Sequence record: PZ402305.1 | DNA from: a phage | Strand: one strand, 5' to 3' | DNA: 64,000 nucleotides | Shown here: positions 1 through 64,000 of the stretch, piece after piece | Numbering within the stretch: position 1 is the first letter of the stretch | How the letters are laid out: each line of letters starts with the position of its first letter | Notes under the pieces: generated by a model | Seen by the model: the letters and a program-made list of their open reading frames with translations, nothing else | Databases searched by the model: none | Told to the model about the DNA's origin: nothing | Program-made: the position numbers and the translations under genes

Positions 1-1310
1 TCGGTGTAGCTGGTAAAGGACCATATGGTTACGGAATCCCTGATGATCAATATTGCAAGAATATTACAATTCGTAACGTTTTTGCAAAACGTTGTCGTCA
101 GATTGTCCACGTAGAAGTTGGTCGTAATATCTCTATCGAAAACATTCATGGCGATCCAGACCAGACCGTATCTGTTGGGACAGGTTTGGCAACTGGCGCA
201 GTTGTAATGTATGGAAGTAAAGATTTTACGATTGACGGTGTTTACGGAGAGCCTAAAACAGACGGTAGCACACTTGCAAGTAATATCCGTATGATTTATT
301 TGGAGTGGGGAACTAACGCAGTTCTGGACGAAGAGGGTAATCCGGTAGTTCCGGCACAGGGTAGACCTTCAAACCCATGCTTTAACTATTCTGTTCGTAA
401 CATTCACACCAAAACTGGGCGTGTTTTTGCGGGAGTTTCCGCTGGGCCAGGTTATGAAAACAGAGTTAGCTTTGAAAATATTCGTTGCGCTGCATTGCAG
501 TTGTTCGGTATAGCTTCTTGGCTTTCAATGTCTAACATCACCTGTAATATCTTCGATTGTGTTGGTCAACCTGAATCTGGTCCAGGGACATTTTATGATG
601 GATTCTTCCGTAGAGAAAAATCTGTTCTTGAAATGGTTAACGTAAACTGTTACCCAGATGGCAAGACGATGGTTACTGGTCGTCCACAGTGGAGCCGTTG
701 CCGTTACTCGGATATTCATCGTGTCAACTGTAATGTTGAAGCTAATATGTATACCAATATCGCAGGTGGTATTGGAGCTATTGTAGGGACAACGGGCAAA
801 GTTTATTACTTAGAGCCTAATCCTAGTCGAAACATTGATGGAATGCATTTCCCAACAGGGAAAGAGTTTGACAAAGGTGATATGATAGTCAAGGCGGATA
901 ATACGTTCTTCCTTGTAACAACAAGTGGGGCATATATTCCAGATATCCCAGCTTTCGGTATTCGAGCTACACAGGCAGGAGATACCTTCCTGACACAGAA
1001 CTTGACTCCTAACGGGACAGCAACAAATGCTTCTTGGTTGTATCATTACCCTCTGTCAGCAGGGACACGTATTCGTATTCCTGGTGCTGGCGTAGGTGGA
1101 GCAGATTTGGACACAGTTATTACTCGTGCACCTTATCAAGATAATGATACGTGGACTAACCCAGTTAAAATAGACATTGCAGATCCAATTGTAACGCCTA
1201 CAAGTGCTGGAGTTAGAATTAAAACCATACCTAATGATTCCAGTAATGTTTCTGTAGGTAATACTGCGGTTATTCGCCCAACGCCAGTAGTAGATGTGCC
1301 AACAACCTAA
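1..1310 (+). CDS. tail spike/fibre-like structural protein, 5' end truncated by window edge
   Basis: Reading frame is open from position 3 with no upstream stop (ORF track reports only 186..1310); repetitive short beta-strand-like rungs (NITIRNV, ISIENIH) suggest a beta-helix fold; hairpin terminator follows. Confidence 0.5.
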   Translation, partial: GVAGKGPYGYGIPDDQYCKNITIRNVFAKRCRQIVHVEVGRNISIENIHGDPDQTVSVGTGLATGAVVMYGSKDFTIDGVYGEPKTDGSTLASNIRMIYLEWGTNAVLDEEGNPVVPAQGRPSNPCFNYSVRNIHTKTGRVFAGVSAGPGYENRVSFENIRCAALQLFGIASWLSMSNITCNIFDCVGQPESGPGTFYDGFFRREKSVLEMVNVNCYPDGKTMVTGRPQWSRCRYSDIHRVNCNVEANMYTNIAGGIGAIVGTTGKVYYLEPNPSRNIDGMHFPTGKEFDKGDMIVKADNTFFLVTTSGAYIPDIPAFGIRATQAGDTFLTQNLTPNGTATNASWLYHYPLSAGTRIRIPGAGVGGADLDTVITRAPYQDNDTWTNPVKIDIADPIVTPTSAGVRIKTIPNDSSNVSVGNTAVIRPTPVVDVPTT

Positions 1311-1317
1311 TGGAATA

Positions 1318-1336
1318 GAGGGGGAATCCCCCTCTT
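1318..1336 (+). terminator. hairpin after tail spike gene
   Basis: agagggggaatccccctct perfect inverted repeat directly after stop codon. Confidence 0.5.
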
Positions 1337-1371
1337 CTTCCAATAGAATGGTCTAATGATAGGAGAGATAA

Positions 1372-3396
1372 ATGAATTTAACAAGACCTAATAGTGCGAT
1401 AGCCGATCTGGTAGAAGCTACTTATCGAAAACGTCGCAGCTTTGAGGCAGGTTTTACATTACGTAATTCCCGTGAAGTTTTGCTGTTAGCAGCAGAAGGG
1501 AATTATTACCAATGGAAAGGAACTTTTCCTAAAGTAGTTCCAGCAAACTCTACGCCAGCCACCACAGGTGGTATTTCTTCCCTTGCATGGCAAAGTGTTG
1601 GGACCGCTGATGATATAGCAATTATCAATGCCAAGTTTACGGCAATGCAGCAACAAATTGATGATCTGTCGGAAACAATACCTGAAGCTGGTAAATCGGC
1701 TTATCAGATCGCACTTGATAATGGTTTTGTTGGAACAGAAGCACAATGGCTTGCCTCTTTGAAAGGGGATACTGGTGCTCAACTCAATATTAAAGGATCA
1801 TTAGCAAGCACTAGTGAACTACCATCCACAGGTAACGTTGCAGGGGATGGTTATATCGTAGGCGATGTAATCTACGCTTGGGATGGTTCTGTTTGGAAAC
1901 TTATTTCTTCTCTTGGACCAGAAGGTAAATCAGCTTACGAGGTATGGTTGGCAGATGGTAATACAGGATCTGTTTATGATTTTCTTACCTCTATAAAAGG
2001 TGATAAAGGCGATGTTGGTCCTACAGGGCCACAGGGAGCACCTGGTGTTAACGCCAACGGTTTTGATTATCGTGGAGATTTGCCTTCTACAAGTAACTTA
2101 CCACAACCTAACTCTGAAAACGTAAGCCAAGCTTATTCTATCAGTGGTAATCTTTATGTCTCTAATGGGACAGCTTGGGTCAACATGGGTAATATTGTTG
2201 GTCCTCAAGGTCCACAAGGTGAGGCAGGTAAAGACGGTCTAGATGGAACAGATGGAGATGAAGGGAAATCTGCATATCAAAGTTGGCTGGATGCTGGTAA
2301 TGAAGGGACAGAAGTAGATTTTATTGCCTCGCTTAAAGGTCCAAAAGGAGACAAGGGTGATCAAGGAGAGCGAGGTCCACAAGGCGAATTAGGTCCACAA
2401 GGACCAGTAGGCGCAACAGGATCAGGCTTAGAGATTATCGGGGTTCTGAACAGCGAAGCTGAACTTCCTCCGACTGGAGAAGTAGGTGATGCATATAAAA
2501 TTAATAATGATTTGTATGTTTGGGTCCAAGATGCTACGGAATGGATGAATGTTGGCAGTCTCGGAGGAACATCAATTACAGCTAAAGGTCATGTTCCGAA
2601 CAGTGAAGCTCTCCCTGTTTACAATAACTATGGTGATGCTTACTTAACTGAAGACACTAGTAATCTTTACATCTATACCTACGATCAAGACACCAATTCC
2701 GCATCTTTTGTTGACATGGGAAGTATTAAAGGCGACAAAGGTGAAAAAGGGGATAAAGGAGATAAGGGTGATCCTGGAACAAACGGAACCAACGGTACTG
2801 ATGGGACCAACGGTAAGGACGGCGCACAGTGGTTTGTAGCAACAACTAATCCAGTCGCAGGAGACGGTGTTATCAATGATTACGCCTTCAATACTACCAC
2901 TGGAGCAGTGTTTAAGAAAACAGATTCTTCTACGTGGACACTTATAGGAACTCTTCCTAGTATACCAGAAGCCCCTCAAGACGGCTTGACGTATGGTCGT
3001 TCTGATGGAAACTGGATCGAAATATCAGGATCAGATCCTACGGAAGCTATAACACCAACTAGAGTTACAGCAGGTTTCATGGAACTTGAAACAACTACTG
3101 CCAACTCTGGAGCATCTTGGACTCCTTCTGGAACTTCCAATATGTATGTTGTTACAGTAACTGACGCTCTGACAGTTGGAGCATGGCCTGGTGTCACTGG
3201 CTCTACAAAACCTAAAGCGTTTTCAGCAATGATTTATTTGATTCAAGATACAACGGGACACACGGTTACACTAGATGCGTCTTATGGAGCACTAAATGAT
3301 ACAGAAATAGCAACTACTGCTAACGCAGTAACAATTTTGCAATTAACGTATCCTGGTGTGGGTGATATCGTGGACATGGTTGTTGTAACACGATAA
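1372..3396 (+). CDS. collagen-like repeat tail fibre protein
   Basis: Several G-X-Y collagen-like runs (GPQGPQGEAGKDGLDGTDG; KGDKGEKGDKGDKGDPGTNGTNGTDGTNGKDG) and three copies of a GKSAYxxWLxxGNxG..DF..S(L/I)KG phage-fibre repeat; RBS aggagag upstream; strong terminator downstream. Confidence 0.75.
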   Translation: MNLTRPNSAIADLVEATYRKRRSFEAGFTLRNSREVLLLAAEGNYYQWKGTFPKVVPANSTPATTGGISSLAWQSVGTADDIAIINAKFTAMQQQIDDLSETIPEAGKSAYQIALDNGFVGTEAQWLASLKGDTGAQLNIKGSLASTSELPSTGNVAGDGYIVGDVIYAWDGSVWKLISSLGPEGKSAYEVWLADGNTGSVYDFLTSIKGDKGDVGPTGPQGAPGVNANGFDYRGDLPSTSNLPQPNSENVSQAYSISGNLYVSNGTAWVNMGNIVGPQGPQGEAGKDGLDGTDGDEGKSAYQSWLDAGNEGTEVDFIASLKGPKGDKGDQGERGPQGELGPQGPVGATGSGLEIIGVLNSEAELPPTGEVGDAYKINNDLYVWVQDATEWMNVGSLGGTSITAKGHVPNSEALPVYNNYGDAYLTEDTSNLYIYTYDQDTNSASFVDMGSIKGDKGEKGDKGDKGDPGTNGTNGTDGTNGKDGAQWFVATTNPVAGDGVINDYAFNTTTGAVFKKTDSSTWTLIGTLPSIPEAPQDGLTYGRSDGNWIEISGSDPTEAITPTRVTAGFMELETTTANSGASWTPSGTSNMYVVTVTDALTVGAWPGVTGSTKPKAFSAMIYLIQDTTGHTVTLDASYGALNDTEIATTANAVTILQLTYPGVGDIVDMVVVTR

Positions 3397-3399
3397 CAG

Positions 3400-3424
3400 A
3401 AGCCCCGAAAGGGGCTTTCTTTTT
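3400..3424 (+). terminator. rho-independent terminator
   Basis: agccccGAAAggggct stem with GAAA loop followed by ttctttttat. Confidence 0.75.
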
Positions 3425-3437
3425 ATGGAGGGTTTAA

Positions 3438-6113
3438 ATGTTTCCAATTCCAATATTTACTATTATGACCAGCACTGGTGTTGTTCCTCTGCCAGCAGGT
3501 ATTGTTAAAAAAGTAATCACTTTAGATTACCCAGATAATGCTGGTAATTCTAACAGCAGTTTAGCAATTTTGCTTAATGATGGTAGATTGTTTACTCAAG
3601 GCGCAAACCTTTTTGGTGAGATTGCAGATGGAACTCGTAGTGCACGATTCAATAATTTCCATTTAGCTTCTACTGTAGTAGCGGATGTGTTTACCGCAGA
3701 TCGTTGTTTTGTTATTAAAACTAACAGTGGGGGATGGCAATATTCAGGATTGACAGCAGGGTTGGTAGGATCTATAGCAGCAGGTGGTACGGACGCATGT
3801 GTAACTACTTGGACCAGCTTTCCATCTGTAATAACAGGGACTATCTCTTTAGCTAATCTTAAAGAGGTTAAGGGAGGATATAACAACACTCTCTGGTTAA
3901 TGAATAGTGGTGTTCTTTATGGATCAGGTCAAAACACAGTAGGCAGTTTAGGTGCAAGTACTACTAACGAAGTTTCTACTCCTCGTCAGATAACAAGTGC
4001 AGCAGTTGCTTTTGATGCAGGTTACAACCAATGCTCTTATGTCAACAATGTGGGAACCTTGCGTGTTTGTGGAGCTAGTAAAGGTTTAGCAGGTAATAAT
4101 AACACAACAACAGCTTTTGTCAATGCTAAGATATCCGCTACTGAAACAGTGTATGTCAAAGATTACATCAATACAGTTTCCCAGACAATAGTTGTAGGAG
4201 ATACCTCCGGTGGCACGGGTACAGTAAACTACTTATATGTTAGGTCTAATACAGAAACAACCTACACTAAACTGGATACCTTTGCAGCAGGTTTCTCAAC
4301 ATGGAAGTTTCCACCAAGCCGCCACTCTTTTTTCGTTGGGATCAATAATTCCTTGTGGGCTATTGGTAAGAACTACACTGCAAACTTAGGTTTGGGGTAT
4401 GATTCTGCGAGCGGAGATCCACTCCAAGTGGGAAAACCAGTTAAACCTGAAGGAGTGGGTTCTTGGGATATAAACAAGCTCACAAGCGTTCATACGCTGA
4501 ATATGGATGTTACTAACCAATTAGGTTATCAAGGAACCTTTTTCGTTTATAATGGAGATATGTATTATTCCGGTATTTGGAAAGATGGGAAAGCCTCGTA
4601 TCTGTTCAATAGCGGTCTAAACTATAATAAATTCACACCAATAGCAAGCTCCGTGATTACGGGTGATATTCTGGCAACTGGCTTAACTACAGATTCTTTA
4701 GGAATTTGTATTGTAGGTGGAACTAAACAGTTGACACATTCTGTTAGCCCAGAAGGAGGTAAACTTTTCAATATTAAATACACTTCTTCTGCCCCTGCAA
4801 ACATGACAATATCATCTACTGGTTTAATGACTTTCCATGCAGAAGGTGGTTTTGATGCAGGTATGACAGCCTTAAACGCCGAAGGAACAACTTTATCAGA
4901 TACCTCTGGAGGATATGCTTCAACATTGAGTGTTTACACCCCTAGCTTATCTGCGATGGATGTAGGAACAACACAAACAATGGTAGCAGAAATAACGCCA
5001 ACAGGAGCAGCAAGCTTACCTGGTATGGTTGTTGAGTATTTCTCTAATGACCCTACGGTAGCAACAGTTGACCCTGTTACAGGCGTTATTACAGCGGTTG
5101 CTGATGGAGGTTGTCGTATCGGTTGTAGAGCAACTTATCAAGGTGTGGTAACTGCCGAAGATAGTTCTTATCTCACAGTGAATGCTGTGGTGATTGTGAT
5201 GGATTATGATTTGACGCAAGAAACTATTCCGGCGGATGTAAAGGTCAACAGGAGTAACCGTTATGCCAGGGCTTCTGGAGATATCCTTGTACCTACAGAG
5301 AGTTCTGCTCCCGTAGCACCTTTAGAATATGTTGGTACAACTCCACAAGGTAGACGTGTTGTAGCAGCCAACCGTACACATATCTTTATCAACAATAACT
5401 TGACAACAGCTTCCCCGTGGTTGAAGACGAACTTGACAGTCACAGCATCAACAATCAACTCTCCGGTTGGAACTACGGCTAACACTTACAAGTTAACACC
5501 TTCTACAACTTCAGGACAACATATTTTATCAGCAGTGAATACAGCTTCTGATATTACAGCAGGTAAGCACTGGGCGGCATCCGTATTCTTGAAGCCAGAT
5601 GGGATCACTAAAGTGAAACTCAAATTGACTTCAGGAGATGAGATTAACGAAGGGACTTATGATCTTGTAGCTGGAACATTTACAGGTGCAGATGCAAACA
5701 TAATCGATATGGGGAATGGTTGGTATCGTGTAATTCTACACAAAGTGACAGTTGCCAAACAAGCATCTATAACCTATGAGATTATAGCTTTGAATGCAAG
5801 TGGATCAGACACTTTCGCAGGAGATGGTACGGCAGGTCTTATTGCTTGGGTTCCACAGCTTGAGATGGGTGATATGACAAATCCAGTTTGGGCGGGGACA
5901 CCATTTGTTTGTTCTTATGCACGAGACACTACCAGTGCTGTTACCTTCACTATTCCTAAGAATGGACATACTGGCGTGGACATTTACCACACTGATGGTA
6001 CTGTGCAACGAGAGGTCTTCACTGGTACAGCTACAACTTGGATGTTGACGTTCACCGCCGCAAGTGCGGATTGGGGATCGAAGTTCATTACAGGTTTGAA
6101 ATATTACGACTAA
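3438..6113 (+). CDS. large tail/fibre-associated structural protein with bacterial Ig-like segment
   Basis: 891 aa Thr/Ser/Gly-rich protein; segment VAEITPTGAAS...VATVDPVTGVITAVADGG resembles Big_2 Ig-like domains; RBS ggaggg; bidirectional terminator downstream. Confidence 0.55.
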   Translation: MFPIPIFTIMTSTGVVPLPAGIVKKVITLDYPDNAGNSNSSLAILLNDGRLFTQGANLFGEIADGTRSARFNNFHLASTVVADVFTADRCFVIKTNSGGWQYSGLTAGLVGSIAAGGTDACVTTWTSFPSVITGTISLANLKEVKGGYNNTLWLMNSGVLYGSGQNTVGSLGASTTNEVSTPRQITSAAVAFDAGYNQCSYVNNVGTLRVCGASKGLAGNNNTTTAFVNAKISATETVYVKDYINTVSQTIVVGDTSGGTGTVNYLYVRSNTETTYTKLDTFAAGFSTWKFPPSRHSFFVGINNSLWAIGKNYTANLGLGYDSASGDPLQVGKPVKPEGVGSWDINKLTSVHTLNMDVTNQLGYQGTFFVYNGDMYYSGIWKDGKASYLFNSGLNYNKFTPIASSVITGDILATGLTTDSLGICIVGGTKQLTHSVSPEGGKLFNIKYTSSAPANMTISSTGLMTFHAEGGFDAGMTALNAEGTTLSDTSGGYASTLSVYTPSLSAMDVGTTQTMVAEITPTGAASLPGMVVEYFSNDPTVATVDPVTGVITAVADGGCRIGCRATYQGVVTAEDSSYLTVNAVVIVMDYDLTQETIPADVKVNRSNRYARASGDILVPTESSAPVAPLEYVGTTPQGRRVVAANRTHIFINNNLTTASPWLKTNLTVTASTINSPVGTTANTYKLTPSTTSGQHILSAVNTASDITAGKHWAASVFLKPDGITKVKLKLTSGDEINEGTYDLVAGTFTGADANIIDMGNGWYRVILHKVTVAKQASITYEIIALNASGSDTFAGDGTAGLIAWVPQLEMGDMTNPVWAGTPFVCSYARDTTSAVTFTIPKNGHTGVDIYHTDGTVQREVFTGTATTWMLTFTAASADWGSKFITGLKYYD

Positions 6114-6139
6114 TAAAAAAGGGAACCCGCAAAGGTTCC
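6111..6139. terminator. bidirectional terminator between convergent blocks
   Basis: gggaacccgcaaaggttccc hairpin flanked by A-run upstream and T-run downstream; sits between + gene ending 6113 and - gene ending 6177. Confidence 0.7.
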
Positions 6140-6176
6140 CTTTTCTTTTATAAAAACTCTTTATAAATCAATAAGA

Positions 6177-7064
6177 TCAGAATGGAATATCATCGTCGAA
6201 GTCCATTGGAGGTTCTTCTTGATTACTTGGAGTTGGTTCTGGTTGTGGTTCAGGTTTCTTAACTTCTTTCTTCTCTTCTTTCTTAGGCTGTTCTGCGGAA
6301 CCACGAATGGCAGCAGCAACTTTATCAGACAGAGCCAGAACTTTACGAGCAGAATCAATCAGATCTTCTACAGAGACAGTCTTAATGGTATGGTCTTTAC
6401 AAGCATTGAGAATAGCGTGACCAACAGATGCCCCAAGATCATAATCATTAATATCAACGCCACGAGATTCAGCAATTTCAGATTTCAGCGTGACAGTTGC
6501 AGATTGAACAACCCCAGCGATATCGAAAGCATCGCCTTTAACACCATTACGAATCAGTTCCAGTGCACCATTTACTGCGTGACCAGTTTCCAGACCTACA
6601 GTATCACGTTTTTTATAGGACTGCTTAGGAGCAGCATCGTTGGAACCTTTATTGCCAGAAGATTTGTTAGACTTCTGAACACCATCGGTAGACAATACTG
6701 TAATACGAGATTTTTTAGTATTGTAGTAAGTTTTACCGCCTTTATTGTCAACGCGATCAATATCAATACTTACTTCTACACCTTTTTCAATAGTGATCCA
6801 ATTATCACCTTCTTTGACTTGCAGGTTTTCATAACCTTCTTTCAGTTCAATGTCACCAAGAGAAATCCAAACACCTTTCTCATCTGGTTTAGCACCTTTC
6901 TCTTTCAGAACAAGAGAAGCTCGGTGAGTTGAAACAATCGTTTTTCCTTCCCAATGGAAAGTTTTAGGTTCAGCGAATTTATCCAGTTTAACGTAGTCTA
7001 CGATACCAGTTGCATAAGTTACGGTTTTGCCTTTACGATCAGTTTCAGTATTAATTACGGACAT
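6177..7064 (-). CDS. ssb: single-stranded DNA-binding protein
   Basis: C-terminus ...PPMDFDDDIPF matches the canonical SSB acidic tail (DDDIPF); Lys/Glu/Pro-rich linker before tail; RBS gaggag. Confidence 0.65.
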   Translation of the reverse strand: MSVINTETDRKGKTVTYATGIVDYVKLDKFAEPKTFHWEGKTIVSTHRASLVLKEKGAKPDEKGVWISLGDIELKEGYENLQVKEGDNWITIEKGVEVSIDIDRVDNKGGKTYYNTKKSRITVLSTDGVQKSNKSSGNKGSNDAAPKQSYKKRDTVGLETGHAVNGALELIRNGVKGDAFDIAGVVQSATVTLKSEIAESRGVDINDYDLGASVGHAILNACKDHTIKTVSVEDLIDSARKVLALSDKVAAAIRGSAEQPKKEEKKEVKKPEPQPEPTPSNQEEPPMDFDDDIPF

Positions 7065-7080
7065 TATTATCTCCTCTACA

Positions 7081-7473
7081 TTACATTAATTTTGCACAGA
7101 AAGAGCGGAGTCTTTCCATATCATCTTGCTCTAACAGGTATTTACCTTTACCTATTCCAACTCCAATTTCACCATTAGGAAAATGAACTATTTGCACTGG
7201 GAAACCTCCGAGTTTAATTGTGGCAGCTTTGCCTTCTTCGTCTATAACGTTTCGGATTGTATCTTGTAGTGAAATGAATTCTTTGTTTGTAACAGTGGTT
7301 TCAATTATTTCAGATGTTTCGACACGAGCAGTTAGCTTCTTGTTTCCACCTTGAATAACCAAAATTTGAAAATAAAAAGAGTTGTCAAGACCTACAACAT
7401 TTTTCTCAACTAGTGTCAAACTGGTATAGTTTCCATAAACAGTTTCAACAGCTATCTTAGAACGTTCAGTCAT
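7081..7473 (-). CDS. hypothetical protein
   Basis: 130 aa ORF co-oriented in replication block. Confidence 0.5.
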   Translation of the reverse strand: MTERSKIAVETVYGNYTSLTLVEKNVVGLDNSFYFQILVIQGGNKKLTARVETSEIIETTVTNKEFISLQDTIRNVIDEEGKAATIKLGGFPVQIVHFPNGEIGVGIGKGKYLLEQDDMERLRSFCAKLM

Positions 7474-7518
7474 TGAATGCTATCCTATCATAAAATGTTT
7501 AATATTGTCAAGCTTTAA

Positions 7519-8112
7519 TTACCAAGGAATATCATCTTCTTCCAATCTGGTATCTACTTGAGGTGGACGTGGAACCTTAACCTCTTTCACAAAACGAAGA
7601 TATGGGAAACGTGTAGCAATTTTAATAACATGTTTGGCATCTTCTCTAACATCTTTGTGCAAGAAGCAGATCCCTGTTTCCAAGGTTGTTTCAAAATCTT
7701 TAGAATAATAACAGTCCTTCCCATCAAATGCAGCCTGGCAGATGGACAGATCGAACTCATTTAGAAAGGTTGTCATTACGCTTGGTTCCATAATCATAAG
7801 GTTGCAAAGCTGACCATCACGTTCAAACTCAAAAACGTGTTTAAGACCAGTAACACCTTCATAATTGTCAGAAGCCTCTTTGTTTCCTAGTTTACGAATA
7901 TTGGTTCCCATTAAAGCAGATGCAATTAATCCTTGTATTTGTTCTTCAGTCCGATGTGCAGGAAGGGATGTATAGAAATCCAGATCACGTCCAGCAATAT
8001 CAAGAATACGCCAATCACGAACAGCACCGCCAGCCAAGACAGAATTAGGATCAGCGATCTTTAGTATGGTAAGAATTTCTTTGGCAATATTGATTTGTTT
8101 TGATTTAGTCAT
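7519..8112 (-). CDS. Pol-beta-superfamily nucleotidyltransferase-like protein (CCA-adding/poly(A) polymerase head-domain motif) with SSB-like acidic tail
   Basis: GGAVRDWRILDIAGRDLDF matches the GGxVRD...DxD motif of class II tRNA nucleotidyltransferase/PAP head domains; C-terminus ...LEEDDIPW resembles SSB tail. Confidence 0.5.
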   Translation of the reverse strand: MTKSKQINIAKEILTILKIADPNSVLAGGAVRDWRILDIAGRDLDFYTSLPAHRTEEQIQGLIASALMGTNIRKLGNKEASDNYEGVTGLKHVFEFERDGQLCNLMIMEPSVMTTFLNEFDLSICQAAFDGKDCYYSKDFETTLETGICFLHKDVREDAKHVIKIATRFPYLRFVKEVKVPRPPQVDTRLEEDDIPW

Positions 8113-8323
8113 TGATACGCTCCACAGTTACTTTTACAACATCGTCCATATTAATCTCATCCCCCAAGACCTCAATAACACCTTCCTCATAAAGTCGAGC
8201 GCATTCTTCCCACACTTCAGCTTCCGTCATTCCACCTGCAATCTTATTTGCAAGACCTTTAATAACATCTTCATTTTGTTCATCAACAAGAATTGAAACA
8301 TTAAAGCTCACTAATTTACGCAT
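8105..8323 (-). CDS. hypothetical protein
   Basis: 72 aa acidic ORF, start overlaps upstream gene end. Confidence 0.45.
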   Translation of the reverse strand: MRKLVSFNVSILVDEQNEDVIKGLANKIAGGMTEAEVWEECARLYEEGVIEVLGDEINMDDVVKVTVERIND

Positions 8324-8500
8324 TGTTTTCTCCTTATACTTCTAAACGGAAAGTTTCTTTAGATACAAAATCGTATCCACCTTTTTCAAGCCAGTCATTG
8401 TAAACCTCATCGGCTTGAGACTCTATCATAAAATACCGAGTGGTAACTTCGTCTCCGACAATACGCACAATTTTATAGCAAATCATGATACCATTTCCCA

Positions 8501-8692
8501 TTAATCTTCCTCCAGATCAATTTCATTATAACAATGTATGCAGAAACCATCATTGTGCATATGTTGTTCATAAGACATATCTTTACCACAAGACCAACAA
8601 CGGATATCCCCATCGTCCCATTCACGTTCTTCTTCACCTTCAAATTCATCTGGTAGGTAAGGCATACCAAGACAATCTAAATCGTAACTCAT
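8501..8692 (-). CDS. hypothetical small Cys-rich (zinc-ribbon-like) protein
   Basis: ORF track 8501..8797 overlaps DNA polymerase; internal ATG at 8692 has RBS aggagaag and avoids overlap; CWSCG...CIHC motifs. Confidence 0.45.
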   Translation of the reverse strand: MSYDLDCLGMPYLPDEFEGEEEREWDDGDIRCWSCGKDMSYEQHMHNDGFCIHCYNEIDLEED

Positions 8693-8741
8693 ATCTTCTC
8701 CTATAAAGGGGCAGAAGCCCCTTATAAAACAATACGTTAGA

Positions 8742-11339
8742 TCAGTGACAACTGGCCCAGGAATTCCCCACATCATATCCAGCAGTAAGCTGAACATTAA
8801 GATTGTAAAATTCTCCAGCCTTAGTAACAGCTAAGGCAGCAAGTTCACCTGCCCGACTATAGGCTGTAAACCATCCACCTTTGGGAGATTCATGAATGTT
8901 AGCCCAAATTTGTCCCGTCTCTTTTTCCTTATTATGCTTCCATTCTTCAACTTTAGCAAGGCATTCTTTATCAATTTTCTTTTGTTCTTCAGGATCGTCT
9001 ACTTTCTTCCAACCTAATGATTCAGGTGAAAACCATTTAAATTCTACAAGGTTACGAGAAACTTCAAGCTGGGCTTCATCGTGATATGCAATCATTTGTT
9101 GCACGAAGTCTTTATTCTTCCAGTCATCTTTAAAGAAGTCAACACTTAGTCCTTCTTCTTCGATCATGTCGTCATAAATAACCATTGCACGTTTAGCACA
9201 GATAACCCCACCACTTTGGAACAGAGAGTTAAGAATCGCGTGAGCAGAACGAGTAGGAACCTTACGACCGTCAATACCCAAAACATATTGTTTACCAGTC
9301 TTAACCCAGAAATCGTTTAAACGTTCTTTAAGACGCGCCAATGGGAATGCAGCTTCCCAGAAAGCATCAAACACTAATTGACCTGTAAACTTATCGCTAC
9401 CAATTGTTTTAGCAACCTTGTCGGCTTGTGCACCATAGGTAATACCATACTTAACAGCTTTAGCAGGACTACGTTCAAATTTACGTCCAATAGTTTCAGT
9501 GATACGTTTTGCCATCATTGTGTGAACATCGTTAGGTTTCTCTAACAACAGAGCGTTACAATATTCGTGTGGCTCCGGCTCGTACCGCCAACAGTAGTGT
9601 GATTCAATTTTTGCTTCCAAAGAGTCGAAGTCGTAGCCGATCTGGAAGTATTTAGGAACCTCTACACCAAACAAGTTACGCATCTCCCATCCAAACAAAG
9701 ATGTGACACGAGGAATATTAGCTACAGATCTATGCTTCATACGAGAGGTTGCAGCATCACATGTAGCGGCTGGGGTAGGAATACGCCCATCCGCCCTTAC
9801 TGCGGCTAAGAAACCTTTATCGTATTCTTGATCTTCTTCATCTTCTTCCCAATCAGCACCGCCACCTAAAATAGAGTTCCTACGATGCTTATACGTTAAG
9901 TATTCTACAATCTGTGTAGCATAAGGAAACTTCTCACCCAAAGCTTGCAGGTTAGGACAAATTTCTTTTTCCTGACCTTTGGTAAAACATGGGTTAGTCA
10001 ATACTTTAAGACCGCGACCTTTACCTTTTGCTATACGCTCTTGAATCTTCCTTTCCAGGGTTTCCGGTGTGCACTCCAGATGATCACAACGATCCTGACA
10101 AAAATTAGAAGATAGAGTTTGCTCAACGTAAGCTCGAATACCTTTCTGAAGTTCTTCCTCGCTCTTTTTAATCTTGGTGCCAGATTTAAGAGTCAAGTCT
10201 TTATCTTTATATTCAGACGGTACCCAACCTAATCCTACAAGCCAGTTTTTAATATGGGTTGTATCGTTCAATGTTGCAGGAATGTTAGGATCACATAGAG
10301 GTTCATCTGCTGCAACTGGCAGTTTCCACTCTTTCCCCAACATAACTAACCACCAATCGCCATCCCTCTCTTCCAAATGACCATCATGTTTCTTAGCAAA
10401 ATTGATCATATGGTTAGTTGGCTCTAAGTTCTTTTTAATTTGCAACTTAGGTGGAATAAAAGCCTTAAGATAACCTTTTGTTGCTGGTTTAGGTGGCAAA
10501 ATAGGCTCAACGAGTAAACGAAGACGCTCCATTTCTGCATCCAAAAAAGCAAGGTTCTCTTCTGCTTGTTTCATGTTAAAAGCAAACCCACGGTGCTCCT
10601 GGCGTGTAATAATGTCTGCTACACGTTGTTCAAGTTCAAATGGACCTTCCCATTTATCATAATCACCCCATTCTTCCATAAGGTAATTATATACGCTCGT
10701 ATTGGCTTTGTTGTCATAGATACAGTAATAAAGCATATCAGCAGCAAAAGTCTTAAATCGATCTTCTTCTGGAATCTCTTTACGGAAATCTATTTTTACA
10801 TCACCACCTGCCTTTCGAGAAAGTGCTGCCAAACTATGTCCTGATTTGCCCTCAATCTTTCGATCTGGGTTTAACACTTTACTCAAAATCAAGGAGTCAA
10901 TAAGTTTTACCTTATTTTTGCCCCACGTATTATATTTAACACTGTAATCTAATCCATAAAACAGTTTTGTAGCCAACCAGTCGTAGTTGATACCGTTGTG
11001 AGCCACAGCCATTTCAACCAGATATTCAGGCTTGTCTTTAAAATAACCTTCATGATTAATAAAATCTGGGAAATCTTTTAGTTGAAAATGTGTGTAATCT
11101 TGCGCCACATACTCTTTAAGAACATATGTGTATTTACCATCTGACTCTTCATAAGGACGCCCATCAAAGATGTATTTAGGGCCATCGTGGAAAGCTACTA
11201 TTTCTCCTGTTTCATGGTTCTCTAAGACAATACAGTGCATTTGAAATGTGTCTTTGAGACGATAAGGACTAGCTAAATAATCAATAGTGTCATTATTCAA
11301 CAATCCGTTTGCTTCAATATCCCATGTAAACTTACTCAC
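8742..11339 (-). CDS. DNA polymerase, family A (Pol I / T7 gp5-like) with 3'-5' exonuclease domain
   Basis: Exo I motif DIEANGL near N-terminus; motif A DFDSLEAKIESH; motif B RSPAKAVKYGITYG (R..AK...YG..YG). Confidence 0.9.
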   Translation of the reverse strand: MSKFTWDIEANGLLNNDTIDYLASPYRLKDTFQMHCIVLENHETGEIVAFHDGPKYIFDGRPYEESDGKYTYVLKEYVAQDYTHFQLKDFPDFINHEGYFKDKPEYLVEMAVAHNGINYDWLATKLFYGLDYSVKYNTWGKNKVKLIDSLILSKVLNPDRKIEGKSGHSLAALSRKAGGDVKIDFRKEIPEEDRFKTFAADMLYYCIYDNKANTSVYNYLMEEWGDYDKWEGPFELEQRVADIITRQEHRGFAFNMKQAEENLAFLDAEMERLRLLVEPILPPKPATKGYLKAFIPPKLQIKKNLEPTNHMINFAKKHDGHLEERDGDWWLVMLGKEWKLPVAADEPLCDPNIPATLNDTTHIKNWLVGLGWVPSEYKDKDLTLKSGTKIKKSEEELQKGIRAYVEQTLSSNFCQDRCDHLECTPETLERKIQERIAKGKGRGLKVLTNPCFTKGQEKEICPNLQALGEKFPYATQIVEYLTYKHRRNSILGGGADWEEDEEDQEYDKGFLAAVRADGRIPTPAATCDAATSRMKHRSVANIPRVTSLFGWEMRNLFGVEVPKYFQIGYDFDSLEAKIESHYCWRYEPEPHEYCNALLLEKPNDVHTMMAKRITETIGRKFERSPAKAVKYGITYGAQADKVAKTIGSDKFTGQLVFDAFWEAAFPLARLKERLNDFWVKTGKQYVLGIDGRKVPTRSAHAILNSLFQSGGVICAKRAMVIYDDMIEEEGLSVDFFKDDWKNKDFVQQMIAYHDEAQLEVSRNLVEFKWFSPESLGWKKVDDPEEQKKIDKECLAKVEEWKHNKEKETGQIWANIHESPKGGWFTAYSRAGELAALAVTKAGEFYNLNVQLTAGYDVGNSWASCH

Positions 11340-12133
11340 TATTCCTCCTTTCTAATGTTCTCCAGAACCCACTGAAGTTCTTTTAAACTTAAACTTCTTA
11401 CTCCCGCAGTTTTACTAGCTTCAGCTTTAAGTAACGGGTAAGCCTCAATGATACGTGTTTTAAGATCAGAAGTCAAGGCTTTTAAAAAGTAGGTAGAGGC
11501 TTCAGATAAAGAATCCTCTTCTGATAACACTTTACCTGCACTTGCTCCCGCTCTCCTAACGGCTATGTCGTAGTCTTTACTGTTGCCTAATACGAATAGT
11601 CGATTTTCTCCTAAAACAACGGGAGAACGCTTCTCGTTGCGTTTAATCCATATCTGGAATACACAAGGAACATCCCAAGGTTCTCCATGAAGAATAAAAG
11701 ATCCTTTTGGACATTCTTCTTCGTAAAGAAGATGCATGTGGGGATTTAGTTTGTGTGCAAAAAAGATTTTTTGAAATGTGCGAGGCAAGATAAAACAAAT
11801 ACCACCTTCGTTATCCAGCATTTCAGCACAATGGTTAAAGAATTTAATGGCAAGACTAGCATTTTTTCCAAACGGAGGATTACCGACAAAAGCAGTTACA
11901 CTGCCAACAGACTCAACAGATTGAGCTAAAAAATCTGCCTCAATACAATCTTCAAACTTAGGGTCAATATCAAAAGAAGTTATGTTTTTAAAACAAGAAG
12001 AGAAAGCTCCTTCTCCCGCAGATGGTTCTACGTAGTTAGCTTCCTCTCCAAAAATTTCTTTGATCTTATCACATAAGAACCCCGCATAAGCGGGGTTAGT
12101 GTAATATTGATCAAGTGTGTTCAACTTGCTCAA
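11339..12133 (-). CDS. DNA N6-adenine (or N4-cytosine) methyltransferase
   Basis: Motif I EPSAGEGAF followed by motif IV VGNPPFGK (NPPF); 264 aa. Confidence 0.65.
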   Translation of the reverse strand: MSKLNTLDQYYTNPAYAGFLCDKIKEIFGEEANYVEPSAGEGAFSSCFKNITSFDIDPKFEDCIEADFLAQSVESVGSVTAFVGNPPFGKNASLAIKFFNHCAEMLDNEGGICFILPRTFQKIFFAHKLNPHMHLLYEEECPKGSFILHGEPWDVPCVFQIWIKRNEKRSPVVLGENRLFVLGNSKDYDIAVRRAGASAGKVLSEEDSLSEASTYFLKALTSDLKTRIIEAYPLLKAEASKTAGVRSLSLKELQWVLENIRKEE

Positions 12134-12142
12134 TAGTCCTCC

Positions 12143-12574
12143 TTAGTTGTTAGCGAACTCAATAGTGAGGTCAACTTTACCATCGTCAGAAATAACCATG
12201 TTTTTGGTATTTTTAAAGATGATATCTACTTTACCTTCACTTACACGACAGAATGCAACACCATCTGCAACTTTATCGATATAATATTTGTAAGAAAGAA
12301 TACCCACTTTACTACGACCAGCACCTTTTGTGAAAGAAGGGCTTACATCGAAACGGAAACCTTTAGAAGAAACAACACGGTAAGAACGTCCAGTTGGAAG
12401 ATGTTCAATAACAGAGACATTGTTCTCAACAACTTTTACAGCAAACTCTTCAGGATGATCCTCAACAATCATATGTGGGATGGCAAATGCCAACGCTTGT
12501 TTGTGTTTAATAACACCAGCACCCAGAGCACCAGCAGCTTTAACTTTTGCATTCAGATCGATTGTCATACGCAT
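12143..12574 (-). CDS. hypothetical protein
   Basis: 143 aa ORF with own sigma70-like promoter (rc TTGACA-17-TATACT at 12608-12636) and RBS gaggag. Confidence 0.55.
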   Translation of the reverse strand: MRMTIDLNAKVKAAGALGAGVIKHKQALAFAIPHMIVEDHPEEFAVKVVENNVSVIEHLPTGRSYRVVSSKGFRFDVSPSFTKGAGRSKVGILSYKYYIDKVADGVAFCRVSEGKVDIIFKNTKNMVISDDGKVDLTIEFANN

Positions 12575-12607
12575 TTTTACTTCTCCTCTTGTTTGGTTGA
12601 TGAGACA

Positions 12608-12636
12608 AGTATAAGTCCCTTCCGTAAAGTTGTCAA
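12608..12636 (-). promoter_or_regulatory. sigma70-like promoter for 12143..12574
   Basis: Minus strand reads TTGACA-17 nt-TATACT; preceded by cUUCGg hairpin terminator (12655-12666) after primase-helicase stop. Confidence 0.55.
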
Positions 12637-12666
12637 CAGGTATTTTTAATAAAAGGGCCGAAGCCC

Positions 12667-14445
12667 TTAATAGTTGCTATCCGTAGGCAAATTAGCAGGA
12701 TTGTTGAAATACTGCTCTTTGTCATGCAGAGTTGCAGTTCTAATGTCATAGTAAAACTGCCCTGCCGGACCAGTTTCCGAGAACTCACGGTTTTTTAGGA
12801 TAAAGCAATGAGTCGTATTGCGTTCTACAGGGTCTTCAGCGGCTTTATCTCGTTCCAAAGCCAAGGTAATACCAGCACCTTTAGCCAAGAAACTACTACC
12901 CATTGCATCGTCCTCTGTTAAGTGTTCATTGCCACCATTAGCCGACTTCTTAACGTGTGAGATGACGATAATGGTTATAGCATACTCTTTCATGATGCGC
13001 TTCAACCATGTTGCTAACTCTTCCTGGGCTTGAACATCCATACCAGAAAGCAAATCAGAATAAGGGTCGATAACAAGAATTGTTACTCCAAAATAGATGA
13101 TCATCTCCAAAACTTTTTCTTTGATAGACTCCACATCTGCTCCACGATCATCACACACATAAAAACGTGGTGATCCATCTTCTCTTTCGTAAAAATCTAG
13201 GATTTTTTCTTTATTCTCTTCCAAGATTTGAAATTTCTCTTCCGGTGTTTTCCTGTGTAGAGGAATATGCAGGAACGAGGACAACAGGTTACGAGAATAT
13301 TTCTTATAAGTTGCTTCCAAGGACAGAATACCTAGGGTATGTTCTGGGTGTGCAACAATAATATGTTTGGTGATCTCATTCACCATCAAAGTTTTACCGA
13401 TACTGGTCTTTGCCAGGATGACTGTAATCTCTTCCTCTACTAAACCACCACCCAGCATATTTGCAGCAACACGCATAAAAGGAGGCAAGGTAATCATCTT
13501 GGATTCCAAGCATTCTAATGCAGCTTCATACAAGACATTAGAAGCATAAACACCTGCTGGGGTGTATAGACGAGCACTCCAAAAAGCTTTTACGAAATCT
13601 TTTGCACGACCTTCTTCCAGATACTGATTGGCATCCTTAAGATCCATCTGCATACGGTAGACTTTGTTACGAGGCAGCACCTTAACAATATTTTCAAATG
13701 CCTCATTACCTGCTTTGTCATTATCCATGCAAACAATAATCTTCTTAAATTTTTCAAAGAAAGGATATTGTGCCTGAACTTGTTTATACATACTGGTTTC
13801 ACCAGTTGTGCCACTAACTACTGCTGGAAGTTCATATTTGTTGTCCAAGTTTTCAGACAGCATTTGATAAGCTGCCAGAGCATCGTGTTCACCACCTGTA
13901 ATTACCACAGTATGAGAACGGTCTGCAAAACGAATTTGTCCAAAAAGATCTACATCTTTACCTACTTGACCAATAGGTTTGCTGAAATCTTTAGGATGAA
14001 TACGACGCTTAAAACCAACCAACTCTTTACCGATAGTAGTTGGATATAAACAACTTTCTACTACCATCTGATCCCCTTCCTGACGGTATTCATAACGAAC
14101 ACCATAGAAAGATGAAACTTTTTCTTTAATGCCTCGATAACCACGTGGGTTGGTTGATGTTTCTTGAACAATTTTACGATGAATCTGTTTATTAAATTCC
14201 GAACCCACAATCTCCTCCTCTTCTTCTAAAACTTCACCATTTTCTCGTAACCATTCTACGCTAGGAATAGTGTATTCACACGCAAAGCACTTAGCACCCT
14301 TATGCTCTCCATTAGAATCTAATCCATAAACCATCAGGTTATTACGAGAGCGATCCTTGCCATTTTTCATGCAGCGCGGACAACCTGTATGCCCTTCCTT
14401 GCTAAGATCAACATCAAATCCATATTTAGTTATAATGTGCGACAC
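12667..14445 (-). CDS. bifunctional DNA primase/helicase (T7 gp4-like)
   Basis: N-terminal CxxC...CxxC zinc-binding segment (CPRCMKNG...CFACEY); C-terminal Walker A AKTSIGKT and Walker B-like VLVIDPYSDL. Confidence 0.75.
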   Translation of the reverse strand: MSHIITKYGFDVDLSKEGHTGCPRCMKNGKDRSRNNLMVYGLDSNGEHKGAKCFACEYTIPSVEWLRENGEVLEEEEEIVGSEFNKQIHRKIVQETSTNPRGYRGIKEKVSSFYGVRYEYRQEGDQMVVESCLYPTTIGKELVGFKRRIHPKDFSKPIGQVGKDVDLFGQIRFADRSHTVVITGGEHDALAAYQMLSENLDNKYELPAVVSGTTGETSMYKQVQAQYPFFEKFKKIIVCMDNDKAGNEAFENIVKVLPRNKVYRMQMDLKDANQYLEEGRAKDFVKAFWSARLYTPAGVYASNVLYEAALECLESKMITLPPFMRVAANMLGGGLVEEEITVILAKTSIGKTLMVNEITKHIIVAHPEHTLGILSLEATYKKYSRNLLSSFLHIPLHRKTPEEKFQILEENKEKILDFYEREDGSPRFYVCDDRGADVESIKEKVLEMIIYFGVTILVIDPYSDLLSGMDVQAQEELATWLKRIMKEYAITIIVISHVKKSANGGNEHLTEDDAMGSSFLAKGAGITLALERDKAAEDPVERNTTHCFILKNREFSETGPAGQFYYDIRTATLHDKEQYFNNPANLPTDSNY

Positions 14446-14457
14446 TTTGTTCTCCTG

Positions 14458-14736
14458 TTAAAATGGTTCGTTAGTCTCCATCATATATTCTGCTTCTAGT
14501 TCTTCCATGTGCTTTCTAAATTGGAAAGCAATTTCTGCTACAGTTACATTTAAATCTTTTTCAAAAACTTCTGTAGAGCCTTCATAAAAACGAATACCGT
14601 CAATTAAAAGCCCTCCGTGGTAATCCCAATCACTTTCACGAGAAAGCGGGTTAGGCTCTTCATAATAGTAATCCACCTCCACGACTAAGGCTTTCCCGTT
14701 ACGAGTGGTGTATTCAAAATCAAAAGTGTTAATCAT
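14458..14736 (-). CDS. hypothetical protein
   Basis: 92 aa ORF tightly packed between primase-helicase and glycosyltransferase. Confidence 0.45.
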   Translation of the reverse strand: MINTFDFEYTTRNGKALVVEVDYYYEEPNPLSRESDWDYHGGLLIDGIRFYEGSTEVFEKDLNVTVAEIAFQFRKHMEELEAEYMMETNEPF

Positions 14737-15680
14737 TATAGCTCCTCAAATAAAAGTCTACGACGCTCATTCAACACATCAATGTGATAATGAGTCCTGA
14801 CATACTTAGCTAATGCTAATCCTTTCTCCATGCAAACATCGGGAGCACTTAATAAGTATTCCGTAATATCTTTCCACTCGGAAGGTGTTTCAGCAAAGAA
14901 TAACAAATCTTTAAACTCTTGTGTATGATAATTCTCACGAGGAGAACAGATCAAAGGTAAACCCTTAGCACCTGCCTCAAGAATTTTAAGATTGCTTTTT
15001 GCATTATTAAACACGTTATCAAGCAATGGCGCAAGACTGATTTGATGACCATCGTAAGATTCCATGTAGTTGGCATATGGTCTTACACCTTCATAAACAC
15101 AAGTTGGTGCTACATTTTCTCTGATCACAGACCATTCACGACTACTTAAAACTTCAGAATCCCTACGAAAACCACATATTGTAAGATCTTTACCAAAATC
15201 GGGCAAGATAGCCAAATCTTGTTTATGTGTTTCACTTCCAGCCCAGACTAATGGAGTTTTGGAGTAGCGATCACGGGTCAACACAAATTGACCTTCATCG
15301 TAAGGAAGACCATTAGGGATTATGTGCACATTATCATTGTATTGTGAAAGTTCAACTTGCAAAGCAGGTGTCGTAGTTGTAACAAGATCGCTGTGCTCTA
15401 AAAACCATTTTAAATGTTCACGAATACCTGATTCAAAAATACCTTCTAACATGTGTCCTTTTGGAATAACTAAAGAGTCATCCAAATCCATAACCATTTT
15501 AAAGCCTAGGTTTTTAAGGGCTAAAAAGCCCTCTTTACCTTTTGTTGGCACTCCGTTAAAAACGAAAACGTTGTGTTTAGGTTGTGAAGAGAACTGCCTT
15601 GAGTAAGGCAGCACTACCCTATGGAAATCGCAGACACTATAATTGATTCCGTTACGATTGTCAAGAATTATTTGTCCCAT
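14736..15680 (-). CDS. glycosyltransferase (GT-B fold, GT4-like), paralog 1
   Basis: C-terminal KILEAGAKGLPLICS resembles GT1/GT4 nucleotide-sugar binding motif; paralogous to 15688..16635 (shared CD(F/Y)HR(V/I)V(L/I)P and KSNLKILEAGAKG). Confidence 0.5.
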   Translation of the reverse strand: MGQIILDNRNGINYSVCDFHRVVLPYSRQFSSQPKHNVFVFNGVPTKGKEGFLALKNLGFKMVMDLDDSLVIPKGHMLEGIFESGIREHLKWFLEHSDLVTTTTPALQVELSQYNDNVHIIPNGLPYDEGQFVLTRDRYSKTPLVWAGSETHKQDLAILPDFGKDLTICGFRRDSEVLSSREWSVIRENVAPTCVYEGVRPYANYMESYDGHQISLAPLLDNVFNNAKSNLKILEAGAKGLPLICSPRENYHTQEFKDLLFFAETPSEWKDITEYLLSAPDVCMEKGLALAKYVRTHYHIDVLNERRRLLFEEL

Positions 15681-15687
15681 ACTTCAC

Positions 15688-16635
15688 CTACAAACTTTCA
15701 ATAACCTGGCGTCGCAACTCGTTTGCATCTGCCAGATTATAATGTGTTCGAACATGTTCAGCCAAGAACAAGCCACGATCTTCCCGATAGTTTGGATTGC
15801 GAAGAAGCTTAACAATTTCGTAATGCCATTCTGCTTTATTCTCTGCGTAAGCAACAGCGCGAGCATCTACAGGGTTAAAATAAGGTAATACCTTAGAACA
15901 AACAATTGGAATACCTTTTGCTCCAGCTTCCAGGATTTTGAGATTACTTTTACAATTATTAAAATCATTATCTACCAAAGGAGCTATAGCAATAGCATGA
16001 CTTTCGTAAACACTCATGTAATTATCTAAATCTTTTACAGCGGCTTTATATTTGGCATTTGGTAAATTTCTGCGAATCTTAATCCACTCTTGTCCCGTGA
16101 TGCTTTGTGATGCTTCATATCCCGCAATAGTAAGAAGTTCATCATCGAAAGTATTAGAGACTAGTCGTAAGTCTGGTTCGTGACTAGCACCGCCAGCCCA
16201 TACAACAGGGGTACCGGATGAACGATCATTTGACAAAGTGAATTGTCCGCTATCAAAAGGAAGTGCATTTCGGATCACAACAACATTCCTATTTAAGTGA
16301 CGGATCTTATATGCCAAATATTCCGTAGTCACAATAACCACATCAGCAAGCTTAACCATAGCTACAATAGCATGAGTGTTTGACTCGTATAGACTTGCTA
16401 AATAATGTTCTGGATTAAGTTGGTAAAAATCATCTAAGTCTACAACAACCTTAACACCTTGACGTTTCAAAGATAAAACGTATTCTGCACCTTTAGAGTG
16501 GATACGGTTAAACACAACAACATCTTTCTTAGGTTGAATATTATTGTTGTTAAATGGTATAACAATACGATGATAGTCACAACCGCTGTGAGGTTTTGCA
16601 TCAATTTTTAGTTTAGACCATTTTTTATTTGACAT
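15688..16635 (-). CDS. glycosyltransferase (GT-B fold, GT4-like), paralog 2
   Basis: KILEAGAKGIPIVCS motif; tandem paralog of 14736..15680. Confidence 0.5.
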   Translation of the reverse strand: MSNKKWSKLKIDAKPHSGCDYHRIVIPFNNNNIQPKKDVVVFNRIHSKGAEYVLSLKRQGVKVVVDLDDFYQLNPEHYLASLYESNTHAIVAMVKLADVVIVTTEYLAYKIRHLNRNVVVIRNALPFDSGQFTLSNDRSSGTPVVWAGGASHEPDLRLVSNTFDDELLTIAGYEASQSITGQEWIKIRRNLPNAKYKAAVKDLDNYMSVYESHAIAIAPLVDNDFNNCKSNLKILEAGAKGIPIVCSKVLPYFNPVDARAVAYAENKAEWHYEIVKLLRNPNYREDRGLFLAEHVRTHYNLADANELRRQVIESL

Positions 16636-17308
16636 GTGCTAGTGCCTCCTCATAGGAAATTCGGATTTTCCCATTTTTAATATCCTCTAAAGATGCTTTA
16701 TATTCTTCCCAGTTAATCCCAATAGCAGCCTCTTTCTCTTCTTTTGTCAGGTTAGCAAAAGGCATAGGATTGTTTCCAAAAACATCGTCTGGGTGGATAT
16801 AAGCCATGATACGAAGTGGACAAGGTGTTGCCTGAATACCATGATTCAAACCAGCAGCTTGCAAACGGTGTCCCCATTCAGCATCTTCAAAACCATAACC
16901 GTGAGTGTAAGGACGGAAATAACCCATCTTCTCAACAACGGCACGAGAATACATTGCAAATTGACACATTGCAAGTTCCCAGAGAATAACTTCTCCTTTG
17001 CTTCCAACAACTTTATCTTTGAAATACTCCGGCATACCAAAGAAATCCCATCCTCCAGAGACAGCTTGATCTACAAAGTATGTTTCCCATCCCTCCATGA
17101 CTGGGTAGCAATCATCGTCAAAAATAAACCAATAATCATAACCTTCTTCATAAAACTGGTGCATAAGTTCATTCCTGGCATAAGCTACACCTTTACGATC
17201 TGGATCGTTGAATACTCGAAAATCTGCACGTGGATCTGTTACAAGGTAGTCTTTAAGTGGACGGACACCTACAGTGATAACACCCACTCCGATTTTAATA
17301 TTTTCCAT
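16625..17308 (-). CDS. glycosyltransferase, GT-A fold (DxD)
   Basis: FIFDDDCYP DxD-type motif and YGFEDAEW segment typical of GT2-like enzymes. Confidence 0.45.
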   Translation of the reverse strand: MENIKIGVGVITVGVRPLKDYLVTDPRADFRVFNDPDRKGVAYARNELMHQFYEEGYDYWFIFDDDCYPVMEGWETYFVDQAVSGGWDFFGMPEYFKDKVVGSKGEVILWELAMCQFAMYSRAVVEKMGYFRPYTHGYGFEDAEWGHRLQAAGLNHGIQATPCPLRIMAYIHPDDVFGNNPMPFANLTKEEKEAAIGINWEEYKASLEDIKNGKIRISYEEALAHVK

Positions 17309-17316
17309 TTTCTCTC

Positions 17317-17880
17317 CTAAATAGTTTTACTGTGATCATGACAGTGTAATAAATGATGTATAGACCGTTGAGGATTTGTTTGACCTAATCTGTAAATGTG
17401 AAACAGATACATTCCCCGCATCAATCCTAACCTCTTTCCTTTTTCATGTAAAGTGCGAGAGAAAATTAAGTCGAATTGGATAGATTTTTCTTCGAAAGGA
17501 ATTTCATTCCACAATGATTTTCTAAAAAGCAAAAAGAAACCTGCCAGAGGTGTTCCGAAAGGAACTTCTTCAACACTTACTTTATGATATTCTCTTGCAA
17601 TCTTAGCATATTCTATATGGTTTAGAATATCGGGATCATCGTTAATTTGGTTAGAGAAAAGCTGATAACCACTACCTAACCTGTTACAAGTTGCACCTAT
17701 TACATCAAAAGGCGGGTTTGACATAACAAGCTCTTCAAGCATAGAGGGTTGATCAGGTAGGAGGAACATTGTATCGGTATCTCTTAAACACACCCAACTA
17801 TCATCTGGAAGAACGGCAATGGCTTCATTGATAGCCTTGCCGATATTTCCTGTCAGATAGGGAGTAATATAATAAATCAT
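17317..17880 (-). CDS. putative GT-A-like glycosyltransferase
   Basis: N-terminal YITPY...NEAIAVLPDDSWVCLRDTDTMF resembles GT-A Rossmann start with DxD (DTD). Confidence 0.35.
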   Translation of the reverse strand: MIYYITPYLTGNIGKAINEAIAVLPDDSWVCLRDTDTMFLLPDQPSMLEELVMSNPPFDVIGATCNRLGSGYQLFSNQINDDPDILNHIEYAKIAREYHKVSVEEVPFGTPLAGFFLLFRKSLWNEIPFEEKSIQFDLIFSRTLHEKGKRLGLMRGMYLFHIYRLGQTNPQRSIHHLLHCHDHSKTI

Positions 17881-17896
17881 TCTCCCCTCCGTTATA

Positions 17897-18088
17897 TTAA
17901 CTGTCAGCTACAATCCCACGTTTAATCATTTCTTGTTGGATCTGAATCACACGATCTCGTGCTTCCATATATTCTTTAAAAGATTCTTGGAGATGGTCAC
18001 GGGCTACGTCCCGTAGTTTAATCAGTTTGTCGTTTGTCACTTCTTGAAGACAGATCTCGCCAGTTTCATTGGTCCCAAGCGTTTTCAT
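17897..18088 (-). CDS. hypothetical protein
   Basis: 63 aa ORF in operon context. Confidence 0.4.
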   Translation of the reverse strand: MKTLGTNETGEICLQEVTNDKLIKLRDVARDHLQESFKEYMEARDRVIQIQQEMIKRGIVADS

Positions 18089-18344
18089 TTACAACCTCCT
18101 TAATAGCTACTGCACAGTTCTTACAAATACATTGACCTTTGTTCTTAGAAATTTCAATGTAAGGTTCATTTTCGTTTTCTCCGCGTCGTGAGTCATATAT
18201 TACTGTATTGAAGCAGACAACGCAAATGTTTTTAATAACGACATATTTTTGCACTTTCTGTTTAGTGCGAAAATTGACTTCAATGACTTCTCCCATCAAT
18301 GAATCTCCCCTAAAATGTTGTTTTGAGACATTACTGCGGAGCAT
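18066..18344 (-). CDS. hypothetical protein
   Basis: 92 aa ORF, Cys pairs (CVVCF...CICKNC). Confidence 0.4.
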   Translation of the reverse strand: MLRSNVSKQHFRGDSLMGEVIEVNFRTKQKVQKYVVIKNICVVCFNTVIYDSRRGENENEPYIEISKNKGQCICKNCAVAIKEVVNENAWDQ

Positions 18345-18580
18345 TCTACAGCATCATGAGTCCTTGCAAAACGCTCCCACAACACAGCATCTACTTTAAG
18401 AACCATACAAGGATAAATACTGTCGTTGATCATGTCAATGCTATATTTATCTACATCCTTTTCATCTTCCATAAACAAAGTAGCGTATGCTTCTAAATGC
18501 TTACGGGTGTAGTATACATCCTCTTCAGTAAGACCGACAACCAGGTAACTTGCTACAACAACAGTATTATCTTCTTGCAT
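18296..18580 (-). CDS. hypothetical protein
   Basis: ORF track 18296..18643; internal ATG at 18580 has RBS aaagggga and avoids overlap with upstream gene. Confidence 0.4.
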   Translation of the reverse strand: MQEDNTVVVASYLVVGLTEEDVYYTRKHLEAYATLFMEDEKDVDKYSIDMINDSIYPCMVLKVDAVLWERFARTHDAVECSAVMSQNNILGEIH

Positions 18581-18581
18581 T

Positions 18582-19103
18582 TTAACTCCCCTTTGGTAGA
18601 TAGAAACCATGCACTTTATCTCGATAAACAAGACGCATATCACGTTCCCAGTGTGTCCTTATATTCCGTTTCTTGAAGTATAGAGCACCTTTAGTAACAT
18701 CTAAAACAGACCGCAATTCAGGAAAATGTTTCTCTAAATAAAGTAAACGCTCCGCTATTGCTTTTGCTTCCTGCCACTTATCTTTCTCTGTTACGTTAAA
18801 AGTTTTCGCATATGAGAATTGCCCTTTCTGGAACAAGACTTCTCTGACTGTGTTAGGGAAGTAGGTATCATTTCTTCTGTTGATTACCACATTCCCAACG
18901 GCATTCATTCCTTTTTTACCCAGACCGCGACCTTCTGCGTAAATTGCACAAGCTAATAGAATTTTATCATTATATTGCTTTGTACATTTGTGAACTACTT
19001 TAGCGGTTTTTACGTTTGCAGCTTCGGCTTTCGCCACAACAGGTGTAAATGTAAAAGCAGTTAAGGATAGTAACGCAACTGTTACAAAGTTTTTTATCAG
19101 CAA
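18582..19103 (-). CDS. secreted cell wall hydrolase, SleB/CwlJ-like
   Basis: N-terminal signal peptide (LLSLTAFTFTPVVAKA); AIYAEGRG...VINRR...F.KGQFSY pattern of SleB-type hydrolases; RBS aaggagg; own promoter. Confidence 0.6.
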   Translation of the reverse strand: MLIKNFVTVALLSLTAFTFTPVVAKAEAANVKTAKVVHKCTKQYNDKILLACAIYAEGRGLGKKGMNAVGNVVINRRNDTYFPNTVREVLFQKGQFSYAKTFNVTEKDKWQEAKAIAERLLYLEKHFPELRSVLDVTKGALYFKKRNIRTHWERDMRLVYRDKVHGFYLPKGS

Positions 19104-19135
19104 ATTTTGCCTCCTTTTTAAGTTAACGAATTTCT

Positions 19136-19164
19136 AGTATAACACGATAGAGGCTTTATTGCAA
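19136..19164 (-). promoter_or_regulatory. sigma70-like promoter for SleB-like gene
   Basis: Minus strand TTGCAA-17 nt-TATACT. Confidence 0.5.
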
Positions 19165-19184
19165 GAGGGGGATTTCTCCCCCTC
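19165..19184 (-). terminator. hairpin after terD
   Basis: gagggggatttctccccctc perfect stem directly downstream (minus sense) of terD stop; no clear T-run. Confidence 0.4.
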
Positions 19185-19202
19185 AAAATCATTTGTTAAT
19201 TA

Positions 19203-19805
19203 TTATGGACATTCATACCATTCTTTTTTACCACCGAAGGCCATCACCACATCACAAATATCCAGACCAGCTTTGCCTACACCATATGCTTTCAGCTTCC
19301 ATTCCCCATCTTCACGAACCAAGGAAGCCACGTGGCAGATTGTGTTGCCAGCTACTTCAGGAGCCAGGAAGTCAAAATCCAGAATTTCCACATTGCGCTC
19401 GGAGTCGAAGATTTTAAGCATACCTTCAGAAGCATGACCAAAACGTTTCAGACCTGTATCATCATCAATGGTCAGAACAAAGGCAATCTCTTGTGCATCA
19501 GGAGAGATTTTAGCCAGAGTAATATCAATCTGCTCCATGCTGCCAGTTCCATCACGAACATCGTCACCAGCGAAGGTAGAACGTTCAGGATCAAACTTGT
19601 TAGCATAGCAAACCAGATGACGTGCAGACAGCATTTCAGGATTGCCAGCGGCATTGTGACGACAAACCAGTGCACTTACATCCAGATCCAGTTTAGAATC
19701 AGATTTCCAAGAGAATTCCAGGCGCAGTTCTTTCAGAGCCGGAGCAACCTTCTTCAGGGAAATTTTTTCGCTAGAGCCTTTTTTCAGGGAAATTTTATCA
19801 GTCAT
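19203..19805 (-). CDS. terD: TerD-family protein
   Basis: N-terminal ISLKK...ISLKK start and C-terminal EDGEWKLKAYGVGKAGLDICDVVMAFGG resemble the TerD domain (compare E. coli TerD ...NGEWKFRAVGQGYAGGL...); ~200 aa. Confidence 0.8.
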   Translation of the reverse strand: MTDKISLKKGSSEKISLKKVAPALKELRLEFSWKSDSKLDLDVSALVCRHNAAGNPEMLSARHLVCYANKFDPERSTFAGDDVRDGTGSMEQIDITLAKISPDAQEIAFVLTIDDDTGLKRFGHASEGMLKIFDSERNVEILDFDFLAPEVAGNTICHVASLVREDGEWKLKAYGVGKAGLDICDVVMAFGGKKEWYECP

Positions 19806-19820
19806 CTTTTGTCTCCTCTA

Positions 19821-20090
19821 TTATTTAAGTGTAATACCAGTTACAGTCAATTCTACTTCCAAAAGCTTAGATGTGTTTTGGATTGATACTAATTGTGCAT
19901 GATGGTTTAGTTCTACAGCAGAATAATCATTTTCCCCATCATCTACTTTTAAATAAACAATAATTTCACTAAGGTCTAAACCATTTTCGTCAAATGCATT
20001 TTCATAGACGAAAGTATCTCCTACATCCAAATCTTTAATAGTAAGGCATCGTTTATTTACTTTTTGCTCATCAATTTCGAAGTTTAACAC
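19821..20090 (-). CDS. hypothetical protein, paralog of 21112..21390
   Basis: Shares DLDVG(D/A)TF...GLD...V(E/D)L(T/E)VT(G/N)ITLK with the ORF upstream of the vWA gene. Confidence 0.5.
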   Translation of the reverse strand: MLNFEIDEQKVNKRCLTIKDLDVGDTFVYENAFDENGLDLSEIIVYLKVDDGENDYSAVELNHHAQLVSIQNTSKLLEVELTVTGITLK

Positions 20091-20319
20091 TTCTTCCTCC
20101 TAATGTTATCTCCGGTTTGTATATACGAAGAATTATAGCATTTTCATTTTCTTTGTCAACCCATTCTTCATAATCAGGCCATACATGAATCTCTACTCTA
20201 CTTACAATATCTTCCATTCGCACAGTCCCAATGAAATACTCTTTGAGACTGCGCATAATGAAAGCTTCTCTCTCACGCCAATAATTTTCTATGACTTGAG
20301 AGGCAAGCTCGTCGATCAT
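20071..20319 (-). CDS. hypothetical protein
   Basis: 82 aa ORF, overlaps neighbours by few nt. Confidence 0.45.
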   Translation of the reverse strand: MIDELASQVIENYWREREAFIMRSLKEYFIGTVRMEDIVSRVEIHVWPDYEEWVDKENENAIILRIYKPEITLGGRSVKLRN

Positions 20320-21110
20320 TTTTTAGCACCTACTTTAACAACCCACTCTCCGAACTCTTCAGATAAGAGTTTGTCATAAAGCTCTGAATCTGTCAAGTCT
20401 AAATCTTTAATGCCAATAAAACCAACATTATCATAAGCATTTGCCAGTTCTTTCAGGAAGCCAAACTTCTCATTACCAACGCCAACCATGAACCAATAAA
20501 TAGGTTTATTCTTATTCTCTTCGATAAGACGACGAACAGCACTAGGATCACCATTCTCACCATCAGTCTGGAAGAATACAACACCAGGGGTAACGTCAGA
20601 ACCTGGTTCAGATACAGCTACAACTTTTTCACGCTCTACAGACACTGTTTCAGTTTTACCAAGCAGACGATTAAAGAAGCCTTTCTTTGGAGCCTCCTCT
20701 TGTACCACTTGTTTAGTGGTAATATATTTAGTAACAGTGCCAAAATACTCATCGTAGATATCCGCCATTACAGGGGCGTAATTTGTTCCACCTCCGATAC
20801 GAACATTACGCATACATTTACCAACATAGTCATCGTAAACATCTGCTGTTGCTGGAGTAAGCTCTTGGGAACTCGTATTGAAGGCCCACATATCAATTTG
20901 TTGATTATCGTCGAACAGCATACCAAAAGGAAGCAGTTTACCTACAAAATCACTCACTACCCCACTAGAATATAGACCATGCATACTACCAGAAATATCT
21001 AGAGCACATGCTACACGAAGAACAATCTTACCTTCATTCAGGTTCTTATTCTTTTTCAGAGAGAAAGCAAGGTTTTCTTGACGTTTTTTCAGGCTGATTT
21101 TCTCGGACAT
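20316..21110 (-). CDS. vWA-domain protein with TerD-like N-terminus (TerY/TerF-like)
   Basis: N-terminal EKISLKK like TerD start; MIDAS motif ALDISGSMHG (DxSxS); sits in Ter-like module. Confidence 0.65.
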   Translation of the reverse strand: MSEKISLKKRQENLAFSLKKNKNLNEGKIVLRVACALDISGSMHGLYSSGVVSDFVGKLLPFGMLFDDNQQIDMWAFNTSSQELTPATADVYDDYVGKCMRNVRIGGGTNYAPVMADIYDEYFGTVTKYITTKQVVQEEAPKKGFFNRLLGKTETVSVEREKVVAVSEPGSDVTPGVVFFQTDGENGDPSAVRRLIEENKNKPIYWFMVGVGNEKFGFLKELANAYDNVGFIGIKDLDLTDSELYDKLLSEEFGEWVVKVGAKK

Positions 21111-21111
21111 A

Positions 21112-21390
21112 TTATTTCTCCTTCTTAAGTGTAATATTGGTAACTTCTAAATCTACTTCCACCATATTTGTATCTGGTGGGATGCAATGAGTATAGCCTC
21201 GTTGTGCTAGTGATCCATTAATACAGATCGCACTGTTTGTGGAATTTTTAATGAACACCAAGTTACGGTAGGTATCCAACCCTGCGTCTTCATAGGCATC
21301 ATAATACATGAATGTGGCCCCTACGTCAAGATCTTCGAAAGCAATAGGTAAATCCTGACTTTTTTCTTCTTGAATATTGAATCTAAACAC
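21112..21390 (-). CDS. hypothetical protein, paralog of 19821..20090
   Basis: ORF track 21112..21456 overlaps upstream gene; GTG at 21388-21390 with AGGAGG RBS gives length matching paralog. Confidence 0.4.
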   Translation of the reverse strand: MFRFNIQEEKSQDLPIAFEDLDVGATFMYYDAYEDAGLDTYRNLVFIKNSTNSAICINGSLAQRGYTHCIPPDTNMVEVDLEVTNITLKKEK

Positions 21391-21946
21391 GCATACCTCC
21401 TCTACCAATTTTGAAGCCCAAATCGTAAGCTTCCTTAGTGATCTTTTGTAACTCACTTATAGGAAGTGTTACAAGAGGATCATCTTCTTCAATTTCCATC
21501 TTGTCATCTTCTGTTTCAATGAGAGTATTATGCACTTTGTGATAAGGGTTGTCAACACGTTTAAACTTATTCTTTTCTGTGCTGAAAAAACAATCTGGAT
21601 CTTCTTCACCATCACCCCAACCTTGGTTAGGATCTCCGTCAGATTGTTCTGTAGGGATTTCACCTGTAAAGTACTCTTCCAGCACCATAGCGATACCGTC
21701 CCTTGGATTTGAGGAATGCATCAAATCACAAACCTTACTCCAATCCATAGCCCATTCGAACCGTTCACGAACGCCGTTTTCATCCTCCTTTCCAGAGAAA
21801 ACACAACCATAACTATCATAGTTGCCATACATCTCTTCAATAACAACACCGTCCTTCAAAAGAAAGAGATAACAAGGCGATCCGTCGAAAGAAGTAGAAA
21901 GGGCAGCTTTGCCCGATTCTTTGCACAAAAAGCTAAAACAACCCAT
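21383..21946 (-). CDS. hypothetical acidic protein
   Basis: 187 aa ORF. Confidence 0.5.
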   Translation of the reverse strand: MGCFSFLCKESGKAALSTSFDGSPCYLFLLKDGVVIEEMYGNYDSYGCVFSGKEDENGVRERFEWAMDWSKVCDLMHSSNPRDGIAMVLEEYFTGEIPTEQSDGDPNQGWGDGEEDPDCFFSTEKNKFKRVDNPYHKVHNTLIETEDDKMEIEEDDPLVTLPISELQKITKEAYDLGFKIGRGGMRV

Positions 21947-22149
21947 TACAAACCCTCCTTCAGATTATCAAGAGCTACAGTGGTTTCACAAAAGTCTCCA
22001 TAAGTTTTATGATGTTCCAGAAAAGCTTCGGGTCCACCCCAGTCATTATCTTGTGTATTCCAGCCATCAATAAAAGCATCTTCAATGATTGTGATCAGTT
22101 CTTGTCGGGTTAACTGGATAATATTAGGATCGTTATCGTAGTTAAACAT
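21946..22149 (-). CDS. hypothetical protein
   Basis: 67 aa ORF. Confidence 0.4.
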   Translation of the reverse strand: MFNYDNDPNIIQLTRQELITIIEDAFIDGWNTQDNDWGGPEAFLEHHKTYGDFCETTVALDNLKEGL

Positions 22150-22314
22150 CCTCTTCCTCCTCTAAAATATGGAACCCGTAATTACAATAGTCCTGAAAGG
22201 TTTCGTGCGCAAGATCTTCTATATCCTCTTGAGACATATCATCTTCAATTTCGATATCCACAACCTCATTGCATCCACACCAAGCAGTTTCAATATTCAC
22301 TCGTAATATTTTCA

Positions 22315-22509
22315 TTACTCCTCCTCATTGAAGTCAATATCTGCAAGGAGTTCGAATTTACGGAAGTTACGACAACCTTCATAAATATAACAATCACGAC
22401 AAACTGCTAGAACACTTGGGGGATATATGCCTCCCATCGGTGCGAATCGTTTTTCGTCATCATAACGGACACCAATGTCTTCATCAATTATATAGATACG
22501 GATTCTCAT
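22315..22509 (-). CDS. hypothetical protein
   Basis: 64 aa ORF, stop overlaps TelA-like start. Confidence 0.4.
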   Translation of the reverse strand: MRIRIYIIDEDIGVRYDDEKRFAPMGGIYPPSVLAVCRDCYIYEGCRNFRKFELLADIDFNEEE

Positions 22510-23618
22510 TTACCAAGCCCTCGTTTCACAGCAGCTACCATCCCGTCTTCCAGAGATTGAACTTCATTAATATAATCAACACGAGCAGCACGGGCTTCCG
22601 TATTGATGCGGTTAGTTTCTTCCAGCATCTTAACCAAGTTTTCCTGATCGTGACGCAGAGTTTCAATATCCAACACTTGACGGTTAGCCAGTGCTGCTGC
22701 TTCGATCTGATTCTGTGTGGCAAGATCGCTACCCAGTTTAATTGCCAGGTTAAATTCATCAAGAACGTTATTCTGCGTCTCTGCTGCTTTCATTTGACGT
22801 AAGCTCTCGATATACATTGAGAAGTTAGCAGAGTAAGCAGGAATAACATTATTTACTATGTTACGCGCAGATCGCATTAAGCTTGCAGAAACTTTTTGCA
22901 TACCTTGTACACGCGGTCCCATTTGGACACACAGTAGGCGCAATGCTTTTAAATCTGCAATACGAATCTCCAGAAGATCCAAAGTATCTCGGATCACTTG
23001 TCGCTGTTCTACTGCATCTTCTGGAAGAGCAGCCAAAGCTTGTTCTTCTTTTTCATAGGTTGCTGTTAGAAGCTGCATATCTCGGTTCAAACTTGCAGCA
23101 TATTGTCCAATAGCTTGATGTAGCTTTTCAAGATATACCAAGGAATCTTCTTCTTTGCGAATATCCATTTGAAGGTTCTTTACCAACTCTTCAATACGGT
23201 TATTAACATTATCAAACTCCCCAAACAGGTCTTCTTTCATACCCATAACTTTTTTAATGAGTTTAGTAATACCCTTGCTTTGTTTAATAGAGTTTGGATC
23301 AAGTTGTTTTGCCTGTTTAATCAAAGCTGTGAGTCGTTCACTCATCTGATCGCCTTGATTACTACGTTGATGTTTTAATACCTCGGCATTCAAGGAACGC
23401 AAGGTTGTTCCTGCCTCTGCCCCAATCTCTTCGATCTCTTGTCGGGTCATAGAAGGCAAAACTGGAACTTCTTGCGGTGCCGCTGGTGCATAAACAGGAC
23501 TGGCATCTAACACGCTTGGAGCGAATACAGATTTACTTGCATCTGTTGTTGCAGCAAATACGCTCATTTCAGGCTTCTTCTGACCACCAGTAGCTGCTTT
23601 TAAAAATGGACTTGTCAT
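22506..23618 (-). CDS. telA: TelA-like (toxic anion resistance) protein
   Basis: 370 aa, long predicted coiled-coil/helical protein of TelA-like size in neighbourhood of terC and terD; assignment by context and composition, no diagnostic motif verified. Confidence 0.45.
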   Translation of the reverse strand: MTSPFLKAATGGQKKPEMSVFAATTDASKSVFAPSVLDASPVYAPAAPQEVPVLPSMTRQEIEEIGAEAGTTLRSLNAEVLKHQRSNQGDQMSERLTALIKQAKQLDPNSIKQSKGITKLIKKVMGMKEDLFGEFDNVNNRIEELVKNLQMDIRKEEDSLVYLEKLHQAIGQYAASLNRDMQLLTATYEKEEQALAALPEDAVEQRQVIRDTLDLLEIRIADLKALRLLCVQMGPRVQGMQKVSASLMRSARNIVNNVIPAYSANFSMYIESLRQMKAAETQNNVLDEFNLAIKLGSDLATQNQIEAAALANRQVLDIETLRHDQENLVKMLEETNRINTEARAARVDYINEVQSLEDGMVAAVKRGLGK

Positions 23619-24205
23619 TCTTCATTCTCCTCTTCTGCATCTCTTATATATGGTGAAACACCGTACTCTTTAGCTACTTTAACCCAATCGTCCCATTTAT
23701 ACAACCATAATTTTCCTTCGGTCCCTTCTTTATCTGATTTCAACCACATATTAGGTTGCTTACCTGGGTACATGCGATTAGGTTTACGATTATAACCTCT
23801 AACACATCTTGTCGCAAACCTATCTACCAGAACAAGAACATATTTATACTCGTGGTTCAACGGCTCTTTGGAAGTGGCTTTAGGATTAGCCCCTAATTCT
23901 GCTGCCAGTTTTTGCCAATGAGCACCGTGCCTACTAAACTTACCCATACAACCATCAATAGCATGAGCAATTTCGTGCTTCATTGTATCCACGATCATAT
24001 CTCTTGTGGAGTTCTTATGCAAGTGCCAATTTACAACAACAATTTTATCTCGGTAGTTGCACCAACCGAAAGAGTTATTCACTTTGTTTCTAACACAAGC
24101 TTTATATCCTGCTTCACGTAACATGTTGTAGTAAACAGGAAAATCTTCTTTTATTTCCTGCATCACTTCCCACCACAAGAGTTGCAAGTCTCTCTCGGTA
24201 TGCAT
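23615..24205 (-). CDS. SprT-like zinc metalloprotease
   Basis: HEIAHAID...HGAHW (HExxH plus downstream His) as in SprT/WLM metalloproteases. Confidence 0.5.
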   Translation of the reverse strand: MHTERDLQLLWWEVMQEIKEDFPVYYNMLREAGYKACVRNKVNNSFGWCNYRDKIVVVNWHLHKNSTRDMIVDTMKHEIAHAIDGCMGKFSRHGAHWQKLAAELGANPKATSKEPLNHEYKYVLVLVDRFATRCVRGYNRKPNRMYPGKQPNMWLKSDKEGTEGKLWLYKWDDWVKVAKEYGVSPYIRDAEEENEE

Positions 24206-24208
24206 AAC

Positions 24209-24802
24209 TTACACCTTAAAAGTGAAATGCGTGGTCGTGGCTTCAAAATCAGGACCAGATAAACGTGCACTGAAATCTGAAATATTTGTAATTAAAAAGC
24301 TTTTATGCATACCTAACACAGCCACGCTTTCAATATCTTCTACTAACATTTCAATCATGTTAGAAACATGGCTGAACGTAGAGTTTTGTTTTTTGATGGT
24401 GTAGAAAGAAAGATTCCCACCTGCTGTATAAGATACCTCTTCAAAATCTTTAATCGTATATTGTGTGCCATCAGTAAAGAAAATGGTAGCTTTATTCGTA
24501 GCACGTTTCTTGTTTTTTGGTCCTTTTTTACGTTTACTGCGAGTAGGCAAACCGTTTGGGAACACCATAGCTACAAATTCTTCAGCAGAAACCTCCTTAC
24601 CGAAATCATAACCATAAGAGACAGCATCTATAAACTCGTCATCTTCATTTTTAAAATAATGGAAATAGGGCCAATTTGAAAGATTATCAAGCATCTTATG
24701 CTCGTCCACAGCAGAGAATGTATCCCTCAAAGCGCGTGTGATTTGCAAAGCATTAGGCAACCTTTTAACACCTACGATGGAAGTACGAATAGAAATTGTC
24801 AT
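24209..24802 (-). CDS. hypothetical protein
   Basis: 197 aa ORF. Confidence 0.5.
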   Translation of the reverse strand: MTISIRTSIVGVKRLPNALQITRALRDTFSAVDEHKMLDNLSNWPYFHYFKNEDDEFIDAVSYGYDFGKEVSAEEFVAMVFPNGLPTRSKRKKGPKNKKRATNKATIFFTDGTQYTIKDFEEVSYTAGGNLSFYTIKKQNSTFSHVSNMIEMLVEDIESVAVLGMHKSFLITNISDFSARLSGPDFEATTTHFTFKV

Positions 24803-24816
24803 TGTTTTTCTCCTTA

Positions 24817-25254
24817 TTAACGTCGCTTGCTACGAGATGAACTCTTTTTACTTAAAGGGCTATTGTAAGATTTACGAGTTGTATAGCTACTATTTGTTTT
24901 AAAAGTTTGTCTCGGCTTTTCATAAGTTTTTATCTCTGGCTTAGGCTTACCATAAAAATTAGTTTTCGGTTTAGGTGTGTTATAATGTTTATTAATAATC
25001 GTTCTGTTATCGTTATAATCCCCGCTGCTACGATTACTACCGCCACTCATCATATGCCCTAACAACATACCTGTAGCAAACTCACCAACACCGCTACTAC
25101 TAGAACCGCCACCATTGTTGATAATAGTTGTATCTCCGTCAGATCCTTGTTGAGCGTATTGTTGAGGAGGTTGTTGGTATTGTGCAGGATTTGTTTCATC
25201 CTCGCAAGCTGTTAAAAAGATACAGCCAATTAAAATCAGGGCTAGTTTTTTCAT
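24817..25254 (-). CDS. lipoprotein with Gly/Ser-rich low-complexity region
   Basis: ORF track start 25329; internal ATG at 25254 gives MKKLALILIGCIFLTAC (signal peptide plus lipobox LTAC). Confidence 0.5.
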   Translation of the reverse strand: MKKLALILIGCIFLTACEDETNPAQYQQPPQQYAQQGSDGDTTIINNGGGSSSSGVGEFATGMLLGHMMSGGSNRSSGDYNDNRTIINKHYNTPKPKTNFYGKPKPEIKTYEKPRQTFKTNSSYTTRKSYNSPLSKKSSSRSKRR

Positions 25255-25437
25255 ATTTGCTTTCCTCATTTTGACTATTAATACATCTGTGTTTGAAATC
25301 TCCAGAGAAGCAATAAAGTTGCTCTCCATCTCGGTATAAACTCACTTTACTGCCGTTGATTACGCTTGTCAATACAAAAATTACAACAAACAACCCTATT
25401 GCAAAACAAATATTTTCAAACACAATCAACAAGTATT

Positions 25438-25788
25438 TCATTTTAAAAATACCTCATCATCAGTTTCATTATCCCAGAAGAACAAATCCCAACCATTCGG
25501 ATCATTCCATTTGGCTGCTGGAGAAGTCCATATTTGTTCGATATCAATATTCAAAACTTCACCGTTTCGTTTTGAAACAGCTTTAGTTAATTCCCAACGA
25601 GATACAGGCTCTACTTCCCCTGAACCACTCCCACAACAAGCTACCACGTTAGGAGGCAAATTAATTGGATCTTTGGTCACGATCATAACGCTTACCCCAG
25701 GGTAAACTTTTGAAAGATAATCTAAAACGTAATCCACATCACCAGATAAATCCCAAACAAGTTCTTGAATTTCATCAAAATTATTCAT
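25438..25788 (-). CDS. hypothetical protein
   Basis: 116 aa ORF; preceded (minus sense) by terC terminator hairpin 25807-25824 (cUUCGg loop). Confidence 0.45.
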   Translation of the reverse strand: MNNFDEIQELVWDLSGDVDYVLDYLSKVYPGVSVMIVTKDPINLPPNVVACCGSGSGEVEPVSRWELTKAVSKRNGEVLNIDIEQIWTSPAAKWNDPNGWDLFFWDNETDDEVFLK

Positions 25789-25830
25789 AAGTCTCTCCTA
25801 TAAAATAGCCTCCCGAAGGAGGCTCATCTA

Positions 25831-26805
25831 TTAAACAGCAGCTTCTTCTTTTTCAGGGAAGATAAAGCTTGCAATAACACCAAGAGCTAATGTGCCTAGA
25901 ACAATCATCAGACTTACGTTAGGGGAAATATCATGCGGGAGGAATGACCACTTGGCATGAAGTGTTTCACCGAACGGGTGATACATAAGTTTAGCACCGA
26001 CAAATACCAGAACCACAGCAACAGCTTTCTCTAAGTGAACCAGATATTTCACAGCCACACTTAACACAAAGAAAAGTGCACGTAAACCAAGAACAGCCAT
26101 CAGCATTGCAGAATAAACTAGCAGAGGTTCTTGTGTCACACCGATCACAGCCGGAACTGAATCAAAAGAGAAGACAATATCTGTAAGCTCAATAACAAAC
26201 ACACAAAGAAGAGCAGGAGTTGCATATTTAATACCATTCTTAATGGTGATGAACTTTTCACCATCCAGTGCATTGTGCACAGGCAGAACTTTACCTACTA
26301 AACGAACAGCCCAATGCTTAGAGTAATCAATATCCTCTTCTTCGTCACCACCTTTGATGATAGCCACGGCAGACCAAGCTACAATCAAACCGAACAACAC
26401 TTGGACCGACCAATGAAGGTTAAACAAAGCGGTCCCTGCTGCAACAAAAATACCTCGGAAGACAATGGCTCCTGCAATTCCCCAAAGTAAAATCTTATGT
26501 TGGAGATGTGTGCTCTTAATTCCAAAGCTTGCAAAAATTGCCATGAACACCATCAGGTTATCTACAGAAAGACTCTTTTCCAACACATAGCCACTTAGGA
26601 AAAGCGCGGCAAACTCTTTACCATGTTCTACCCAAATGAATGCGTAATATCCTAAAGCTAAAGCAATCCAAAAAACAGACCAAAGCAAAGCAGATTTAAT
26701 TCCAATTTCTTTATTCTCTTTATGACCAAAGAAATCAATACCAATAGACAATGCTAAAATACCAACTAAAACAACTACATCAATAATGGGGAAACCAAGT
26801 TGCAT
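25831..26805 (-). CDS. terC: TerC-family integral membrane protein
   Basis: 324 aa multi-pass membrane protein; YVLEKSLSVDNLMVF segment typical of TerC/Alx family. Confidence 0.75.
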   Translation of the reverse strand: MQLGFPIIDVVVLVGILALSIGIDFFGHKENKEIGIKSALLWSVFWIALALGYYAFIWVEHGKEFAALFLSGYVLEKSLSVDNLMVFMAIFASFGIKSTHLQHKILLWGIAGAIVFRGIFVAAGTALFNLHWSVQVLFGLIVAWSAVAIIKGGDEEEDIDYSKHWAVRLVGKVLPVHNALDGEKFITIKNGIKYATPALLCVFVIELTDIVFSFDSVPAVIGVTQEPLLVYSAMLMAVLGLRALFFVLSVAVKYLVHLEKAVAVVLVFVGAKLMYHPFGETLHAKWSFLPHDISPNVSLMIVLGTLALGVIASFIFPEKEEAAV

Positions 26806-26824
26806 TATTTTCTCCTTTCTCTTT

Positions 26825-26883
26825 GCGGGGAACCACTCCCCGCCTCATGTGATACATCTTACTCTATTCTAAAACTTTGTCAA
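26825..26883 (-). promoter_or_regulatory. early-type promoter with 5' stem-loop driving terC
   Basis: Minus strand reads TTGACA-16 nt-TAAGAT-gtatcacat-GAGGCGGGGAGTGGTTCCCCGC stem-loop, then RBS and terC ATG; same architecture as the 48.8-59.2 kb early promoters. Confidence 0.65.
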
Positions 26884-26886
26884 CAC

Positions 26887-27108
26887 TTATTTTGAAGAAC
26901 TTGAGGAAAAGATCCCACGTAGTACAGCCATGATAAATGCCACACACACCACAGTCCAGAAGGTGACAGGAACAGTGATATCTGTGTGACCCATCATTTC
27001 AACAACGTAGTTATAAGCCAGCAGCAGAAGCCATGCTGGAATCATACTAATCAGAAAAGCAATAACAAACACAATAATCACTGCAAGAATACCTGCTAAA
27101 ACGTCCAT
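26887..27108 (-). CDS. small membrane protein (2 TM)
   Basis: 73 aa, two hydrophobic helices. Confidence 0.45.
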   Translation of the reverse strand: MDVLAGILAVIIVFVIAFLISMIPAWLLLLAYNYVVEMMGHTDITVPVTFWTVVCVAFIMAVLRGIFSSSSSK

Positions 27109-27121
27109 AATATTTCTCCTC

Positions 27122-27595
27122 TTAAAGTTTATAAATAGTCACATCGTGACCTGTTTTTACTAAAGTTTCTTCAATCATCACTTCAATGATAGCCCAATTA
27201 CCTCCTGCCAACCCTGCTCCAATCATAGGTAAGCCGATCTTACATTTTTGGTCACGGAGAAGCAAATCGTTAGCCATAGCTATTAGTGCATCGTAAAGTG
27301 CATCATAGTCCAACTGACGACCTTTAGCATTGTATCCGTAACGGTATTGCCCGTATAGATTATATACCAAAGGGTCTGATTGTTCGTCTGGCACCCCTAA
27401 ACTAAAACAACCTAGTTTACTTTGATCACCAGCCATTGTGTCTAAGTCTGCTGCATATGCGTAAGGAAATGCTTGTTTGATTTGTGGGGCAATACCTGCC
27501 CCCATATTACACATACAGTTGCAACAATGAGCAATAACAGTTACTTCACCTGCTTTAGCGGCATCAATAAGATTACCTGTTTTCATTTTAAGCAT
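27122..27595 (-). CDS. macro-domain-like protein (ADP-ribose binding/processing)
   Basis: Start moved to ATG at 27595 (RBS taaggag, avoids overlap); GNLIDAAKAG.VTVIAHCCNC...GAGIA aligns with macro motif GDIT...VIVNAAN...GGGV.GAI; C-terminal IGLPMIGAGLAGGNW like macro P-loop. Confidence 0.5.
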   Translation of the reverse strand: MLKMKTGNLIDAAKAGEVTVIAHCCNCMCNMGAGIAPQIKQAFPYAYAADLDTMAGDQSKLGCFSLGVPDEQSDPLVYNLYGQYRYGYNAKGRQLDYDALYDALIAMANDLLLRDQKCKIGLPMIGAGLAGGNWAIIEVMIEETLVKTGHDVTIYKL

Positions 27596-27608
27596 TTTTA
27601 GCTCCTTA

Positions 27609-28436
27609 TTACAGAATGTGTTGTTTTGTGTAACGATCCAAGAATTCAAAGTTTTCAGCATACTTTGAAATTCGGTTGTAACCTTCTCCCAAGCATCCAA
27701 AGAAAAGTTGCTCTACATAGTAATGTGGCAATTGGCTAAGAATGATTTTGAAGTCTTCATGATTTTGGCCCATAAGATACTTAATAGGACGAACAAGACA
27801 CTGTGCATCACGTTCTTCATTAATCATTTTAACAAACGCTTCTGGTGTATTAATGTAGTTAAAATTCAGTTTAGCTTCGGTATCTGCTTGATTACCTTCA
27901 TATTTTGCAAAATACAGGAAGTAAACATCATTTTTAACTTGATTTTCATTAAGGATCTCAATCAGTTTGTCTTCATGCGTTCCAGTGATATTTACATCAT
28001 CAATGAATACAAGCTTCTTATCACCCCAGAATTCTTTGTTACAGTAGAATGTATCCCCATCAATAAGTTTCTTACGACTAGCTTTATCCAAGAAACCATA
28101 ATCGTTGATATAGCTAACTTTACGATGAATAATGTCCAGTTCTGCTGAACGACCTTGATCATATTGTGCTTGCAACATATTAAAGTAATTAATAAAATGA
28201 TCTGTCATCATTGTTGCAGCATTATGCACATGGTTGTAAGGAGAAGGAATGATAACAAATTGTTCCCCAATATGTTTCATTGCCACTTGAGCAAAAAACT
28301 GAAGTGCCAATTCTTTACCCATACGACGCGCAGCTTGGTTACTACCAAATTTCAATTTTGAATAATCTTGGATATCAAAAGTAGCAGTTTCCAGGTCATC
28401 AAATTTATTTGCAAAAATTTGAGTTTGATTACGCAT
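27609..28436 (-). CDS. phosphoribosyltransferase (type I PRTase fold)
   Basis: KLVFIDDVNITGTHE matches PRPP-binding motif (hhhhDD..TGGT). Confidence 0.55.
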   Translation of the reverse strand: MRNQTQIFANKFDDLETATFDIQDYSKLKFGSNQAARRMGKELALQFFAQVAMKHIGEQFVIIPSPYNHVHNAATMMTDHFINYFNMLQAQYDQGRSAELDIIHRKVSYINDYGFLDKASRKKLIDGDTFYCNKEFWGDKKLVFIDDVNITGTHEDKLIEILNENQVKNDVYFLYFAKYEGNQADTEAKLNFNYINTPEAFVKMINEERDAQCLVRPIKYLMGQNHEDFKIILSQLPHYYVEQLFFGCLGEGYNRISKYAENFEFLDRYTKQHIL

Positions 28437-29085
28437 TTACAATTTCTCCTCTTTTAAGTTTCTCTAGTAAGTCGTTAGGGTTCTTAATATGACAGAAGTT
28501 AAACCCTAAGTCAACACATTTTCCATCATATTCTTCACTATCGCCTACGTGCAACACTTCGTGCCCTAACAGAGGGATCGGAGAATACGTGAGCGTGCGA
28601 GCAAAGAATCGCGGATCTGGTTTACAAAGTAAAGCTTCATCCGAGAAATGGGTGAACTCAAAACAATTCCAACTATCAAACTTACAAGCACGACGCAGAA
28701 TATCCCCTGATATGAAGTTGGTATTGCTCTTAATACTCAAATCATAACGCCCAGAAAGATACAGCAAGTACATCGGCAGATCTACGGCTACGTGTGGTGG
28801 AAACTTAAGAAACCACTGTTCACACTCGAAACGAAGCTTTGCAGACTTCCAAGGCGTTATCCCAAGTTCAGAACCAAGTCTTTCCCAGGCGTATGCTGCA
28901 CACTCGGCTTTGCCTTGAAGTGCTGCATTATCCAGTTCCTTTTTGATCTTTTTATAAGCTGCTCTTGCTTCAACTTCCGTAATATCTCCATATTTTGCGA
29001 TAGTCCAGGCTCGCATGTCTGCGTAATTGGAGTTTGCTGTGATCAGTGTGTTCCATACATCAAAAGAGATATGTTTAATAGTCAT
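28429..29085 (-). CDS. HAD-superfamily-like hydrolase
   Basis: N-terminal ISFDVWNTL (HAD motif I-like, variant) and C-terminal VGDSEEYDG (motif IV-like). Confidence 0.4.
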   Translation of the reverse strand: MTIKHISFDVWNTLITANSNYADMRAWTIAKYGDITEVEARAAYKKIKKELDNAALQGKAECAAYAWERLGSELGITPWKSAKLRFECEQWFLKFPPHVAVDLPMYLLYLSGRYDLSIKSNTNFISGDILRRACKFDSWNCFEFTHFSDEALLCKPDPRFFARTLTYSPIPLLGHEVLHVGDSEEYDGKCVDLGFNFCHIKNPNDLLEKLKRGEIVNA

Positions 29086-29086
29086 A

Positions 29087-29692
29087 TTAAGCCCACCATG
29101 CGTCTAAGTTAAGATTACTGTCCACTACCACTTGTTCTATGTGGTAGCCTTTTATCTGTATCCCACTGTTCAAGAGCATATCATACGCTTCATTGAAACG
29201 CAACTTATCTTCTGCGGAATATAAGCGAGCATTATAAAATCGGTAATCAATTTCTTCAGCATTAGAAGAAATACGGAAGAAGTTTGTTTCTACTTCGGGA
29301 TCACTTGCTGAAGTCTTAATGTGAACTTCTCCATAATTTTCTTTACTTAGATCCATGAAAAGAACACAGGCAACATGTTTAAACATTCGTTCCAGTTTGT
29401 AACGAACAACATTGAAACCTGCATTCTCAAGTTTTTCTACACACTGCAACATTAAAGTAGTGTCGAGATCGCTTTGATACTTTGTTAACATACGATCACG
29501 TTGAGACTTTGTATCCCGATGTAAATCAATTGTTGTGCATTTGGCACCAATAATCTTAGCTGCTTTCATCAACTCTTCAGAACTAACGTTAGATAAAGTA
29601 AGATGAAAATGGGCTTTCCACACTTTTTTAGCAGGGACACCAAAAGATTTATCCCCACTATTCGGCATGTTGACTACTACACTATGTTGCAT
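29087..29692 (-). CDS. hypothetical protein
   Basis: 201 aa ORF adjacent to HAD/PRTase genes. Confidence 0.5.
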   Translation of the reverse strand: MQHSVVVNMPNSGDKSFGVPAKKVWKAHFHLTLSNVSSEELMKAAKIIGAKCTTIDLHRDTKSQRDRMLTKYQSDLDTTLMLQCVEKLENAGFNVVRYKLERMFKHVACVLFMDLSKENYGEVHIKTSASDPEVETNFFRISSNAEEIDYRFYNARLYSAEDKLRFNEAYDMLLNSGIQIKGYHIEQVVVDSNLNLDAWWA

Positions 29693-29707
29693 TACTTATC
29701 TCCTCAC

Positions 29708-29932
29708 TTAAAATGGAAGTCTTTGAAGTTCATCTCCTCCGATATCAAGTAATTTAGCAACATCTCGATCAGAAAGCAACTCTTTTCTTTGTAAAATATC
29801 CACAAGGGTTGCAAGAATGTCCTTAACGTCCCGATCACTGTTCTTCAAAAGTTCTCCTGCCGTCCCTACTCTATCTCCTACAGCAAAATATGTAACCATG
29901 AAACCTCCTAAGTTAATCTGATTGCCAACCAC
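29708..29932 (-). CDS. hypothetical protein
   Basis: 74 aa ORF. Confidence 0.4.
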   Translation of the reverse strand: MVGNQINLGGFMVTYFAVGDRVGTAGELLKNSDRDVKDILATLVDILQRKELLSDRDVAKLLDIGGDELQRLPF

Positions 29933-30383
29933 TTGCCGTTTTGGTCCATAATCTTTGATTATCTGACCCTCTGAAAGGTTTTGTAGTTGGATTGTTTATT
30001 TCATACTTTCCGTCTACAATAATGTCAACAAGATTTTTAATATACAAAGGCACTTCCTCAAAAGTATATCCTGTATACACCATTATATCTTTGCTTGACC
30101 CATAAACATCTCTAACCTTTTCTATAAGGTTTTTAACATTGTAAATATTCTGCGGATCTAATGGCTCTCCTCCTAAAATTGTTAAACCTTTTACAAACGG
30201 TCTTGACAAATCTTTTAAAACTTGCTCTACATTTTCGTGAGTAAACGGTTTCCCATAAGAATAAGACCAGGCTTTTTGGTTAAAACAGCCACGACAACCG
30301 TGGCTACAACCACTAACCCAGAGTGAGCACCTAACTCCCTCGCCATTAATAAGATCTACAGGTTCATATCCTGCAAAATTCAA
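29913..30383 (-). CDS. nrdG: anaerobic ribonucleotide reductase activating protein (radical SAM)
   Basis: CSHGCRGCFN (CxxxCxxC radical-SAM cluster motif) near N-terminus; 156 aa; directly downstream of nrdD. Confidence 0.8.
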   Translation of the reverse strand: MNFAGYEPVDLINGEGVRCSLWVSGCSHGCRGCFNQKAWSYSYGKPFTHENVEQVLKDLSRPFVKGLTILGGEPLDPQNIYNVKNLIEKVRDVYGSSKDIMVYTGYTFEEVPLYIKNLVDIIVDGKYEINNPTTKPFRGSDNQRLWTKTASGWQSD

Positions 30384-32194
30384 AGATGTTTCTCCCTTTG
30401 CAAAACTTCCTGCATTTTACCTTTGTTGTAAGGGCGTGAATTAGGGGCAGAAAGATACCCTGACACACGTCTAACTACAGAAATAGTTTCTTCTTCATGG
30501 TTGCCACAATCAGGACACTCAAACCCTTTAGCCGTTGCCTTAAATTCTCCATGAAAACCACACTTAAAGCATTGATCCACGGGCTGATTAATACCAAAAT
30601 AGTGAATATGTTCATAAGCGTAGTCTACTAAAGTCTCCAAAGCTTCTAAGTTATTCTTTAAGTTTGGTGTTTCGACATAACTTATGTTACCACCATTACT
30701 AATCTGTGCAAAACCTGCTTCATAATCCCATTTTTCAAAAGGATTTGTTACCAGCCATACAGGTTGATGAAAAGAGTTAGTAAGATAGTCTCTTTCTACC
30801 AAACCTGGGTATTTTTCATTTAAAGCTGTTGCAAACTTATAGCACAAGGATTCTGCTGGAGTTCCATAGAGACTAAACGCCAGCTTAGATCGTTCTTTAA
30901 ACACAGCACACACATCTTTCATATGTTGCAGAATGCTTTTACCAAGTTCCTTTTTATCTTTTTCTTCTGGATAAAGGATTTCCAAAGCTTCGGCAAGACC
31001 TACATAACCAATACTAATAGAAGCATAACCACCTTCAAACAAAACACCAATTTCATCATTGGCATTTAAACGCGCTAAAGCCCCTTCCATGAAAAGAATA
31101 GGGTTTTCAGATGCTTTGGTATGTCTGATACGGTTTACACGTAGCATGTGAGCATCATAGGCTATCTCCATATGTTTATTAAGAAGATCGGTGAAAGATT
31201 CTCCTTTACTTCTCGCTTCCGCAGCGATCAGAGGTAAGTTGATAGAAACTACTCCAAGGTTGAATCGTCCATCGTATTTTTCTCCTTGTTCGGTGGCATA
31301 GTACGACAAAAAGGAACGACAACCCATACTCGTAACAGTACCATCTGCTGATCCCGTAACTTCTTTGTTCAAAGGAACAGAAATAAAATCTGGATAAATA
31401 CGATCAGCACAACATGCCAAAGCTTGTTGCTTAAGATCATAGTTAGGATCACTAGGTTTCATGTTAACACCTTCTTGTAAAAAGAAAATAACTTTAGGGA
31501 ATACAGGCGTTACATGATCTTTGCCTAGACCGTTACTATGCACTTTAAGATAGTTGGCTGTGATCATTCTGCCAAAAACAGAGGTATCCAGACCCATACT
31601 GATTGTAATAAAAGGAGATTGTCCATTAACACTCATTAAAGTATTAACCTGATACAAGAGAGTTTGCATAGCATCGTATACATCTTGTTCGGTCATTTCT
31701 AGGGCTTCTTTCCTTGCATAACAACCGTAGCGACGTTTGGTTATCTCCATGTTTTTAAGGAAACTAGCTTCAACATAAGGACTAAGACCTTTATCAATGT
31801 GCGCACACGTCTGACCTCCATACTGACTGGAGGCAACAGCTTGGATGATTTGAGTTAGCACTGTGGTAGCTACTCCAATAGATTTTGGTTTTTCTATCTG
31901 TGCAGCACCGATCTTAAAACCATTTTCTAACATATCTTGATAATTAACAAGACAACAGTTTGTAAGAGGAGAGAGCAGATAATCCAAGTCGTGAATATGT
32001 CCAAAACCTTCTGTATGCCATTCTGACAAGCTTTTTGGCAGTATCTGTGTCATTGCCATGTGTTTGCTTAAAATCCCCGCCAAGAGATCCCTGTGCGTGT
32101 TAACGAGGTGGGAAGGTTTGTTTGCATTCTCTCTAGTGTATGTTTCTGAAGTGCGATCTAAAAAAGAAAAAACATCTTGGTACAAATCTTTCAT
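30380..32194 (-). CDS. nrdD: anaerobic ribonucleoside-triphosphate reductase (class III)
   Basis: 604 aa; C-terminal zinc ribbon CFKCG...CPDCG and glycyl-radical motif RRVSGYL. Confidence 0.85.
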   Translation of the reverse strand: MKDLYQDVFSFLDRTSETYTRENANKPSHLVNTHRDLLAGILSKHMAMTQILPKSLSEWHTEGFGHIHDLDYLLSPLTNCCLVNYQDMLENGFKIGAAQIEKPKSIGVATTVLTQIIQAVASSQYGGQTCAHIDKGLSPYVEASFLKNMEITKRRYGCYARKEALEMTEQDVYDAMQTLLYQVNTLMSVNGQSPFITISMGLDTSVFGRMITANYLKVHSNGLGKDHVTPVFPKVIFFLQEGVNMKPSDPNYDLKQQALACCADRIYPDFISVPLNKEVTGSADGTVTSMGCRSFLSYYATEQGEKYDGRFNLGVVSINLPLIAAEARSKGESFTDLLNKHMEIAYDAHMLRVNRIRHTKASENPILFMEGALARLNANDEIGVLFEGGYASISIGYVGLAEALEILYPEEKDKKELGKSILQHMKDVCAVFKERSKLAFSLYGTPAESLCYKFATALNEKYPGLVERDYLTNSFHQPVWLVTNPFEKWDYEAGFAQISNGGNISYVETPNLKNNLEALETLVDYAYEHIHYFGINQPVDQCFKCGFHGEFKATAKGFECPDCGNHEEETISVVRRVSGYLSAPNSRPYNKGKMQEVLQREKHL

Positions 32195-32294
32195 TATTAA
32201 TCCTTATTTTGTGAGTAGAACTATTATTCTACCTCTTCTAACCGAAAAAAGCTTTGAGGAAAATCAAAAAAGGCGCAAAGTGCGCCTTTAAGTT

Positions 32295-33683
32295 TTATCG
32301 TTTGGAGAGGAATTGTCTTCCCATGATCTTACCGTTCTTTACAGCGGTCCCATCGTGTCCATTATAATCCCAAGTTCCATCAATGTTACGCAAGAAGCTA
32401 TCACGAACAGTGTAGGCTTTACCGTTCTCTACTTTACTTTCTTCAACAATGATTGCCATAACAAGCTTATTTTCAATTTCGGTAGTAACCGATTCTTTAA
32501 TACCCTCTGTAACTTCACGATCATATTGGATATAAACTCGCTCCTCGGTCACTTGCACGTCTACCACATTTTTAAATGTGTATGTCTGCTGTGTAGTGTA
32601 AAGGACACGAACAACACTCTTCTTACCTACTGGCGGCTTCTTACGAGGCTTACGGTAACGTGGTTTAGGGTTGTTAGTTGGAAGCCAACCAACAATATCC
32701 CGATCATATCCAACATGACCCCAAGTGAAATGCGTAGCCGATCCACTATCCGTAGTTCCGTCACGAAAGAGAACTTCTACGTGACCACCACAAGGGCGGT
32801 GTCCACCATTATTATAGTTGTATTTTGCCGTGCGCGGGAGAATGAAGTATTCTTTAATCGCCCACTCTTCCAGATTGTCGATATTCCAAGTGAATACTGT
32901 TCCCTTAGCAACATCTGTTTGACCATTGTTGAAGCGAACCTGCACGAAATCTTCTGAAGGCATAACACCTGTGTTCGGCAGATATTCAAATGCAGTATCT
33001 TCCGCTACAAACTGTTCTTCCTCTTGCTCCTCAATACTTGGCACAGGCGCAGCTTCATCGTATTTCGCAGCAAACATATTTTTAAATTCTTGGGCCGTGA
33101 CTTCTACAAGGCCGCGATCACCAGTAGCAGCAGAGTGTGGGCGTGGTAAATCCCCAACTTCAATATGCATTGCATCTAAACCTGCTTGACGATCAAAGAA
33201 GATAACCTTGCGGAATTGTTTATCTTTATATTGTGGTAGTTCATACATACTTGGGTCGATTGTCTTTAAACGTTCAGCATCTTCTGGCTTCCAGAAGCTT
33301 TTACCTGTTGCAAATCTAAAGTCTACCAGTAGTTTAACAACATCTCCTAATGATAAACTATCTGCATCTACGAAAACGTCTTCGATTCCCAATAACCCTG
33401 ATTTCTTAAGAATCAGATCTAACATGTAACCTCCTGTGGTTTGTTCTGCGTCTGGATAACGATCAACACTGGTGCTGGTTACACCGTTTATTTCACCAGT
33501 GGAGGCATTGTAGGAAATATATGGGAAGGTCATATCGTTCATTGCAAAATCACCTGAACAGGTTGGATCATCTTCTCCCTCCCAGCCATACACCTTCACA
33601 ATACCTTCACACAATTTGTCATACACACCAGCGCGACGTGCTGCTTCAGCAACTTCCTGTTTACGGGCAAATTTATTAATCAT
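32295..33683 (-). CDS. hypothetical protein
   Basis: ORF track 32295..33713; ATG at 33683 has perfect AGGAGG RBS and overlaps upstream stop (ATGATTAA). Confidence 0.5.
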   Translation of the reverse strand: MINKFARKQEVAEAARRAGVYDKLCEGIVKVYGWEGEDDPTCSGDFAMNDMTFPYISYNASTGEINGVTSTSVDRYPDAEQTTGGYMLDLILKKSGLLGIEDVFVDADSLSLGDVVKLLVDFRFATGKSFWKPEDAERLKTIDPSMYELPQYKDKQFRKVIFFDRQAGLDAMHIEVGDLPRPHSAATGDRGLVEVTAQEFKNMFAAKYDEAAPVPSIEEQEEEQFVAEDTAFEYLPNTGVMPSEDFVQVRFNNGQTDVAKGTVFTWNIDNLEEWAIKEYFILPRTAKYNYNNGGHRPCGGHVEVLFRDGTTDSGSATHFTWGHVGYDRDIVGWLPTNNPKPRYRKPRKKPPVGKKSVVRVLYTTQQTYTFKNVVDVQVTEERVYIQYDREVTEGIKESVTTEIENKLVMAIIVEESKVENGKAYTVRDSFLRNIDGTWDYNGHDGTAVKNGKIMGRQFLSKR

Positions 33684-34233
33684 GATTCCTCCTGTTAATT
33701 GCCATAGATGCACGAGGTTCGGCTATGGCTGTTGCATAAATATATGGATGACCTTGTGGGGACAATCTTGTTCCGAATGACCCTAATTCTAAACCATTCA
33801 TGTCTTCCACGTCAAGCCCTATTTCTGTTTCTACAATTCTTGTTTGGACTTTGTAGTAGGTCCAGAAGAAGTATCGCATTTCTTCGGCATACTCTTTCAC
33901 TTCACCAAAGCTGGGATAGAACTCAATCAACTCCAGTTTCAAGAAGATGTTGAAGTGAGAATCATCCAACACTTCCTCTGTGCGGTAACATGGTGTCAGG
34001 GCCATGTAGGGATGACCAGCGATAAACTCGTAGCCATCCTTTTCCATTTGCAAGAATGATTGCTCGGCACTGGCAACATAAAACTTCCCATTAGGATGCC
34101 CCAAAGGAGCATCTTCTTTGCCAGGTGGCAGTGTGAATGCCAAAATATCTGCATCCACTAAATAAGGAACATCTAACATTTCAGCAAAGCGTCCATAACT
34201 CTGGATGGCTTCGGCAATCACACCTGTGTTCAT
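33676..34233 (-). CDS. hypothetical protein
   Basis: 185 aa ORF; no confident family. Confidence 0.5.
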   Translation of the reverse strand: MNTGVIAEAIQSYGRFAEMLDVPYLVDADILAFTLPPGKEDAPLGHPNGKFYVASAEQSFLQMEKDGYEFIAGHPYMALTPCYRTEEVLDDSHFNIFLKLELIEFYPSFGEVKEYAEEMRYFFWTYYKVQTRIVETEIGLDVEDMNGLELGSFGTRLSPQGHPYIYATAIAEPRASMAINRRNHD

Positions 34234-34481
34234 GACCTTCCTCCTGTGCGAAACGCACGTTTAGTAATGTTTGACATAATGATCAAATCTTGTAAAGTCA
34301 TATCTGGGAACTGTTGTTCTAAAACTCCCTCGACAGCACCTATAATATCTGACAATTCAACAAGTTGCATTATTTTGCAATCCTGCTCAACAGCATCAAA
34401 AAGTTCTTCTACTTCCTCTTTAATCTTTTCTATGCTGCCATAAGGTTGTTTCTTAATGTCTGTTATGTGATACCCCGCCAT
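34230..34481 (-). CDS. hypothetical protein
   Basis: 83 aa ORF. Confidence 0.4.
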   Translation of the reverse strand: MAGYHITDIKKQPYGSIEKIKEEVEELFDAVEQDCKIMQLVELSDIIGAVEGVLEQQFPDMTLQDLIIMSNITKRAFRTGGRS

Positions 34482-36074
34482 TTAACGATCCTCTCTGATT
34501 TGATTAATCTTACGAGCAAGGGCAGCTATAAGCTTATCTTCTTCGGATACAGGAGCCGTGCTCTTACCTAAACGATGCATGTCTAAAATCTCTTGAACAG
34601 TCCGGTTCCATTGCAGACATTTAATACAACGTGTATGTGCAACATACAGAAGATTTCGTTCTGATTCTTCAAGACCTACCCACTCACCCTTCTTATCATA
34701 ATTGGAAGGGAAGTCATTTGCAACAATAACCTGATCCCACTCCAAACCTTTTGATTTGTGGGCTGTAGTTAAAGTAACTTTAGCCGTTGGAGAGTTACGG
34801 TGCATACGTAAAGTATATGCAATATTATTAGCTTTACCAGAAACAACAATGTTTAAAAGTCGTTTTGCATCAGGATCTGATTCTGCACACTCTACAAATT
34901 CTTCCCAAGAAGTGTAAGGGAGAACTGTCTCATGCTTAACTTTGTCCAAATCACCTCTACGTAAAGCATTAACACTATCAACCATAGAAATGAAATCTTT
35001 GGTATCTACGTTAATAATAATCTCTTCTCCGTTAGCGATTCGGTCCATAGCTTCGAGCAACAGAGTCAAATTCTTACGGAAAATAATGGTGTAAGGTTTA
35101 CTATAATCTACCACATCAGAATGAAAACTTCCAGTGACAGTATCATAACCTTTGCCTACCAGCGGATGCTTCAGAGGTGAACGATCAGAAAGGATCGCAT
35201 TAGCAATTTCCGCAACTTTAGGACCAAAGCGAAAACAAGCTGTCAGAGGCAACTCAACCCCATATGTAGCCGTTTGCTTCATCATGTTCTGGCTTCCACG
35301 GAACTGATAAATACTCTGAAATTCATCACCCACAACAACAATACGTTTAGCCGATTTAGCATTGCGAAGGATAGACAGGAATGCAGGGTTAACATCCTGG
35401 AATTCATCTCCAAAAATAATATCGTATCCTAAGTCTTCTTTGCTCAATTCAAAGAGTTTCACATAGGTGTCATGAGTCATAATGGTTTCTGATTTAGGAT
35501 CAATACGCTCACGCCAAAGTTGCTTTGCATATTTAACAACTTCGTTAATAAGTTTTTGTTCGTTGATGTTCTTACGTTTAAGATCTGACATATGCACTTT
35601 AGGAAAATGTTTATGTCCAATATGTTCATCGTCAGAAAACTCGTATTTAGCTAGAGTTTGTTTTACCATTAACCCGATCATTGCACGAGTCAGTAGCACT
35701 TTACCATTCTTATCGATCAAGTTTTGAATCTTGAATTTCTTGGCAATCTCACTACCAGTTCCAGCTACGTTAACATATTGACCTTCTGGACGAGATAATT
35801 TGTGTCGAAGGTTTTGTGGAAGACGCTGGTAACAGATTGAATGTAGCGTTCGGCACATAACGTTAGGCGGCATTTTACGTCGAGCTTCCTCTGCCATACT
35901 TTTGTTAAATGCCAAATATAGAATACTATCATTTGTGCCATTAGCCAACATATACAGTGTTGACGTTTTACCTGATCCAGATTTAGCTTGAATTGTAACG
36001 AAACGATTTTCTTTATACCCGCTTTCAATAGCGTATTGTTCATCAGTAGGTGTAAAACTCAATTGTGTAGACAC
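34482..36074 (-). CDS. SF1 DNA helicase, UvrD/Rep-like
   Basis: Walker A AKSGSGKTS; motif VVVGDEFQSIYQFRGS (UvrD motif III GDxxQxIYxFRGA). Confidence 0.75.
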   Translation of the reverse strand: MSTQLSFTPTDEQYAIESGYKENRFVTIQAKSGSGKTSTLYMLANGTNDSILYLAFNKSMAEEARRKMPPNVMCRTLHSICYQRLPQNLRHKLSRPEGQYVNVAGTGSEIAKKFKIQNLIDKNGKVLLTRAMIGLMVKQTLAKYEFSDDEHIGHKHFPKVHMSDLKRKNINEQKLINEVVKYAKQLWRERIDPKSETIMTHDTYVKLFELSKEDLGYDIIFGDEFQDVNPAFLSILRNAKSAKRIVVVGDEFQSIYQFRGSQNMMKQTATYGVELPLTACFRFGPKVAEIANAILSDRSPLKHPLVGKGYDTVTGSFHSDVVDYSKPYTIIFRKNLTLLLEAMDRIANGEEIIINVDTKDFISMVDSVNALRRGDLDKVKHETVLPYTSWEEFVECAESDPDAKRLLNIVVSGKANNIAYTLRMHRNSPTAKVTLTTAHKSKGLEWDQVIVANDFPSNYDKKGEWVGLEESERNLLYVAHTRCIKCLQWNRTVQEILDMHRLGKSTAPVSEEDKLIAALARKINQIREDR

Positions 36075-36088
36075 GTATTTCTCCTCTC

Positions 36089-36604
36089 TTAATAAAAACT
36101 CTTGACAATCCTCATCATTTCCTTAGCTCTGCTGGCGTAAGGTTCTTTTAGATTAGGTGGCAAATGTGCATTAATGTACCCCATTTGTTTTTCCCATGTC
36201 CACTTATCTTTAAATCTTGGCATGGTGTCTCCTGCTAAACTGTTTTCTTTTCGTGTTTGAATAATCCAATTACATGGAAAATGCACACCACCTTTACGGA
36301 AGGGAATATAATGTCCCAATGTGAATGCCTTATTGTTCTTTAAACGTCCAGCTAAATTAAGATTAACAATAAGACTACGAAACACGTAGTATTGATAAAG
36401 ATTGTCAACAGTATATACAGAGTAGTATGCTCTAAGTGCATTATCTCGACTAAGATTACCAACATCCAAACTACACCAGTTTAAATTACTTGGATCATAG
36501 TTGTGATTATCAATCCATTCTTCTCTTTCCTCAAATTCTGCATTAACAGCAGATTGCCCTGCTGTAGATACAAAAAGAGAATTTGCATCAAAGAACATAC
36601 TCAC
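36089..36604 (-). CDS. hypothetical protein
   Basis: 171 aa ORF. Confidence 0.5.
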   Translation of the reverse strand: MSMFFDANSLFVSTAGQSAVNAEFEEREEWIDNHNYDPSNLNWCSLDVGNLSRDNALRAYYSVYTVDNLYQYYVFRSLIVNLNLAGRLKNNKAFTLGHYIPFRKGGVHFPCNWIIQTRKENSLAGDTMPRFKDKWTWEKQMGYINAHLPPNLKEPYASRAKEMMRIVKSFY

Positions 36605-36612
36605 TCCCTCCT

Positions 36613-36966
36613 TTAGTTTACATCGTTTAAAGCATTACCAATCTTTAAGATAATAACATCGTTAAGAGCTTCTTCTCCATTAAGGCCAGAGAAAGCAGGA
36701 GTAACGAAAGTTACCATGTAATAATGGTCTTCTTGTAGGATTGCGATAACGCCGTCTAGTTTAACATCTCCTGTGAAACGAAAAACTTTCAACTTTTGTT
36801 CTAAAGGAAGATCTCCTTCAACATTTAAAACCATATCTCCGACACCAAACTTTTCTGCCCCGATGTAGATGTAAGCTTGGTCCTCTTTTTTATGATAATA
36901 CAGTGTTGCTTGTTTGTCTTGTAGTGTTGTGATACCAAACACATCCACATCAATAATATTTTTCAA
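36613..36966 (-). CDS. hypothetical protein (probable TTG start)
   Basis: ORF track 36613..37023 overlaps upstream gene by 61 nt; TTG at 36966 preceded by GGGAGGAG RBS removes overlap. Confidence 0.35.
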   Translation of the reverse strand: MKNIIDVDVFGITTLQDKQATLYYHKKEDQAYIYIGAEKFGVGDMVLNVEGDLPLEQKLKVFRFTGDVKLDGVIAILQEDHYYMVTFVTPAFSGLNGEEALNDVIILKIGNALNDVN

Positions 36967-37331
36967 AAATTCTCCTCCCAAATCCAATAATTGTCTACAT
37001 AAGTAGGATGCCTTTTGTCCCACTCTTTTCTAGCCCAAGCTACGGCTGCTACCAATACATCTCCATGACAAGGTTGAGGTGAGCAGAAGCAAACTAAATC
37101 TTTCCCTTCTAACTCTAATAAATCTTCAAGAGTGATCTTACCACAACGAATTTGCTCCCACAACCACTCTTTATACCTTTGTATAGTTGATCCTCGTGGT
37201 TCATCATCTTTTAACTTAAAAGGGTTTGCAAACTTGGAGGCTTTTAGCCCCATGTGTGGCATTGCTCTACCAATATAAACAGCACCTTCTGGGATTGTTT
37301 TGCCTAAATGGTAAAAGTTTAATACCTTCAT
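36963..37331 (-). CDS. DUF4326-like protein
   Basis: 122 aa; CFCSPQPCHGDVL segment resembles DUF4326 family common in phages. Confidence 0.4.
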   Translation of the reverse strand: MKVLNFYHLGKTIPEGAVYIGRAMPHMGLKASKFANPFKLKDDEPRGSTIQRYKEWLWEQIRCGKITLEDLLELEGKDLVCFCSPQPCHGDVLVAAVAWARKEWDKRHPTYVDNYWIWEENF

Positions 37332-37332
37332 A

Positions 37333-37695
37333 TTAACCTAAACACATACGTGCGATCAGACCCTGGATGAGCTTATCTGCTTCTTCACGATCATAGTCGG
37401 TATCTTCTATACCACCATCTTCGTCACGATAAACTTTACCTTCCAGGTACCCAGCATCGATCAAACCAATAATCAAATCGAACTGCCAGCAAGAGTTACC
37501 GAAAGGGCGTTTTCCACTGAAACTATCTTCTTCTTCCCAAAGCGTAGAGAGCAGTCGTCTGAAATATTCACGTACAGTAACAGTGCCAAGATCATCGTCT
37601 TCAAAAACAACATCTAAAGCATCTGGTTCAGCTTTCTCTACAACAGGCACATAACGTTGACCATTAATAACAACATCTACGATTGTTTCTCTCAT
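37333..37695 (-). CDS. hypothetical protein
   Basis: 120 aa acidic ORF. Confidence 0.5.
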   Translation of the reverse strand: MRETIVDVVINGQRYVPVVEKAEPDALDVVFEDDDLGTVTVREYFRRLLSTLWEEEDSFSGKRPFGNSCWQFDLIIGLIDAGYLEGKVYRDEDGGIEDTDYDREEADKLIQGLIARMCLG

Positions 37696-38054
37696 TTTTC
37701 CTCCTTTTTGTATTCAATGAACATATCTGCATAGTAAGCTTTACGTTCTTCAAATTTAGCAGGGTTTACCACAATGAACAACACCTTTCTGTTGTCTTGT
37801 GGTTCTTTGACTGTAATATATAAATCTTTTGTGCAATAGAAACCTGTGGCTTTGTAAGCGTCACCCCAATTATCCACTCCACGATCTATACGATCAAACT
37901 TACAGTTATACTTTTTATCATCCACCTGGTAGACAGCTTCACCACCATACCAAGTGAAGAATTGGCTACCTTCCACCCCAATCTTGAAACCATCACGGGC
38001 GGCTGTAGCATTGGTGGCAATCATCAACATCAGGACACAAAGTAGCCTTTTCAT
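37692..38054 (-). CDS. secreted hypothetical protein
   Basis: Signal peptide MKRLLCVLMLMIATNATAA. Confidence 0.5.
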   Translation of the reverse strand: MKRLLCVLMLMIATNATAARDGFKIGVEGSQFFTWYGGEAVYQVDDKKYNCKFDRIDRGVDNWGDAYKATGFYCTKDLYITVKEPQDNRKVLFIVVNPAKFEERKAYYADMFIEYKKEEK

Positions 38055-38360
38055 TTAGAATTCCTCTTCAGTCTTCTGTCGGTTTTTGAAGAATACTACG
38101 TCATATACCTCTCCGTAACCATCATTTACACAGAACATAATAAAACGATCATCTTCTGCTGTTGGTGCGCGATGTTCAAGTTCAAAACTTTCAATAAAAC
38201 CGCGTGAATTTACGTAGTAGATTTCATCCTCACCAGAGAACATCCAATCCCTGTCTATCAGATGGAAAGCTAAACTCACAGGCGACAACTCATCCTTCAC
38301 AGAATCATTGTACAGCATGTGGGCTGCAACTGCCAAACTTAAAGTCGTATTGTGCCGCAT
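38055..38360 (-). CDS. hypothetical protein, tandem paralog A
   Basis: Shares LSLAV..H..Y...VKD...P...F....G......E.YF....G......Y..ELE(H/Y)RAP..EDD..IM(F/Y).VN(D/N)G.GE...VVF with 38360..38671. Confidence 0.5.
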   Translation of the reverse strand: MRHNTTLSLAVAAHMLYNDSVKDELSPVSLAFHLIDRDWMFSGEDEIYYVNSRGFIESFELEHRAPTAEDDRFIMFCVNDGYGEVYDVVFFKNRQKTEEEF

Positions 38361-38671
38361 TACATTTCCTCGTCGGACTTCAAGGCTTTAGAGAATACTA
38401 CATTAAACGTTTCACCGCAACCATTATTAACATAATACATGATGTAATTATCATCTTCGTCTACAGGCGCACGATACTCCAATTCATAACTATACAAATT
38501 AGAATTACTTGTGCAACCTTGTGGATACCAAAAGTAAAGTTCACCACAAGATTCTACCCACTTAAGACCGGTCCGATCTTCAAATACTAATGTAGATGGA
38601 TTTTCTGAATCTTTTACAGCTTCTTCGTAATACTGGTGCACCGTAACTGCTAATGATAATGTACTCATCAC
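38360..38671 (-). CDS. hypothetical protein, tandem paralog B
   Basis: Paralog of 38055..38360. Confidence 0.5.
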   Translation of the reverse strand: MMSTLSLAVTVHQYYEEAVKDSENPSTLVFEDRTGLKWVESCGELYFWYPQGCTSNSNLYSYELEYRAPVDEDDNYIMYYVNNGCGETFNVVFSKALKSDEEM

Positions 38672-38884
38672 GCCTCCAAATAGTGTTTACAAATGACAAA
38701 ACGCCATGTTTGTTTGTAATAGTCTCTTTTTTCAAGAGCCTCTTTGTAAGAGGGTATACGTTGCGACAGAAGCATCCATTCACAATCTGCACCCATTCTT
38801 CCATAAAGCGCGTAACGGATGTTACTTTGTTTATCTCCCATAAACGCCTCCTTAATCTTGTTTACAAGTATACCCTCTAATTAG

Positions 38885-39082
38885 TTACACTTTTTCCCAA
38901 GTACCAAAAGCACAGGAAGGGTAGATTCCAACTTGAGGGTTTCCGTTATCATCTTTGAAAGTAAAACTGTTGTTGTCTTTATCAAGAACTGTAGAATAAA
39001 TCTTACCAACAGTAACGCAGTTGGAAGCTTGACCCAGTTCAGTGAGAGTAAGACATTTCATTTTCTGTTTCTTTGTAGCCAT
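38885..39082 (-). CDS. hypothetical protein
   Basis: 65 aa ORF. Confidence 0.35.
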   Translation of the reverse strand: MATKKQKMKCLTLTELGQASNCVTVGKIYSTVLDKDNNSFTFKDDNGNPQVGIYPSCAFGTWEKV

Positions 39083-39164
39083 TTATAAAATCTCCTTAGT
39101 AAGTGAATCTTTATTCTACACAAAGAGCTTTGCACATGTCAAGTAACTCTTTGTCAGATTAGTC

Positions 39165-39434
39165 TTAATGATTAGTGATGTTGATGACAATCTTAGTTTC
39201 AACCTTAGCCCAACAGTAATCTGCTTCATTAAAACGACTAGTCACAATGTATTCTCCTGCACGAGAACCTGTTAAGCACACTGCACCTGTATCTGTAGCT
39301 AAGTAGTAGTCCCGTTCTTGTTCACTTACTTCTGAATCGTAGTAGTAGAAAACAGACATAGGTTCAATTTCAGATAAACGGTATAACTTTGGAACAGGGG
39401 ATTTCTCGATAAACTCAACAGAAGTTTTACTCAT
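39165..39434 (-). CDS. hypothetical protein
   Basis: 89 aa ORF. Confidence 0.45.
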   Translation of the reverse strand: MSKTSVEFIEKSPVPKLYRLSEIEPMSVFYYYDSEVSEQERDYYLATDTGAVCLTGSRAGEYIVTSRFNEADYCWAKVETKIVINITNH

Positions 39435-39667
39435 TTGTTTTCTCCTAGATCTAAACTAATTAAGAAGTCACGAAGGATGATCATTTGTTCTGTAGACAAT
39501 GATAATACACCTTCTCCATAAATATCACCAGACCATTCAGCAGTTAGATCTAGCGTACCAGTACCAGGAAACCAATCAATAGTGATCTGATTACCATTAG
39601 AGTCAGGTAGTATTTCACTGACTAACATAACACACTCTCCTATTATTGTTCTTGATCTTACGATCAT
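39431..39667 (-). CDS. hypothetical protein
   Basis: 78 aa ORF, 4-nt overlap with downstream gene. Confidence 0.45.
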   Translation of the reverse strand: MIVRSRTIIGECVMLVSEILPDSNGNQITIDWFPGTGTLDLTAEWSGDIYGEGVLSLSTEQMIILRDFLISLDLGENK

Positions 39668-39797
39668 CTACCGATAAGAACAAGTACTTAAATCTCTGTT
39701 CTTCGAACATCTAACGATAGAGATTAATCTATTACATAATCTATACTCGCTATCGCTCGACCCTTCGGGGTTAGGGTAGCATATTTTTTGAAAAAAG

Positions 39798-40121
39798 TCA
39801 ACACTTATTTTTGGTAAGTAGATAAATCAATTGTTCACCTGCCTCTGGTGCATATAGTGCTTTAGTATCGAAGTCAAAGAAGTGAGTGACCCCTGTTACT
39901 TTGGATGCCTGAATAGATAATCGTGCAAGCTTAAGCAGATTATCCATTTCCGCAATCTTTGCACGAAACACTGCACGTGTAGCGTCAAAAGCTGCATGTG
40001 GCATGTATTTACGATTTAGACTACTACGTTTAAATTTACGATAATCTGCAATGATCCTGTTACGTTCTTTGTTCAAGTGCTTTACCAGTGCAGTATATAC
40101 GTGTGGTTCTTTGTTAGCCAT
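39798..40121 (-). CDS. hypothetical basic protein
   Basis: ORF track start 40154; ATG at 40121 with RBS gaggag overlaps upstream stop as ATGGCTAA. Confidence 0.45.
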   Translation of the reverse strand: MANKEPHVYTALVKHLNKERNRIIADYRKFKRSSLNRKYMPHAAFDATRAVFRAKIAEMDNLLKLARLSIQASKVTGVTHFFDFDTKALYAPEAGEQLIYLLTKNKC

Positions 40122-40326
40122 TGTTAATCTCCTCTTCATATGTTGGTAGTGCATGGTATGCGATCACAGGTGCCAAGTCAAAATAAAAATGACCATTGAT
40201 AACAGCTATCGTGCCATTGCGTGTTTTGTTAACTTCACAGAATCCCTTCTTGCCGTTTGCCATGATTACAAGCCACTCTCCGATAGGAACATCCTCGGTA
40301 CCAGATACTTTAATCCATCCACTCAC
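40114..40326 (-). CDS. hypothetical protein
   Basis: 70 aa ORF. Confidence 0.4.
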   Translation of the reverse strand: MSGWIKVSGTEDVPIGEWLVIMANGKKGFCEVNKTRNGTIAVINGHFYFDLAPVIAYHALPTYEEEINNG

Positions 40327-40583
40327 TTTACTTCCCCTTTGTAATCGGACACTACACCAGGTCTTACTTTTGCCTTAAGATGTTTCAACTCTGCCATAGG
40401 AGTTGCCACTTGTATAAGGTTAATAATTTCAACCTCGTAGATAGTATACTCATAACCCGCATACTTCCCGATGGAATGCAGGTATTTGATAGCATGTTCA
40501 GGTGAATCTGCTTCAACATACCCCAAATCTTTTGTAGTGCGGCCTTCACAGTCGCCTTCTGTAGTTACGTGATAAAGTGTCAT
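40323..40583 (-). CDS. hypothetical protein
   Basis: 86 aa ORF. Confidence 0.45.
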   Translation of the reverse strand: MTLYHVTTEGDCEGRTTKDLGYVEADSPEHAIKYLHSIGKYAGYEYTIYEVEIINLIQVATPMAELKHLKAKVRPGVVSDYKGEVK

Positions 40584-40725
40584 AAAACCTCCTCATAGTA
40601 AGGTAAAGCCTTGATCAGTTGTTCTGAAGTGCCATTTTGCACCCACGTAACACCCTTGTCAAGAGAAACATACCCTTTCTTATTGATAAATTTACGGAGA
40701 CAACCAGTGAACTTGTTTTTGTAGA

Positions 40726-41169
40726 TCATTTCTTCTTTCCTTTCTTTAATTTGTTGTGACCTTTACCCTTATAAAGCTTGTGATTACGAGCAGACGGGTT
40801 ATTTAGGTTCTCCAGTCGGCTAACAGGTGTATTCCAAAGGTTTCCTGCTACAAAAGATGCTGCCACAAGTTCTTCCAGGTATACAAAATCCAAAGCAGGT
40901 ATCTTTGTTTCCCTCATCTCGCGTTCTACATTAGACAACACGCCTTCTTCCTTACTGTCTTCTTTTTCAATTACAGACCAACCCTCTTCCTGCCAAGCTT
41001 CCCCTCTGAACCAAGTTTCCATGTTATAACCTTGTTCGTCGAGAATAACACCATCTCGCATCTCAAACCATTCGCCACCACAAAAATGGCGGTGCTCAAC
41101 ACGTCTACCTTCCTTCATTGCTTCTTTAGCTTCGGGCCAAGTCAGTTTGATGTTTTGGATGTTTTGCAT
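40726..41169 (-). CDS. hypothetical protein
   Basis: 147 aa ORF, first gene of minus block after divergent region. Confidence 0.5.
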   Translation of the reverse strand: MQNIQNIKLTWPEAKEAMKEGRRVEHRHFCGGEWFEMRDGVILDEQGYNMETWFRGEAWQEEGWSVIEKEDSKEEGVLSNVEREMRETKIPALDFVYLEELVAASFVAGNLWNTPVSRLENLNNPSARNHKLYKGKGHNKLKKGKKK

Positions 41170-41283
41170 TTGTTTTCTCCTTTTGTTTGGTAGGAGTTGA
41201 TCTTAACAAGATTAAAAAGTATGTCAATACTTGATCTGAAATTATTTTCAGGTATCATGTATGAACATTAACAAGAGAGGTAG
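41170..41283. promoter_or_regulatory. divergent promoter region between minus and plus gene blocks
   Basis: AT-rich 114 bp intergenic with TTGATC and TTGAAA/TATCAT-like hexamers on both strands. Confidence 0.4.
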
Positions 41284-41577
41284 ATGATGAACATTACTTT
41301 AGCAACTAAGAATATTTCTGAAACAATTAACGGTTTTGGTGTGATTGTAGCCTTGCACGGTAACAATGAGAAATGGTTGGCTTCTTTTGAAGAGGATCGT
41401 CAGCACAACATCATTTTAGACGCTCCTATAAAAGTTATGCATATTGTTGGTGAAAGCAAAGTGCTCACTTCCTCCCGTTCAAAGGAACAAATTACAAACG
41501 AATTAGTAAAACTGCTTGACAATGTTCTTAACATGTTTGATAATGCACCCATCGACACAAAACGTGTCTTAATGTGA
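41284..41577 (+). CDS. hypothetical protein
   Basis: 97 aa ORF with RBS gagagg. Confidence 0.5.
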   Translation: MMNITLATKNISETINGFGVIVALHGNNEKWLASFEEDRQHNIILDAPIKVMHIVGESKVLTSSRSKEQITNELVKLLDNVLNMFDNAPIDTKRVLM

Positions 41578-41590
41578 AAGGAGAAATACA

Positions 41591-42082
41591 ATGGCTTACC
41601 CTGACTACATCGACGAACGTGCTACTGGCTTCTTCCGTAACTTCTTAGTCGGTCGTTCTCACGGAGATGATGGTTCCAGTTATAAAACAAGCTGGGATAG
41701 TCAATGTGGCGCTAAGGCTACCAAAACTTTGAAAATGCCGGGTCGTCCGTTGTGCGCGTATTGTGGTAATGAAGCCTTAGCTCTTCAACCTGGTATTGAA
41801 CATGGTGATTATACTATTAAAGGTTACACTTGTGTCTGCAAAGGTGCAATGGACGAGGCGGATTGGGTAAAAGAAAAAGCAGAGATGGAGGAACGTCATA
41901 AACGAGAAGTTTATGAAATGGAAAAACGTATGCCTGTTCCAGATTTGCAAGTTAAGAAAAATATTGTTGCGAAAATGATGGAAAAAGTCCAGAAAGCAGA
42001 GACGGAAGAAGACCTAAACCGTGCACTGGAAAACTTGCGTAATTTTAAAGAAGAAAAAGAGTTGCGCGAGATTATGTGGTAA
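41591..42082 (+). CDS. hypothetical protein
   Basis: 163 aa ORF, RBS aaggag. Confidence 0.5.
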   Translation: MAYPDYIDERATGFFRNFLVGRSHGDDGSSYKTSWDSQCGAKATKTLKMPGRPLCAYCGNEALALQPGIEHGDYTIKGYTCVCKGAMDEADWVKEKAEMEERHKREVYEMEKRMPVPDLQVKKNIVAKMMEKVQKAETEEDLNRALENLRNFKEEKELREIMW

Positions 42083-42119
42083 GGTATACTATTTCCATCA
42101 ATTAAGAGAGGAGAACCAA

Positions 42120-42407
42120 ATGTATTATTCACAAGATGAAGTAGCAAACATTAAACTGGCAGTGGGCGATCTTATTGTGTCACCTAACTACTATTGGGAT
42201 AACACAGATTTGGTTGAAGTAGTAACCTATGTTGGAGTTGAAGGTATTGTGCTCTACACACTAGGTGGAGGTGTTGTTGGGGAAATGGAACGTTATACGA
42301 CAACGAAGAAACTGGTAAGCTCTTATCACATGTTTTTACACCAAGGTTCGGAAGAGTATACAGCTTTCTTGTTGAAATTAGATGCAGATCGGGAGAAGGC
42401 ACGATGA
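42120..42407 (+). CDS. hypothetical protein
   Basis: ORF track start 42021; ATG at 42120 has RBS agagaggag. Confidence 0.45.
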   Translation: MYYSQDEVANIKLAVGDLIVSPNYYWDNTDLVEVVTYVGVEGIVLYTLGGGVVGEMERYTTTKKLVSSYHMFLHQGSEEYTAFLLKLDADREKAR

Positions 42408-42760
42408 AAATTGTACACGATGAAATTCAAATAGAAGAAAGTGACCTGATGGATTTGGATGCAGCTTTGGGGAAGGTAATCTATGCAGGAATTAAAGCCT
42501 TCCGTGAGAAGGCAAACAATAGCACGTTTGTCATGATCCCCACTAAACTGATGCGTGTTTTGTATCCAAATAGAAGTGCGCCGTATACAGATGAAGAAGA
42601 GGAGACAGGTAGAAGAGAGTGGTTAAATATTTTAGAAAAGATGGAGAATGCTTTTATTGATAGTGGTAATCCAGAAATCGTGTATGCTGAAGATCAAAGG
42701 AAGGCACGATTAGAGGGCCGTCTTTTATTCGCTAGTTATTTTGATAATCTTTGGAGCTAA
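42404..42760 (+). CDS. hypothetical protein
   Basis: 118 aa ORF. Confidence 0.5.
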   Translation: MKIVHDEIQIEESDLMDLDAALGKVIYAGIKAFREKANNSTFVMIPTKLMRVLYPNRSAPYTDEEEETGRREWLNILEKMENAFIDSGNPEIVYAEDQRKARLEGRLLFASYFDNLWS

Positions 42761-42939
42761 ATATGTCTGAATTCTTCACAATGGCTTTCTTAGGGATCTA
42801 TCTGATTATTAGTGCTGTTGGCTTAATCATGTCTCTAATAGAGGAAATGGGAATTAAGTGGAATTGTGTATTCGGTACAGCTCTTATGCTCACTCCAGTT
42901 TGGATTTACATTTGCAAATCGGTTGAACTAATTGGTTAA
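42751..42939 (+). CDS. small membrane protein
   Basis: 62 aa, two hydrophobic segments. Confidence 0.4.
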   Translation: MELNMSEFFTMAFLGIYLIISAVGLIMSLIEEMGIKWNCVFGTALMLTPVWIYICKSVELIG

Positions 42940-42949
42940 TGGAGGTAAT

Positions 42950-43288
42950 ATGTTTAGTAAAGAAATGAGAGAGGTAATCGCTACTCTGGTAGTTGATCAT
43001 GGTGTTGAAGTTGAGCGTCACGTTTGGAAAGATGAGCCTCCTTTCTTTGATTTGGCATCACGGGCTAAAAGTCACATGTATCTCCTTGAAGATGATAAGG
43101 ATTTTATTCTGCGTATGCGTTATGATCGAGAGTTTAGAATTCCTCTTGACACAGATCCTGATGATGTAGTATTGTGGTTGGCAGAGCATTTCGCATTTAA
43201 CGCTCTACATGGAAGAAGTTTTGGTAATGAACGTTGGGATACCATTTGTCGTAAACATAATATTGAACCAGAATACGGGAGTATGTAA
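42950..43288 (+). CDS. hypothetical protein
   Basis: ATG at 42950 with RBS ggagg. Confidence 0.5.
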   Translation: MFSKEMREVIATLVVDHGVEVERHVWKDEPPFFDLASRAKSHMYLLEDDKDFILRMRYDREFRIPLDTDPDDVVLWLAEHFAFNALHGRSFGNERWDTICRKHNIEPEYGSM

Positions 43289-43539
43289 TGTTAAGCGTTA
43301 AGCCTAAGATGATCAGTGAAGACCAGAAAGATTTCATTTACAAGTGTGGACGAATCTGGAGAGAGTATACCAAGGGTAACGAGGTCGTGGTGGTTACTGA
43401 ACACCAGATTGAAATCTCTGATCTTTTCGGTGATTATTTGCAAGTGATCAAATTAGGCATTGACAGAGGTTTGGTGCAGGTGTTAACATTATCCCAAGTT
43501 GAAGCAGAACACTTAGACAAAATCATTGTCGAATTCTAA
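43288..43539 (+). CDS. hypothetical protein
   Basis: 83 aa ORF. Confidence 0.45.
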   Translation: MLSVKPKMISEDQKDFIYKCGRIWREYTKGNEVVVVTEHQIEISDLFGDYLQVIKLGIDRGLVQVLTLSQVEAEHLDKIIVEF

Positions 43540-43552
43540 GAGGAGAAAGAAT

Positions 43553-43717
43553 ATGATCTCTTTAGAATCAATAGCTTTTAAGAAGGGGTATACCGCAGGG
43601 TTCAAGTTTGGTATGTTTAATAAAGTAAATCCATATTGTCCAAAGACACACAAAAAGGAATTCGAAGAATGGGAAGATGGATTTTCTAAAGGCTACCAGG
43701 CAAAGGGTTGGTTGTAA
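43553..43717 (+). CDS. hypothetical protein
   Basis: ATG at 43553 with RBS aagaggag. Confidence 0.4.
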   Translation: MISLESIAFKKGYTAGFKFGMFNKVNPYCPKTHKKEFEEWEDGFSKGYQAKGWL

Positions 43718-43726
43718 GGAGAGAAT

Positions 43727-43891
43727 ATGATTTTAAACTTCATCATCAACTTGTGTTTGACATTGGGACTACTTTGTGCAATAGTATCCCCTCTGGTTGG
43801 TGAATATTGTTCTGAACTGGCGATGTTTATAGTTCTTGGTGCGGCTATTGCTAATATGTTTGTCGCTGCGATTTGTATGTTGTGGGAATAG
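43727..43891 (+). CDS. small membrane protein (54 aa, below ORF-track cutoff)
   Basis: RBS taaggagag 6 nt before ATG; two hydrophobic helices (MILNFIINLCLTLGLLCAIVSPLV...FIVLGAAIANMFVAAICMLW). Confidence 0.4.
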   Translation: MILNFIINLCLTLGLLCAIVSPLVGEYCSELAMFIVLGAAIANMFVAAICMLWE

Positions 43892-43902
43892 GAGGGAAGT
43901 TT

Positions 43903-44259
43903 ATGAAAAAATTAATCTTAGCCACATTGCTGGCTACCGTAAGCTTCACCACTTACGCTCAAAAATTTGTAGCAGTTAAAACAGATATTGGTAAAGATGT
44001 TGTGATCACAGGCAACAAGTTTTACTATACACCTGGAAATGGTGTTCTAGAAGAGTGTAAAGATGTTGAGGCATATACAGGAAAAGAAGATAACACGGAA
44101 CGTCCTTTTTATTCGATTATAGCCACTTGCAAAAATGAAATAGTAGCTATTAAACAGTATAAAGATGCCCCTGGAGGAGAATACTTATTAGTCAAGAATA
44201 TTAAGAGTGAAAAAACTGCAAAGTTTACAGTAATTATTTTAAAAGGAGAAACGTTCTAA
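43903..44259 (+). CDS. secreted hypothetical protein
   Basis: ATG at 43903 after RBS taggaggg; signal peptide MKKLILATLLATVSFTTYAQ. Confidence 0.5.
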   Translation: MKKLILATLLATVSFTTYAQKFVAVKTDIGKDVVITGNKFYYTPGNGVLEECKDVEAYTGKEDNTERPFYSIIATCKNEIVAIKQYKDAPGGEYLLVKNIKSEKTAKFTVIILKGETF

Positions 44260-45398
44260 TGAAATACACTATTTTTGGAGATGTGGCTGTTGTAAATAAG
44301 GAATATGGTGTTGAAGCTAATAAACTTCCTGCTGGAGTTTGGGTTGTCAACTGCGATCCGCACGGTAACTACTCTTTAGTGCGTGGCGAAAGTTTCTCTC
44401 TTCCGAACACTCTTTATGGGGAAACTAAAGACCGCGCCGCACATGTTATTAAAACATTTGCTCGTCGTAGTAAAGAAGGTAAAAATACTGGGGTGTTACT
44501 GACAGGCACAAAAGGCAGTGGTAAGACGATGTTAGCTAAACTAATTAGCATGTCCCTAATGTCCACAGAAGGTTTAGGTATTCCAACCATTTTGGTTACA
44601 CAGCCTTACACAGATGCTGGCTTCTTAGAATTTATGAGTAAAATTACAGATCGTGCTGTTGTTTTATTTGACGAATTTGATAAAGTGTACGCTAAGAAAG
44701 AAGATCAGGAAGCACTGTTGACCTTGTTGGATGGAACAGGAAGTGGGAATAAACTTTACATCCTAACTAAAAATAGTGGTTATATCTCGGAATATTTTGT
44801 AAACCGTCCTAGTCGTATCTATTACAGTTTCAATTACGATAAACTGTCTAGTGAAACTATGTTAGATTACTTGGATAAGAACTTGGTAAATAAAAAACAC
44901 GTAGATAACTTCCAACGTTTATGGGATGTTAGCACAGAGTTGTCTTTCGATGTTATTCAAGGTATTGTAGAAGAATTGAATTTCTATCCAAAAATGACTT
45001 TTAAAGAATGTCTTGAAATGATGGGTATTTCTTTAGGCAACGATGCTAAATGGAATGTGGCTTCTATCGTAGCTAATGGCAAAACGCTGAAGGTGAATTG
45101 GATCAATAACTGGCACGACTTCACCCCTACTAAGTTTTTGTCGGGTGCTTGTTCCCTGAACATCTATCTACAAAGTTTGAAAGATGATGAAGTGGAAGCA
45201 ATGGAAACCAACAGTTATGTTATCCTGGATGAAGATGGTGATCCACATATTGATCTATGTGCAACGGCTGATGGTCTAACTTGTGATCTGATTGAAGGTG
45301 GTAAGATTCTGGTTATGAGCACTACACCAGGAAACACTCTGCGAGTGGTGCTGGAGCCTGTAACACAACGTTCCACTACCCTGGGTAGCGTATTCTGA
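44259..45398 (+). CDS. AAA-family ATPase
   Basis: Walker A GTKGSGKT and Walker B VVLFDEFD. Confidence 0.6.
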   Translation: MKYTIFGDVAVVNKEYGVEANKLPAGVWVVNCDPHGNYSLVRGESFSLPNTLYGETKDRAAHVIKTFARRSKEGKNTGVLLTGTKGSGKTMLAKLISMSLMSTEGLGIPTILVTQPYTDAGFLEFMSKITDRAVVLFDEFDKVYAKKEDQEALLTLLDGTGSGNKLYILTKNSGYISEYFVNRPSRIYYSFNYDKLSSETMLDYLDKNLVNKKHVDNFQRLWDVSTELSFDVIQGIVEELNFYPKMTFKECLEMMGISLGNDAKWNVASIVANGKTLKVNWINNWHDFTPTKFLSGACSLNIYLQSLKDDEVEAMETNSYVILDEDGDPHIDLCATADGLTCDLIEGGKILVMSTTPGNTLRVVLEPVTQRSTTLGSVF

Positions 45399-45414
45399 TA
45401 CAGTACAAATAGCT

Positions 45415-45438
45415 AAACCCGCTTCGGCGGGTTTTGTT
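45415..45438 (+). terminator. rho-independent terminator
   Basis: aaacccgcUUCGgcgggtttt stem-loop with T-run after ATPase gene. Confidence 0.7.
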
Positions 45439-45467
45439 ATATTGATTTCAGTTTAACAGGGAGATAA

Positions 45468-46466
45468 TTGTTAGATATGCCAGTAAAGAAGAGTATTGAA
45501 CAATATATTGAAGAGTGTCAACCTATTGCTGCTGCTAAAGGGATTGAGATTATTGGAATTGTTGAGCCGTTTACAGGACAACACACGAAAATGATCAATC
45601 GTTGTCAGTATGCTCATGAATGGAACACTACAACATTTAAAAACTTTAAAACTGGTCGTGCTGGTTGTCCTGTCTGTGCAATTGGGAAAGGATTTGGGAA
45701 AGGAGGTAAGACAGACGATCAGCACATAAAAGATTTCATTAACACAGGAAAGTTTAAACCTGGTACCATTTTCACCAATACAGGCAAACGTAAAGGGAGT
45801 CATATTCTCTGGATGGTTGAATGTCCTGTTTGTTCTCATGATGAATACGTACAAGCAGGAGTGTGTGATGGTAAATTTTACATTGCAGGGAACGATCTTA
45901 AAAAAGGGATTATCCCTTGTCGTTGTACTAGAGTTTACCGTTATACAAAAGATCAGATCACTTACAAGGTGAGAAAAGGTTTAGAAAGTAAAGGATATAT
46001 CTGGATAGAGTGGATTAGTAAACCTTCCTCAACAGGAGAGTTTAAATATGGATGTAAGGATCACGGGGAGCAAATAGGGAATGCTGACCACTTATTACAT
46101 AAGGGGCGTGGTTGTCCGAAGTGTAAAGGGCATACACAACAACAGGCATACATCAACTATATCTACGATGAACAAAATCTTCTCTGTGCTTTGAAGTTTG
46201 GTATTGCCAATAGTAGTGATCGCCGTATCAAAGAACAAAATAGTCATAATGTGTTTACTATGAAACAGAGCCAAGTGTGGCACTTCCCTACTGTGAAGCA
46301 ATGCAAAGATGCAGAAAAGCGTTGTAAGCGTGTCCTTCACACGGAAGCAGTGAGCAAATATTCTATGCCAGATGGCTACACAGAAACAGTAGAGTTATCT
46401 TGCATGGCCTCAATACAAAACATTTATAAACTTTATGGTGGAACATTACAGGAGGAAACATGTTAG
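45468..46466 (+). CDS. Cys-rich (multi zinc-ribbon) hypothetical protein
   Basis: Repeated CxxC pairs (CPVCA, CPVCS, CPKCKGH); start either TTG 45468 or ATG 45477. Confidence 0.5.
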   Translation: MLDMPVKKSIEQYIEECQPIAAAKGIEIIGIVEPFTGQHTKMINRCQYAHEWNTTTFKNFKTGRAGCPVCAIGKGFGKGGKTDDQHIKDFINTGKFKPGTIFTNTGKRKGSHILWMVECPVCSHDEYVQAGVCDGKFYIAGNDLKKGIIPCRCTRVYRYTKDQITYKVRKGLESKGYIWIEWISKPSSTGEFKYGCKDHGEQIGNADHLLHKGRGCPKCKGHTQQQAYINYIYDEQNLLCALKFGIANSSDRRIKEQNSHNVFTMKQSQVWHFPTVKQCKDAEKRCKRVLHTEAVSKYSMPDGYTETVELSCMASIQNIYKLYGGTLQEETC

Positions 46467-46825
46467 TTGACGTTCAAATTATGCGCAACGAAAGAATGGA
46501 CTTCTTTGAAGCAGTAGAGAAACATCTGATCAGATGGGACTATGAATTTGTTCCTGCTGGATGTGGACCAGTAGAGCATTTAGCGGAAGACGACGATGTA
46601 TACATGATCATTCGTCAAGTGTACCAGACAGACCAGTGTGAAGAAACTCCCGAACTAATTTTGTTTGAGTGCAAAGATCTTGCAAAATATTTTGACTATG
46701 GCGGAAAAGAGGGTCATAATCTCTCCAGATACAATAAACGCCTACTTATCTTAGACTACATGCGGAACAACAAACACAAACTAATCGACGCAGACGCAGT
46801 TTATGGCTACTGGTGGATGGATTAA
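46460..46825 (+). CDS. hypothetical protein
   Basis: 121 aa ORF. Confidence 0.45.
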   Translation: MLVDVQIMRNERMDFFEAVEKHLIRWDYEFVPAGCGPVEHLAEDDDVYMIIRQVYQTDQCEETPELILFECKDLAKYFDYGGKEGHNLSRYNKRLLILDYMRNNKHKLIDADAVYGYWWMD

Positions 46826-46838
46826 CAAAGGAGAAACT

Positions 46839-47018
46839 ATGGCACGTTTAGCAGATCATGAAATCTTTAAACCTATTCTGAACCACTATGATGAACTTAA
46901 AGCAGTGTTGGATTGTTATAAAGAGGATGAAGAACGCTTGGAAGTCAATCTTAAGATAGTTCTGATGAAAGCTTTTCAAGACGGGCAAGCTAAAGTCTTA
47001 GAAGGTATGAAAAAATGA
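46839..47018 (+). CDS. hypothetical protein
   Basis: ATG at 46839 after RBS aaaggagaa. Confidence 0.4.
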   Translation: MARLADHEIFKPILNHYDELKAVLDCYKEDEERLEVNLKIVLMKAFQDGQAKVLEGMKK

Positions 47019-47557
47019 GAATAACTGACGAATATGTATTCTTCTTTTCACATAAAGATGTTTTTAGTAATTGGTATATTGCACCCTTTACAGAAACCGA
47101 ACCAGGTTACAATCAGACATTTAATTGTGTCGAACAATACATGATGTGGCGTAAAGCTTTGCTTTTTAATGACCACAACACTGCACAGGCTATTCTGACT
47201 CATAGTTTGATACGGAAAGATGAGAAGATCCAAGCTTATTACAAACGTATGGGTAGGGCAGTGTCGGATTTTGATAACAACGTATGGGAAGAGAACCGTG
47301 AGCGTATTGTTATGCGAGGTTTATGCTTGAAATATGTACAGAATCCAGATTTGTATGCAGACTTACACCTTTACCAATACAAAACGTTTGTTGAAGCAAG
47401 CCCCTACGATAAGGTTTACGGAATTGGAATGGGGATGTATGAACCAGGGGTGCTAAACCCTGCCACCTGGAAAGGGCAGAATCTTTTAGGCAAATATCAT
47501 AACAAACTGATCGAAATACTTTTCCCAGACAAAATACCGCAAAGACGATATTTGTGA
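47015..47557 (+). CDS. NADAR-family protein (YbiA-like)
   Basis: FFFSHKDVFSNWY...FNCVEQYMMWRKA and C-terminal EASPYDKVYGIGMG align with E. coli YbiA pattern (FYS...FSNF...EHYFQAQKF ... E.T.ND.YWGDG). Confidence 0.65.
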   Translation: MRITDEYVFFFSHKDVFSNWYIAPFTETEPGYNQTFNCVEQYMMWRKALLFNDHNTAQAILTHSLIRKDEKIQAYYKRMGRAVSDFDNNVWEENRERIVMRGLCLKYVQNPDLYADLHLYQYKTFVEASPYDKVYGIGMGMYEPGVLNPATWKGQNLLGKYHNKLIEILFPDKIPQRRYL

Positions 47558-47613
47558 TATTTTAACTTTTTTCATTTTTAGAACAAAGGTGTCACTTTGT
47601 AGCACAGAAATAA

Positions 47614-47652
47614 GGCTCCTACAACACTGTAGAGAGCCTATTATTTTGTCCT
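47614..47652 (+). terminator. imperfect hairpin with T-rich tail after NADAR gene
   Basis: ggctcctacaacactgtagagagcc followed by tattattttgtc. Confidence 0.4.
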
Positions 47653-47800
47653 ATACAAACACTTATCTTTTTCAGTTTGCATCATTAGGATTCGATCTAG
47701 GTGGGTTCCTGAAGGTCTGCCAATAAGATTAAAGGTTATCTCAAATTACCCCTACTTGTTATCTCAAAAATTCCTCAAATTATTTAAACTTTTTAAGAAT

Positions 47801-47986
47801 TTACAAAAGTGAAAGTTGAAAACCAAAATTTAAAGTTTAGGAAAATTATCTTAAAATGTTAGATACAAAACAAAACTCAAAAGTCAAGGAAAATTTTAAA
47901 AATTTTGCGCGCCCACAGTATTTAAAGTTTTTTTGCTTTTACAAAAATGAAAGTACAAAAGCAAAATTTAAAGTTTACAAAAATTT
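47801..47986. repeat. two ~47 bp direct repeats (iteron-like) in AT-rich non-coding region
   Basis: ttacaaaagtgaaagttgaaaaccaaaatttaaagtttaggaaaatt (47801-47847) vs ttttacaaaaatgaaagtacaaaagcaaaatttaaagtttacaaaaattt (47939-47986). Confidence 0.6.
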
Positions 47987-48024
47987 ATGCAGATGGGAAT
48001 GAGAAGAGTTCTCATATGGAAATG

Positions 48025-48046
48025 CAAATGATAATGATTCGCATTT
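48025..48046. promoter_or_regulatory. Fur-box-like near-palindrome A
   Basis: caAATGATAATGATTCGCATTt; resembles GATAATGATAATCATTATC. Confidence 0.35.
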
Positions 48047-48083
48047 AGGTTTATAAATGAGATTGATTCTTATTCGATAAGGT

Positions 48084-48104
48084 AAATGATAATCATTCTC
48101 ATTT
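48084..48104. promoter_or_regulatory. Fur-box-like near-palindrome B
   Basis: AAATGATAATCATTCTCATTT; one mismatch to core TGATAATCATTATC; 21-bp quasi-palindrome. Confidence 0.4.
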
Positions 48105-48362
48105 AGAGAATGACGCGCAGGGGCGGTGTTTGTCTCGCGTTCCCGTGTCCCCTCGCCATGTAATAAGAATAACAGATCCAGCCAGGAAAGCAAGCGATTA
48201 TTTCATCTTTACATTTCTTTACAAATATATAGCGCCCAGCCTACCGGCGATCAACCTTCCAACCAGTGCCCCTGGTATGTTAGCCCCGCCTTTACGCCGT
48301 GGGGTGGCGCTTCCTCTTCTGTATGTAAAACAGTATAAGCCCGATCCCTGGGCTTGTCAAGA

Positions 48363-48629
48363 TTATTTTTTGTTTTCTTGCCAGGATAGGACACCTAACC
48401 AAAAATACATATCGCCCCGCGCCCCTGGCGGGATCTTGCTTTCCCCGCCGCCACTGCAAGCCCATAGATAACCATTTGCGAACGTATCAAAATGATCTAT
48501 CTCTTCCACCTTATGATCGCCCAGGTTGAGAACGGTTTCAACCTTTAAGCCCGTTGCGCTTGCTACCTGGTGCACCGTGCCGCCTTGCCAGCCCAATGAG
48601 TGCATAAGGTGTAATGTAGTAGTTGTCAT
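48363..48629 (-). CDS. hypothetical protein in GC-rich island
   Basis: 88 aa ORF with RBS-like aaagggcg upstream; distinct GC-rich codon usage; followed on minus strand by TTGACA-17-TATACT promoter at ~48318-48346. Confidence 0.3.
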   Translation of the reverse strand: MTTTTLHLMHSLGWQGGTVHQVASATGLKVETVLNLGDHKVEEIDHFDTFANGYLWACSGGGESKIPPGARGDMYFWLGVLSWQENKK

Positions 48630-48737
48630 GGTATCGCCCTTTCTTTGTTGTGCGCCCTGGTTGGCGCGGTAGAAAGATGATAGCCCTTTCCTTTATATAT
48701 AGCAAGCAAAAAGAAAATAAAAAGATTGAAAAAGTGG

Positions 48738-48797
48738 TTGACGTTCGCCAGGTGGCGGCATAATATTTACCACGTAGGGCGGCAATGGTGCCGCTCA
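48738..48797 (+). promoter_or_regulatory. early promoter P1 + 5' stem-loop
   Basis: TTGACG-17-TAATAT-ttac-CACGTAGGGCGGCAATGGTGCCGCTCA; stem GCGGCA/TGCCGC. Confidence 0.7.
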
Positions 48798-48815
48798 CTA
48801 TTTGGAGTTAAGATC

Positions 48816-49013
48816 ATGGCAACATTGCACATTGTGGCGAAAGCTGGACAAATCAACGTAATAGTAAACGGTTTTACTGAGTTCAGTCATCCCCAGGATG
48901 ATCATGAAACGGTTTTATCTTTCATTGATTCACTGTTAGAAATGGGAGTAATTACAGAAGATCAGCATACTGCAAAATGCAAGCGCGTTAAGCAGATTGC
49001 AGGAATAGAATAA
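48816..49013 (+). CDS. early small protein (65 aa)
   Basis: ORF track start 48726 lies upstream of promoter P1; ATG at 48816 follows RBS ggag. Confidence 0.55.
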   Translation: MATLHIVAKAGQINVIVNGFTEFSHPQDDHETVLSFIDSLLEMGVITEDQHTAKCKRVKQIAGIE

Positions 49014-49018
49014 AAGTC

Positions 49019-49076
49019 TTGACAACAAGCCACAACCTGATAAGATGTATCACATAGGGGCGACAAGCGCCCCGCC
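49019..49076 (+). promoter_or_regulatory. early promoter P2 + 5' stem-loop
   Basis: TTGACA-16-TAAGAT-gtat-CACATAGGGGCGACAAGCGCCCCGCC. Confidence 0.7.
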
Positions 49077-49097
49077 TAACAGAAGAGAGAAATCATC

Positions 49098-49370
49098 ATG
49101 GCATCATATAGCGCAACAATGATCGTAACTGGCACCACTGGTAAACCGATGAGCGGTGGCGGATCTTTCGCTAATATCAATATTGACGGGCGTTTATCCC
49201 TGGACGCAGCGATTGCCATTGCACGGGAAACATTTAAGAAAGAATGTAATTTCAACAAGCAAGATTATCTCGGTTTCGCTATTGAAAAAACCGCGCGCTT
49301 TGTTGATTATAAAAGCCCGAAAATGGTTGATACTACACTAAAAGCGCAAGATGTAGCGTTTTTGCTTTAA
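49098..49370 (+). CDS. early small protein (90 aa)
   Basis: RBS agaagagag; follows P2. Confidence 0.6.
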   Translation: MASYSATMIVTGTTGKPMSGGGSFANINIDGRLSLDAAIAIARETFKKECNFNKQDYLGFAIEKTARFVDYKSPKMVDTTLKAQDVAFLL

Positions 49371-49373
49371 GGC

Positions 49374-49429
49374 TTGACATTAACGAATAATTTGTTAATA
49401 TGTTACATAAAGCGGGAATAGTTCCCGCT
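49374..49429 (+). promoter_or_regulatory. early promoter P3 + 5' stem-loop
   Basis: TTGACA-17-TAATAT-gtt-ACATAAAGCGGGAATAGTTCCCGCT. Confidence 0.7.
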
Positions 49430-49446
49430 ATTTGTAAGGTGGTAGA

Positions 49447-49704
49447 ATGTTTTACATCAAATTAAAAGGTCACGTGATCGCGTTCAAAGATAACGCTTTT
49501 TACAGATTAGCAAAATATGCGTTAATACATCCCCACTATGTTTATATAAGGGGGCGTGACGAAATAAATATTTTTGATCAAACAACATGCGAAAACATCG
49601 AGATCCGCAAGGTTGGCGTACGTGATTATCGTACATCTTTCTACCCTTGCAAGGATTCAGCAAGTCTTTTTAAGGTATGTCAATTGTTGAAAAAAGGTGG
49701 TTAA
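49447..49704 (+). CDS. early small protein (85 aa)
   Basis: RBS aaggtgg; follows P3. Confidence 0.6.
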   Translation: MFYIKLKGHVIAFKDNAFYRLAKYALIHPHYVYIRGRDEINIFDQTTCENIEIRKVGVRDYRTSFYPCKDSASLFKVCQLLKKGG

Positions 49705-49705
49705 T

Positions 49706-50263
49706 ATGGGCCGCGAATATGTGATCCAGTCTTGGGTAAAACATGAAGCAGATGATCCGCGCATCATTCCCGATCATCTTATCGATGAATCCACGGGATA
49801 TAGCGGTGAGCAAATAGGTAGCAGATTAGCACGTAGTAACGGCAACGTAAAAGCGCGTTATGTGCGCCCTGGCTGGCTGGCAAATGGTAACGCTGATTTA
49901 TCCAGTGCGGAAGATGCGAGCGACGGCGCGAAAGATAATCCTTTGTACAAAGTTGATCCGGCTTTTCGTGTCCTGGATGAATACCCCAGCAAGATAGCGG
50001 CGCTCGATCAGGCCCTGGAAAGTAAGCGCATCACCTGGACCGCTTACAACATGGCAAAAAACGTACTTGATGGTAAATTGATTCAAGCTGAAAGAAAATT
50101 AGCCAAAATTGCAGCCATAGCCCAGGAGGAAGACGAGGAGACAACGGAAGAGGAAGAGTACGAAGAGATCCCGCCGTTGTTGTGCGTTGATGCTTTTCCT
50201 GATTATCAGCCGACAGAGGAAGAAAAAAGGATCGCACTAGAAAACTTTGAAAATAGTCTTTGA
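49706..50263 (+). CDS. early acidic protein (185 aa)
   Basis: ATG at 49706 after RBS aaaaggtgg (ORF track GTG 49697); C-terminal third strongly acidic (EEDEETTEEEEYEE). Confidence 0.55.
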   Translation: MGREYVIQSWVKHEADDPRIIPDHLIDESTGYSGEQIGSRLARSNGNVKARYVRPGWLANGNADLSSAEDASDGAKDNPLYKVDPAFRVLDEYPSKIAALDQALESKRITWTAYNMAKNVLDGKLIQAERKLAKIAAIAQEEDEETTEEEEYEEIPPLLCVDAFPDYQPTEEEKRIALENFENSL

Positions 50264-50319
50264 CATATCGCCGCCACTGGCATAATATTTACCACGTAGG
50301 GCGGCAATGGTGCCGCTCA
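50259..50319 (+). promoter_or_regulatory. early promoter P4 + 5' stem-loop
   Basis: TTGACA overlapping preceding stop; CATAAT -10; stem-loop identical to P1. Confidence 0.7.
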
Positions 50320-50345
50320 TAGTGAAATTATGCAAGAGGCTTACA

Positions 50346-50441
50346 ATGATTAATAAAGAAAATAGCTTGACGGTTGGAACGATTAACGCTATCATTTTCG
50401 CCGTTCCATTTTGGGTTGTATTAGCGGCTATTATTTTCTAA
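50346..50441 (+). CDS. early hydrophobic micro-protein (31 aa)
   Basis: Not in ORF track (<60 aa); ATG after agagg; MINKENSLTVGTINAIIFAVPFWVVLAAIIF is a single TM helix; sits between P4 and P5. Confidence 0.35.
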   Translation: MINKENSLTVGTINAIIFAVPFWVVLAAIIF

Positions 50442-50451
50442 AAAAATATTC

Positions 50452-50512
50452 TTGACAACGTTTTTTAATCTGATAAGATGTATCACATAGGGCGGCGGAA
50501 TACTTCCCCGCC
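50452..50512 (+). promoter_or_regulatory. early promoter P5 + 5' stem-loop
   Basis: TTGACA-16-TAAGAT-gtat-CACATAGGGCGGCGGAATACTTCCCCGCC. Confidence 0.7.
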
Positions 50513-50533
50513 AAAACAAAAAAGGGTAACACA

Positions 50534-50896
50534 ATGAGCAAGCAAATCAATACTATCATGTTTAATCTGGTATCTTTCCGCGATGATATGAAAAATTTAC
50601 CACGTGAAACGGTTGATATTCATGTTTCAGCTTATCGCGCCCTTATTGATATGTTACCGCTAAAACGTGATCAACATGCCGCTAATATGATGCTTAATGC
50701 TATGCTTAAAAAGATGATTCAAACGGATCTTACTCTGGCGTATGAGTATCAAGGGCGCTTATATGCTACTTACAACAAAGCGGTACCTGGTCTGGGAAGT
50801 ACCGAAGAGTTGCACGGCTTAAACCTGGATCAAAACACTTGGGATAGTATGCGCCGCGTTATGGTATGGGCCGAAAGCGGTAAAATTTACGAATAA
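50534..50896 (+). CDS. early small protein (120 aa)
   Basis: RBS aaaggg; follows P5. Confidence 0.6.
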   Translation: MSKQINTIMFNLVSFRDDMKNLPRETVDIHVSAYRALIDMLPLKRDQHAANMMLNAMLKKMIQTDLTLAYEYQGRLYATYNKAVPGLGSTEELHGLNLDQNTWDSMRRVMVWAESGKIYE

Positions 50897-50902
50897 AAAC
50901 GG

Positions 50903-50959
50903 TTGACACTGTTTAAAATTCTGGTATAGTTTATCACGTAGGGCGGCAATGGTGCCGCC
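50903..50959 (+). promoter_or_regulatory. early promoter P6 + 5' stem-loop
   Basis: TTGACA-17-TATAGT-ttat-CACGTAGGGCGGCAATGGTGCCGCC. Confidence 0.7.
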
Positions 50960-50979
50960 AATAATAAAAGGTTAACATC

Positions 50980-51159
50980 ATGGCTATCATTGCAAAAACT
51001 GAGATTATAGGTTTAGATTCGATCCTCCTGGCTTATGAGGAAACTTTAAAAATGTATGTAGTGACCTATGGTGATTATGTGCGTGAATACGAATACATTG
51101 ATCTTGCTTTCGAATGTTACATTCGCCAGGTCAATAAAGCCTATAACGATTATCGTTAA
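50980..51159 (+). CDS. early small protein (59 aa)
   Basis: Not in ORF track; RBS aaaagg; ATG at 50980 follows P6. Confidence 0.45.
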   Translation: MAIIAKTEIIGLDSILLAYEETLKMYVVTYGDYVREYEYIDLAFECYIRQVNKAYNDYR

Positions 51160-51178
51160 AAGTTTTAGTCTTATACTA

Positions 51179-51230
51179 TTGACAATGAGTGATAGTATAA
51201 GCATAATAACTTTTATCGGGAATACTTCCC
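51179..51230 (+). promoter_or_regulatory. early promoter P7 + 5' stem-loop
   Basis: TTGACA-...-CATAAT-...-CGGGAATACTTCCC. Confidence 0.6.
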
Positions 51231-51256
51231 ACTAACCAAAAAGAGAGAGTGACACC

Positions 51257-51622
51257 ATGGCTATTAATATCAATGTTTCCGTTTATGCTACCCTGGCTGA
51301 CACGGCTAAAATTGAATTATCCAGCATTGAGGCGGTGCATATTAGCGCCCGTCGCTGGTTTCAACAGTCCTACGGTAACACATATTTTTCTTTAATAGTT
51401 GACGTTGAGATCGGCGGTAAACTGATCGAGGTGGTTAACGTTCCGTTTCAATATGGCTATGGTGATCATTTTGATACCGTCGCCCTGGAAGAATTTAGCA
51501 AGGTTATCAACCTTGAGGGCAAGGAATTTTCACGCGGCGCGTATCTTTCCCGTTTTTGCCGTGACAATGGGATCACTGTATACAGTCATGCAAGCGATGT
51601 AAAACGTAAAAAAGATTTATAA
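51257..51622 (+). CDS. early small protein (121 aa)
   Basis: RBS aagagagag; follows P7. Confidence 0.6.
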   Translation: MAININVSVYATLADTAKIELSSIEAVHISARRWFQQSYGNTYFSLIVDVEIGGKLIEVVNVPFQYGYGDHFDTVALEEFSKVINLEGKEFSRGAYLSRFCRDNGITVYSHASDVKRKKDL

Positions 51623-51627
51623 AAGTA

Positions 51628-51690
51628 TTGACAGCACGAATAAAAAGAGTAAACTGTATTACATAGAGAGCGGGAACACTTCCCGCCTCA
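51628..51690 (+). promoter_or_regulatory. early promoter P8 + 5' stem-loop
   Basis: TTGACA-16-TAAACT-gtatt-ACATAGAGAGCGGGAACACTTCCCGCCTCA. Confidence 0.7.
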
Positions 51691-51710
51691 CTGAAAAAGA
51701 GAGAAAAATC

Positions 51711-51950
51711 ATGGCTAAATCTAAAATGTACAACGGTCACAAAAACAAAACTCATTGGAATGTAAGCCTTTGGATTAATAACGATGAATCATTATATCGG
51801 TTGGCGAAAGAATTTATCGCCGCTAATACTAATCGTAATGATGCTGCGCGGGATATGATGCTTTTTCTGGAACAAACTGGACAAGATAAAACGCCAGACG
51901 GTTTCAAATATAGCACTACTGCGATCCGCGCCGCGATGGTTGGAATGTAA
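51711..51950 (+). CDS. early small protein (79 aa)
   Basis: RBS aaagagag; follows P8. Confidence 0.6.
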   Translation: MAKSKMYNGHKNKTHWNVSLWINNDESLYRLAKEFIAANTNRNDAARDMMLFLEQTGQDKTPDGFKYSTTAIRAAMVGM

Positions 51951-51959
51951 TAAAAACAG

Positions 51960-52019
51960 TTGACAACGTTTAAAATTAGTGTAAGATGTATCACATAGGG
52001 CGGGAAGTGGTTTCCCGCC
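51960..52019 (+). promoter_or_regulatory. early promoter P9 + 5' stem-loop
   Basis: TTGACA-16-TAAGAT-gtat-CACATAGGGCGGGAAGTGGTTTCCCGCC. Confidence 0.7.
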
Positions 52020-52041
52020 AACAACAGAGAGATTAAAGATT

Positions 52042-52269
52042 ATGGCTATCAATATTGTTCGCGTATCCGGCACCGTTGGCACTTCCCAGGTTATTGCAGT
52101 TGTAACAAACAAAAAGATTAATGATGTATGTGAGATCTTGAATAAGTGGGCTATTGCTAATTTTGGGGAATATGCAAGCGTCGAGTACATCGAATCCTAC
52201 CAGGTGCCAACCATCAGCCTAACCGATCTCAACGTTGATCGCCTGTTATGCCTGGATGAATTAATCTGA
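52042..52269 (+). CDS. early small protein (75 aa)
   Basis: RBS agagag; follows P9. Confidence 0.6.
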   Translation: MAINIVRVSGTVGTSQVIAVVTNKKINDVCEILNKWAIANFGEYASVEYIESYQVPTISLTDLNVDRLLCLDELI

Positions 52270-52278
52270 AAAAGATTG

Positions 52279-52337
52279 TTGACACGGGAAAGAAAAAGAG
52301 TAAACTATATTACGTAGGGCGGCAATGGTGCCGCTCA
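52279..52337 (+). promoter_or_regulatory. early promoter P10 + 5' stem-loop
   Basis: TTGACA-16-TAAACT-atat-TACGTAGGGCGGCAATGGTGCCGCTCA. Confidence 0.7.
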
Positions 52338-52359
52338 CAACAGAAGAGAGATTATCACG

Positions 52360-52572
52360 ATGGCTAATATCCGCACACTGTTAAAAAATGCAAAACAAGT
52401 TTTATTTTCTGATCACAATCATTTTAATAAAGATATTACAGGCGTGAAGAATATCAAAGATGTAAAAAGTGTTATGGGTATATATTGCAATGTTAAACGT
52501 GTTGGAACGTTCGGTGACAAGGTATTGTATCAATCAGGTGATTACAATTTTACTTTGACGATTATTTCATAA
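52360..52572 (+). CDS. early small protein (70 aa)
   Basis: RBS agaagagag; follows P10. Confidence 0.6.
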   Translation: MANIRTLLKNAKQVLFSDHNHFNKDITGVKNIKDVKSVMGIYCNVKRVGTFGDKVLYQSGDYNFTLTIIS

Positions 52573-52577
52573 AACGC

Positions 52578-52638
52578 TTGCAATACTGCAAAAATAAAGT
52601 AAACTGTATTACATCAAGGCGGGGAATGGTCCACCGCC
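52578..52638 (+). promoter_or_regulatory. early promoter P11 + 5' stem-loop
   Basis: TTGCAA-...-TAAACT-gtatt-ACATCAAGGCGGGGAATGGTCCACCGCC. Confidence 0.65.
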
Positions 52639-52662
52639 TAACAAAGAGAAGAGGAAAACATC

Positions 52663-52830
52663 ATGATTACTTTTACTACCCGTGAAGCCGCTCGCAACGT
52701 TGCACGTAAAGTTAACGCCGCCAACCTGGGTGCTACGCTTAAAGCCCCTGTAAAAGATGAATCAGGCAAATGGATCTTCCCTGGTCTGCGTCATGCTGAC
52801 AAGTTAGGTACTTTAAGCCTTAAAAAATAA
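52663..52830 (+). CDS. early small basic protein (55 aa)
   Basis: Not in ORF track; RBS agaggaaaa; follows P11. Confidence 0.45.
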   Translation: MITFTTREAARNVARKVNAANLGATLKAPVKDESGKWIFPGLRHADKLGTLSLKK

Positions 52831-52833
52831 TCG

Positions 52834-52871
52834 TTGACTTTTCGTTATAGCGCCTTATAATGGGCGCTATA
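52834..52871 (+). promoter_or_regulatory. early promoter P12 with -10 embedded in palindrome
   Basis: TTGACT then TATAGCGCC-TTATAAT-GGGCGCTATA perfect inverted repeat enclosing the TATAAT hexamer. Confidence 0.55.
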
Positions 52872-52908
52872 GAGAAGAGAAACCAATCACCAGAAAGAGA
52901 GAAAGAAA

Positions 52909-53127
52909 ATGGCAATCCGTAAAATTAAAGTTGTTTGCATTGAATCAACTGGTGGCGCGTTTGTAGTTGGTCAGAAGTATAATGCGGTTTTAATGGGCGT
53001 GGATTGGAAGGTTAAAGGTCTTGACGGTTACGAATACGGCACTACTCGCGGCTTGCGTGGTCGAATCGGATACGTGAGCTTTGACAACAAAGAAAAATTT
53101 GTTTTCGATACTGTTATGAGTAAATAG
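52909..53127 (+). CDS. early small protein (72 aa)
   Basis: RBS agagagaaag; follows P12. Confidence 0.6.
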   Translation: MAIRKIKVVCIESTGGAFVVGQKYNAVLMGVDWKVKGLDGYEYGTTRGLRGRIGYVSFDNKEKFVFDTVMSK

Positions 53128-53200
53128 CACGAATTGCTAAAAACTAATCTGCGAATTGCTGTAATATCAACTAATCGAAACACATAAAGAGAAAAACATC

Positions 53201-53422
53201 ATGATCACTTTCGCTATTGTCACCGTTGTCGCTGGTCAAGTTTACGTAAATGAGACATTTACTACAGAAGACAAAGCAGCAGGAGATATAACCGCCGTTT
53301 ACAACGAGTGCAAGGCAGTAGAAAGGATGTTAGCGCCTTGTATGCTAATGAGTGAACGCCAGGACGGGATAACAGTGTTTAGCAACATTGAAACAGGGTA
53401 CCAAATGGTAGTAACAAAATAA
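53201..53422 (+). CDS. early small protein (73 aa)
   Basis: RBS aaagagaaa; upstream promoter less clear (TTGCTA / TGTAATAT), no stem-loop. Confidence 0.55.
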   Translation: MITFAIVTVVAGQVYVNETFTTEDKAAGDITAVYNECKAVERMLAPCMLMSERQDGITVFSNIETGYQMVVTK

Positions 53423-53425
53423 AAC

Positions 53426-53483
53426 TTGACACAGATTTAATTTTCAGTAAACTGTTACACATAGGGCGGGAATAGTTCCCGCT
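53426..53483 (+). promoter_or_regulatory. early promoter P13 + 5' stem-loop
   Basis: TTGACA-...-TAAACT-gtta-CACATAGGGCGGGAATAGTTCCCGCT. Confidence 0.7.
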
Positions 53484-53500
53484 AAAAAGAGAGAAAGACC

Positions 53501-53854
53501 ATGAAAGCACAAAATGCAATTAAAGAGTACATCCTTGCCGCTATCGATTTTAATGATTATGGTATTACAACCGAAAAAGAGAAGATCGCGGAATTGATGC
53601 GCCGTTTTAATTCCGAGTACTGGTACCCTGATAATCAATCACGTTTTAATTATAGTATTGTTAAAGCACTTGCATCATGGTTACAAGGTTTGCCATCAGA
53701 CATTAATATCGCTTTCGAATATTGGGAAATTGATCGTTTGTTAACATCCTGGGGATACATTAAAGAGAATAGCAGCGATGATAAAATCCAACGAGAAAGG
53801 GAAAATTATTGGCTTTATATTGCAGGCGTGATCCTTGCTTGCTCTTATGAATGA
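53501..53854 (+). CDS. early small protein (117 aa)
   Basis: RBS aagagagaaag; follows P13. Confidence 0.6.
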   Translation: MKAQNAIKEYILAAIDFNDYGITTEKEKIAELMRRFNSEYWYPDNQSRFNYSIVKALASWLQGLPSDINIAFEYWEIDRLLTSWGYIKENSSDDKIQRERENYWLYIAGVILACSYE

Positions 53855-53860
53855 TAAACC

Positions 53861-53917
53861 TTGACAATTTTACAAAACAGCTTAAATTAATAATATAGCG
53901 GCAATGGTGCCGCTCAT
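53861..53917 (+). promoter_or_regulatory. early promoter P14 + 5' stem-loop
   Basis: TTGACA-16-TTAAAT-taatat-AGCGGCAATGGTGCCGCTCA. Confidence 0.65.
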
Positions 53918-53933
53918 ATAAAGAGGAAACAAA

Positions 53934-54080
53934 ATGAATACATCTAATCGCGCAGAAAAAATTCAATCTCCCAAGATCCGCAAGGCCTGGAACGAGGAAG
54001 TGATCCGCAAAGGCGACAAGCGTAATAAAACAAAGCGCGGGAAGAGTGACAAATATAATTGGATGGATTTAGAGGATTAA
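53934..54080 (+). CDS. early small basic protein (48 aa)
   Basis: Not in ORF track; RBS aagaggaaa; Lys/Arg-rich; followed by strong terminator. Confidence 0.4.
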   Translation: MNTSNRAEKIQSPKIRKAWNEEVIRKGDKRNKTKRGKSDKYNWMDLED

Positions 54081-54086
54081 CATAAC

Positions 54087-54114
54087 AAGGGCGCACCAAG
54101 CGCCCTTTCTTTTT
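54087..54114 (+). terminator. rho-independent terminator (copy 1)
   Basis: aaGGGCGCaccaaGCGCCCtttcttttt; identical core to terminator at 59172-59200. Confidence 0.8.
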
Positions 54115-54135
54115 ACATGTAGAGGATAAACAAAA

Positions 54136-54321
54136 ATGACTTTAAACGAGCTTAAAACAGCCTACAACGCAACGTTAAAAATAGCCGTGCGTTACCGTGA
54201 CGAATACGGTTTTATTGCGCAGGGCGTGATCCTGGGCTTTTCTGACGATGGTTTGATTTATGTTGATGCACATCACAACAAGGTTAAACCGGAAAACGTT
54301 ATCAGTATAAAATATCTTTAA
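54136..54321 (+). CDS. early small protein (61 aa)
   Basis: RBS agaggataaa. Confidence 0.5.
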   Translation: MTLNELKTAYNATLKIAVRYRDEYGFIAQGVILGFSDDGLIYVDAHHNKVKPENVISIKYL

Positions 54322-54327
54322 AAGTGG

Positions 54328-54388
54328 TTGACACCATAACCGGACCTGTTAAACTGTATTACATCAGGCGGGGGAATAGTTCCCCACC
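54328..54388 (+). promoter_or_regulatory. early promoter P15 + 5' stem-loop
   Basis: TTGACA-...-TAAACT-gtatt-ACATCAGGCGGGGGAATAGTTCCCCACC. Confidence 0.65.
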
Positions 54389-54407
54389 ATACAAAAAGGT
54401 AAATATT

Positions 54408-54614
54408 ATGATCACCGCAAAACAAGAAAAAATCATTATCGACGTTGCAGCCGTTGCCGCTATTGCTATTATTGGATCTTATTATGATACCCGTTTCCCG
54501 TCGGCTATGCATGAGGTCGCCGCCGTTGCATCAGTTGGCGTACTGTTTTACGTTGGTAAACGCTATTTATCACCAATGATTAACAAGCTGACACCGTGGA
54601 AAAATAAAGGTTGA
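54408..54614 (+). CDS. early small membrane protein (68 aa)
   Basis: ORF track start 54324 is upstream of promoter; ATG at 54408 after aaaaagg; hydrophobic helix VAAVAAIAIIGSYY. Confidence 0.5.
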   Translation: MITAKQEKIIIDVAAVAAIAIIGSYYDTRFPSAMHEVAAVASVGVLFYVGKRYLSPMINKLTPWKNKG

Positions 54615-54668
54615 TCCTGTTTTATATTGTGTTATAGTTATCGTGTAGGGCGGCAATGGTGCCGCGCC
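54611..54668 (+). promoter_or_regulatory. early promoter P16 + 5' stem-loop
   Basis: TTGATC-...-TATAGT-tatc-GTGTAGGGCGGCAATGGTGCCGCGCC. Confidence 0.6.
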
Positions 54669-54685
54669 CCTTTGAGGATGCAATC

Positions 54686-54970
54686 ATGAGTAAAGCTAAC
54701 ACCGTGCTAATGTTTTCCCTGATTAATGATCCCGCTTACTTGTCCAACATGACGCAGGAGGGTAACACATTAACGGCAACATTCACCAATAAGCTTGACC
54801 GAGTGATCATCATCTCACTGAAAACAGTTAGTAAAGGCTTTTACTCGTTAGCTTATCATTGGATCACTGATACCGATGAGACAAGCCAGGACTATAGCGC
54901 CCCTTTCCCTGAATCAATGGCACGGGAGATCATCGCCGCCGTTGTAAATGATGGTTTGTTTACTGCATAA
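54686..54970 (+). CDS. early small protein (94 aa)
   Basis: ORF track start 54656 overlaps stem-loop; ATG at 54686 after gaggatg. Confidence 0.5.
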   Translation: MSKANTVLMFSLINDPAYLSNMTQEGNTLTATFTNKLDRVIIISLKTVSKGFYSLAYHWITDTDETSQDYSAPFPESMAREIIAAVVNDGLFTA

Positions 54971-54985
54971 AAATTTAGAAAAGGC

Positions 54986-55042
54986 TTGCAATAATTTTGA
55001 GATAGTGTATATTTAATTCATAGGGCGGCGGGAATAGTTCCC
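54986..55042 (+). promoter_or_regulatory. early promoter P17 + 5' stem-loop
   Basis: TTGCAA-...-TATATT-taat-TCATAGGGCGGCGGGAATAGTTCCC. Confidence 0.6.
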
Positions 55043-55065
55043 AAAGCAAACGAGAGGATTACACG

Positions 55066-55185
55066 ATGAGCAAGTACACAGTAGAATACACGGTAGAGAA
55101 TCCGGCAGTATCCGAAGGTAAAAAGATGACATTTGCCATCAGTATAATCGCTTTCGTTGTCACTATCTTATCAATCATCTTATAA
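55066..55185 (+). CDS. early hydrophobic micro-protein (39 aa)
   Basis: Not in ORF track; RBS gagagg; C-terminal TM helix FAISIIAFVVTILSIIL. Confidence 0.35.
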   Translation: MSKYTVEYTVENPAVSEGKKMTFAISIIAFVVTILSIIL

Positions 55186-55195
55186 GGTGCACACC

Positions 55196-55357
55196 ATGAA
55201 AATAACAGACATTATCAAAGAGATCGCCCTTGCCGCTGGCGTTGAAGTCGAGGAAGTGATCGCGCTCAATCTTACAGAAAACGATCTGCGCAACTATGAA
55301 GCGGAAAGCGTGAAAGCAAGCGGCGCGGTCCTGGTATATGATCCGGCTAACAAGTAA
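55196..55357 (+). CDS. early small protein (53 aa)
   Basis: ORF track start 55157; ATG at 55196 after taaggtg. Confidence 0.45.
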   Translation: MKITDIIKEIALAAGVEVEEVIALNLTENDLRNYEAESVKASGAVLVYDPANK

Positions 55358-55366
55358 GGGGATAAC

Positions 55367-55477
55367 ATGAATCCGAAAGATATGCAAGCATGGAAAGGGT
55401 ACGACGATCTAAGCGCCTTGCGCAATAAGTCAAGCCGTAACCTTAGACGGTTGGAAGCAAAGAAAAAGAAAAAATAG
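55367..55477 (+). CDS. early small basic protein (36 aa)
   Basis: Not in ORF track; RBS aagggga; ends in KKKKK. Confidence 0.3.
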   Translation: MNPKDMQAWKGYDDLSALRNKSSRNLRRLEAKKKKK

Positions 55478-55478
55478 T

Positions 55479-55537
55479 TTGACAAGTCCGCGTAGTCTGA
55501 TAATATGTATCTTGTAGGGCGGCAATGGTGCCGCTCA
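55479..55537 (+). promoter_or_regulatory. early promoter P18 + 5' stem-loop
   Basis: TTGACA-17-TAATAT-gtat-CTTGTAGGGCGGCAATGGTGCCGCTCA. Confidence 0.7.
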
Positions 55538-55555
55538 CAAGAAGAGAGAAAAATC

Positions 55556-55840
55556 ATGAAAATTACAAAAAGCCTAACTAATTATGCAGCACGTCGCGGA
55601 TTATGTTTAACCGTTGAAAACTTAGGGAAAGAAGACTTTTTGTGTTTTTGGGAGCTTGAAAATGATTGCGAGTGGATGTTTTCTTATTCTATCTGCGAAG
55701 ATCAAAACGGTTGTTTGTTAACCTGGCGCGGTAATATCTATTTACCGGAAGAAATCAAAGAGGAACTACCAGGCACGATCATGACTGAGAAACAGCTTAA
55801 GGAAGTGATCAATTTTGTAGGGCAAAACATTAAAAAATAA
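55556..55840 (+). CDS. early small protein (94 aa)
   Basis: ORF track start 55505 is inside promoter; ATG at 55556 after agaagagagaaaa. Confidence 0.55.
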   Translation: MKITKSLTNYAARRGLCLTVENLGKEDFLCFWELENDCEWMFSYSICEDQNGCLLTWRGNIYLPEEIKEELPGTIMTEKQLKEVINFVGQNIKK

Positions 55841-55841
55841 T

Positions 55842-55907
55842 TTGACAGTAGGCAAACAACGTAGTAAAGTTTATTACATAGAGCGGCGGAATGGTCCACC
55901 GCTCACA
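55842..55907 (+). promoter_or_regulatory. early promoter P19 + 5' stem-loop
   Basis: TTGACA-...-TAAAGT-ttatt-ACATAGAGCGGCGGAATGGTCCACCGCTCA. Confidence 0.65.
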
Positions 55908-55925
55908 ACAGAAGAGAAACAAATC

Positions 55926-56096
55926 ATGATCCCGACTATGTTTTATGTATCGCGCAAAGGTCACAATATTTTTTGGTCTGAAGATTTAAATGAAGCTATG
56001 ACGTTTGCCCGTAATCGTGTTGCTATCGGTGGCGTTAACATCACCGTAACCGATGAAAATGGCATTGAATACTATAACGGCGACGATGAAGAATAA
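55926..56096 (+). CDS. early small protein (56 aa)
   Basis: ORF track start 55842 overlaps promoter; ATG at 55926 after agaagagaaac. Confidence 0.5.
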   Translation: MIPTMFYVSRKGHNIFWSEDLNEAMTFARNRVAIGGVNITVTDENGIEYYNGDDEE

Positions 56097-56101
56097 TTAA
56101 T

Positions 56102-56128
56102 GAGGCGGGGGGAGTATTCCCCGCCGTC
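56102..56128 (+). promoter_or_regulatory. promoter-less GC stem-loop (terminator/processing-site candidate)
   Basis: GAGGCGGGGGGAGTATTCCCCGCCGTC hairpin of the same type as the 5' stem-loops but without upstream TTGACA. Confidence 0.4.
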
Positions 56129-56174
56129 AATATGGCGGGGCAATAAGGCAACGCCCATTAATGAGGGTAAAATC

Positions 56175-56279
56175 ATGTTAGAGAAAATTTTCACGGTTGC
56201 AGTGGTTGGCCTGGCGTTATCGGTTGGAGTGGTTGCAACTATGGCTAACATGATCCTATCTTCCCACGGTATCGGTTAA
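56175..56279 (+). CDS. early hydrophobic micro-protein (34 aa)
   Basis: Not in ORF track; RBS gagggtaaa; MLEKIFTVAVVGLALSVGVVATMANMIL is a TM helix. Confidence 0.35.
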   Translation: MLEKIFTVAVVGLALSVGVVATMANMILSSHGIG

Positions 56280-56289
56280 GGTGAAACAA

Positions 56290-56505
56290 ATGATCACGAA
56301 CAAAACAGGCAAAACGGAATTTTTACGCGGCTTACAAGTTGGTAAGCCTGAGATCTGGCATTGCACGAAGTCCGCGCATAATGAAATGAAAGATTTCACC
56401 GCTACTTTACAACGTGTTAAAATATCTATTACACAGAAAAAAGCCTTGTTAGTAGTAGAAAACGAGATCCCACAAACTATTATTATTGTCGAGCGTACAG
56501 CATGA
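56290..56505 (+). CDS. early small protein (71 aa)
   Basis: ATG at 56290 after taaggtg (ORF track GTG 56281). Confidence 0.5.
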   Translation: MITNKTGKTEFLRGLQVGKPEIWHCTKSAHNEMKDFTATLQRVKISITQKKALLVVENEIPQTIIIVERTA

Positions 56506-56888
56506 AAACAGAAATCATTATTGAAATCATCAACGGCTATAAAGAAGCTTTTATTTTTGCTGAATCAGCAAGGGATCATGAAGGTAATTTTATTGATAAC
56601 TTAGACGATTATGATTTTTCTCCTAGCGCGGACGAACGGATCGCCCAGGATGTAACAGCCTTTATTAATGCTAATCTTGCCGCTATCTCTGAGGCAATGA
56701 GCGACGGCGCAACAGCCAACCAGATCGGGAATGATTTACATTTTACCCGTAACAGTCACGGCGTAGGCTTTTGGGATCGCCCTGAAATATACACCACTAA
56801 CACGGCGAACCGCCTAACCAATGCAGCTAAGTTTATGCCGAACGTGTCGGCTTACATTGGTGAAGATAATTTGATTTATATTGAATAA
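56502..56888 (+). CDS. early protein (128 aa)
   Basis: 4-nt overlap with upstream gene. Confidence 0.55.
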   Translation: MKTEIIIEIINGYKEAFIFAESARDHEGNFIDNLDDYDFSPSADERIAQDVTAFINANLAAISEAMSDGATANQIGNDLHFTRNSHGVGFWDRPEIYTTNTANRLTNAAKFMPNVSAYIGEDNLIYIE

Positions 56889-56894
56889 AAAGTA

Positions 56895-56953
56895 TTGACA
56901 CAGATCGCCAGTGTGCTAATATTTACCACGTAGGGCGGCAATGGTGCCGCTCC
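56895..56953 (+). promoter_or_regulatory. early promoter P20 + 5' stem-loop
   Basis: TTGACA-17-TAATAT-ttac-CACGTAGGGCGGCAATGGTGCCGCTCC. Confidence 0.7.
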
Positions 56954-56971
56954 CCGAAAAAGGTAAACATT

Positions 56972-57163
56972 ATGGAAACCATCTCCTACCTGGAATCGAA
57001 TAACATGTTTTTTGCGCCCGTTGATGAAATCATCGAAGCATTAAACAACGAGGAAGGGATCAAAGGTTTATCTTATAGCCAACTTTTAGGAATGGTTGCA
57101 GCAAATGAAGAGCTTGCTTACTATGTTGAAAATTTTGATGAAGCTGTAATCTTTACAAAATAA
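56972..57163 (+). CDS. early small acidic protein (63 aa)
   Basis: RBS aaaaagg; follows P20. Confidence 0.55.
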   Translation: METISYLESNNMFFAPVDEIIEALNNEEGIKGLSYSQLLGMVAANEELAYYVENFDEAVIFTK

Positions 57164-57166
57164 TCC

Positions 57167-57223
57167 TTGATCTAATCTCTTAGATAACTTATATTTAATG
57201 CGTAGGGCGGCAATGGTGCCGCC
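57167..57223 (+). promoter_or_regulatory. early promoter P21 + 5' stem-loop
   Basis: TTGATC-...-TATATT-taa-TGCGTAGGGCGGCAATGGTGCCGCC. Confidence 0.6.
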
Positions 57224-57241
57224 GATAATGAGGAAAGTAAA

Positions 57242-57541
57242 ATGGAAACTATCGCTATTGTTACCGTAGAAAAACTGGTTGTTGGTGATGTATTCGCGTT
57301 AATGGTGCCTAACAGCAGCAAACTGGGCGCTTATGAAGTAATGGATCATAAAAATGAATCATTTGGCGACGGTTGCACAATGGCGGTAAAATCTTTAAAG
57401 GATGGAATCATCCGCCAGGCTAACTGGCACAAAGGGAATCAAGTCGGTTTAATATCAGCTAATTTCTTGCCAGAAGAGCAAACGTTAGACCAACTATCAG
57501 GCGGTAAGACGTTAGCCGAGCTACTGGAAACAGCGATCTAA
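57242..57541 (+). CDS. early small protein (99 aa)
   Basis: RBS gaggaaag; follows P21. Confidence 0.6.
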   Translation: METIAIVTVEKLVVGDVFALMVPNSSKLGAYEVMDHKNESFGDGCTMAVKSLKDGIIRQANWHKGNQVGLISANFLPEEQTLDQLSGGKTLAELLETAI

Positions 57542-57549
57542 TCAACAAA

Positions 57550-57565
57550 GGGGCGGCAACGCCCC
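57550..57565 (+). promoter_or_regulatory. promoter-less GC stem-loop
   Basis: GGGGCGgcaaCGCCCC perfect hairpin between genes, no T-run. Confidence 0.4.
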
Positions 57566-57585
57566 ACATCAGAAAGGAAAAGATT

Positions 57586-57822
57586 ATGAGTATTGCAACA
57601 GTATTAAACGCCGTTAAAACCGCTGAATCATCCGGCTTGCATGTTGAGCTTATAGATCAACCAGGTGGCGATCTCCTTGTCCAGGTTTACCCGCCGAAAG
57701 TAGGGGATGATCATTATTGGTGCTATTCTGATACGTTCGAACAAGTAGACACGAAAGCGATCACGGCTTTTATTTTAAAAGCTATTGAAGAAAATAACTT
57801 TCATTATAACATCAATCAATAA
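57586..57822 (+). CDS. early small protein (78 aa)
   Basis: RBS aaaggaaaag. Confidence 0.55.
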   Translation: MSIATVLNAVKTAESSGLHVELIDQPGGDLLVQVYPPKVGDDHYWCYSDTFEQVDTKAITAFILKAIEENNFHYNINQ

Positions 57823-57879
57823 ACTTTAAGCAGGGGGCGGTAACGCCCTATTAAACGCAATAGGAAGAGGATAGAAAGC

Positions 57880-58170
57880 ATGAAAAAGATGATCGCAGTA
57901 GTTGCCCTGGTTGTTGGTATTAACGCGCCTGTAATGGCTAATGATTTGCCTGAATCCATCGCGTTAACCGATATCAACGCGGTAAACCGGATCGGCGTTA
58001 ATTATCGCCTATGCCTTGCCGCTAAAACTTTCCAGGACGGCACGACAGAATACCACGGATTCGAGGGTGTCCGGTGCGGTGAGCTTGCACGCGACCTTAA
58101 GGAAGATCCAGACCTTGAGGCCATACCGATGACCGTAAACGGTAAAGCTTACGTAAACCGCCAACAATGA
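57880..58170 (+). CDS. early secreted small protein (96 aa)
   Basis: Signal peptide MKKMIAVVALVVGINAPVMA; RBS aggaagagg. Confidence 0.55.
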   Translation: MKKMIAVVALVVGINAPVMANDLPESIALTDINAVNRIGVNYRLCLAAKTFQDGTTEYHGFEGVRCGELARDLKEDPDLEAIPMTVNGKAYVNRQQ

Positions 58171-58181
58171 GAAAGGTAATC

Positions 58182-58409
58182 ATGACAATGGGGATCATAG
58201 TAGCAACGCTGGCGCTGATCCCCTTCCTGGTTGAATATGTGCTGATTAGTGTTGTCCTGGTAGTCAGTGACTTATTGGAAACGGTTGGCACCTGGGAGCA
58301 GGGGAAGATAATCACCGGACGACCCCGCTATATATTGATAGCTAACATCTATCAAACAACAAAACATCAAAGAGATAAACTATCAAATCTTTACAATCCT
58401 ACCTATTGA
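58182..58409 (+). CDS. early small membrane protein (75 aa)
   Basis: ATG at 58182 after gagaaagg (ORF track 58167); two hydrophobic helices. Confidence 0.45.
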   Translation: MTMGIIVATLALIPFLVEYVLISVVLVVSDLLETVGTWEQGKIITGRPRYILIANIYQTTKHQRDKLSNLYNPTY

Positions 58410-58464
58410 CACCGGATCACGCTTACATTATCATTTATCACGTAGGGCGGGAATGTTTCCCGCC
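58406..58464 (+). promoter_or_regulatory. early promoter P22 + 5' stem-loop
   Basis: TTGACA-...-CATTAT-...-CACGTAGGGCGGGAATGTTTCCCGCC. Confidence 0.65.
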
Positions 58465-58482
58465 TGATTTAGGAGTCATATC

Positions 58483-58716
58483 ATGATCGAACAAATTAAA
58501 AGCACTAAACCAAATGTTAACGGTAATGTTTCTCACTTTATCGGGGATAATGAAAGAGGTACACCGTACGCCGCCGTAACCGTTCAACCGAACGGGGATT
58601 ATTGGTTTACCGTGTACGGATCTTACTCTTTTGGACGTTCGGCACATGATAAGATCTTGCAAGTGGTTAAGCCTACTGGGAAGAATATCACAGCAGAAAA
58701 ATTTTATAAAAAATAA
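58483..58716 (+). CDS. early small protein (77 aa)
   Basis: RBS taggag; follows P22. Confidence 0.6.
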   Translation: MIEQIKSTKPNVNGNVSHFIGDNERGTPYAAVTVQPNGDYWFTVYGSYSFGRSAHDKILQVVKPTGKNITAEKFYKK

Positions 58717-58727
58717 CTTGCTTTATA

Positions 58728-58777
58728 GCTCCTGTTAACTTATAGTTATTGCGTAGGGCGAGCAATACAGCAAGCCC
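58728..58777 (+). promoter_or_regulatory. early promoter P23 + variant 5' stem-loop
   Basis: TTGCTT-...-TATAGT-tatt-GCGTAGGGCGAGCAATACAGCAAGCCC. Confidence 0.5.
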
Positions 58778-58794
58778 ACAAAGAGGAAAAGAAG

Positions 58795-59163
58795 ATGAGC
58801 AAATCAGCAATTAAAGCACTTGAAAAAGCACAAGAAGTGATCGCAACGTCAACCACTGGCGCAAAGGTTAATCTCGTTGGTTATCTGACAGATGAAACTA
58901 TCCGTAAAAATTGGCGTAATGCTGATTTACTGGCTTGCTTATTGATTAATAGTGTCGCTAATGCTTTCCAGTGTGAAACAGCCGAGAGCCTGGAGGAAAA
59001 CTTGTTTGATAATATGGATCAAGCCATTGAAACCTATATACAATCAAACATGGATAGCTGGAACAGTAAAACATGGCCCGACAATTTACGCGATACAACT
59101 GATCAACTGATCCGCCTTGCCTTGATGGTTGAACGCGATAACGTTCACAACCGCACAAAGTAA
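58795..59163 (+). CDS. early protein (122 aa)
   Basis: RBS aagaggaaaag; last gene of block. Confidence 0.6.
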   Translation: MSKSAIKALEKAQEVIATSTTGAKVNLVGYLTDETIRKNWRNADLLACLLINSVANAFQCETAESLEENLFDNMDQAIETYIQSNMDSWNSKTWPDNLRDTTDQLIRLALMVERDNVHNRTK

Positions 59164-59171
59164 GATTATAC

Positions 59172-59200
59172 AAGGGGCGCACCAAGCGCCCTTTCTTTTT
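59172..59200 (+). terminator. rho-independent terminator (copy 2)
   Basis: aaGGGGCGCaccaaGCGCCCtttcttttt; same core as 54087-54114. Confidence 0.8.
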
Positions 59201-60273
59201 GCCCGAATAATGTTGATAGATTCCGCCTATGGAAAACCGACACAGAACAAAACTGAATAAATAGCGGTATCGAGCTAATCAACCATTAAACGAATAACCA
59301 TACCTCCCAGGGTAACAGGCTGTTAGAGAGCCATTTAGAGCGGTTAAAATCGATCAACAACCAACAAAAAACCATCAAAAACACCCTTTTACCTCCTTTC
59401 TAGTGCAATGATAACCATTATCATCTATCCATGTTTATCTATGCAATATAAGTGCATAACTATAATGTTGATAATAGTTCGCAACAACTAACTAACCAAC
59501 AACCTAAAACAATAAGCAAACTAATCATAATCAAAGGAATAATAGCAAGATGATTGATAACGACAAACAATCAAACCATGATGAATACTAAGCAAGATAA
59601 CGATAACACGACAAAACAACCAACTAACGAACAATAACAAACGAAACCATTAAAATAATAACTATTAGCAAAATAGTGCCTGAATGAAATCATTACAAAA
59701 CGAATCATTCACAGGATCATCATTAGCACGCTATGCCGGACACATAGCGAGCTAATAATAAGCCAACTACACCCCAACAATCATAACCATCGGTGATGGT
59801 TATTTCTTGTTACTGCGTAGCTTGCAATAATTGCAAGCGTAATACGCTTACACTTATTGCGCTGGCTTATTATTAGCATTATATGTAATTACCAAGATCA
59901 TAACATTAGCGCAATAACAATAATCATTGTGGTAATTACAAGATGAAATAATCGCTATCGCTCAAAGATCATTAGCAAGATGAATAATTGCACGTAGCAA
60001 CATGAGCGAATAGCGACAGGTTGCATAGTGTGCACATAGATGTACACGTAGTGTATAAACATACAGGAAAATAAAGGCTAATCTTTTGGGGGCGAATACT
60101 ATCGCGTAGCGATATGTTGAGCACTAAGAGAAGAGATAAACCTTAATCATGGGGGCGTAAATATCCGCAGGATTGCCAACGGCGATCCGGTAGGATGTTG
60201 AGCATCTTCTCTTAAACGTAAATAAAATCAGAAAATTCTTGATTTATTTTAGTTTTTATGTTAATAAACGTTT

Positions 60274-60295
60274 AAATAATAATCATTCTCATATG
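60274..60295. promoter_or_regulatory. Fur-box-like near-palindrome C
   Basis: AAATAATAATCATTCTCATATG; shares ATAATCATTCTCAT core with box B at 48084. Confidence 0.35.
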
Positions 60296-60452
60296 AATAA
60301 TAGTCTGCTTGTCATGAGCGGGATCAGTTGACAATGTTCCGTCATATGATGAAGTTGCCAAACCATTGATAAATAAGTGTTTGTGTGATTTATAATCAAG
60401 TGGCCCACCTTGTCGCTATGTTGGCATGAGCCTTGCATAAGTCATTGAATAC

Positions 60453-60478
60453 GAATGATAATTATTCTCATTCGCATG
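60453..60478. promoter_or_regulatory. Fur-box-like near-palindrome D
   Basis: GAATGATAATTATTCTCATTCGCATG; shares GATAAT..ATTCGCAT with box A at 48025. Confidence 0.35.
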
Positions 60479-60813
60479 ATATTTGAGAATTGTCGCTGCG
60501 TGGACCTGACGGCCCGAAAATTCGCGTTAAGCACTTCTTACGTATGCGCCATGATTTTTGCCATATGATATTGATTCTATTAGATATTCTTGCCATGATT
60601 GCCATGAAACAGGGTGTCCCGAAATAATCTCTCCCCGTAGATATTTTGGGTTACTTTTTATACAAGAGTGGGGTGTCAAAAATAATCGGTATATATGGGA
60701 TAATTGATAGGAATCCCCTATGATAATTCGATTGTAATTCCCTGAGATTGATCGTATGATGTTGGTGATTGATGATTGCCATGAAAGATGGCTAACAATG
60801 AGAGGAGATTATC

Positions 60814-61158
60814 ATGCAAGAGAGTAAAAATGTTCCGTTGAGTAGTTTACGTCTAATGAAGTTTTACAAAGCTTGGCTTGCTGGTGAGGTAGAAGGTCAC
60901 ACAACGAGTGGTTTGTGCATATGTTTGATTAAGTATGTAGAGGGAACATATCCTGATGAACTGTTACCTCGTCTACAACAGGAGATGAAATCACAGTTTA
61001 TTGGTGCAGGACTGGATTACAATTTCCCGTTTAATGAAGGTGGTTATGAGGAATACACCTTCGAACATAAAAAACATATTTGCCATAAAAACAAACATCG
61101 TATACAATGGGTGCTAGATAGAATTCAAGATTACGAAGGAGAGAAAAATGACAAATAG
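60814..61158 (+). CDS. hypothetical protein, tandem paralog 1
   Basis: RBS gagaggag; shares (F/L)YKAW(L/I)A...TTSGLC.CL..YV......R....(M/K).QF..AGLDYN.PFN...........H.N..R(I/L)QWV.DRI(Q/E)D with next gene. Confidence 0.55.
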   Translation: MQESKNVPLSSLRLMKFYKAWLAGEVEGHTTSGLCICLIKYVEGTYPDELLPRLQQEMKSQFIGAGLDYNFPFNEGGYEEYTFEHKKHICHKNKHRIQWVLDRIQDYEGEKNDK

Positions 61159-61516
61159 TATTCCGTTGAGCAGTGCAACATTGCTTCGCTTCTATAAAGC
61201 ATGGATTGCCAACTATCCTGCAATGAATCGCACAACGAGTGGCTTATGTGGTTGTCTGGTAGATTATGTAAATGATTTTGTTGGTGAGACAACCAGAGAA
61301 GAAGATAGAAGATGGCGGGATAGTTTGTTGGACCGTTTGAAATATGAAATGAGGAAACAATTTACATGTGCAGGGCTGGACTACAATCTTCCGTTCAATA
61401 CAGATTGCATGGATTACCTTTCAGAGTGTATAAACTTGGCGTGTCATACCAACACGTTACGTCTTCAATGGGTGAAAGACAGAATTGAAGATGCAAATAA
61501 TGCTTGCATTGAATAA
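61148..61516 (+). CDS. hypothetical protein, tandem paralog 2
   Basis: Paralog of 60814..61158. Confidence 0.55.
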   Translation: MTNSIPLSSATLLRFYKAWIANYPAMNRTTSGLCGCLVDYVNDFVGETTREEDRRWRDSLLDRLKYEMRKQFTCAGLDYNLPFNTDCMDYLSECINLACHTNTLRLQWVKDRIEDANNACIE

Positions 61517-61566
61517 AGATGTTTGTATAATGGATGACATAACAGATAGCCAATGAGGAGATTGAA

Positions 61567-61776
61567 ATGTCAAATATGAAAACTGTATCCTTGTATTTAG
61601 CTAACACGGATCGTGTGCACACCCTTGCTAATGCAAGTCGTGTACTCGTGCAGTTCCGAAACTTTGCACCGTCCGTTGTGACAGGCAGTGAAACGTGTGT
61701 TATCGATTTCATTAACGAATACTTCCGAGGGAATCCGGTTGGTCGTTATTTCATTAAGGGTCTGAAGGATGCATAA
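61567..61776 (+). CDS. hypothetical protein
   Basis: 69 aa ORF, RBS gaggag. Confidence 0.5.
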   Translation: MSNMKTVSLYLANTDRVHTLANASRVLVQFRNFAPSVVTGSETCVIDFINEYFRGNPVGRYFIKGLKDA

Positions 61777-61777
61777 T

Positions 61778-61999
61778 ATGAAACGCATGAAAATTCGTAT
61801 TGAGAATGATGGTGGTTATAAAGGATTGGCACATGCAAAATTTCCACTTGTGCTGGAAGCTACGGTGGAATACAGTGGGCTTGCTCATGTGCGATTCTCG
61901 AAGATGATGGAAGTGCAGGAATGGTTTTGGGACGAGATAGATGCACGAGAAGGGGAAGATTATGTTTTCTTTCCTCACGAATATGAAATTGTTTATTAA
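61778..61999 (+). CDS. hypothetical protein
   Basis: ATG at 61778 just after upstream stop (ORF track 61769 overlaps). Confidence 0.45.
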   Translation: MKRMKIRIENDGGYKGLAHAKFPLVLEATVEYSGLAHVRFSKMMEVQEWFWDEIDAREGEDYVFFPHEYEIVY

Positions 62000-62002
62000 A
62001 GG

Positions 62003-62251
62003 TTGTGTGCAATGATCACACCACAACAGAATGAAGCAGCAATGGATCTTCTTGACAGTTTGTATTTCGATAATTGGTACTCTGAATGTGAATGGATGAA
62101 TATGCAAACTCTGAAAGAGAAGACAAAAGCGTTGATTACAGTAGATCAATTTCTTACAGAGACGGAAAGAATGAATTATGATATGGCATCTCGCGCACGA
62201 CGCGTTTCCATTTTCAATAAAATGTTAGCATTATGGGGAGGTAGAAAATGA
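62003..62251 (+). CDS. hypothetical protein
   Basis: 82 aa ORF. Confidence 0.45.
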   Translation: MCAMITPQQNEAAMDLLDSLYFDNWYSECEWMNMQTLKEKTKALITVDQFLTETERMNYDMASRARRVSIFNKMLALWGGRK

Positions 62252-62709
62252 GACAACCATCTATACTGGAAGCGCATGTGCAATGTGTTGTAGATTATGT
62301 CAAAGAACACTCAAGTTTGTTGAATGTAACCTGTGCAGTGCAAAACGATGTAGGTATTGTCTGTGTGCAACATATCTTATCTGAAACTCGTTATGAAGTA
62401 TTTCGTGCCACGTTGTTTGGATGTGATCGAGTGCATGTAAACTTCCTGGACTCCAATTATCGTTATGCTTTAGAAAATATTGATGATTATCTTCCTTGCT
62501 CTCCGACAGGATATGTAATGGTAACAGCAAACGAAGTAACACCGAGCAACAGTGAACAGGAAGCTTTGTTACGGAAGAAAATACGCCAACTGCAAGTGTT
62601 GAATGAACTGAAAGAAGAGATTGAAAAAGAACTAAAAGAAGATTTTGGTATGCTTCCAAAAGACGCTTTGAAATGGTATGATGAGTTAGGAGGAGAGAAC
62701 AATGTTTAA
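62248..62709 (+). CDS. hypothetical protein
   Basis: 153 aa ORF, 4-nt overlap with upstream gene, RBS ggggagg. Confidence 0.5.
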   Translation: MRQPSILEAHVQCVVDYVKEHSSLLNVTCAVQNDVGIVCVQHILSETRYEVFRATLFGCDRVHVNFLDSNYRYALENIDDYLPCSPTGYVMVTANEVTPSNSEQEALLRKKIRQLQVLNELKEEIEKELKEDFGMLPKDALKWYDELGGENNV

Positions 62710-63160
62710 AGAAGGTCATGTCTACCGTTTCCAGGATGAGGATTATATGCGATTATATTCTACCTTTGATAACAGTATTGCTGCTATCATTGGAGAGAAT
62801 TTTTTCGAGGTGTTGAGCACTGATGCAAATGGTAATATCTTGTCAATGGTTGTGATAGGTATGAGAGATGGTATTATCACTGCTAGTGATGGGGATCGTT
62901 ACATAATCAATTCTGCTCATATAGATTATTTTGTTGACGGTGGTATTCGTGGTGGTCGTGGAAAACCACAAGAAGAACCTGTTGATACAACAAAAGAAGA
63001 GTGGTATGTTGTAATGACTGATGACACCTGTATTTCTGGATTTGAAAGTTATGAAGAAGCTTTGAAAGAGGCAGCAGAGCATAAAATGTCTAATCCTACA
63101 GAAGAGGTTGAAGTTTATAAACGTTTGGTTGTTGCTACCATCGGCGTATCTTTTGTTTAA
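62702..63160 (+). CDS. hypothetical protein
   Basis: 152 aa ORF, RBS ggaggag. Confidence 0.5.
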   Translation: MFKEGHVYRFQDEDYMRLYSTFDNSIAAIIGENFFEVLSTDANGNILSMVVIGMRDGIITASDGDRYIINSAHIDYFVDGGIRGGRGKPQEEPVDTTKEEWYVVMTDDTCISGFESYEEALKEAAEHKMSNPTEEVEVYKRLVVATIGVSFV

Positions 63161-63173
63161 AAAGGGGAATGTT

Positions 63174-63611
63174 ATGTTTAAAGTTAATGCTGTTTATTGT
63201 TTCAAAAGTAAAGCTGCCTGTGAAGCTTTCTCTATGATCTCTGATGAAAATTTCAAAATGGCAGCTTTGATTGAAGGGTCTTGTTTCCGCGTCGAGGATG
63301 TTAGTGAATCAGGGTCTGTTTGCTCATTGACTTTATTGGACAGCGGGGATATTATTGAAGCTGGACAGTATCCGTTCAGGAGTTGGGAGATATTGTTAGC
63401 TCGCGGAGAGCGTAACTTTTTTATGTGCGTGTCTGCGGGGGAAGTTGTGAAAGAAACTAAGGATGTTTCTGTTTACAATTCTGAATTTATAAGTTATAGT
63501 GAGTATCAACATCTGGAAGGCATTGTTGGTCACTTGTTATCTCTGATTGACATTGAATGTGACCTGCCTGAATCATTGAAAGAAGAGTTGAAAGCATTAG
63601 ATCTGCTGTAA
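63174..63611 (+). CDS. hypothetical protein
   Basis: ORF track start 63108 overlaps upstream gene; ATG at 63174 after aaaggggaa. Confidence 0.5.
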   Translation: MFKVNAVYCFKSKAACEAFSMISDENFKMAALIEGSCFRVEDVSESGSVCSLTLLDSGDIIEAGQYPFRSWEILLARGERNFFMCVSAGEVVKETKDVSVYNSEFISYSEYQHLEGIVGHLLSLIDIECDLPESLKEELKALDLL

Positions 63612-63638
63612 TGTTTCGCACAACGAAAGGAGAATAAG

Positions 63639-63938
63639 ATGAATCTGACCGAACAGTTACGCCGTATTGCAAAAGAAGCTTCCTTCAACTTCCCTGTTGA
63701 AGAAGTGATCGAGACATGTTTTGCTGAAGCACGAGCGGGAAACTCTTCAAGAAATTTCACGCCATCTGATTTTGGTCTGAATAATTCTCCCACCCACCCA
63801 GAGCAGATCTACAATCAGGTGAAGTGGATGGATGAAGCAGTAGCAATTCTTCGTGAGCGTGGGCTTATTGTTTATAAAGAAATGGATCTGAACGGGGCAT
63901 ACGAGTGGATCACTATTGATTGGTCCGAGGTGAAATGA
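63639..63938 (+). CDS. hypothetical protein
   Basis: 99 aa ORF, RBS aaaggagaa. Confidence 0.5.
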   Translation: MNLTEQLRRIAKEASFNFPVEEVIETCFAEARAGNSSRNFTPSDFGLNNSPTHPEQIYNQVKWMDEAVAILRERGLIVYKEMDLNGAYEWITIDWSEVK

Positions 63939-64000
63939 TGAAAGGTAACAAGATGAAAGTTAATCAAGTGCCGAGCGCATACACTTTGTGGCTTGCGCGA
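63935..64000 (+). CDS. hypothetical protein, 3' end truncated by window edge
   Basis: ATG overlapping upstream stop (ATGA); frame open to window end. Confidence 0.3.
   Translation, partial: MMKGNKMKVNQVPSAYTLWLAR

What the first reader, a model, noticed from the sequence alone, without database searches (positions are those of the whole stretch)
47560..48000. Iteron-like direct repeats in the AT-rich gap before the early block
Two ~47 bp direct repeats of about 80% identity (47801-47847 and 47939-47986) and shorter repeated ctcaaa(a)tta units lie in an A/T-rich non-coding stretch between the last middle gene and the Fur-like boxes. This resembles iteron arrays at phage or plasmid origins, or phased protein-binding sites.
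Basis: seen in the sequence. Interest (0 to 1): 0.45.

Follow-up and report, generated by a model that had tools for sequence, protein, structure and literature searches.

The report
Conserved AT-rich repeat array, probable origin
The repeats are real and belong to a roughly 1.2-kb non-coding control region conserved in a large group of E. coli, Salmonella and Klebsiella myoviruses; it is most likely a protein-binding and DNA-unwinding site, possibly the phage replication origin, but its function has not been shown.

Summary
The window is a Phapecoctavirus (phAPEC8-like myovirus). A 67-72-nt direct repeat (47776-47847 and 47914-47985, 82-84% identical, 138 bp apart) scores about 17 sd above composition-matched simulations. 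It is unique in the window and in related genomes. It is better conserved (81-82%) than its spacers (54-62%) in a divergent relative.

The same layout recurs in the nine genera of Stephanstirmvirinae and Vequintavirinae examined:
- the end of a rightward operon;
- three AT-rich units of about 63-84 bp (here two intact and one decayed), with first-to-third distance 138-148 bp;
- one to five Fur-box-like palindromes;
- a GC-rich element with leftward sigma-70-like promoters and a covarying hairpin;
- the early genes.

The repeat zone is the least stable duplex in the 64 kb. It is 12 kb from the physical genome end, so it is not a packaging site. It fails the membership tests for classical iterons: unit size, DnaA/IHF sites and a neighbouring initiator gene are all wrong or absent.

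Best guess (about 0.35): a transcription-activated origin of the T7/T4 type. Rivals are a purely transcriptional control region, a T5-like injection-stop signal, and a repetitive non-coding RNA. I found no description of the region in the searchable literature. Function remains untested.

The parts
47614..47648 (+). Intrinsic terminator hairpin (GGCTCCTACA-ACAC-TGTAGAGAGCC plus a T-rich tail) that closes the rightward NADAR operon. The other strand also has a T-rich tail, so it may stop leftward transcripts too.
   Evidence: Sequence. The equivalent site is annotated as an ARNold terminator in phAPEC8. It is 82% conserved in phiWec179.
47737..47768 (+). Two TATCTCAAA boxes (47737-47745 and 47760-47768), 23 bp apart. 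A third, TATCTTAAA, lies at 47847-47855.
   Evidence: The boxes are invariant in phiWec179 while the sequence between them diverges. The same 9-mer occurs three times left of the repeats in Klebsiella phage KPP-1, and twice in reverse orientation in UPEC06. A predicted intrinsic bend is centred near 47769.
47776..47847 (+). Repeat copy 1, with box A (TATTTAAACTTTTT), TTTACAAAAGTGAAAGT and AAAACCAAAATTTAAAGTTTA.
   Evidence: It is 81% identical to phiWec179, against 54-62% for the flanks.
47848..47913 (+). Spacer holding a decayed middle unit; 47864-47896 is 73% identical to the second halves of copies 1 and 2.
   Evidence: family D4. Justusliebigvirus EmilieFrey has an intact middle unit here, giving three copies at 67 and 75 bp spacing. 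The spacer is 62% conserved.
47914..47985 (+). Repeat copy 2, with box A (TATTTAAAGTTTTT), TTTACAAAAATGAAAGT and AAAAGCAAAATTTAAAGTTTA.
   Evidence: It is 82% identical to phiWec179. Both copies carry the same lineage-specific change, AAAATTT to AAATTCT, in phiWec179 and PsgM04F.
47998..48103 (.). Four Fur-box-like 19-bp palindromes at exactly 29-bp spacing (47998, 48027, 48056, 48085). The last matches the E. coli Fur consensus at 16 of 19 positions.
   Evidence: Seven matches to the derived pattern occur in the window against 0.35 expected. One to five such boxes occupy the same position in every genus examined.
48107..48330 (-). Conserved GC-rich non-coding element. It contains a weak leftward promoter-like site P_L2 (48166-48193), CTTTACA twice 10 bp apart (48207-48223), and a hairpin at 48246-48290 with a variable tip.
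   Evidence: It is conserved at 72-82% DNA identity across Vequintavirinae and at 93-95% within Stephanstirmvirinae. Alignment of 10 genomes. One hairpin pair covaries, A-U to G-C in 3 sequences. Indels break any reading frame. There is no Rfam hit.
48332..48360 (-). Near-consensus leftward sigma-70-like promoter P_L1 (TTGACA-17-TATACT), aimed at the GC-rich element, the Fur boxes and the repeats. Its spacer doubles as the terminator-like hairpin of the 88-aa gene.
   Evidence: 11 of 12 consensus matches. Equivalent hexamers are present in all 10 aligned genomes.
48363..48629 (-). Leftward 88-aa gene of unknown function.
   Evidence: phrog_19316. 21 homologues down to 47% identity with conserved length. 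The model is confident and all-helical (pLDDT 94), with no significant fold match.
48738..48766 (+). First rightward early promoter (TTGACG-17-TAATAT), marking the right edge of the non-coding region.
   Evidence: phAPEC8 annotation of promoters and small early genes downstream.

Best explanation
The repeats are the AT-rich, protein-binding and unwinding part of a composite cis-acting region. I think that region is most likely the phage's replication origin, of the 'promoter plus downstream unwinding element' kind used by T7 (tandem promoters followed by an AT-rich stretch) and by T4 oriF/oriG.

Shown here:
- The repeat array is non-coding, statistically real and unique in the genome.
- It is conserved in position, in copy number (three, or two plus a remnant) and in overall span (138-148 bp) across two phage subfamilies.
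- It is the least stable duplex in the 64 kb and lies next to a predicted bend.
- One or two sigma-70-type promoters in the adjoining GC-rich element point into it, with no protein-coding target downstream.
- The phage encodes a family A DNA polymerase and a T7 gp4-type primase-helicase, and no recognisable origin-binding initiator lies nearby.

Inferred:
- Host RNA polymerase transcribes leftward from P_L1/P_L2 through the Fur-like operators into the repeats.
- Transcription, with an unidentified protein bound to the conserved boxes (TATCTCAAA, box A TATTTAAAsTTTTT, TTTACAAAA-TGAAAGT), opens the AT-rich DNA.
- The RNA or the displaced strand then lets the primase-helicase and polymerase load.
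- The Fur-like boxes between promoter and repeats could gate this.
For: - Repeat significance.
- Uniqueness.
- Selective conservation of the copies over their spacers, and the same substitution in both copies.
- Equivalent three-unit arrays in EmilieFrey, SSE121, CR9, KPP-1, Av-05, UPEC06 and pEp_SNUABM_01.
- Lowest nearest-neighbour duplex stability of the whole window at 200-300 bp scale (z 3.4-3.6).
- Predicted bend at about 47769.
- Leftward promoters conserved in 10 genomes.
- No conserved ORF downstream of those promoters.
- The leftward RNA is modestly G-rich in 7 of 10 genomes.
- PolA and a Toprim+DnaB_C primase-helicase are encoded in the window.
- The physical end (329-bp terminal repeat of Schickermooser) maps to 60201-60529, 12 kb away.
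- A natural deletion in ETEC-TG removes P_L1, half the hairpin and the 88-aa gene but keeps the repeats, the Fur boxes and P_L2.
Against: - There is no functional data of any kind.
- Promoters are consensus matches only, and P_L2 is weak in this phage (7 of 12).
- The promoters lie 120-330 bp from the repeats, with the Fur-like array in between.
- Unit length and spacing do not resemble any characterised origin repeat.
- No binding protein is identified. The neighbouring 88-aa protein has no DNA-binding fold match, and the nearby AAA+ ATPase is generic.
- GC skew is uninformative because flanking genes are co-directional.
- Fur boxes are not a known feature of any origin.
- The G-skew of the leftward RNA is weak and absent in 3 of 10 genomes.
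Confidence: 0.35

Rival explanations
1. A purely transcriptional control region. The repeats would be upstream or downstream binding sites for a phage or host regulator. That regulator, with Fur, would set the activity of the promoters in the GC-rich element (leftward P_L1/P_L2 and a possible rightward Fur-overlapped promoter), or insulate the early block from the preceding operon. There would be no role in replication.
For: - Conserved boxes and a predicted bend are typical of upstream activating regions.
- Fur-like operators lie at 29-bp spacing immediately alongside.
- In Vequintavirinae the last Fur box sits between TTGAAT and CAGAAT/CTGAAT hexamers 18 bp apart, as in Fur-repressed promoters (sequences).
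- The region lies at the boundary between two transcription blocks.
Against: - The repeats do not contain conserved sigma-70 hexamers on either strand when the genera are compared (my reading).
- No conserved protein-coding target exists for the leftward promoters.
- Three units spread over about 140 bp, located 100-300 bp from the nearest candidate promoter, is unusually elaborate for a single small promoter.
- In this phage the -35 of the putative rightward Fur promoter is poor.
Confidence: 0.25
2. A DNA-entry pause or injection-stop signal like the T5 iss region: a cis-acting repeat-rich non-coding block marking the end of the genome segment that enters first and carries the early genes.
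For: - The repeats lie 12.6 kb, or 8.3% of a 151-kb genome, from the right terminal repeat.
- Everything between the repeats and that end is small early-type genes with their own promoters.
- The T5 iss lies at 7.9% of the genome, in a 1.2-1.7-kb untranslated region with 66-bp direct repeats and host-protein (DnaA) boxes. It is conserved while neighbouring ORFs are not (bioRxiv 10.1101/866236).
- Further Fur-like boxes lie inside the terminal repeat.
Against: - There is no evidence that these phages inject in two steps, or which end enters first.
- The terminal repeat is 329 bp, not about 10 kb.
- There are no DnaA boxes.
- No large A1-like protein is encoded in the early block; all its ORFs are under 190 aa.
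- Vequintavirinae with the same module are described as circularly permuted (PMC3606486, PMC3475682), which would make a fixed entry boundary meaningless.
Confidence: 0.1
3. The repeats function as RNA. A leftward non-coding transcript from P_L1/P_L2 to the 47614-47648 hairpin would carry a structured GC-rich 5' domain and an AU-rich repeated 3' domain, acting as a decoy or sponge (compare the repetitive ToxI/pseudo-ToxI antitoxin RNAs).
For: - Leftward promoters with no ORF downstream.
- A covarying hairpin with a G-U pair that fits only the leftward strand.
- The terminator hairpin has a T-rich tail on both strands.
- Relatives of this phage group are known to evolve repetitive decoy RNAs (phiTE pseudo-ToxI, PMC3475682).
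Against: - The phiTE pseudo-ToxI locus is at 106.7 kb, not in this region.
- The repeat sequence differs completely between subfamilies while the layout is kept. That fits a DNA-geometry role better than a specific RNA target.
- There is no Rfam match.
- The AU-rich repeats have little folding potential.
- Copy number is invariant across about 60 close genomes, unlike expandable decoy arrays.
Confidence: 0.1
4. A packaging (pac or terminase-recognition) site, or a genome terminus.
For: - Terminase small-subunit sites are often direct repeats in bent AT-rich DNA (general knowledge: lambda cosB, SPP1 pacL).
- The Vequintavirinae units are GATC-rich, like P1 pac.
- A few database records start in or near this region.
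Against: - The 329-bp terminal repeat of the close relative Schickermooser maps to 60201-60529 (PMC6563267), 12 kb away.
- The records that start here are circular or arbitrarily opened, or are broken in the repeats by assembly.
Confidence: 0.03

Closest known systems
T7 primary origin and T4 oriF/oriG (transcription-activated phage origins: promoter(s) followed by an AT-rich unwinding element)
   Same: - Tandem promoters point into the most AT-rich, least stable DNA of the region.
- No dedicated initiator gene is evident.
- The phage has a T7-type PolA plus a gp4-like primase-helicase.
- The location is intergenic, between transcription blocks.
   Different: - The promoters are host sigma-70 type and lie 120-330 bp from the AT-rich repeats, not directly next to them.
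- The AT-rich part is organised as three long conserved units with several sequence boxes. That implies a sequence-specific binder, which T7 and T4 origins do not need.
- Fur-like operators are interposed.
- Nothing has been mapped experimentally.
Iteron origins (lambda ori; P1 oriR; plasmids F, R6K, RK2, pSC101; P4 ori/crr)
   Same: Direct repeats beside an AT-rich, easily melted stretch; non-coding; a single locus per genome. P4 crr also uses long (120-bp) direct repeats that carry shorter binding motifs.
   Different: - Units are 46 or 63-84 bp, not 17-22 bp at about 22-bp spacing.
- This phage has only two intact copies.
- There are no DnaA or IHF sites.
- No Rep/O/alpha-type initiator gene is adjacent or overlapping.
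T5 injection-stop (iss) repeat region
   Same: - A non-coding block of more than 1 kb with about 66-70-bp direct repeats and boxes for a host DNA-binding protein.
- It is conserved far better than neighbouring genes.
- It lies about 8% from a genome end, at the inner edge of the earliest-expressed genes.
   Different: - It is not inside a long terminal repeat.
- The host-protein boxes are Fur-like, not DnaA.
- There are no large inverted repeats and no A1/A2-type genes.
- Two-step injection is unknown in this group.
Fur-regulated promoter regions of enterobacteria
   Same: The adjoining array (47998-48103) matches the Fur consensus at up to 16 of 19 positions and is tandemly arranged, as at strongly Fur-repressed promoters.
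   Different: The finding itself, the AT-rich repeats, has no Fur-box similarity. A lytic-phage setting with no iron-related gene downstream is unusual. Fur binding is untested.

Membership tests
Classical iteron origin (lambda/P1/plasmid type) | Three or more direct repeats of about 17-22 bp, spaced about two helical turns apart | tested here: not met
   Two intact copies of 67-72 nt lie 138 bp apart, with a 46-bp internal sub-period. Relatives have three units at 63-84 bp. Tandem Repeats Finder finds no array.
Classical iteron origin (lambda/P1/plasmid type) | Adjacent AT-rich DNA-unwinding element | tested here: met
   47706-48022 is the least stable 200-300-bp duplex of the 64-kb window (z 3.4-3.6, GC 0.24-0.26).
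Classical iteron origin (lambda/P1/plasmid type) | Cognate initiator (Rep/O-type) gene next to or around the iterons | tested here: not met
   The neighbours are a NADAR protein, an 88-aa protein with no fold match, a CapR/endonuclease-like protein and a generic AAA+ ATPase. A novel initiator cannot be excluded.
Classical iteron origin (lambda/P1/plasmid type) | Host DnaA boxes and/or IHF sites | tested here: not met
   There is no TTWTNCACA or WATCAANNNNTTR in the repeat region of the 8 genomes scanned. One DnaA-box match each in KPP-1 and phiTE lies in the GC-rich element.
Classical iteron origin (lambda/P1/plasmid type) | Autonomous or phage-dependent origin activity | not testable with these tools
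   This needs cloning, marker-frequency analysis or 2D gels.
Transcription-activated phage origin (T7 primary origin, T4 oriF/oriG) | Promoter(s) directing transcription into the unwinding element | tested here: inconclusive
   P_L1 (TTGACA-17-TATACT, 11 of 12) and the weaker P_L2 point leftward at the repeats and are conserved in 10 genomes. These are consensus matches only, and the promoters lie 120-330 bp from the repeats.
Transcription-activated phage origin (T7 primary origin, T4 oriF/oriG) | AT-rich element downstream of the promoter, with no coding target | tested here: met
Transcription-activated phage origin (T7 primary origin, T4 oriF/oriG) | Replisome that can use such an origin (PolA plus gp4-type primase-helicase) | tested here: met
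   DNA_pol_A at 8742-11339(-); Toprim_2 plus DnaB_C at 12667-14445(-).
Transcription-activated phage origin (T7 primary origin, T4 oriF/oriG) | Persistent RNA-DNA hybrid or primer RNA (G-rich transcript) | tested here: inconclusive
   The G-C skew of the leftward RNA is +0.12 to +0.22 in 7 genomes and about 0 in 3.
T5-type injection-stop region | Repeat-rich non-coding block, conserved more than its flanking genes, at the inner edge of the first-entering ~8% of a genome with fixed ends | tested here: inconclusive
   Conservation and the 8.3% distance from the right terminal repeat fit. The direction and mode of DNA entry are unknown.
T5-type injection-stop region | Location within a long terminal repeat, with paired DnaA boxes | tested here: not met
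   The terminal repeat is 329 bp and lies 12 kb away. There are no DnaA boxes.
Repetitive antitoxin-mimic RNA (ToxI/pseudo-ToxI) | Tandem units of about 34-36 nt similar to a type III antitoxin, and the same locus as the phiTE escape locus | tested here: not met
   The unit size differs. The phiTE escape locus is at 106,714-106,772 bp, whereas the homologous region of phiTE is at about 39-40 kb.
Packaging site / genome terminus | Coincidence with the physical ends of virion DNA | tested here: not met
   The Schickermooser terminal repeat maps to window 60201-60529.

The most novel reading that the evidence does not exclude
A replication origin of a new design shared by all rV5-like and phAPEC8-like myoviruses. 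Three ~70-bp protein-binding units spanning about 140 bp would be opened by host-RNA-polymerase transcription that must first pass an array of Fur operators. A strictly lytic phage would then tie the start of its DNA replication, or the entry of its DNA, to the iron status of the host.
Probability: 0.12. Interest if true: 0.8.

Novelty: new variant of a known kind. Interest (0 to 1): 0.5.

Why it matters
rV5-like, PVP-SE1-like and phAPEC8-like phages are among the broadest-host-range coliphages and are widely used in therapy cocktails. Their origin of replication and early regulatory circuitry are unknown; the rV5 genome paper looked for an origin by skew analysis and found only changes tied to transcription direction (PMC3606486).

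This analysis defines one compact, conserved non-coding module that can be tested directly as the origin or the master control region. The module comprises the repeats, the Fur-like operators, the promoters and the hairpin.

It also gives engineers a region that should not be disrupted. If Fur really binds there, it would be a rare case of a lytic phage reading host iron status.

Tried and rejected
- Packaging site or terminus: rejected. The Schickermooser 329-bp terminal repeat maps to 60201-60529.
- attL/attR features at the ends of Salmonella phage R7: these are an 80-bp overlap inside the repeat/Fur zone. I read them as an assembly break, not as termini.
- phiTE pseudo-ToxI locus: it lies elsewhere in that genome.
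- General phage promoter motif: box A and the long motifs occur only at this locus.
- Sigma-70 promoters inside the repeats: weak matches are not conserved between genera.
- Hidden small gene: the 48-aa ORF at 47856-48002 is not conserved.
- Known RNA family: no Rfam hit better than E 0.49.
- Host or plasmid origin of the sequence: no match in E. coli genomes or plasmids.
- DnaA, IHF and Fis sites: absent, or at background frequency.
- The AAA+ ATPase (44259-45398) as an initiator: only generic AAA hits.
- Unit-by-unit orthology in Vequintavirinae: the signal is too weak to claim (0.72 versus 0.69).
- ICP1 mapped origin as a comparator: its region has no similar layout and the phage is too distant.
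- Literature searches for a description of this region found nothing.

Full report
**Identity of the window.** The 1.8 kb around the finding matches more than 100 phage genomes of the genus Phapecoctavirus (subfamily Stephanstirmvirinae; phAPEC8-like myoviruses of about 150 kb) at 95-99% identity. The closest is vB_EcoM-P3322. In annotated relatives the finding lies in a gap of about 1.2 kb that carries no conserved rightward gene. To its left is a rightward operon ending in a 180-aa gene. To its right is a long run of small rightward early-type genes, each with its own promoter. The 180-aa protein is a NADAR/YbiA-like enzyme. The window also encodes a family A DNA polymerase and a T7 gp4-type primase-helicase.

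**The observation.** The repeat is real and longer than reported: 72 nt at 82% identity, 47776-47847 and 47914-47985, 138 bp apart. An ungapped self-comparison of 47651-48000 gives 56/67 matches. Its score is 39.5, against 10.9 +/- 1.7 in 300 composition-matched simulations, none of which reached it.

Each copy contains an internal half-repeat. TTTAAAsTTT occurs at 47783, 47829, 47921 and 47967, a 46-bp sub-period. A decayed unit lies between the copies (47864-47896).

The long motifs occur nowhere else in the 64 kb, and related genomes match at one place only. The single ORF crossing the region is not conserved. The intrinsic terminator of the NADAR operon lies at 47614-47648.

**Conservation.** The divergent relatives phiWec179 and PsgM04F are about 79% identical across the matching 218-230 bp of the region. 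Against phiWec179, the two copies are 81-82% identical while the spacer between them is 62% and the stretch after the terminator 54%. The TATCTCAAA boxes are invariant there although the sequence between them changes. Both copies carry the same substitution, AAAATTT to AAATTCT, in that lineage. This indicates either gene conversion or co-evolution with a binding protein.

**The same layout recurs far beyond the genus.**
- Justusliebigvirus EmilieFrey has three copies at 67 and 75 bp spacing. They share box A (TATTTAAAGTTTTT) and an AAAATGAAA(A)GT box with the window's copies. The window therefore has two intact units and one remnant.
- In Vequintavirinae the homologous gap also holds three AT-rich units: SSE121 75/67 bp, CR9 78/63, KPP-1 74/67, Av-05 75/67, UPEC06 84/64, pEp_SNUABM_01 74/71. 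Their sequence is different (GGTTCTCGATCG or ACTTGAGRGG, then TTTTC..., then GAAAAAATTTTT).
- The distance from the first to the third unit is 138-148 bp in all nine genera examined.
- TATCTCAAA recurs three times in KPP-1 and twice, inverted, in UPEC06. The Vequintavirinae unit heads contain a related TCTCRA core.
- Positional orthology of units in Vequintavirinae is too weak to claim.

**What lies beside the repeats.**
- Immediately to the right are four Fur-box-like 19-bp palindromes at exact 29-bp spacing (47998-48103). The best matches the E. coli Fur consensus at 16 of 19 positions. One to five such boxes occupy the same place in every genus.
- Next comes a GC-rich element (48107-48330) with no E. 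coli or Rfam match. It is conserved at 72-82% DNA identity across Vequintavirinae and at 93-95% within Stephanstirmvirinae, although the neighbouring NADAR protein is only 59% identical.
- A ten-genome alignment of this element shows several features. There is a near-consensus leftward promoter, P_L1 (48360-48332, TTGACA-17-TATACT). A second leftward promoter-like site, P_L2 (48193-48166), is strong in Vequintavirinae and weak here. CTTTACA occurs twice, 10 bp apart. A hairpin at 48246-48290 has a tip of variable length and one covarying pair. Indels rule out a protein.
- Next is a real leftward 88-aa gene. Its confident helical model has no significant structural match.
- The first early promoter follows at 48738.
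- One relative, ETEC-TG, lacks 48277-48651 (P_L1, half the hairpin and the 88-aa gene) but keeps the repeats, the Fur boxes and P_L2.

**Physical properties.** By nearest-neighbour free energy, 47706-48022 is the least stable 200-300-bp stretch of the 64 kb (z 3.4-3.6). At 100 bp, only the start of the terminal repeat is less stable. A wedge-model calculation, with parameters recalled from memory and therefore approximate, predicts a strong intrinsic bend centred near 47769, the fourth strongest in the window. It predicts none over the rest of the array. Copies 1 and 2 are 13.1 helical turns apart and so face the same side. The 46-bp half-units do not.

**Where the genome ends are.** Korf et al. 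reported a 328-bp terminal repeat for phage Schickermooser (PMC6563267). The record's two ends share 329 bp, which map to window 60201-60529. The finding is therefore 12.2-12.6 kb, or 8.3% of the genome, from the right end, and is not a terminus or packaging site.

**Interpretation.** The data show a conserved, unique, non-coding, easily melted array with several sequence boxes. Conserved promoters point into it, and those promoters have no coding target. The phage has a T7-like replisome and no recognisable initiator.

The closest working model is a transcription-activated origin, as at the T7 primary origin or T4 oriF/oriG, with added sequence-specific binding sites. I give this about 0.35.

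It is not a member of the classical iteron class. Unit size and spacing, DnaA/IHF sites and a neighbouring initiator gene were all tested and not met.

The alternatives are:
- a purely transcriptional control region (0.25);
- a T5-iss-like entry-pause signal (0.10), suggested by the 8% position and by the parallel with the T5 untranslated repeat region;
- a repetitive non-coding RNA (0.10);
- a packaging site (0.03).

The remainder of the probability is for something not yet thought of.

**Novelty.** Searches of the available literature found no description of this region in rV5-, PVP-SE1-, phi92- or phAPEC8-like phages. The rV5 paper's skew analysis did not locate an origin. The kind of element, AT-rich repeats at a probable origin or control region, is familiar. 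The particular architecture and its association with Fur-like operators are not.

Noticed in passing
window 47998-48103: Four Fur-box-like palindromes lie at exactly 29-bp spacing, the best matching the consensus at 16 of 19 positions. One to five such boxes are conserved at the same position in phages of Escherichia, Salmonella, Klebsiella, Cronobacter, Pectobacterium and Erwinia.
   Followed up: partly
window 59407-59425, 60275-60293, 60454-60472: Three more Fur-like 19-mers lie in a second non-coding block of about 1.4 kb. Two of them are inside the sequence that is the terminal repeat in phage Schickermooser. A strong predicted bend is centred near 59366.
   Followed up: no
window 60201-60529: This is the equivalent of the 329-bp direct terminal repeat of phage Schickermooser, that is, the probable physical genome ends. 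Its first 100 bp are the least stable DNA in the window.
   Followed up: partly
window 48107-48330 (minus strand): This GC-rich non-coding element is conserved at the DNA level across two phage subfamilies. It is much better conserved than the adjacent genes. It has a hairpin at 48246-48290 with a variable tip, one covarying pair and an invariant G-U pair that fits the leftward strand. It is a candidate new structured RNA or single-strand DNA signal, with no Rfam match.
   Followed up: partly
window 48207-48223: CTTTACA occurs twice, 10 bp apart, and the pair is nearly invariant in most of the ten genomes aligned. The same TTTACAA core also occurs inside each AT-rich repeat copy (47800, 47938, 47973).
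   Followed up: no
window 48363-48629 (minus strand): This 88-aa protein family (phrog_19316) has a confident all-helical model but no significant fold match. In Seunavirus, Mydovirus and Certrevirus an unrelated 60-63-aa leftward ORF takes its place.
   Followed up: partly
L003 (Escherichia phage ETEC-TG) versus window 48277-48651: This relative has a natural 375-bp deletion that removes the strong leftward promoter, half the conserved hairpin and the 88-aa gene. If the assembly is correct, those parts are dispensable.
   Followed up: partly
L016 (Pectobacterium phage phiTE) 980-1260: phiTE carries seven or more copies of a GGGTCTCG(ATC) box, not three tidy units, followed by four Fur-like boxes. 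This is an expanded variant of the same module.
   Followed up: no
window 45468-46466 and 44259-45398: Just upstream of the finding lie a CapR-homology-domain protein with endonuclease-like (T5orf172/GIY-YIG-type) features and a generic AAA+ ATPase. Neither has a known role.
   Followed up: partly
window 22506-23618 and 25831-26805 (minus strand): The phage's minus-strand gene block encodes TelA-like and TerC-family proteins, which are tellurite-resistance-type membrane proteins.
   Followed up: no

What the first reader, a model, noticed from the sequence alone, without database searches (positions are those of the whole stretch)
48025..60478. Four Fur-box-like near-palindromes flank the early gene block
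AAATGATAATCATTCTCATTT (48084), AAATGATAATGATTCGCATTT (48025), AAATAATAATCATTCTCATATG (60274) and GAATGATAATTATTCTCATTCGCATG (60453) each differ at only one to three positions from the enterobacterial Fur box GATAATGATAATCATTATC, and they also resemble one another. They lie in the non-coding regions just upstream of the two small-gene blocks starting at 48.8 and 60.8 kb. They may tie early phage transcription to host iron status, titrate Fur, or be operators for a phage-encoded regulator.
Basis: partly seen in the sequence, partly recalled or inferred. Interest (0 to 1): 0.55.

Follow-up and report, generated by a model that had tools for sequence, protein, structure and literature searches.

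The report
Host Fur-repressor sites at phage genome ends
A virulent E. coli phage carries clusters of near-perfect binding sites for the host's iron-sensing repressor Fur in its terminal repeat and in one non-coding region, and T5 and other large phages carry the same arrays, which suggests an undescribed way for phages to use the host iron sensor.

Summary
The window is a Phapecoctavirus (phAPEC8-like myovirus, about 151 kb). It holds eight Fur-type boxes, not four: an array of four at an exact 29-bp period (47998, 48027, 48056, 48085), two at 59407 and 59654, and two at 60275 and 60454. The last two lie inside the 328-bp direct terminal repeat (60201-60528), so they sit at both physical genome ends.

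I built a matrix de novo from 13 E. coli Fur-repressed promoters. The phage boxes score 17.6-27.3 bits. The best host sites score 11-25 bits, and the rest of the genome stays at or below 15.2 bits. Shuffles give 0.35 sites of at least 17 bits against 10 observed.

The boxes are conserved islands in relatives that are 70% identical. Similar arrays occur in Justusliebigvirus, Mydovirus and many uncultivated viral contigs. In T5 they are the unexplained DRC repeats and palindromes next to nick 1 and the injection stop region.

No phage Fur homologue or shared candidate binder was found, so host Fe2+-Fur is the likely ligand. What occupancy does is unresolved: roadblock or operator, Fur sink, or terminal architecture. 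No paper in the searched library links Fur boxes to virulent phage genomes.

The parts
47998..48016 (.). Fur-type box A1 of the 29-bp-phased array (AATGAGAAGAGTTCTCATA)
   Evidence: 17.6 bits with the host-derived matrix. Copy 1 of repeat family D1.
48021..48045 (.). Box A2 (AATGATAATGATTCGCATT at 48027) with an overlapping site 6 bp upstream at 48021
   Evidence: 24.2 and 18.1 bits. The 6-bp overlap is typical of operators that bind more than one Fur dimer (Chen 2007).
48056..48074 (.). Box A3 (AATGAGATTGATTCTTATT)
   Evidence: 19.7 bits. 29 bp from A2.
48085..48103 (.). Box A4 (AATGATAATCATTCTCATT), one base from a perfect 9-1-9 palindrome
   Evidence: 26.9 bits, above every host training site. 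An identical box sits at the equivalent place in Mydovirus KPP-1 and in several IMG/VR contigs.
48092..48114 (-). Hairpin TCATTCTC/GAGAATGA that overlaps the right half of box A4. It is terminator-like on the minus strand.
   Evidence: A comparable inverted repeat is present in KPP-1, L060 and Justusliebigvirus.
59407..59425 (.). Fur-type box (AATGATAACCATTATCATC) in the 1-kb non-coding stretch before the right terminal repeat
   Evidence: 20.9 bits. Invariant in BI-EHEC and in the divergent phiWec179/188.
59654..59672 (.). Weaker Fur-type box (AATAATAACTATTAGCAAA)
   Evidence: 18.0 bits. Member of repeat family D2.
60201..60528 (.). Direct terminal repeat (328 bp), the physical genome ends
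   Evidence: Records of Schickermooser, BI-EHEC, Mt1B1_P17, WPEC1/2 and 10C3 start or end exactly here. The right end of BI-EHEC stops at window 60528. Korf 2019 (PMC6563267) reports a 328-bp terminal repeat for Schickermooser.
60275..60293 (.). Terminal-repeat box 1 (AATAATAATCATTCTCATA), 74 bp from the left end
   Evidence: 23.0 bits. 18/19 identical to the ryhB Fur box. A conserved island in the 70%-identical phiWec179/188 repeat.
60448..60472 (.). Terminal-repeat box 2 (AATGATAATTATTCTCATT at 60454) with an overlapping site at 60448. It ends 56 bp from the right end of the repeat.
   Evidence: 27.3 and 17.2 bits. phiWec179/188 keep it with one extra GATAAT hexamer. It lies 179 bp from box 1 in all three phages.
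47776..47990 (.). AT-rich repeat units (TATTTAAAGTTTTT ... AAAATGAAAGT) immediately left of the array
   Evidence: D2-D5. Also present in Justusliebigvirus.
48230..48330 (.). Conserved GC-rich element with the invariant 18-mer CTACCGGCGATCAACCTT at 48241, 146-157 bp right of the last box
   Evidence: Compensatory changes occur in two hairpins. No Rfam family matches.
48332..48360 (-). Minus-strand sigma-70 promoter TTGACA-17-TATACT pointing at the GC-rich element and the array
   Evidence: 11/12 match. Conserved as TTGCAA-17-TATATT in KPP-1 and TTGACA-17-TATTCT in L060 (read directly from the sequence).
60732..60760 (+). Conserved sigma-70 promoter TTGTAA-17-TATGAT ahead of the first left-end gene (60814). 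It lies outside the terminal repeat and no box overlaps it.

Best explanation
The boxes are high-affinity operators for the host ferric uptake regulator (Fe2+-Fur). No phage-encoded binder is indicated.

The phage concentrates them at three non-coding places: inside the 328-bp terminal repeat (so at both ends of the injected DNA), about 0.6-0.8 kb before the right repeat, and as a close-packed array of four sites at a 29-bp period, 12 kb from the right end. That array lies between an upstream operon terminator and a conserved minus-strand promoter and GC-rich element.

Inferred mechanism: in an iron-replete cell, Fur dimers occupy these sites as soon as the DNA enters. A period of 29 bp is about one Fur footprint per box, and the 6-bp-shifted secondary sites allow two dimers on some boxes. 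The resulting nucleoprotein blocks act as iron-dependent operators or roadblocks. They would limit transcription that starts in or runs through the terminal regions, for example the minus-strand transcript aimed at the 48.0-kb array and any promoters in the repeat. In iron-starved cells apo-Fur releases the sites.

Shown: the sequences, their statistics, their conservation, their terminal location, and the absence of a phage Fur. Inferred: Fur occupancy. Speculative: the roadblock or operator consequence.
For: A matrix learned only from host Fur promoters scores the phage boxes at 17.6-27.3 bits, against 11-25 bits for the best host sites. All other DNA in the roughly 151-kb genome scores 15.2 bits or less.

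The boxes have features particular to Fur operators:
- the 7-1-7 core;
- overlapping sites in 6-bp register;
- gain of one GATAAT hexamer as the only change in box 2 between lineages;
- the ATTCTC half-site also used by ryhB, fhuA and exbB.

Conservation: both terminal-repeat boxes and the 59407 box are invariant islands in phages only 70% identical across the repeat.

The same arrays occur in unrelated phages that share the host clade but no candidate binder:
- Justusliebigvirus and Mydovirus;
- T5-like phages;
- IMG/VR contigs of 21-53% GC, where the boxes stand out as AT islands.

No Fur homologue was found in these phage groups. T5 pre-early proteins, including A2, have no homologue here. 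The neighbouring 88-aa ORF is absent from T5-likes.

A minus-strand promoter conserved across genera points at the array, and a terminator-like hairpin overlaps the last box.
Against: No binding data exist. The boxes do not overlap the one promoter that is supported by conservation (60732-60760). Candidate promoters that do overlap boxes are weak and not clearly conserved.

In T5 the equivalent boxes lie after the last annotated pre-early terminators and away from the annotated promoters. That fits a structural or sink role at least as well as an operator role.

These phages grow on iron-replete laboratory media, so Fur occupancy cannot be strongly inhibitory. The phage boxes use G at half-site position 4 (TGAGAAT) more often than host sites do (about half against 23%).
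Confidence: 0.5

Rival explanations
1. Fur sink. The arrays exist mainly to sequester Fur. About a dozen very strong sites per genome, multiplied by replication, would out-compete chromosomal operators. This is the principle of the FURTA titration assay (my own knowledge: Stojiljkovic 1994; Fur is present at roughly 5,000-10,000 molecules per cell). The result would be derepression of the Fur regulon, or use of Fur titration as a genome-copy-number timer for phage promoters.
For: Sites are many and stronger than host sites, and they lie in non-coding DNA without consistent promoter overlap. Box number and spacing vary freely between lineages, from 1 to 8 or more boxes, as expected if dose matters more than geometry. 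Placement in the terminal repeat doubles the dose.
Against: T5 degrades host DNA early (my own knowledge; also the abstract listed), so derepressing host genes cannot be the benefit there. The recurrent 29-bp spacing, the fixed 179-bp spacing in the repeat and the fixed distance to the GC-rich element suggest that geometry matters.
Confidence: 0.2
2. Terminal architecture. Fur, or merely the palindromes, serves as an accessory factor for DNA-end transactions, in the way IHF serves lambda terminase at cosB. Candidate transactions are terminase cutting at the repeat boundaries, end pairing or concatemer formation, DNA entry (the T5 first-step-transfer stop), or origin function.
For: The boxes lie 56-255 bp from the repeat boundaries. 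In T5 they lie inside the terminal repeat, 30-190 bp from major nick 1 at 7.9%, next to DnaA boxes and iteron-like DRD repeats. In 42 whole IMG/VR contigs, 14 boxes lie within 350 bp of a contig end against 4.5 expected (KS p = 0.004). The two repeat boxes are 17.0 helical turns apart.
Against: The strongest array (48.0 kb) is 12 kb from any terminus. The contig-end enrichment is confounded by assembly breaks at repeats. There are no DnaA boxes near the arrays in this phage. No evidence exists for two-step injection in this family.
Confidence: 0.2
3. Operators of a phage-encoded regulator whose specificity merely resembles, or mimics, that of Fur.
For: The phage consensus (AATGAKAAT-N-ATTMTCATT) favours G at one half-site position more than host sites do. 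The early regions are full of small proteins of unknown function.
Against: No Fur-family gene occurs in any phapecoctavirus, T5-like or Vequintavirinae record. The array-bearing lineages are unrelated and share no detectable candidate. A host-only matrix scores the boxes at the very top of its range across all 19 positions.
Confidence: 0.08
4. Chance matches in AT-rich non-coding DNA.
For: The regions are AT-rich (29-36% GC), and the Fur consensus is AT-rich.
Against: Shuffles of those same segments give 0.02-0.03 sites of at least 17 bits, against 5 observed in each, and no shuffle reaches the observed maximum. The boxes are conserved islands. The same arrays occur in contigs of 47-53% GC.
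Confidence: 0.01

Closest known systems
Chromosomal Fur operators of E. coli (for example ryhB, fhuA, fhuF, fepB-entC)
   Same: They share the 19-bp palindrome AATGATAAT-N-ATTATCATT with its 7-1-7 core, the 6-bp overlapping secondary sites and the score range. The ryhB box is 18/19 identical to terminal-repeat box 1.
   Different: Host operators overlap the -35/-10 of an iron-repressed promoter and extend as contiguous hexamers. The phage sites are discrete boxes repeated at 29 bp or more, in non-coding terminal regions of a virulent phage, with no demonstrated promoter overlap.
Phage T5 Repeat Region 3: direct repeats DRC1-4 and palindromes E, G, H, I beside the injection stop signal and nick 1 (GenBank AY587007 annotation; Davison, bioRxiv 10.1101/866236)
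   Same: The box sequence is the same (T5 sites at 9473, 9577 and 9612 score 22.0, 26.9 and 21.8 bits). The arrangement is the same: an array, then a GC-rich hairpin. Both lie in a non-coding terminal region of a large virulent enterobacterial phage.
   Different: In T5 the array lies in a 10-kb terminal repeat next to paired DnaA boxes and DRD repeats. Here the repeat is 328 bp, no DnaA boxes are present, and the largest array is outside the repeat. The T5 preprint calls the function impossible to guess and never mentions Fur or iron.
Fur boxes at cargo-gene promoters of temperate phages (sitABCD in lambdoid phages, PMC6969025; stx1, from my own knowledge)
   Same: Phage-borne DNA that is read by host Fur.
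   Different: Those are single operators on the promoter of an iron-related cargo gene in a prophage. Here multiple arrays sit in a virulent phage with no iron-related gene adjacent.
Host-factor sites at phage DNA ends (IHF site I1 in lambda cosB; my own knowledge)
   Same: A binding site for an abundant host DNA-binding protein lies within a few hundred bp of the terminase cut site.
   Different: The protein differs. No evidence exists that Fur bends DNA for a terminase. There is also an array 12 kb from the ends.

Membership tests
Fur box (Fe2+-Fur operator, Enterobacterales) | 7-1-7 inverted repeat TGATAAT-N-ATTATCA with few mismatches | tested here: met
   Five boxes have 1-2 mismatches. 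The window has 6 hits against 0.77 expected.
Fur box (Fe2+-Fur operator, Enterobacterales) | Score within the range of genuine operators under a matrix derived from Fur-repressed host promoters | tested here: met
   The boxes score 17.6-27.3 bits against 11.4-24.7 for host sites. The background scores 15.2 bits or less.
Fur box (Fe2+-Fur operator, Enterobacterales) | Overlapping secondary sites spaced by 6 bp (multi-dimer operators; Chen 2007, PMC2189734) | tested here: met
   Site pairs 48021/48027, 60448/60454 and (weaker) 48079/48085. A hexamer-unit indel occurs in phiWec.
Fur box (Fe2+-Fur operator, Enterobacterales) | Overlaps the -35/-10 or +1 of a sigma-70 promoter that iron represses | tested here: inconclusive
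   Only weak candidate promoters overlap the boxes. The conserved promoter at 60732-60760 is not overlapped.
Fur box (Fe2+-Fur operator, Enterobacterales) | Metal-dependent binding by Fur in vitro or in vivo | not testable with these tools
   Needs EMSA, footprinting, FURTA or ChIP.
T5 Repeat Region 3 DRC/palindrome array | Same repeat sequence | tested here: met
   82% identity over 55 bp spanning two boxes. T5 and pork27 boxes score 22-27 bits.
T5 Repeat Region 3 DRC/palindrome array | Located inside the terminal repeat near its inner boundary | tested here: inconclusive
   True for boxes 60275 and 60454. Not true for the four-box array at 48.0 kb.
T5 Repeat Region 3 DRC/palindrome array | Flanked by paired DnaA boxes | tested here: not met
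   No TTWTNCACA occurs within 5 kb of any array. The window has 5 hits against 10.6 expected.
Fur-regulated phage cargo gene (sit, stx1 type) | Single box on the promoter of an iron-related cargo gene of a temperate phage | tested here: not met
   The phage is virulent. Adjacent ORFs are small proteins of unknown function.
Operator array of a phage-encoded repressor | A cognate phage DNA-binding protein co-distributed with the sites | tested here: not met
   No Fur homologue was found. No protein is shared between T5-likes and this phage. Remote or novel binders are not excluded.
Host-factor site for terminase (lambda cosB type) | Host-protein site within a few hundred bp of the cut site and required for cutting | not testable with these tools
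   The distance criterion is met (56-255 bp). The requirement for cutting is untested.

The most novel reading that the evidence does not exclude
Arrays of consensus-grade Fur boxes form a widespread, previously unrecognised class of cis-element in large virulent phages. They occur in Stephanstirmvirinae, Vequintavirinae, T5-like Demerecviridae and many uncultivated lineages from 41 kb to 345 kb. They are placed at or near genome termini. Through them the phage co-opts the host iron sensor as a structural or regulatory component of DNA entry, early transcription or end processing. This would also identify the long-unexplained DRC repeats and palindromes beside the T5 injection stop signal as Fur sites.
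Probability: 0.45. Interest if true: 0.8.

Novelty: new variant of a known kind. Interest (0 to 1): 0.68.

Why it matters
Fur boxes are textbook elements of bacterial iron regulons, and they are known on a few prophage cargo genes. Phased arrays of sites stronger than any chromosomal operator are not described in the literature I could search. That holds in particular for arrays in the terminal repeats and non-coding hub regions of unrelated virulent phages.

If Fur binds them, iron status would feed directly into the earliest steps of infection by phages that are used in therapy cocktails (phAPEC8-like, rV5-like and T5-like). Iron is strongly limited at infection sites.

The finding also gives a concrete, cheap test for the function of the conserved T5 repeat region next to the injection stop signal: a fur-deleted host, iron chelation, or box-scrambled phage. 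Davison's analysis called that function impossible to guess.

Tried and rejected
- Rfam scan of 47.0-61.5 kb at E <= 1: only one sub-threshold chance hit.
- ARAGORN: no tRNA or tmRNA in the window.
- DnaA boxes near the arrays, as in T5: none.
- Phage-encoded Fur (tblastn of E. coli Fur against 50,697 phage records): hits only in unrelated records, and none in these phage groups.
- Shared binder: the 88-aa ORF beside the array has no Pfam family and is absent from T5-likes. T5 pre-early proteins have no homologue here.
- Zur, ArgR and DeoR operators, compared by eye: spacing or half-sites do not fit, and Fur fits far better (reasoning from known consensus sequences).
- Structured-RNA reading of the GC-rich element next to the array: RNAalifold found no compensatory pairs in its own consensus, and MFE z-scores are weak on both strands. 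Hand inspection does show compensatory changes in two hairpins, so I left this unexplained.
- Chen 2007 site lists were not available as text, so I derived the matrix from K-12 promoters.
- IMG/VR contig L022 (53% GC, five-box array) has no relative among GenBank phages.
- PHROGs on ten neighbouring proteins: all of unknown function.

Full report
**Identity of the window.** Megablast places both regions in Phapecoctavirus (phAPEC8-like myoviruses, Stephanstirmvirinae, about 150 kb, E. coli hosts) at 96-98% identity.

**The observation.** The four quoted sequences are present at 48026, 48084, 60274 and 60453.
- Against the 7-1-7 core TGATAAT-N-ATTATCA they have 1-2 mismatches. The window has six such matches against 0.77 expected.
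- Repeat finding, run with no reference to Fur, shows that the 48.0-kb cluster is an array of four boxes at an exact 29-bp period (47998, 48027, 48056, 48085).
- It also shows that 59407 and 59654 belong to the same family as 60275 and 60454.

**A Fur matrix from the host.** No published site list was available as text. I therefore fetched 13 classical Fur-repressed promoter regions of E. coli K-12: fepA/fes, fepD/entS, fepB/entC, fhuA, fecA, fecI, cirA, fiu, tonB, exbB, ryhB, fhuE and fhuF. I ran a palindromic EM on them.

From random seeds the most informative motif is AATGATAATaATTATCATT. This is the single-dimer "M9" frame of Chen et al. 2007, and it is exactly the frame of the phage boxes.

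| Sequence set | Score with the matrix |
|---|---|
| Best site per host promoter | 11.4-24.7 bits (leave-one-out median 18.9) |
| Phage boxes | 17.6, 24.2, 19.7, 26.9, 20.9, 18.0, 23.0, 27.3 bits |
| 6-bp-shifted secondary sites | 18.1 bits (48021), 17.2 bits (60448) |
| Rest of the window | 14.7 bits or less |

Controls:
- Dinucleotide shuffles of the window give 0.35 sites of at least 17 bits, against 10 observed.
- Shuffles restricted to the two AT-rich non-coding segments give 0.02-0.03 sites, against 5 observed in each.
- 54 kb of E. coli non-promoter DNA has no site of 15 bits or more.

The ryhB operator AATAATAATCATTCTCATT differs from box 60275 at one position. The fhuA, ryhB and exbB operators use the same ATTCTC half-site.

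**Where the boxes sit in the genome.**
- Several GenBank records start or end at window 60201, and the right end of BI-EHEC stops at window 60528.
- Schickermooser, whose 328-bp terminal repeat was reported by Korf et al. 2019 (PMC6563267), matches 60201-60528 at its positions 1-328.
- Boxes 60275 and 60454 are therefore inside the direct terminal repeat and present at both physical ends, 56-255 bp from the boundaries.
- I scanned BI-EHEC positions 1-100,000, which with the window covers the whole genome. It has no further site of 17 bits or more, and one of 15.2 bits.

The genome therefore carries Fur-type sites at only three non-coding places: the terminal repeat, the 1-kb non-coding stretch before the right repeat, and the array at 48.0 kb.

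**Conservation.**
- phiWec179 and phiWec188 are only about 70% identical across the repeat. Both repeat boxes are invariant islands in diverged flanks.
- Box 2 differs only by insertion of one GATAAT hexamer, and a 179-bp box-to-box distance is kept.
- The 59407 box is also invariant.
- The only promoter that conservation supports is TTGTAA-17-TATGAT at 60732-60760. It lies outside the repeat and no box overlaps it.

**The same arrays occur in other phages.** A sensitive blastn search with the array hits 361 phage records.
- Justusliebigvirus PHB05 and alia have five boxes (18-27 bits).
- The Vequintavirinae phage KPP-1 has two boxes 29 bp apart.
- T5-like phages have three to five boxes plus overlapping sites.
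- In T5 itself the sites at 9473, 9577 and 9612 (22.0, 26.9 and 21.8 bits) coincide with the annotated direct repeats C1-C4 and palindromes E, G and I. They lie inside the left terminal repeat, 30-190 bp from "major nick 1, 7.9%".
- Davison's analysis of this region beside the injection stop signal says the function of these repeats is impossible to guess. It never mentions Fur or iron.

An exact-pattern scan of IMG/VR returned more than 120 contigs. In 40 of 120 loci there are three or more distinct sites of at least 17 bits. These include contigs of 47-53% GC, where the boxes are isolated AT islands, and contigs of 41 kb to 345 kb. The commonest neighbour spacing is 29 bp. In 42 whole contigs the boxes are enriched near contig ends (14 within 350 bp against 4.5 expected). 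Assembly breaks at repeats confound this result.

**Who binds.**
- tblastn with E. coli Fur finds no homologue in any phapecoctavirus, T5-like or Vequintavirinae record.
- The 88-aa ORF beside the array is restricted to Stephanstirmvirinae and a few relatives.
- T5 pre-early proteins, including the DNA-binding protein A2, have no homologue in this genome.

The array-bearing lineages share a host clade but no detectable candidate binder. A matrix derived only from the host scores the boxes at the top of its range. Host Fe2+-Fur is therefore the most economical ligand. This is an inference, and no binding data exist.

**What occupancy does.** This is not settled. I consider three readings.

1. 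Iron-dependent operator or roadblock.
   - For: a minus-strand sigma-70 promoter conserved across genera (48360-48332, and its equivalents in KPP-1 and L060) points at the 48.0-kb array.
   - For: a terminator-like hairpin overlaps the last box.
   - For: the array sits between an upstream operon terminator and the terminal block of small genes.
2. Fur sink.
   - For: the sites are numerous and stronger than host sites.
   - For: their number varies between lineages, and the terminal repeat duplicates them.
   - Against: T5 destroys host DNA early, which argues against host-gene derepression as the benefit.
3. Terminal architecture (packaging, end pairing, entry or origin).
   - For: the sites are close to the termini, and in T5 they are close to nick 1 and the DnaA boxes.
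   - Against: the largest array here is 12 kb from an end.
   - Against: there are no DnaA boxes near the arrays in this phage.

**Literature.** Full-text searches found Fur boxes on prophage cargo genes (sitABCD; PMC6969025). They found nothing linking Fur boxes to virulent phage genomes, T5 or terminal repeats.

**Verdict.** The finding is real, highly non-random, conserved and in an unusual context. The element type is known. Its deployment as arrays at the termini of virulent phages appears to be new.

Noticed in passing
window 48230-48330 (anchor 48241-48258); also L018, L020, L021, L060, L135, L145-L162: An invariant 18-mer CTACCGGCGATC(A/C)ACCTT is followed by a variable hairpin and a second stem. 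Both show compensatory changes (for example CAACCAG/CTGGTATG to CGACCTGG/CCGGTACG, and GCCCC/GGGGT to GCCAG/CTGGT or GCCAA/TTGGT). The element is conserved across Stephanstirmvirinae, Mydovirus and contigs of 115-149 kb. A 5-nt indel in a loop argues against coding. No Rfam family matches, and folding z-scores are weak. In 16 of 23 contigs the last Fur box lies 146-157 bp (once 198 bp) to its left, and 7 contigs have no box there.
   Followed up: partly
window 48332-48360, minus strand: A near-consensus sigma-70 promoter (TTGACA-17-TATACT) sits just after the stop codon of the 88-aa ORF. It is conserved in KPP-1 (TTGCAA-17-TATATT) and L060 (TTGACA-17-TATTCT). It would drive a minus-strand transcript of about 230 nt through the GC-rich element towards the Fur array.
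   Followed up: partly
window 48363-48629, minus strand: An 88-aa ORF (possibly 78 aa from an internal start) is conserved in 151 phage records. It has no Pfam family and is absent from T5-like phages.
   Followed up: partly
window 47776-47990: AT-rich repeat units at 138-bp and 46-48-bp spacing (TATTTAAAGTTTTT ... AAAATGAAAGT) lie between an operon terminator and the Fur array. They are also present in Justusliebigvirus. They could be a DNA unwinding or iteron region, or phage-specific promoters.
   Followed up: no
window 59200-60200: A 1-kb non-coding stretch before the right terminal repeat has strong strand asymmetry (AT skew +0.24, GC skew -0.18). It contains many short repeats (ATCATTAGCA, GATAAC, CAACAA) and several inverted repeats. 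Part of it varies between strains.
   Followed up: no
window 60195-60245 and 60505-60535: Sequence across both terminal-repeat boundaries is conserved in phages 70% identical elsewhere (ATGTTGAGCA..TTCTC|TTAAACGT and AAAATTCGCGTT|AAGCA). These are candidate terminase recognition or cut sites.
   Followed up: partly
L144 (T5 AY587007) 9473-9668: The T5 Fur-type boxes end about 30 bp before annotated major nick 1 (7.9%). The window has CCCCTGCGCG on the minus strand at 48112-48122, which resembles the T5 nick context GCCCTGCGC. This is not conserved in KPP-1 or L060 and is probably coincidence.
   Followed up: no
L076 1-100; L022 5650-5990; L045 2330-2780: Uncultivated viral contigs carry striking arrays. 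One has a run of (ATGAGA)n hexamers at a contig start. One 53%-GC contig has five boxes at 39-45-bp spacing and no GenBank phage relative. One 21%-GC contig has eight or more boxes within 400 bp.
   Followed up: partly
(GenBank records): Several near-identical phapecoctavirus records are labelled as Campylobacter, Acinetobacter, Pseudomonas or Klebsiella phages. These are probably host mis-attributions or contaminants.
   Followed up: no

What the first reader, a model, noticed from the sequence alone, without database searches (positions are those of the whole stretch)
48110..48700. GC-rich island with a minus-strand ORF and a promoter whose spacer is a hairpin
About 600 bp of markedly higher GC than the flanks, where overlapping ORF-track predictions on both strands are mutually incompatible. 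One 88 aa minus-strand ORF (48363-48629) has a plausible RBS. Immediately after its stop the minus strand reads TTGACA, a 17-nt spacer agcccagggatcgggct that is itself an inverted repeat, then TATACT, pointing into the GC-rich segment. This could be a structured non-coding RNA, a regulator gene of foreign origin, or a promoter occluded by hairpin formation.
Basis: seen in the sequence. Interest (0 to 1): 0.4.

Follow-up and report, generated by a model that had tools for sequence, protein, structure and literature searches.

The report
Phage small-RNA gene beside tiny ORF
The GC-rich island in this phAPEC8-like coliphage holds a real 88-residue protein gene whose terminator hairpin sits inside the promoter of an unannotated, pseudoknotted small RNA that is conserved from E. 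coli phages to Aeromonas phages and matches no described RNA family.

Summary
In detail: the GC-rich island, the 88-aa minus-strand ORF and a TTGACA-17-TATACT promoter with a hairpin spacer are all present.

The window is a Phapecoctavirus genome. The ORF is a real gene of unknown function, with same-length homologs down to 47% identity and mostly third-codon changes.

The hairpin-in-spacer promoter is conserved in about 45 distinct phages. The boxes stay fixed while the hairpin sequence changes. It is absent or weak where no upstream gene on the same strand is seen. This is the architecture of the "PeSL" promoter/terminator cassettes of T4-type phages, so occlusion is not needed to explain it.

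Downstream of the promoter, at 48325→48241 on the minus strand, lies an ~85-nt element at 60% GC. It has a bulged hairpin, an H-type pseudoknot and an invariant ~20-nt single strand. Eleven of 16 pairs show compensatory changes, and 0 of 500 shuffles reach the observed values.

It occurs in Stephanstirmvirinae, Vequintavirinae and Aeromonas Plateaulakevirus. In Plateaulakevirus it is a compact promoter–RNA–terminator gene. It has no Rfam match and no real bacterial copy.

The function is unknown. My working model is an early, trans-acting small RNA.

A phased array of Fur-box-like palindromes lies just beyond it and also occurs in T5-like phages.

The parts
48677..48705 (-). Probable promoter of the 88-aa ORF (TTGCTA-17-TATCAT). 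It lies back-to-back with the + strand early promoter at 48738-48766.
   Evidence: 9/12. One search shows a 5' stem-loop GCGCC(48667-63)/GGCGC(48656-52) and the RBS downstream. Function is inferred.
48363..48629 (-). 88-aa protein gene (phrog_19316), function unknown.
   Evidence: Twenty-one homolog clusters at 47-98% identity; all but two are 86-93 aa. 70% identity to Avunavirus Av-05 and 42-43% to the SSBI34 and CB7 ORFs. Codon-position changes 17/12/38 against Av-05. AlphaFold2 pLDDT 94 with five helices, but no fold match.
48332..48360 (-). Promoter P1 (TTGACA, 17 nt, TATACT). Its spacer is the hairpin 48355-48337, read here as the ORF's intrinsic terminator (tail AUACUGUUUU). This is a PeSL-like composite terminator/promoter.
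   Evidence: Conserved boxes with changing hairpin sequences in about 45 phages. GNRA loops and U-rich tail on the minus strand. PeSL architecture described in PMC2839356.
48241..48326 (-). Core of the conserved small RNA; predicted 5' end near 48326-48324. In + coordinates the helices are:
- P2: C48256-G48283 and T48257-A48282.
- H2 (bulged hairpin): 48260-61 with 48278-79, and 48263-66 with 48272-75.
- S1/H4: CGCC 48295-98 with GGCG 48306-09.
- S2/H3: CCCC 48284-87 with GGGG 48301-04. S1 and S2 together make the pseudoknot.
- Invariant single strand: 48241-48260, which is GGAAGGUUGAUCGCCGGUAG on the RNA.
   Evidence: Covariance model R1 and alignment A3. Pair counts. No Rfam match. Only copy in the window. 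Compact gene with its own terminator in Aeromonas phages.
48203..48240 (-). A/U-rich conserved stretch after the core (UAUUUGUAAAGAAAUGUAAAGA). It contains GTAAA-N5-GTAAA at 48222-48208. It may be part of the RNA or an upstream element of P2.
   Evidence: One hit against 0.3 expected, so not significant in the window alone; it is conserved in most genera.
48166..48193 (-). Candidate second promoter P2. It is weak here (TTGCTT-16-TATTCT) and better in other genera (TTGCAA-17-TATATT).
   Evidence: My reading of the alignment. Not listed by the scan. Inferred.
48090..48160 (-). 'Module b': conserved ACATGGCG..GAGACAAACACC..GTCATTC, ending in the hairpin 48114-48092 with a T-rich tail. This hairpin is a possible 3' end of the minus-strand transcripts.
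   Evidence: No robust consensus fold.
48000..48101 (.). Four 15-bp palindromes TGAnAATnATTnTCA spaced exactly 29 bp apart (48000, 48029, 48058, 48087). They are Fur-box-like, and 48082-48100 matches the Fur consensus at 16 of 19 positions.
   Evidence: Conserved as arrays in other genera. The same palindromes occur in T5-like phage EC105. Fur binding was not tested.
47776..47985 (.). AT-rich (about 25% GC) direct repeats of 72 nt, 138 bp apart, between the palindromes and the terminator of the upstream + strand genes.
   Evidence: Role unknown.

Best explanation
The island is a small minus-strand transcription module set inside + strand early genes of a Phapecoctavirus.

1. A sigma-70-type promoter near 48705-48677 drives a real 88-aa gene of unknown function.
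2. The gene's transcript ends at the GC-rich hairpin 48355-48337. That hairpin lies between the -35 and -10 of the next promoter, P1, so one 29-bp cassette both terminates the ORF and starts the next unit. This is the PeSL design.
3. P1 starts a non-coding RNA near 48325. Its first ~85 nt fold into a 5' H-type pseudoknot (CGCC/GGCG with the loop CCCC pairing to a downstream GGGG) and a bulged hairpin. An invariant single strand follows, GGAAGGU(N)GAUCGCCGGUAG.

Shown here: the sequence features, their conservation, the covariation, and the coding signature of the ORF.

Inferred: that the minus strand is the RNA strand, that P1 fires, that the hairpin terminates, and where the RNA ends.

My working model for function is an early, host-RNA-polymerase-made, trans-acting small RNA. 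The scaffold would present the invariant 20-nt strand to a partner conserved across gamma-proteobacterial hosts or across these phages. That last step is a guess; I give it about one chance in three.
For: **Identity and breadth**
- The window is 95-97% identical to phAPEC8-like phages.
- Only window ~48085-48329 stays alignable at 68-78% DNA identity in distant genera (Mydo-, Certre-, Seuna-, Avuna- and Henunavirus), where it is mostly unannotated.
- The covariance model finds one copy per locus in 65 of 67 sources, including Aeromonas Plateaulakevirus. Raoultella phage Ro1 has two copies and slur16 has none.

**Structure**
- 88% of cells are paired. Eleven of 16 pairs have compensatory changes, and 0 of 500 shuffles reach the observed values.
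- Sliding the 3' partners by 1-3 columns drops pairing to 21-55%.
- Helix H3 was not used to build the alignment, yet it switches CG to AU in 13 sequences.
- Loop indels of 1-8 nt and a 47-nt insertion of three hairpins rule out coding.

**Strand**
- P1 lies at a fixed 14-18 nt from the core in about 45 phages.
- Aeromonas phages have TTGCTT-17-TATAAT, then the core, then an A/U-rich tail, then a canonical terminator whose stem covaries (GCCAGC/GCTGGC against GCCCG/CGGGC).
- In Raoultella phage Ro1 an HNH endonuclease gene with a Shine-Dalgarno sequence but no visible promoter sits about 25 nt after the core on this strand.
- Pseudoknot loop lengths fit the classical H-type only on the minus strand: L1 = 1 nt and L3 = 7 nt. 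This is inference from the established geometry of H-type pseudoknots.

**Hairpin as terminator**
- Of 13 tetraloops, 9 are GNRA on the minus strand and 1 on the plus strand.
- The 10-nt tail holds 4.4 U on the minus strand against 2.9 on the plus strand.
- The hairpin is absent in three Aeromonas-phage lineages where the upstream ORF is divergent. It is weak in two Erwinia phages with no upstream minus ORF annotated.
- PeSL stem-loops between -35 and -10 were shown to terminate in RB49/phi1 (PMC2839356).

**ORF**.
Against: - There are no transcript data of any kind.
- Wobble counts do not settle the strand. Seven cells are G-U on the plus strand, and about 14 are A-C on the plus strand, which would be G-U on the minus strand. 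These are spread over a few terminal pairs.
- On the plus strand, H4 followed by a pyrimidine-rich run looks like a weak terminator.
- In the window's own lineage no conserved terminator follows the core, so the RNA's length (85 to about 235 nt) is undefined.
- P2 is a poor match in the window.
- No target or partner was found. Pairing of the invariant strand with the 16S 3' tail is no better than 8.6% of shuffles.
- The window has no second site resembling the core.
- Three lineages without a strong hairpin were not checked for an upstream gene.
Confidence: 0.62

Rival explanations
1. The element works at the DNA level, or as a primer RNA of a replication origin. In this reading P1 and P2 transcribe toward the phased palindromes and the AT-rich repeats. 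The GC-rich RNA would prime or open the origin, as with ColE1 RNA II or the T4 and T7 origin transcripts. Alternatively the hairpins are single-strand DNA initiation signals.
For: - The gene-less gap of about 1 kb is syntenic across genera.
- It holds four palindromes at 29-bp phasing and 72-nt AT-rich direct repeats at about 25% GC.
- Both candidate promoters point into that region.
- Wobble counts favour neither strand, as expected for DNA hairpins.
Against: - In Aeromonas phages the core is a compact promoter-to-terminator gene wedged between two protein genes, with no palindromes or AT-rich repeats next to it.
- GNRA loops and an asymmetric pseudoknot geometry point to RNA.
- In T5 the same palindromes lie in the terminal-repeat 'iss' region, which the paper's author argues is not the origin.
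Confidence: 0.15
2. The plus strand is the functional RNA. A transcript would start at a promoter overlapped by the Fur-box-like palindromes near 48064-48093, run through module b and the core, and stop at H4 (48295-48309) plus CUUCCUCUUC. This would be an iron-regulated small RNA in the style of RyhB.
For: - A strong Fur-like site lies at 48082-48100.
- H4 with a T/C-rich tail scores as terminator-like on the plus strand.
- Three lineages have G-U on the plus strand in H3 and two in H4.
- The stem U-G in the module b hairpin of CB7 works only on the plus strand (my reading).
Against: - No conserved plus-strand promoter was found. TTGATT-18-GATAAT is my own reading and is not conserved.
- H4 is only 4 bp.
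- On the plus strand pseudoknot loop 3 would be 1 nt, which is sterically implausible.
- The Aeromonas-phage genes have promoter and terminator in the minus orientation.
- The unpaired regions would be C-rich, which is unusual for structured RNAs (my judgement).
Confidence: 0.1
3. One reading: the spacer hairpin (as a cruciform, or extruded in single-stranded DNA) occludes or tunes promoter P1.
For: The hairpin lies exactly between -35 and -10 and is conserved there.
Against: - Loop and tail asymmetry indicate an RNA hairpin read on the minus strand.
- The hairpin is lost or weak in five lineages where I saw no upstream co-directional ORF, while the promoter is kept.
- A known cassette type explains the layout without occlusion.
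Confidence: 0.05
4. The GC-rich stretch 48126-48471 is protein-coding on the plus strand, as annotated in phAPEC8 (phAPEC8_00257, 113 aa).
For: The ORF exists and is annotated in some records.
Against: - No Pfam or PHROG match.
- Annotations disagree between near-identical phages.
- Loop indels of 1, 2, 5 and 8 nt, even among 97%-identical phages, break the frame.
- The conservation pattern is that of paired helices.
Confidence: 0.02

Closest known systems
PeSL (promoter-early stem-loop) cassettes of T4-type phages RB49/phi1 (Arbiol et al. 2010, PMC2839356; Comeau et al. 2014, PMC4122927)
   Same: Both have a strong sigma-70-like promoter with a GC-rich stem-loop, most often between -35 and -10. 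Both sit right after the stop codon of a small ORF of unknown function. In PeSLs the stem-loop acts as terminator for the upstream gene. Both are associated with a slot where unrelated small genes replace each other.
   Different: This phage is not a T4-type phage. The cassette is single, not a repeated family: it is unique among 65 promoter-like sites in the window. It is followed by a non-coding RNA instead of a Shine-Dalgarno sequence and gene. It is conserved at one locus across subfamilies. Termination and recombination were not tested here.
Pseudoknotted phage or antitoxin RNAs, e.g. ToxI and the pseudo-ToxI of rV5-like phage PhiTE (Blower et al. 2012, PMC3475682)
   Same: Both are small non-coding RNAs encoded by an rV5-like virulent myovirus, transcribed in an intergenic gap, with function resting on RNA fold.
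   Different: [quoted passage not shown] The element here is single-copy and not repetitive, sits between the phiTE_078 and phiTE_079 homologs, and has no Rfam match.
Fur box (GATAATGATAATCATTATC; 7-1-7 TGATAATnATTATCA) and Fur-repressed small RNAs such as RyhB
   Same: The palindromes next to the RNA match the 7-1-7 motif. One site matches the 19-mer at 16 of 19 positions.
   Different: They form a 29-bp phased array of four sites in a virulent phage. They do not overlap P1, and they recur in T5-like phages. No sequence similarity to RyhB was seen by eye. Fur binding is untested.
Origin primer or activator transcripts (ColE1 RNA II; T4 oriF/oriG; T7 primary origin). This comparison is from general knowledge.
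   Same: Host-polymerase promoters point into an AT-rich repeat region, and the transcript is GC-rich and structured.
   Different: The Aeromonas-phage version is a self-contained terminated gene without adjacent origin-like repeats.

Membership tests
PeSL composite promoter/terminator | Sigma-70-like -35 and -10 boxes with 16-18 nt spacing | tested here: met
   TTGACA-17-TATACT, 11/12. Conserved in about 45 phages.
PeSL composite promoter/terminator | Stable GC-rich stem-loop within or overlapping the promoter, directly after the stop codon of the upstream ORF | tested here: met
   Hairpin 48355-48337 begins 7 nt after the TAA, at about -8.8 kcal/mol. Thirty-eight of 47 distinct relatives have a hairpin of -6 kcal/mol or better.
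PeSL composite promoter/terminator | Stem-loop terminates upstream transcription and the promoter is active | not testable with these tools
   Indirect evidence only: GNRA loops and U-rich tail on the minus strand, and loss of the hairpin where no upstream co-directional ORF was seen.
PeSL composite promoter/terminator | Many similar copies flanking small genes in hyperplastic regions, followed by a Shine-Dalgarno sequence and start codon | tested here: not met
   It is unique in the window. It is followed by a non-coding RNA, with no ORF or start codon at SD distance.
Any Rfam 15 family | Covariance-model score at or near the gathering threshold | tested here: not met
   Zero hits at gathering threshold in the window. 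Only chance snoRNA and miRNA hits, on the palindromes, with E-values up to 10 or up to 1.
tRNA or tRNA-like gene | Cloverleaf detected by ARAGORN | tested here: not met
   Zero tRNAs in the window and in L004. The tRNA features in record OY978796.1 are misplaced.
H-type RNA pseudoknot | Two helices, with a hairpin loop pairing to a distal strand, both supported by covariation | tested here: met
   H4: 62-126 and 64-122 change on both sides. H3: 53-115 is CG in 35 sequences and AU in 13, and 54-114 takes AU, CG, UA and GC.
H-type RNA pseudoknot | Loop lengths compatible with coaxial stacking | tested here: inconclusive
   On the minus strand L1 = 1, L2 = 2 and L3 = 7 nt, and L3 tolerates a 47-nt insertion.
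Fur box | Match to GATAATGATAATCATTATC or the 7-1-7 motif | tested here: met
   16 of 19 at 48082-48100, with 0.03 matches expected. Nine 7-1-7 matches against 1.9 expected.
Fur box | Fur-Fe(II) binding and iron-dependent regulation | not testable with these tools
   No data. Sharing with unrelated T5-like phages argues for a host factor but does not prove it.
Type III antitoxin RNA (ToxI-like) | Tandem direct repeats of about 34-36 nt next to a toxin gene | tested here: not met
   The core is single-copy. The PhiTE pseudo-ToxI lies at a different locus.
CpxR box (GTAAA-N5-GTAAA; consensus quoted from memory) | Exact consensus upstream of a promoter | tested here: inconclusive
   Present at 48222-48208. 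One hit against 0.30 expected; 29% of shuffles have at least one. Conserved in most but not all genera.

The most novel reading that the evidence does not exclude
This is an undescribed family of phage small RNAs. It has a 5' H-type pseudoknot, a bulged hairpin and an invariant 20-nt single strand. It has been kept for a very long time in large virulent myoviruses of Enterobacterales and Aeromonas. In this reading it acts in trans on a conserved host component or defence system, as a decoy, inhibitor or regulator. In the enterobacterial phages it sits in a control region wired to host transcription factors: a phased array of Fur boxes that T5-like phages also carry in their first-injected DNA. 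If so, virulent phages would read or titrate the host iron regulator.
Probability: 0.3. Interest if true: 0.8.

Novelty: new variant of a known kind. Interest (0 to 1): 0.6.

Why it matters
- **An overlooked RNA gene.** Large virulent coliphages used in phage therapy, such as phAPEC8-like and rV5-like phages, are annotated almost wholly as protein genes. This locus is unannotated in most of the records examined, and in several others it carries conflicting, probably spurious ORF calls. A small RNA kept nearly unchanged across phage subfamilies, while its flanks no longer align, is likely to do something important early in infection. It is short enough to test directly.
- **PeSL design outside T4-type phages.** The locus shows the PeSL promoter/terminator design at a slot where unrelated small genes and a homing endonuclease have been swapped in.
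- **Fur-box-like arrays.** If the palindromes shared with T5-like phages do bind Fur, they would link lytic phage programmes to host iron status.

Tried and rejected
- **Host origin of the island.** There was no match in 5,426 E. coli genomes with blastn at E up to 0.01.
- **Bacterial copies of the core.** The scan of 185,579 species genomes gave 8 hits. Seven were chance matches; three of them were one conserved Acidobacteria sequence that looked like a coding gene. The eighth was a phage contig binned as a MAG.
- **tRNA cluster.** This was suggested by features in OY978796.1. ARAGORN found none, and the features are misplaced.
- **Known RNA family.** None was found.
- **Consensus fold for module b.** RNAalifold found only the palindrome itself.
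- **Pairing of the invariant strand with the 16S rRNA 3' tail.** The duplex is -12.5 kcal/mol, and 8.6% of shuffles do as well.
- **A second target-like site in the window.** None was found.
- **TCTTTACA as a recurring phage promoter motif.** It does not recur.
- **A conserved protein partner next to the RNA.** The neighbouring ORFs belong to at least three unrelated families.
- **Long-range helix CGGCG/CGCCG as an alternative to H4.** It is broken in the Aeromonas phages, whereas H4 is kept there by compensation.
- **Literature.** I found no description of this RNA or of Fur boxes in these phages.
Full report
**What the window is.** The region 47600-49100 is 95-97% identical to phAPEC8-like coliphages (Stephanstirmvirinae, Phapecoctavirus). 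Annotations of the island disagree between near-identical records. phAPEC8 calls a plus-strand 113-aa ORF, tuntematon calls the minus-strand 88-aa ORF, and P3322 calls a 70-aa minus ORF.

**Observation check.**
- GC rises to 0.47-0.54 over 48100-48700. The left flank is at 0.24-0.28 and the right flank at about 0.39-0.45.
- ORFs overlap on both strands.
- The minus strand carries the 88-aa ORF (48363-48629) with AAGGG 7 nt upstream of its ATG. Two bases after its stop comes TTGACA, then AGCCCAGGGATCGGGCT, then TATACT, spanning 48360-48332.
- The spacer fold (-8.8 kcal/mol) is the strongest among 65 promoter-like sites in the window.

**The ORF is a real gene.**
- It matches phrog_19316 over its whole length.
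- A search of 5.8 billion proteins gave 21 clusters at 47-98% identity; all but two are 86-93 aa.
- Homologs occupy the same slot in Avunavirus Av-05 (70%), in Certrevirus CB7 and in Salmonella phage SSBI34 (42-43%).
- Against Av-05 the substitutions fall 17/12/38 on codon positions 1/2/3.
- A candidate promoter (TTGCTA-17-TATCAT, 48705-48677) and a 5' stem-loop precede it.
- Function is therefore unknown, and my by-eye helix-turn-helix reading is unsupported.
- Other genera carry unrelated small ORFs in the same slot: DUF7170 in GAP31, KB57 and Ro1, and another family in KP2025.

**A conserved non-coding element lies next to the ORF.**
- A sensitive blastn search showed that only window ~48085-48329 remains alignable, at 68-78% identity. 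The matching phages belong to Mydovirus, Certrevirus, Seunavirus, Avunavirus and Henunavirus.
- rV5-like Vequintavirus phages match only partially, over about 48085-48203.
- In those records the stretch lies in a syntenic, mostly unannotated gap of about 1 kb.
- tRNA features in one record are misplaced.
- The most conserved part is 48241-48325, at 60% GC.
- Pattern scans of IMG/VR, metagenomes and 185,579 species genomes returned it only from phage-like contigs. Bacterial hits were chance matches or a phage contaminant.

**Structure of the core.**
- I built a covariance model from 25 sequences using only nested hairpins. I realigned 67 hits, of which 50 are distinct.
- Counting a 16-pair structure gave 88% of cells paired and 11 pairs with compensatory changes. 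No shuffle out of 500 reached the observed percentage paired, number of compensated pairs or covariation score.
- Pairing collapsed to 21-55% when the partners were slid by 1-3 columns.
- Helix H3 pairs CCCC at 48284-87 with GGGG in the loop of the hairpin CGCC/GGCG. It was not part of the model, yet it switches to CCAA/UUGG, CCAG/CUGG and CCAU/AUGG.
- Loop indels of 1-8 nt, and a 47-nt insertion made of three hairpins in two Aeromonas-phage lineages, exclude coding and look like RNA.
- Rfam has no match in the window or in ten relatives.

**Which strand.** Wobble counts are mixed. Four independent lines favour the minus strand:
1. P1 is conserved at 14-18 nt from the core in about 45 distinct phages. 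The -35 is TTGACA, TTGACG or TTGCAA. The -10 is TATACT, TATAAT, TATATT, CATAAT or TACAAT.
2. In Aeromonas phages (Plateaulakevirus) the element is a compact gene in this orientation. TTGCTT-17-TATAAT is followed by the core, an A/U-rich tail and a canonical terminator. The terminator stem covaries (GCCAGC/GCTGGC against GCCCG/CGGGC) and is followed by a U-run. The gene sits in a 310-bp gap between protein genes on the other strand.
3. In Raoultella phage Ro1 an HNH endonuclease gene (phrog_953, E = 8e-79) sits about 25 nt after the core on this strand. It has a Shine-Dalgarno sequence but no visible promoter. A second, divergent promoter+hairpin+core copy follows it.
4. On the minus strand the pseudoknot has loop 1 = 1 nt and loop 3 = 7 nt, which is the classical H-type geometry. 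On the plus strand loop 3 would be a single nucleotide. This is inference from established pseudoknot stereochemistry.

**The hairpin in the promoter spacer.**
- Across relatives the boxes stay and the hairpin sequence changes. Examples are AGCCC/GGGCT, GCCCGGC-GAAA-GCTGGGC, CCGGGC-GCAA-GCCTGG and GGGGC-GAAA-GCCCC.
- Thirty-eight of 47 distinct versions fold at -6 kcal/mol or better.
- Nine of 13 tetraloops are GNRA on the minus strand, against one on the plus strand.
- The 10-nt tail holds 4.4 U on the minus strand and 2.9 on the plus strand.
- The hairpin is missing in three Aeromonas-phage lineages (L040, L061, L019). The upstream ORF is divergent in the two whose context I examined.
- It is weak in two Erwinia phages that have no upstream minus ORF annotated. 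The promoter is kept in all of these.
- The simplest reading is an intrinsic terminator for the upstream ORF nested in the next promoter.
- This architecture was described and tested as the PeSL cassette of T4-type phages. There the stem-loop most often lies between -35 and -10 and terminates transcription (PMC2839356; PMC4122927).
- Here the cassette is single, conserved at one locus, and feeds an RNA gene. It therefore works like a PeSL without belonging to a repeated PeSL family.

**Beyond the core, reading 5' to 3' on the minus strand.**
- First comes a conserved A/U-rich stretch containing GTAAA-N5-GTAAA. This matches the CpxR-box consensus as I recall it, but it is not significant in the window alone.
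- Next is a second promoter-like site, P2, which is better in other genera than here.
- Then comes 'module b', with a conserved GAGACAAACACC loop but no robust consensus fold.
- A hairpin with a T-rich tail at 48114-48092 follows.
- After that come four 15-bp palindromes, TGAnAATnATTnTCA, spaced exactly 29 bp apart.
- The best palindrome matches the Fur consensus at 16 of 19 positions, with 0.03 matches expected.
- The same palindromes cluster beside the DnaA boxes at the end of the terminal repeat of T5-like phage EC105. A comparative paper on that T5 region lists these repeats without naming Fur.
- I found no paper describing Fur boxes in these phages.
- Whether transcripts from P1 stop before, at or beyond this array is unknown.

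**Mechanism: what I commit to.**
- Most likely (about 0.6): an early minus-strand module made of ORF, then composite terminator/promoter, then a pseudoknotted small RNA.
- For function I favour a trans-acting RNA whose invariant single strand, GGAAGGU(N)GAUCGCCGGUAG, is the recognition surface. It is conserved even in Aeromonas phages, its flanking genes are unrelated, and it forms a self-contained gene there.
- This is inference. No partner was found, and the 16S-tail idea failed its control.
- The main rival is an origin or primer role, suggested by the palindromes and the AT-rich repeats. The Aeromonas arrangement weakens it.
- A plus-strand, Fur-controlled RNA and promoter occlusion are less likely. 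Plus-strand coding is effectively excluded.

**Verdict.**
- The promoter/hairpin is a known kind of cassette in a new setting.
- The ORF is an ordinary small phage gene of unknown function.
- The neighbouring RNA is a well-supported, undescribed structured RNA family of unknown function.
- Interest is 0.6.

Noticed in passing
window 48000-48101; also 59409-59423, 59469-59483, 60277-60291, 60456-60470: Fur-box-like palindromes TGAnAATnATTnTCA: nine in the window against 1.9 expected. Four of them sit at exact 29-bp phasing. The others lie in a second long stretch at 59.3-60.6 kb that looks non-coding by eye and is partly A/C-rich.
   Followed up: partly
L018 (Escherichia phage EC105, Tequintavirus) 1390-1570: At least five copies of the same palindrome lie directly beside paired DnaA boxes. 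This is the non-coding region at the end of the left terminal repeat, the T5 'injection stop signal' repeat region. The accessible literature does not call them Fur boxes.
   Followed up: partly
L016 (Raoultella phage Ro1) 420-1360: An HNH homing endonuclease gene is inserted right after the core RNA, after GGATCGCTGGTA. A second, divergent copy of promoter, hairpin spacer and core follows it. The invariant strand may be the endonuclease's target.
   Followed up: partly
window 47776-47985: Two 72-nt AT-rich direct repeats, 138 bp apart at about 25% GC, with nested 29-nt repeats. They lie between the palindrome array and the terminator of the upstream + strand genes.
   Followed up: no
window 48208-48222 (-): GTAAAGAAATGTAAA matches GTAAA-N5-GTAAA, the CpxR-box consensus as I recall it. 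It lies just upstream of candidate promoter P2 and is conserved in most enterobacterial phage genera but not in Aeromonas phages. It is not significant by itself.
   Followed up: partly
L057 4974-5084; L024 4309-4419; L032 1174-1310; L046 4017-4125; L047 9818-9909: A second copy of 'module b' (palindrome, GAATAGC, and a hairpin with a different loop) lies about 7-8 kb from the main element. The loci include a Mydovirus (L024) and a Henunavirus (L032).
   Followed up: no
window 48738-48766 and 49019-56900 (+): A dense series of TTGACA-16/17-TAAnAT promoters occurs every 300-500 bp ahead of small + strand genes. The three whose sequence I read (48738, 49019, 50260) are followed by a GC-rich 5' stem-loop. 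The one at 48738 also has a small hairpin (CGCC AGGT GGCG) in its spacer.
   Followed up: partly
L004 (OY978796.1, Klebsiella phage K45PH128C2) 2504-3199: Three tRNA features are annotated where ARAGORN finds no tRNA. They are probably coordinates misplaced in the record.
   Followed up: yes
window 48130-48471 (+): The ORF annotated as phAPEC8_00257 in the reference phage overlaps the structured RNA and the 3' end of the 88-aa gene. It is probably a spurious call.
   Followed up: yes
window 47015-47557 (+): The last gene before the non-coding gap (180 aa, MRITDEYVFFFSHKDVFSNWY...) looked to me like a NADAR/YbiA-type domain. This was not checked.
   Followed up: no
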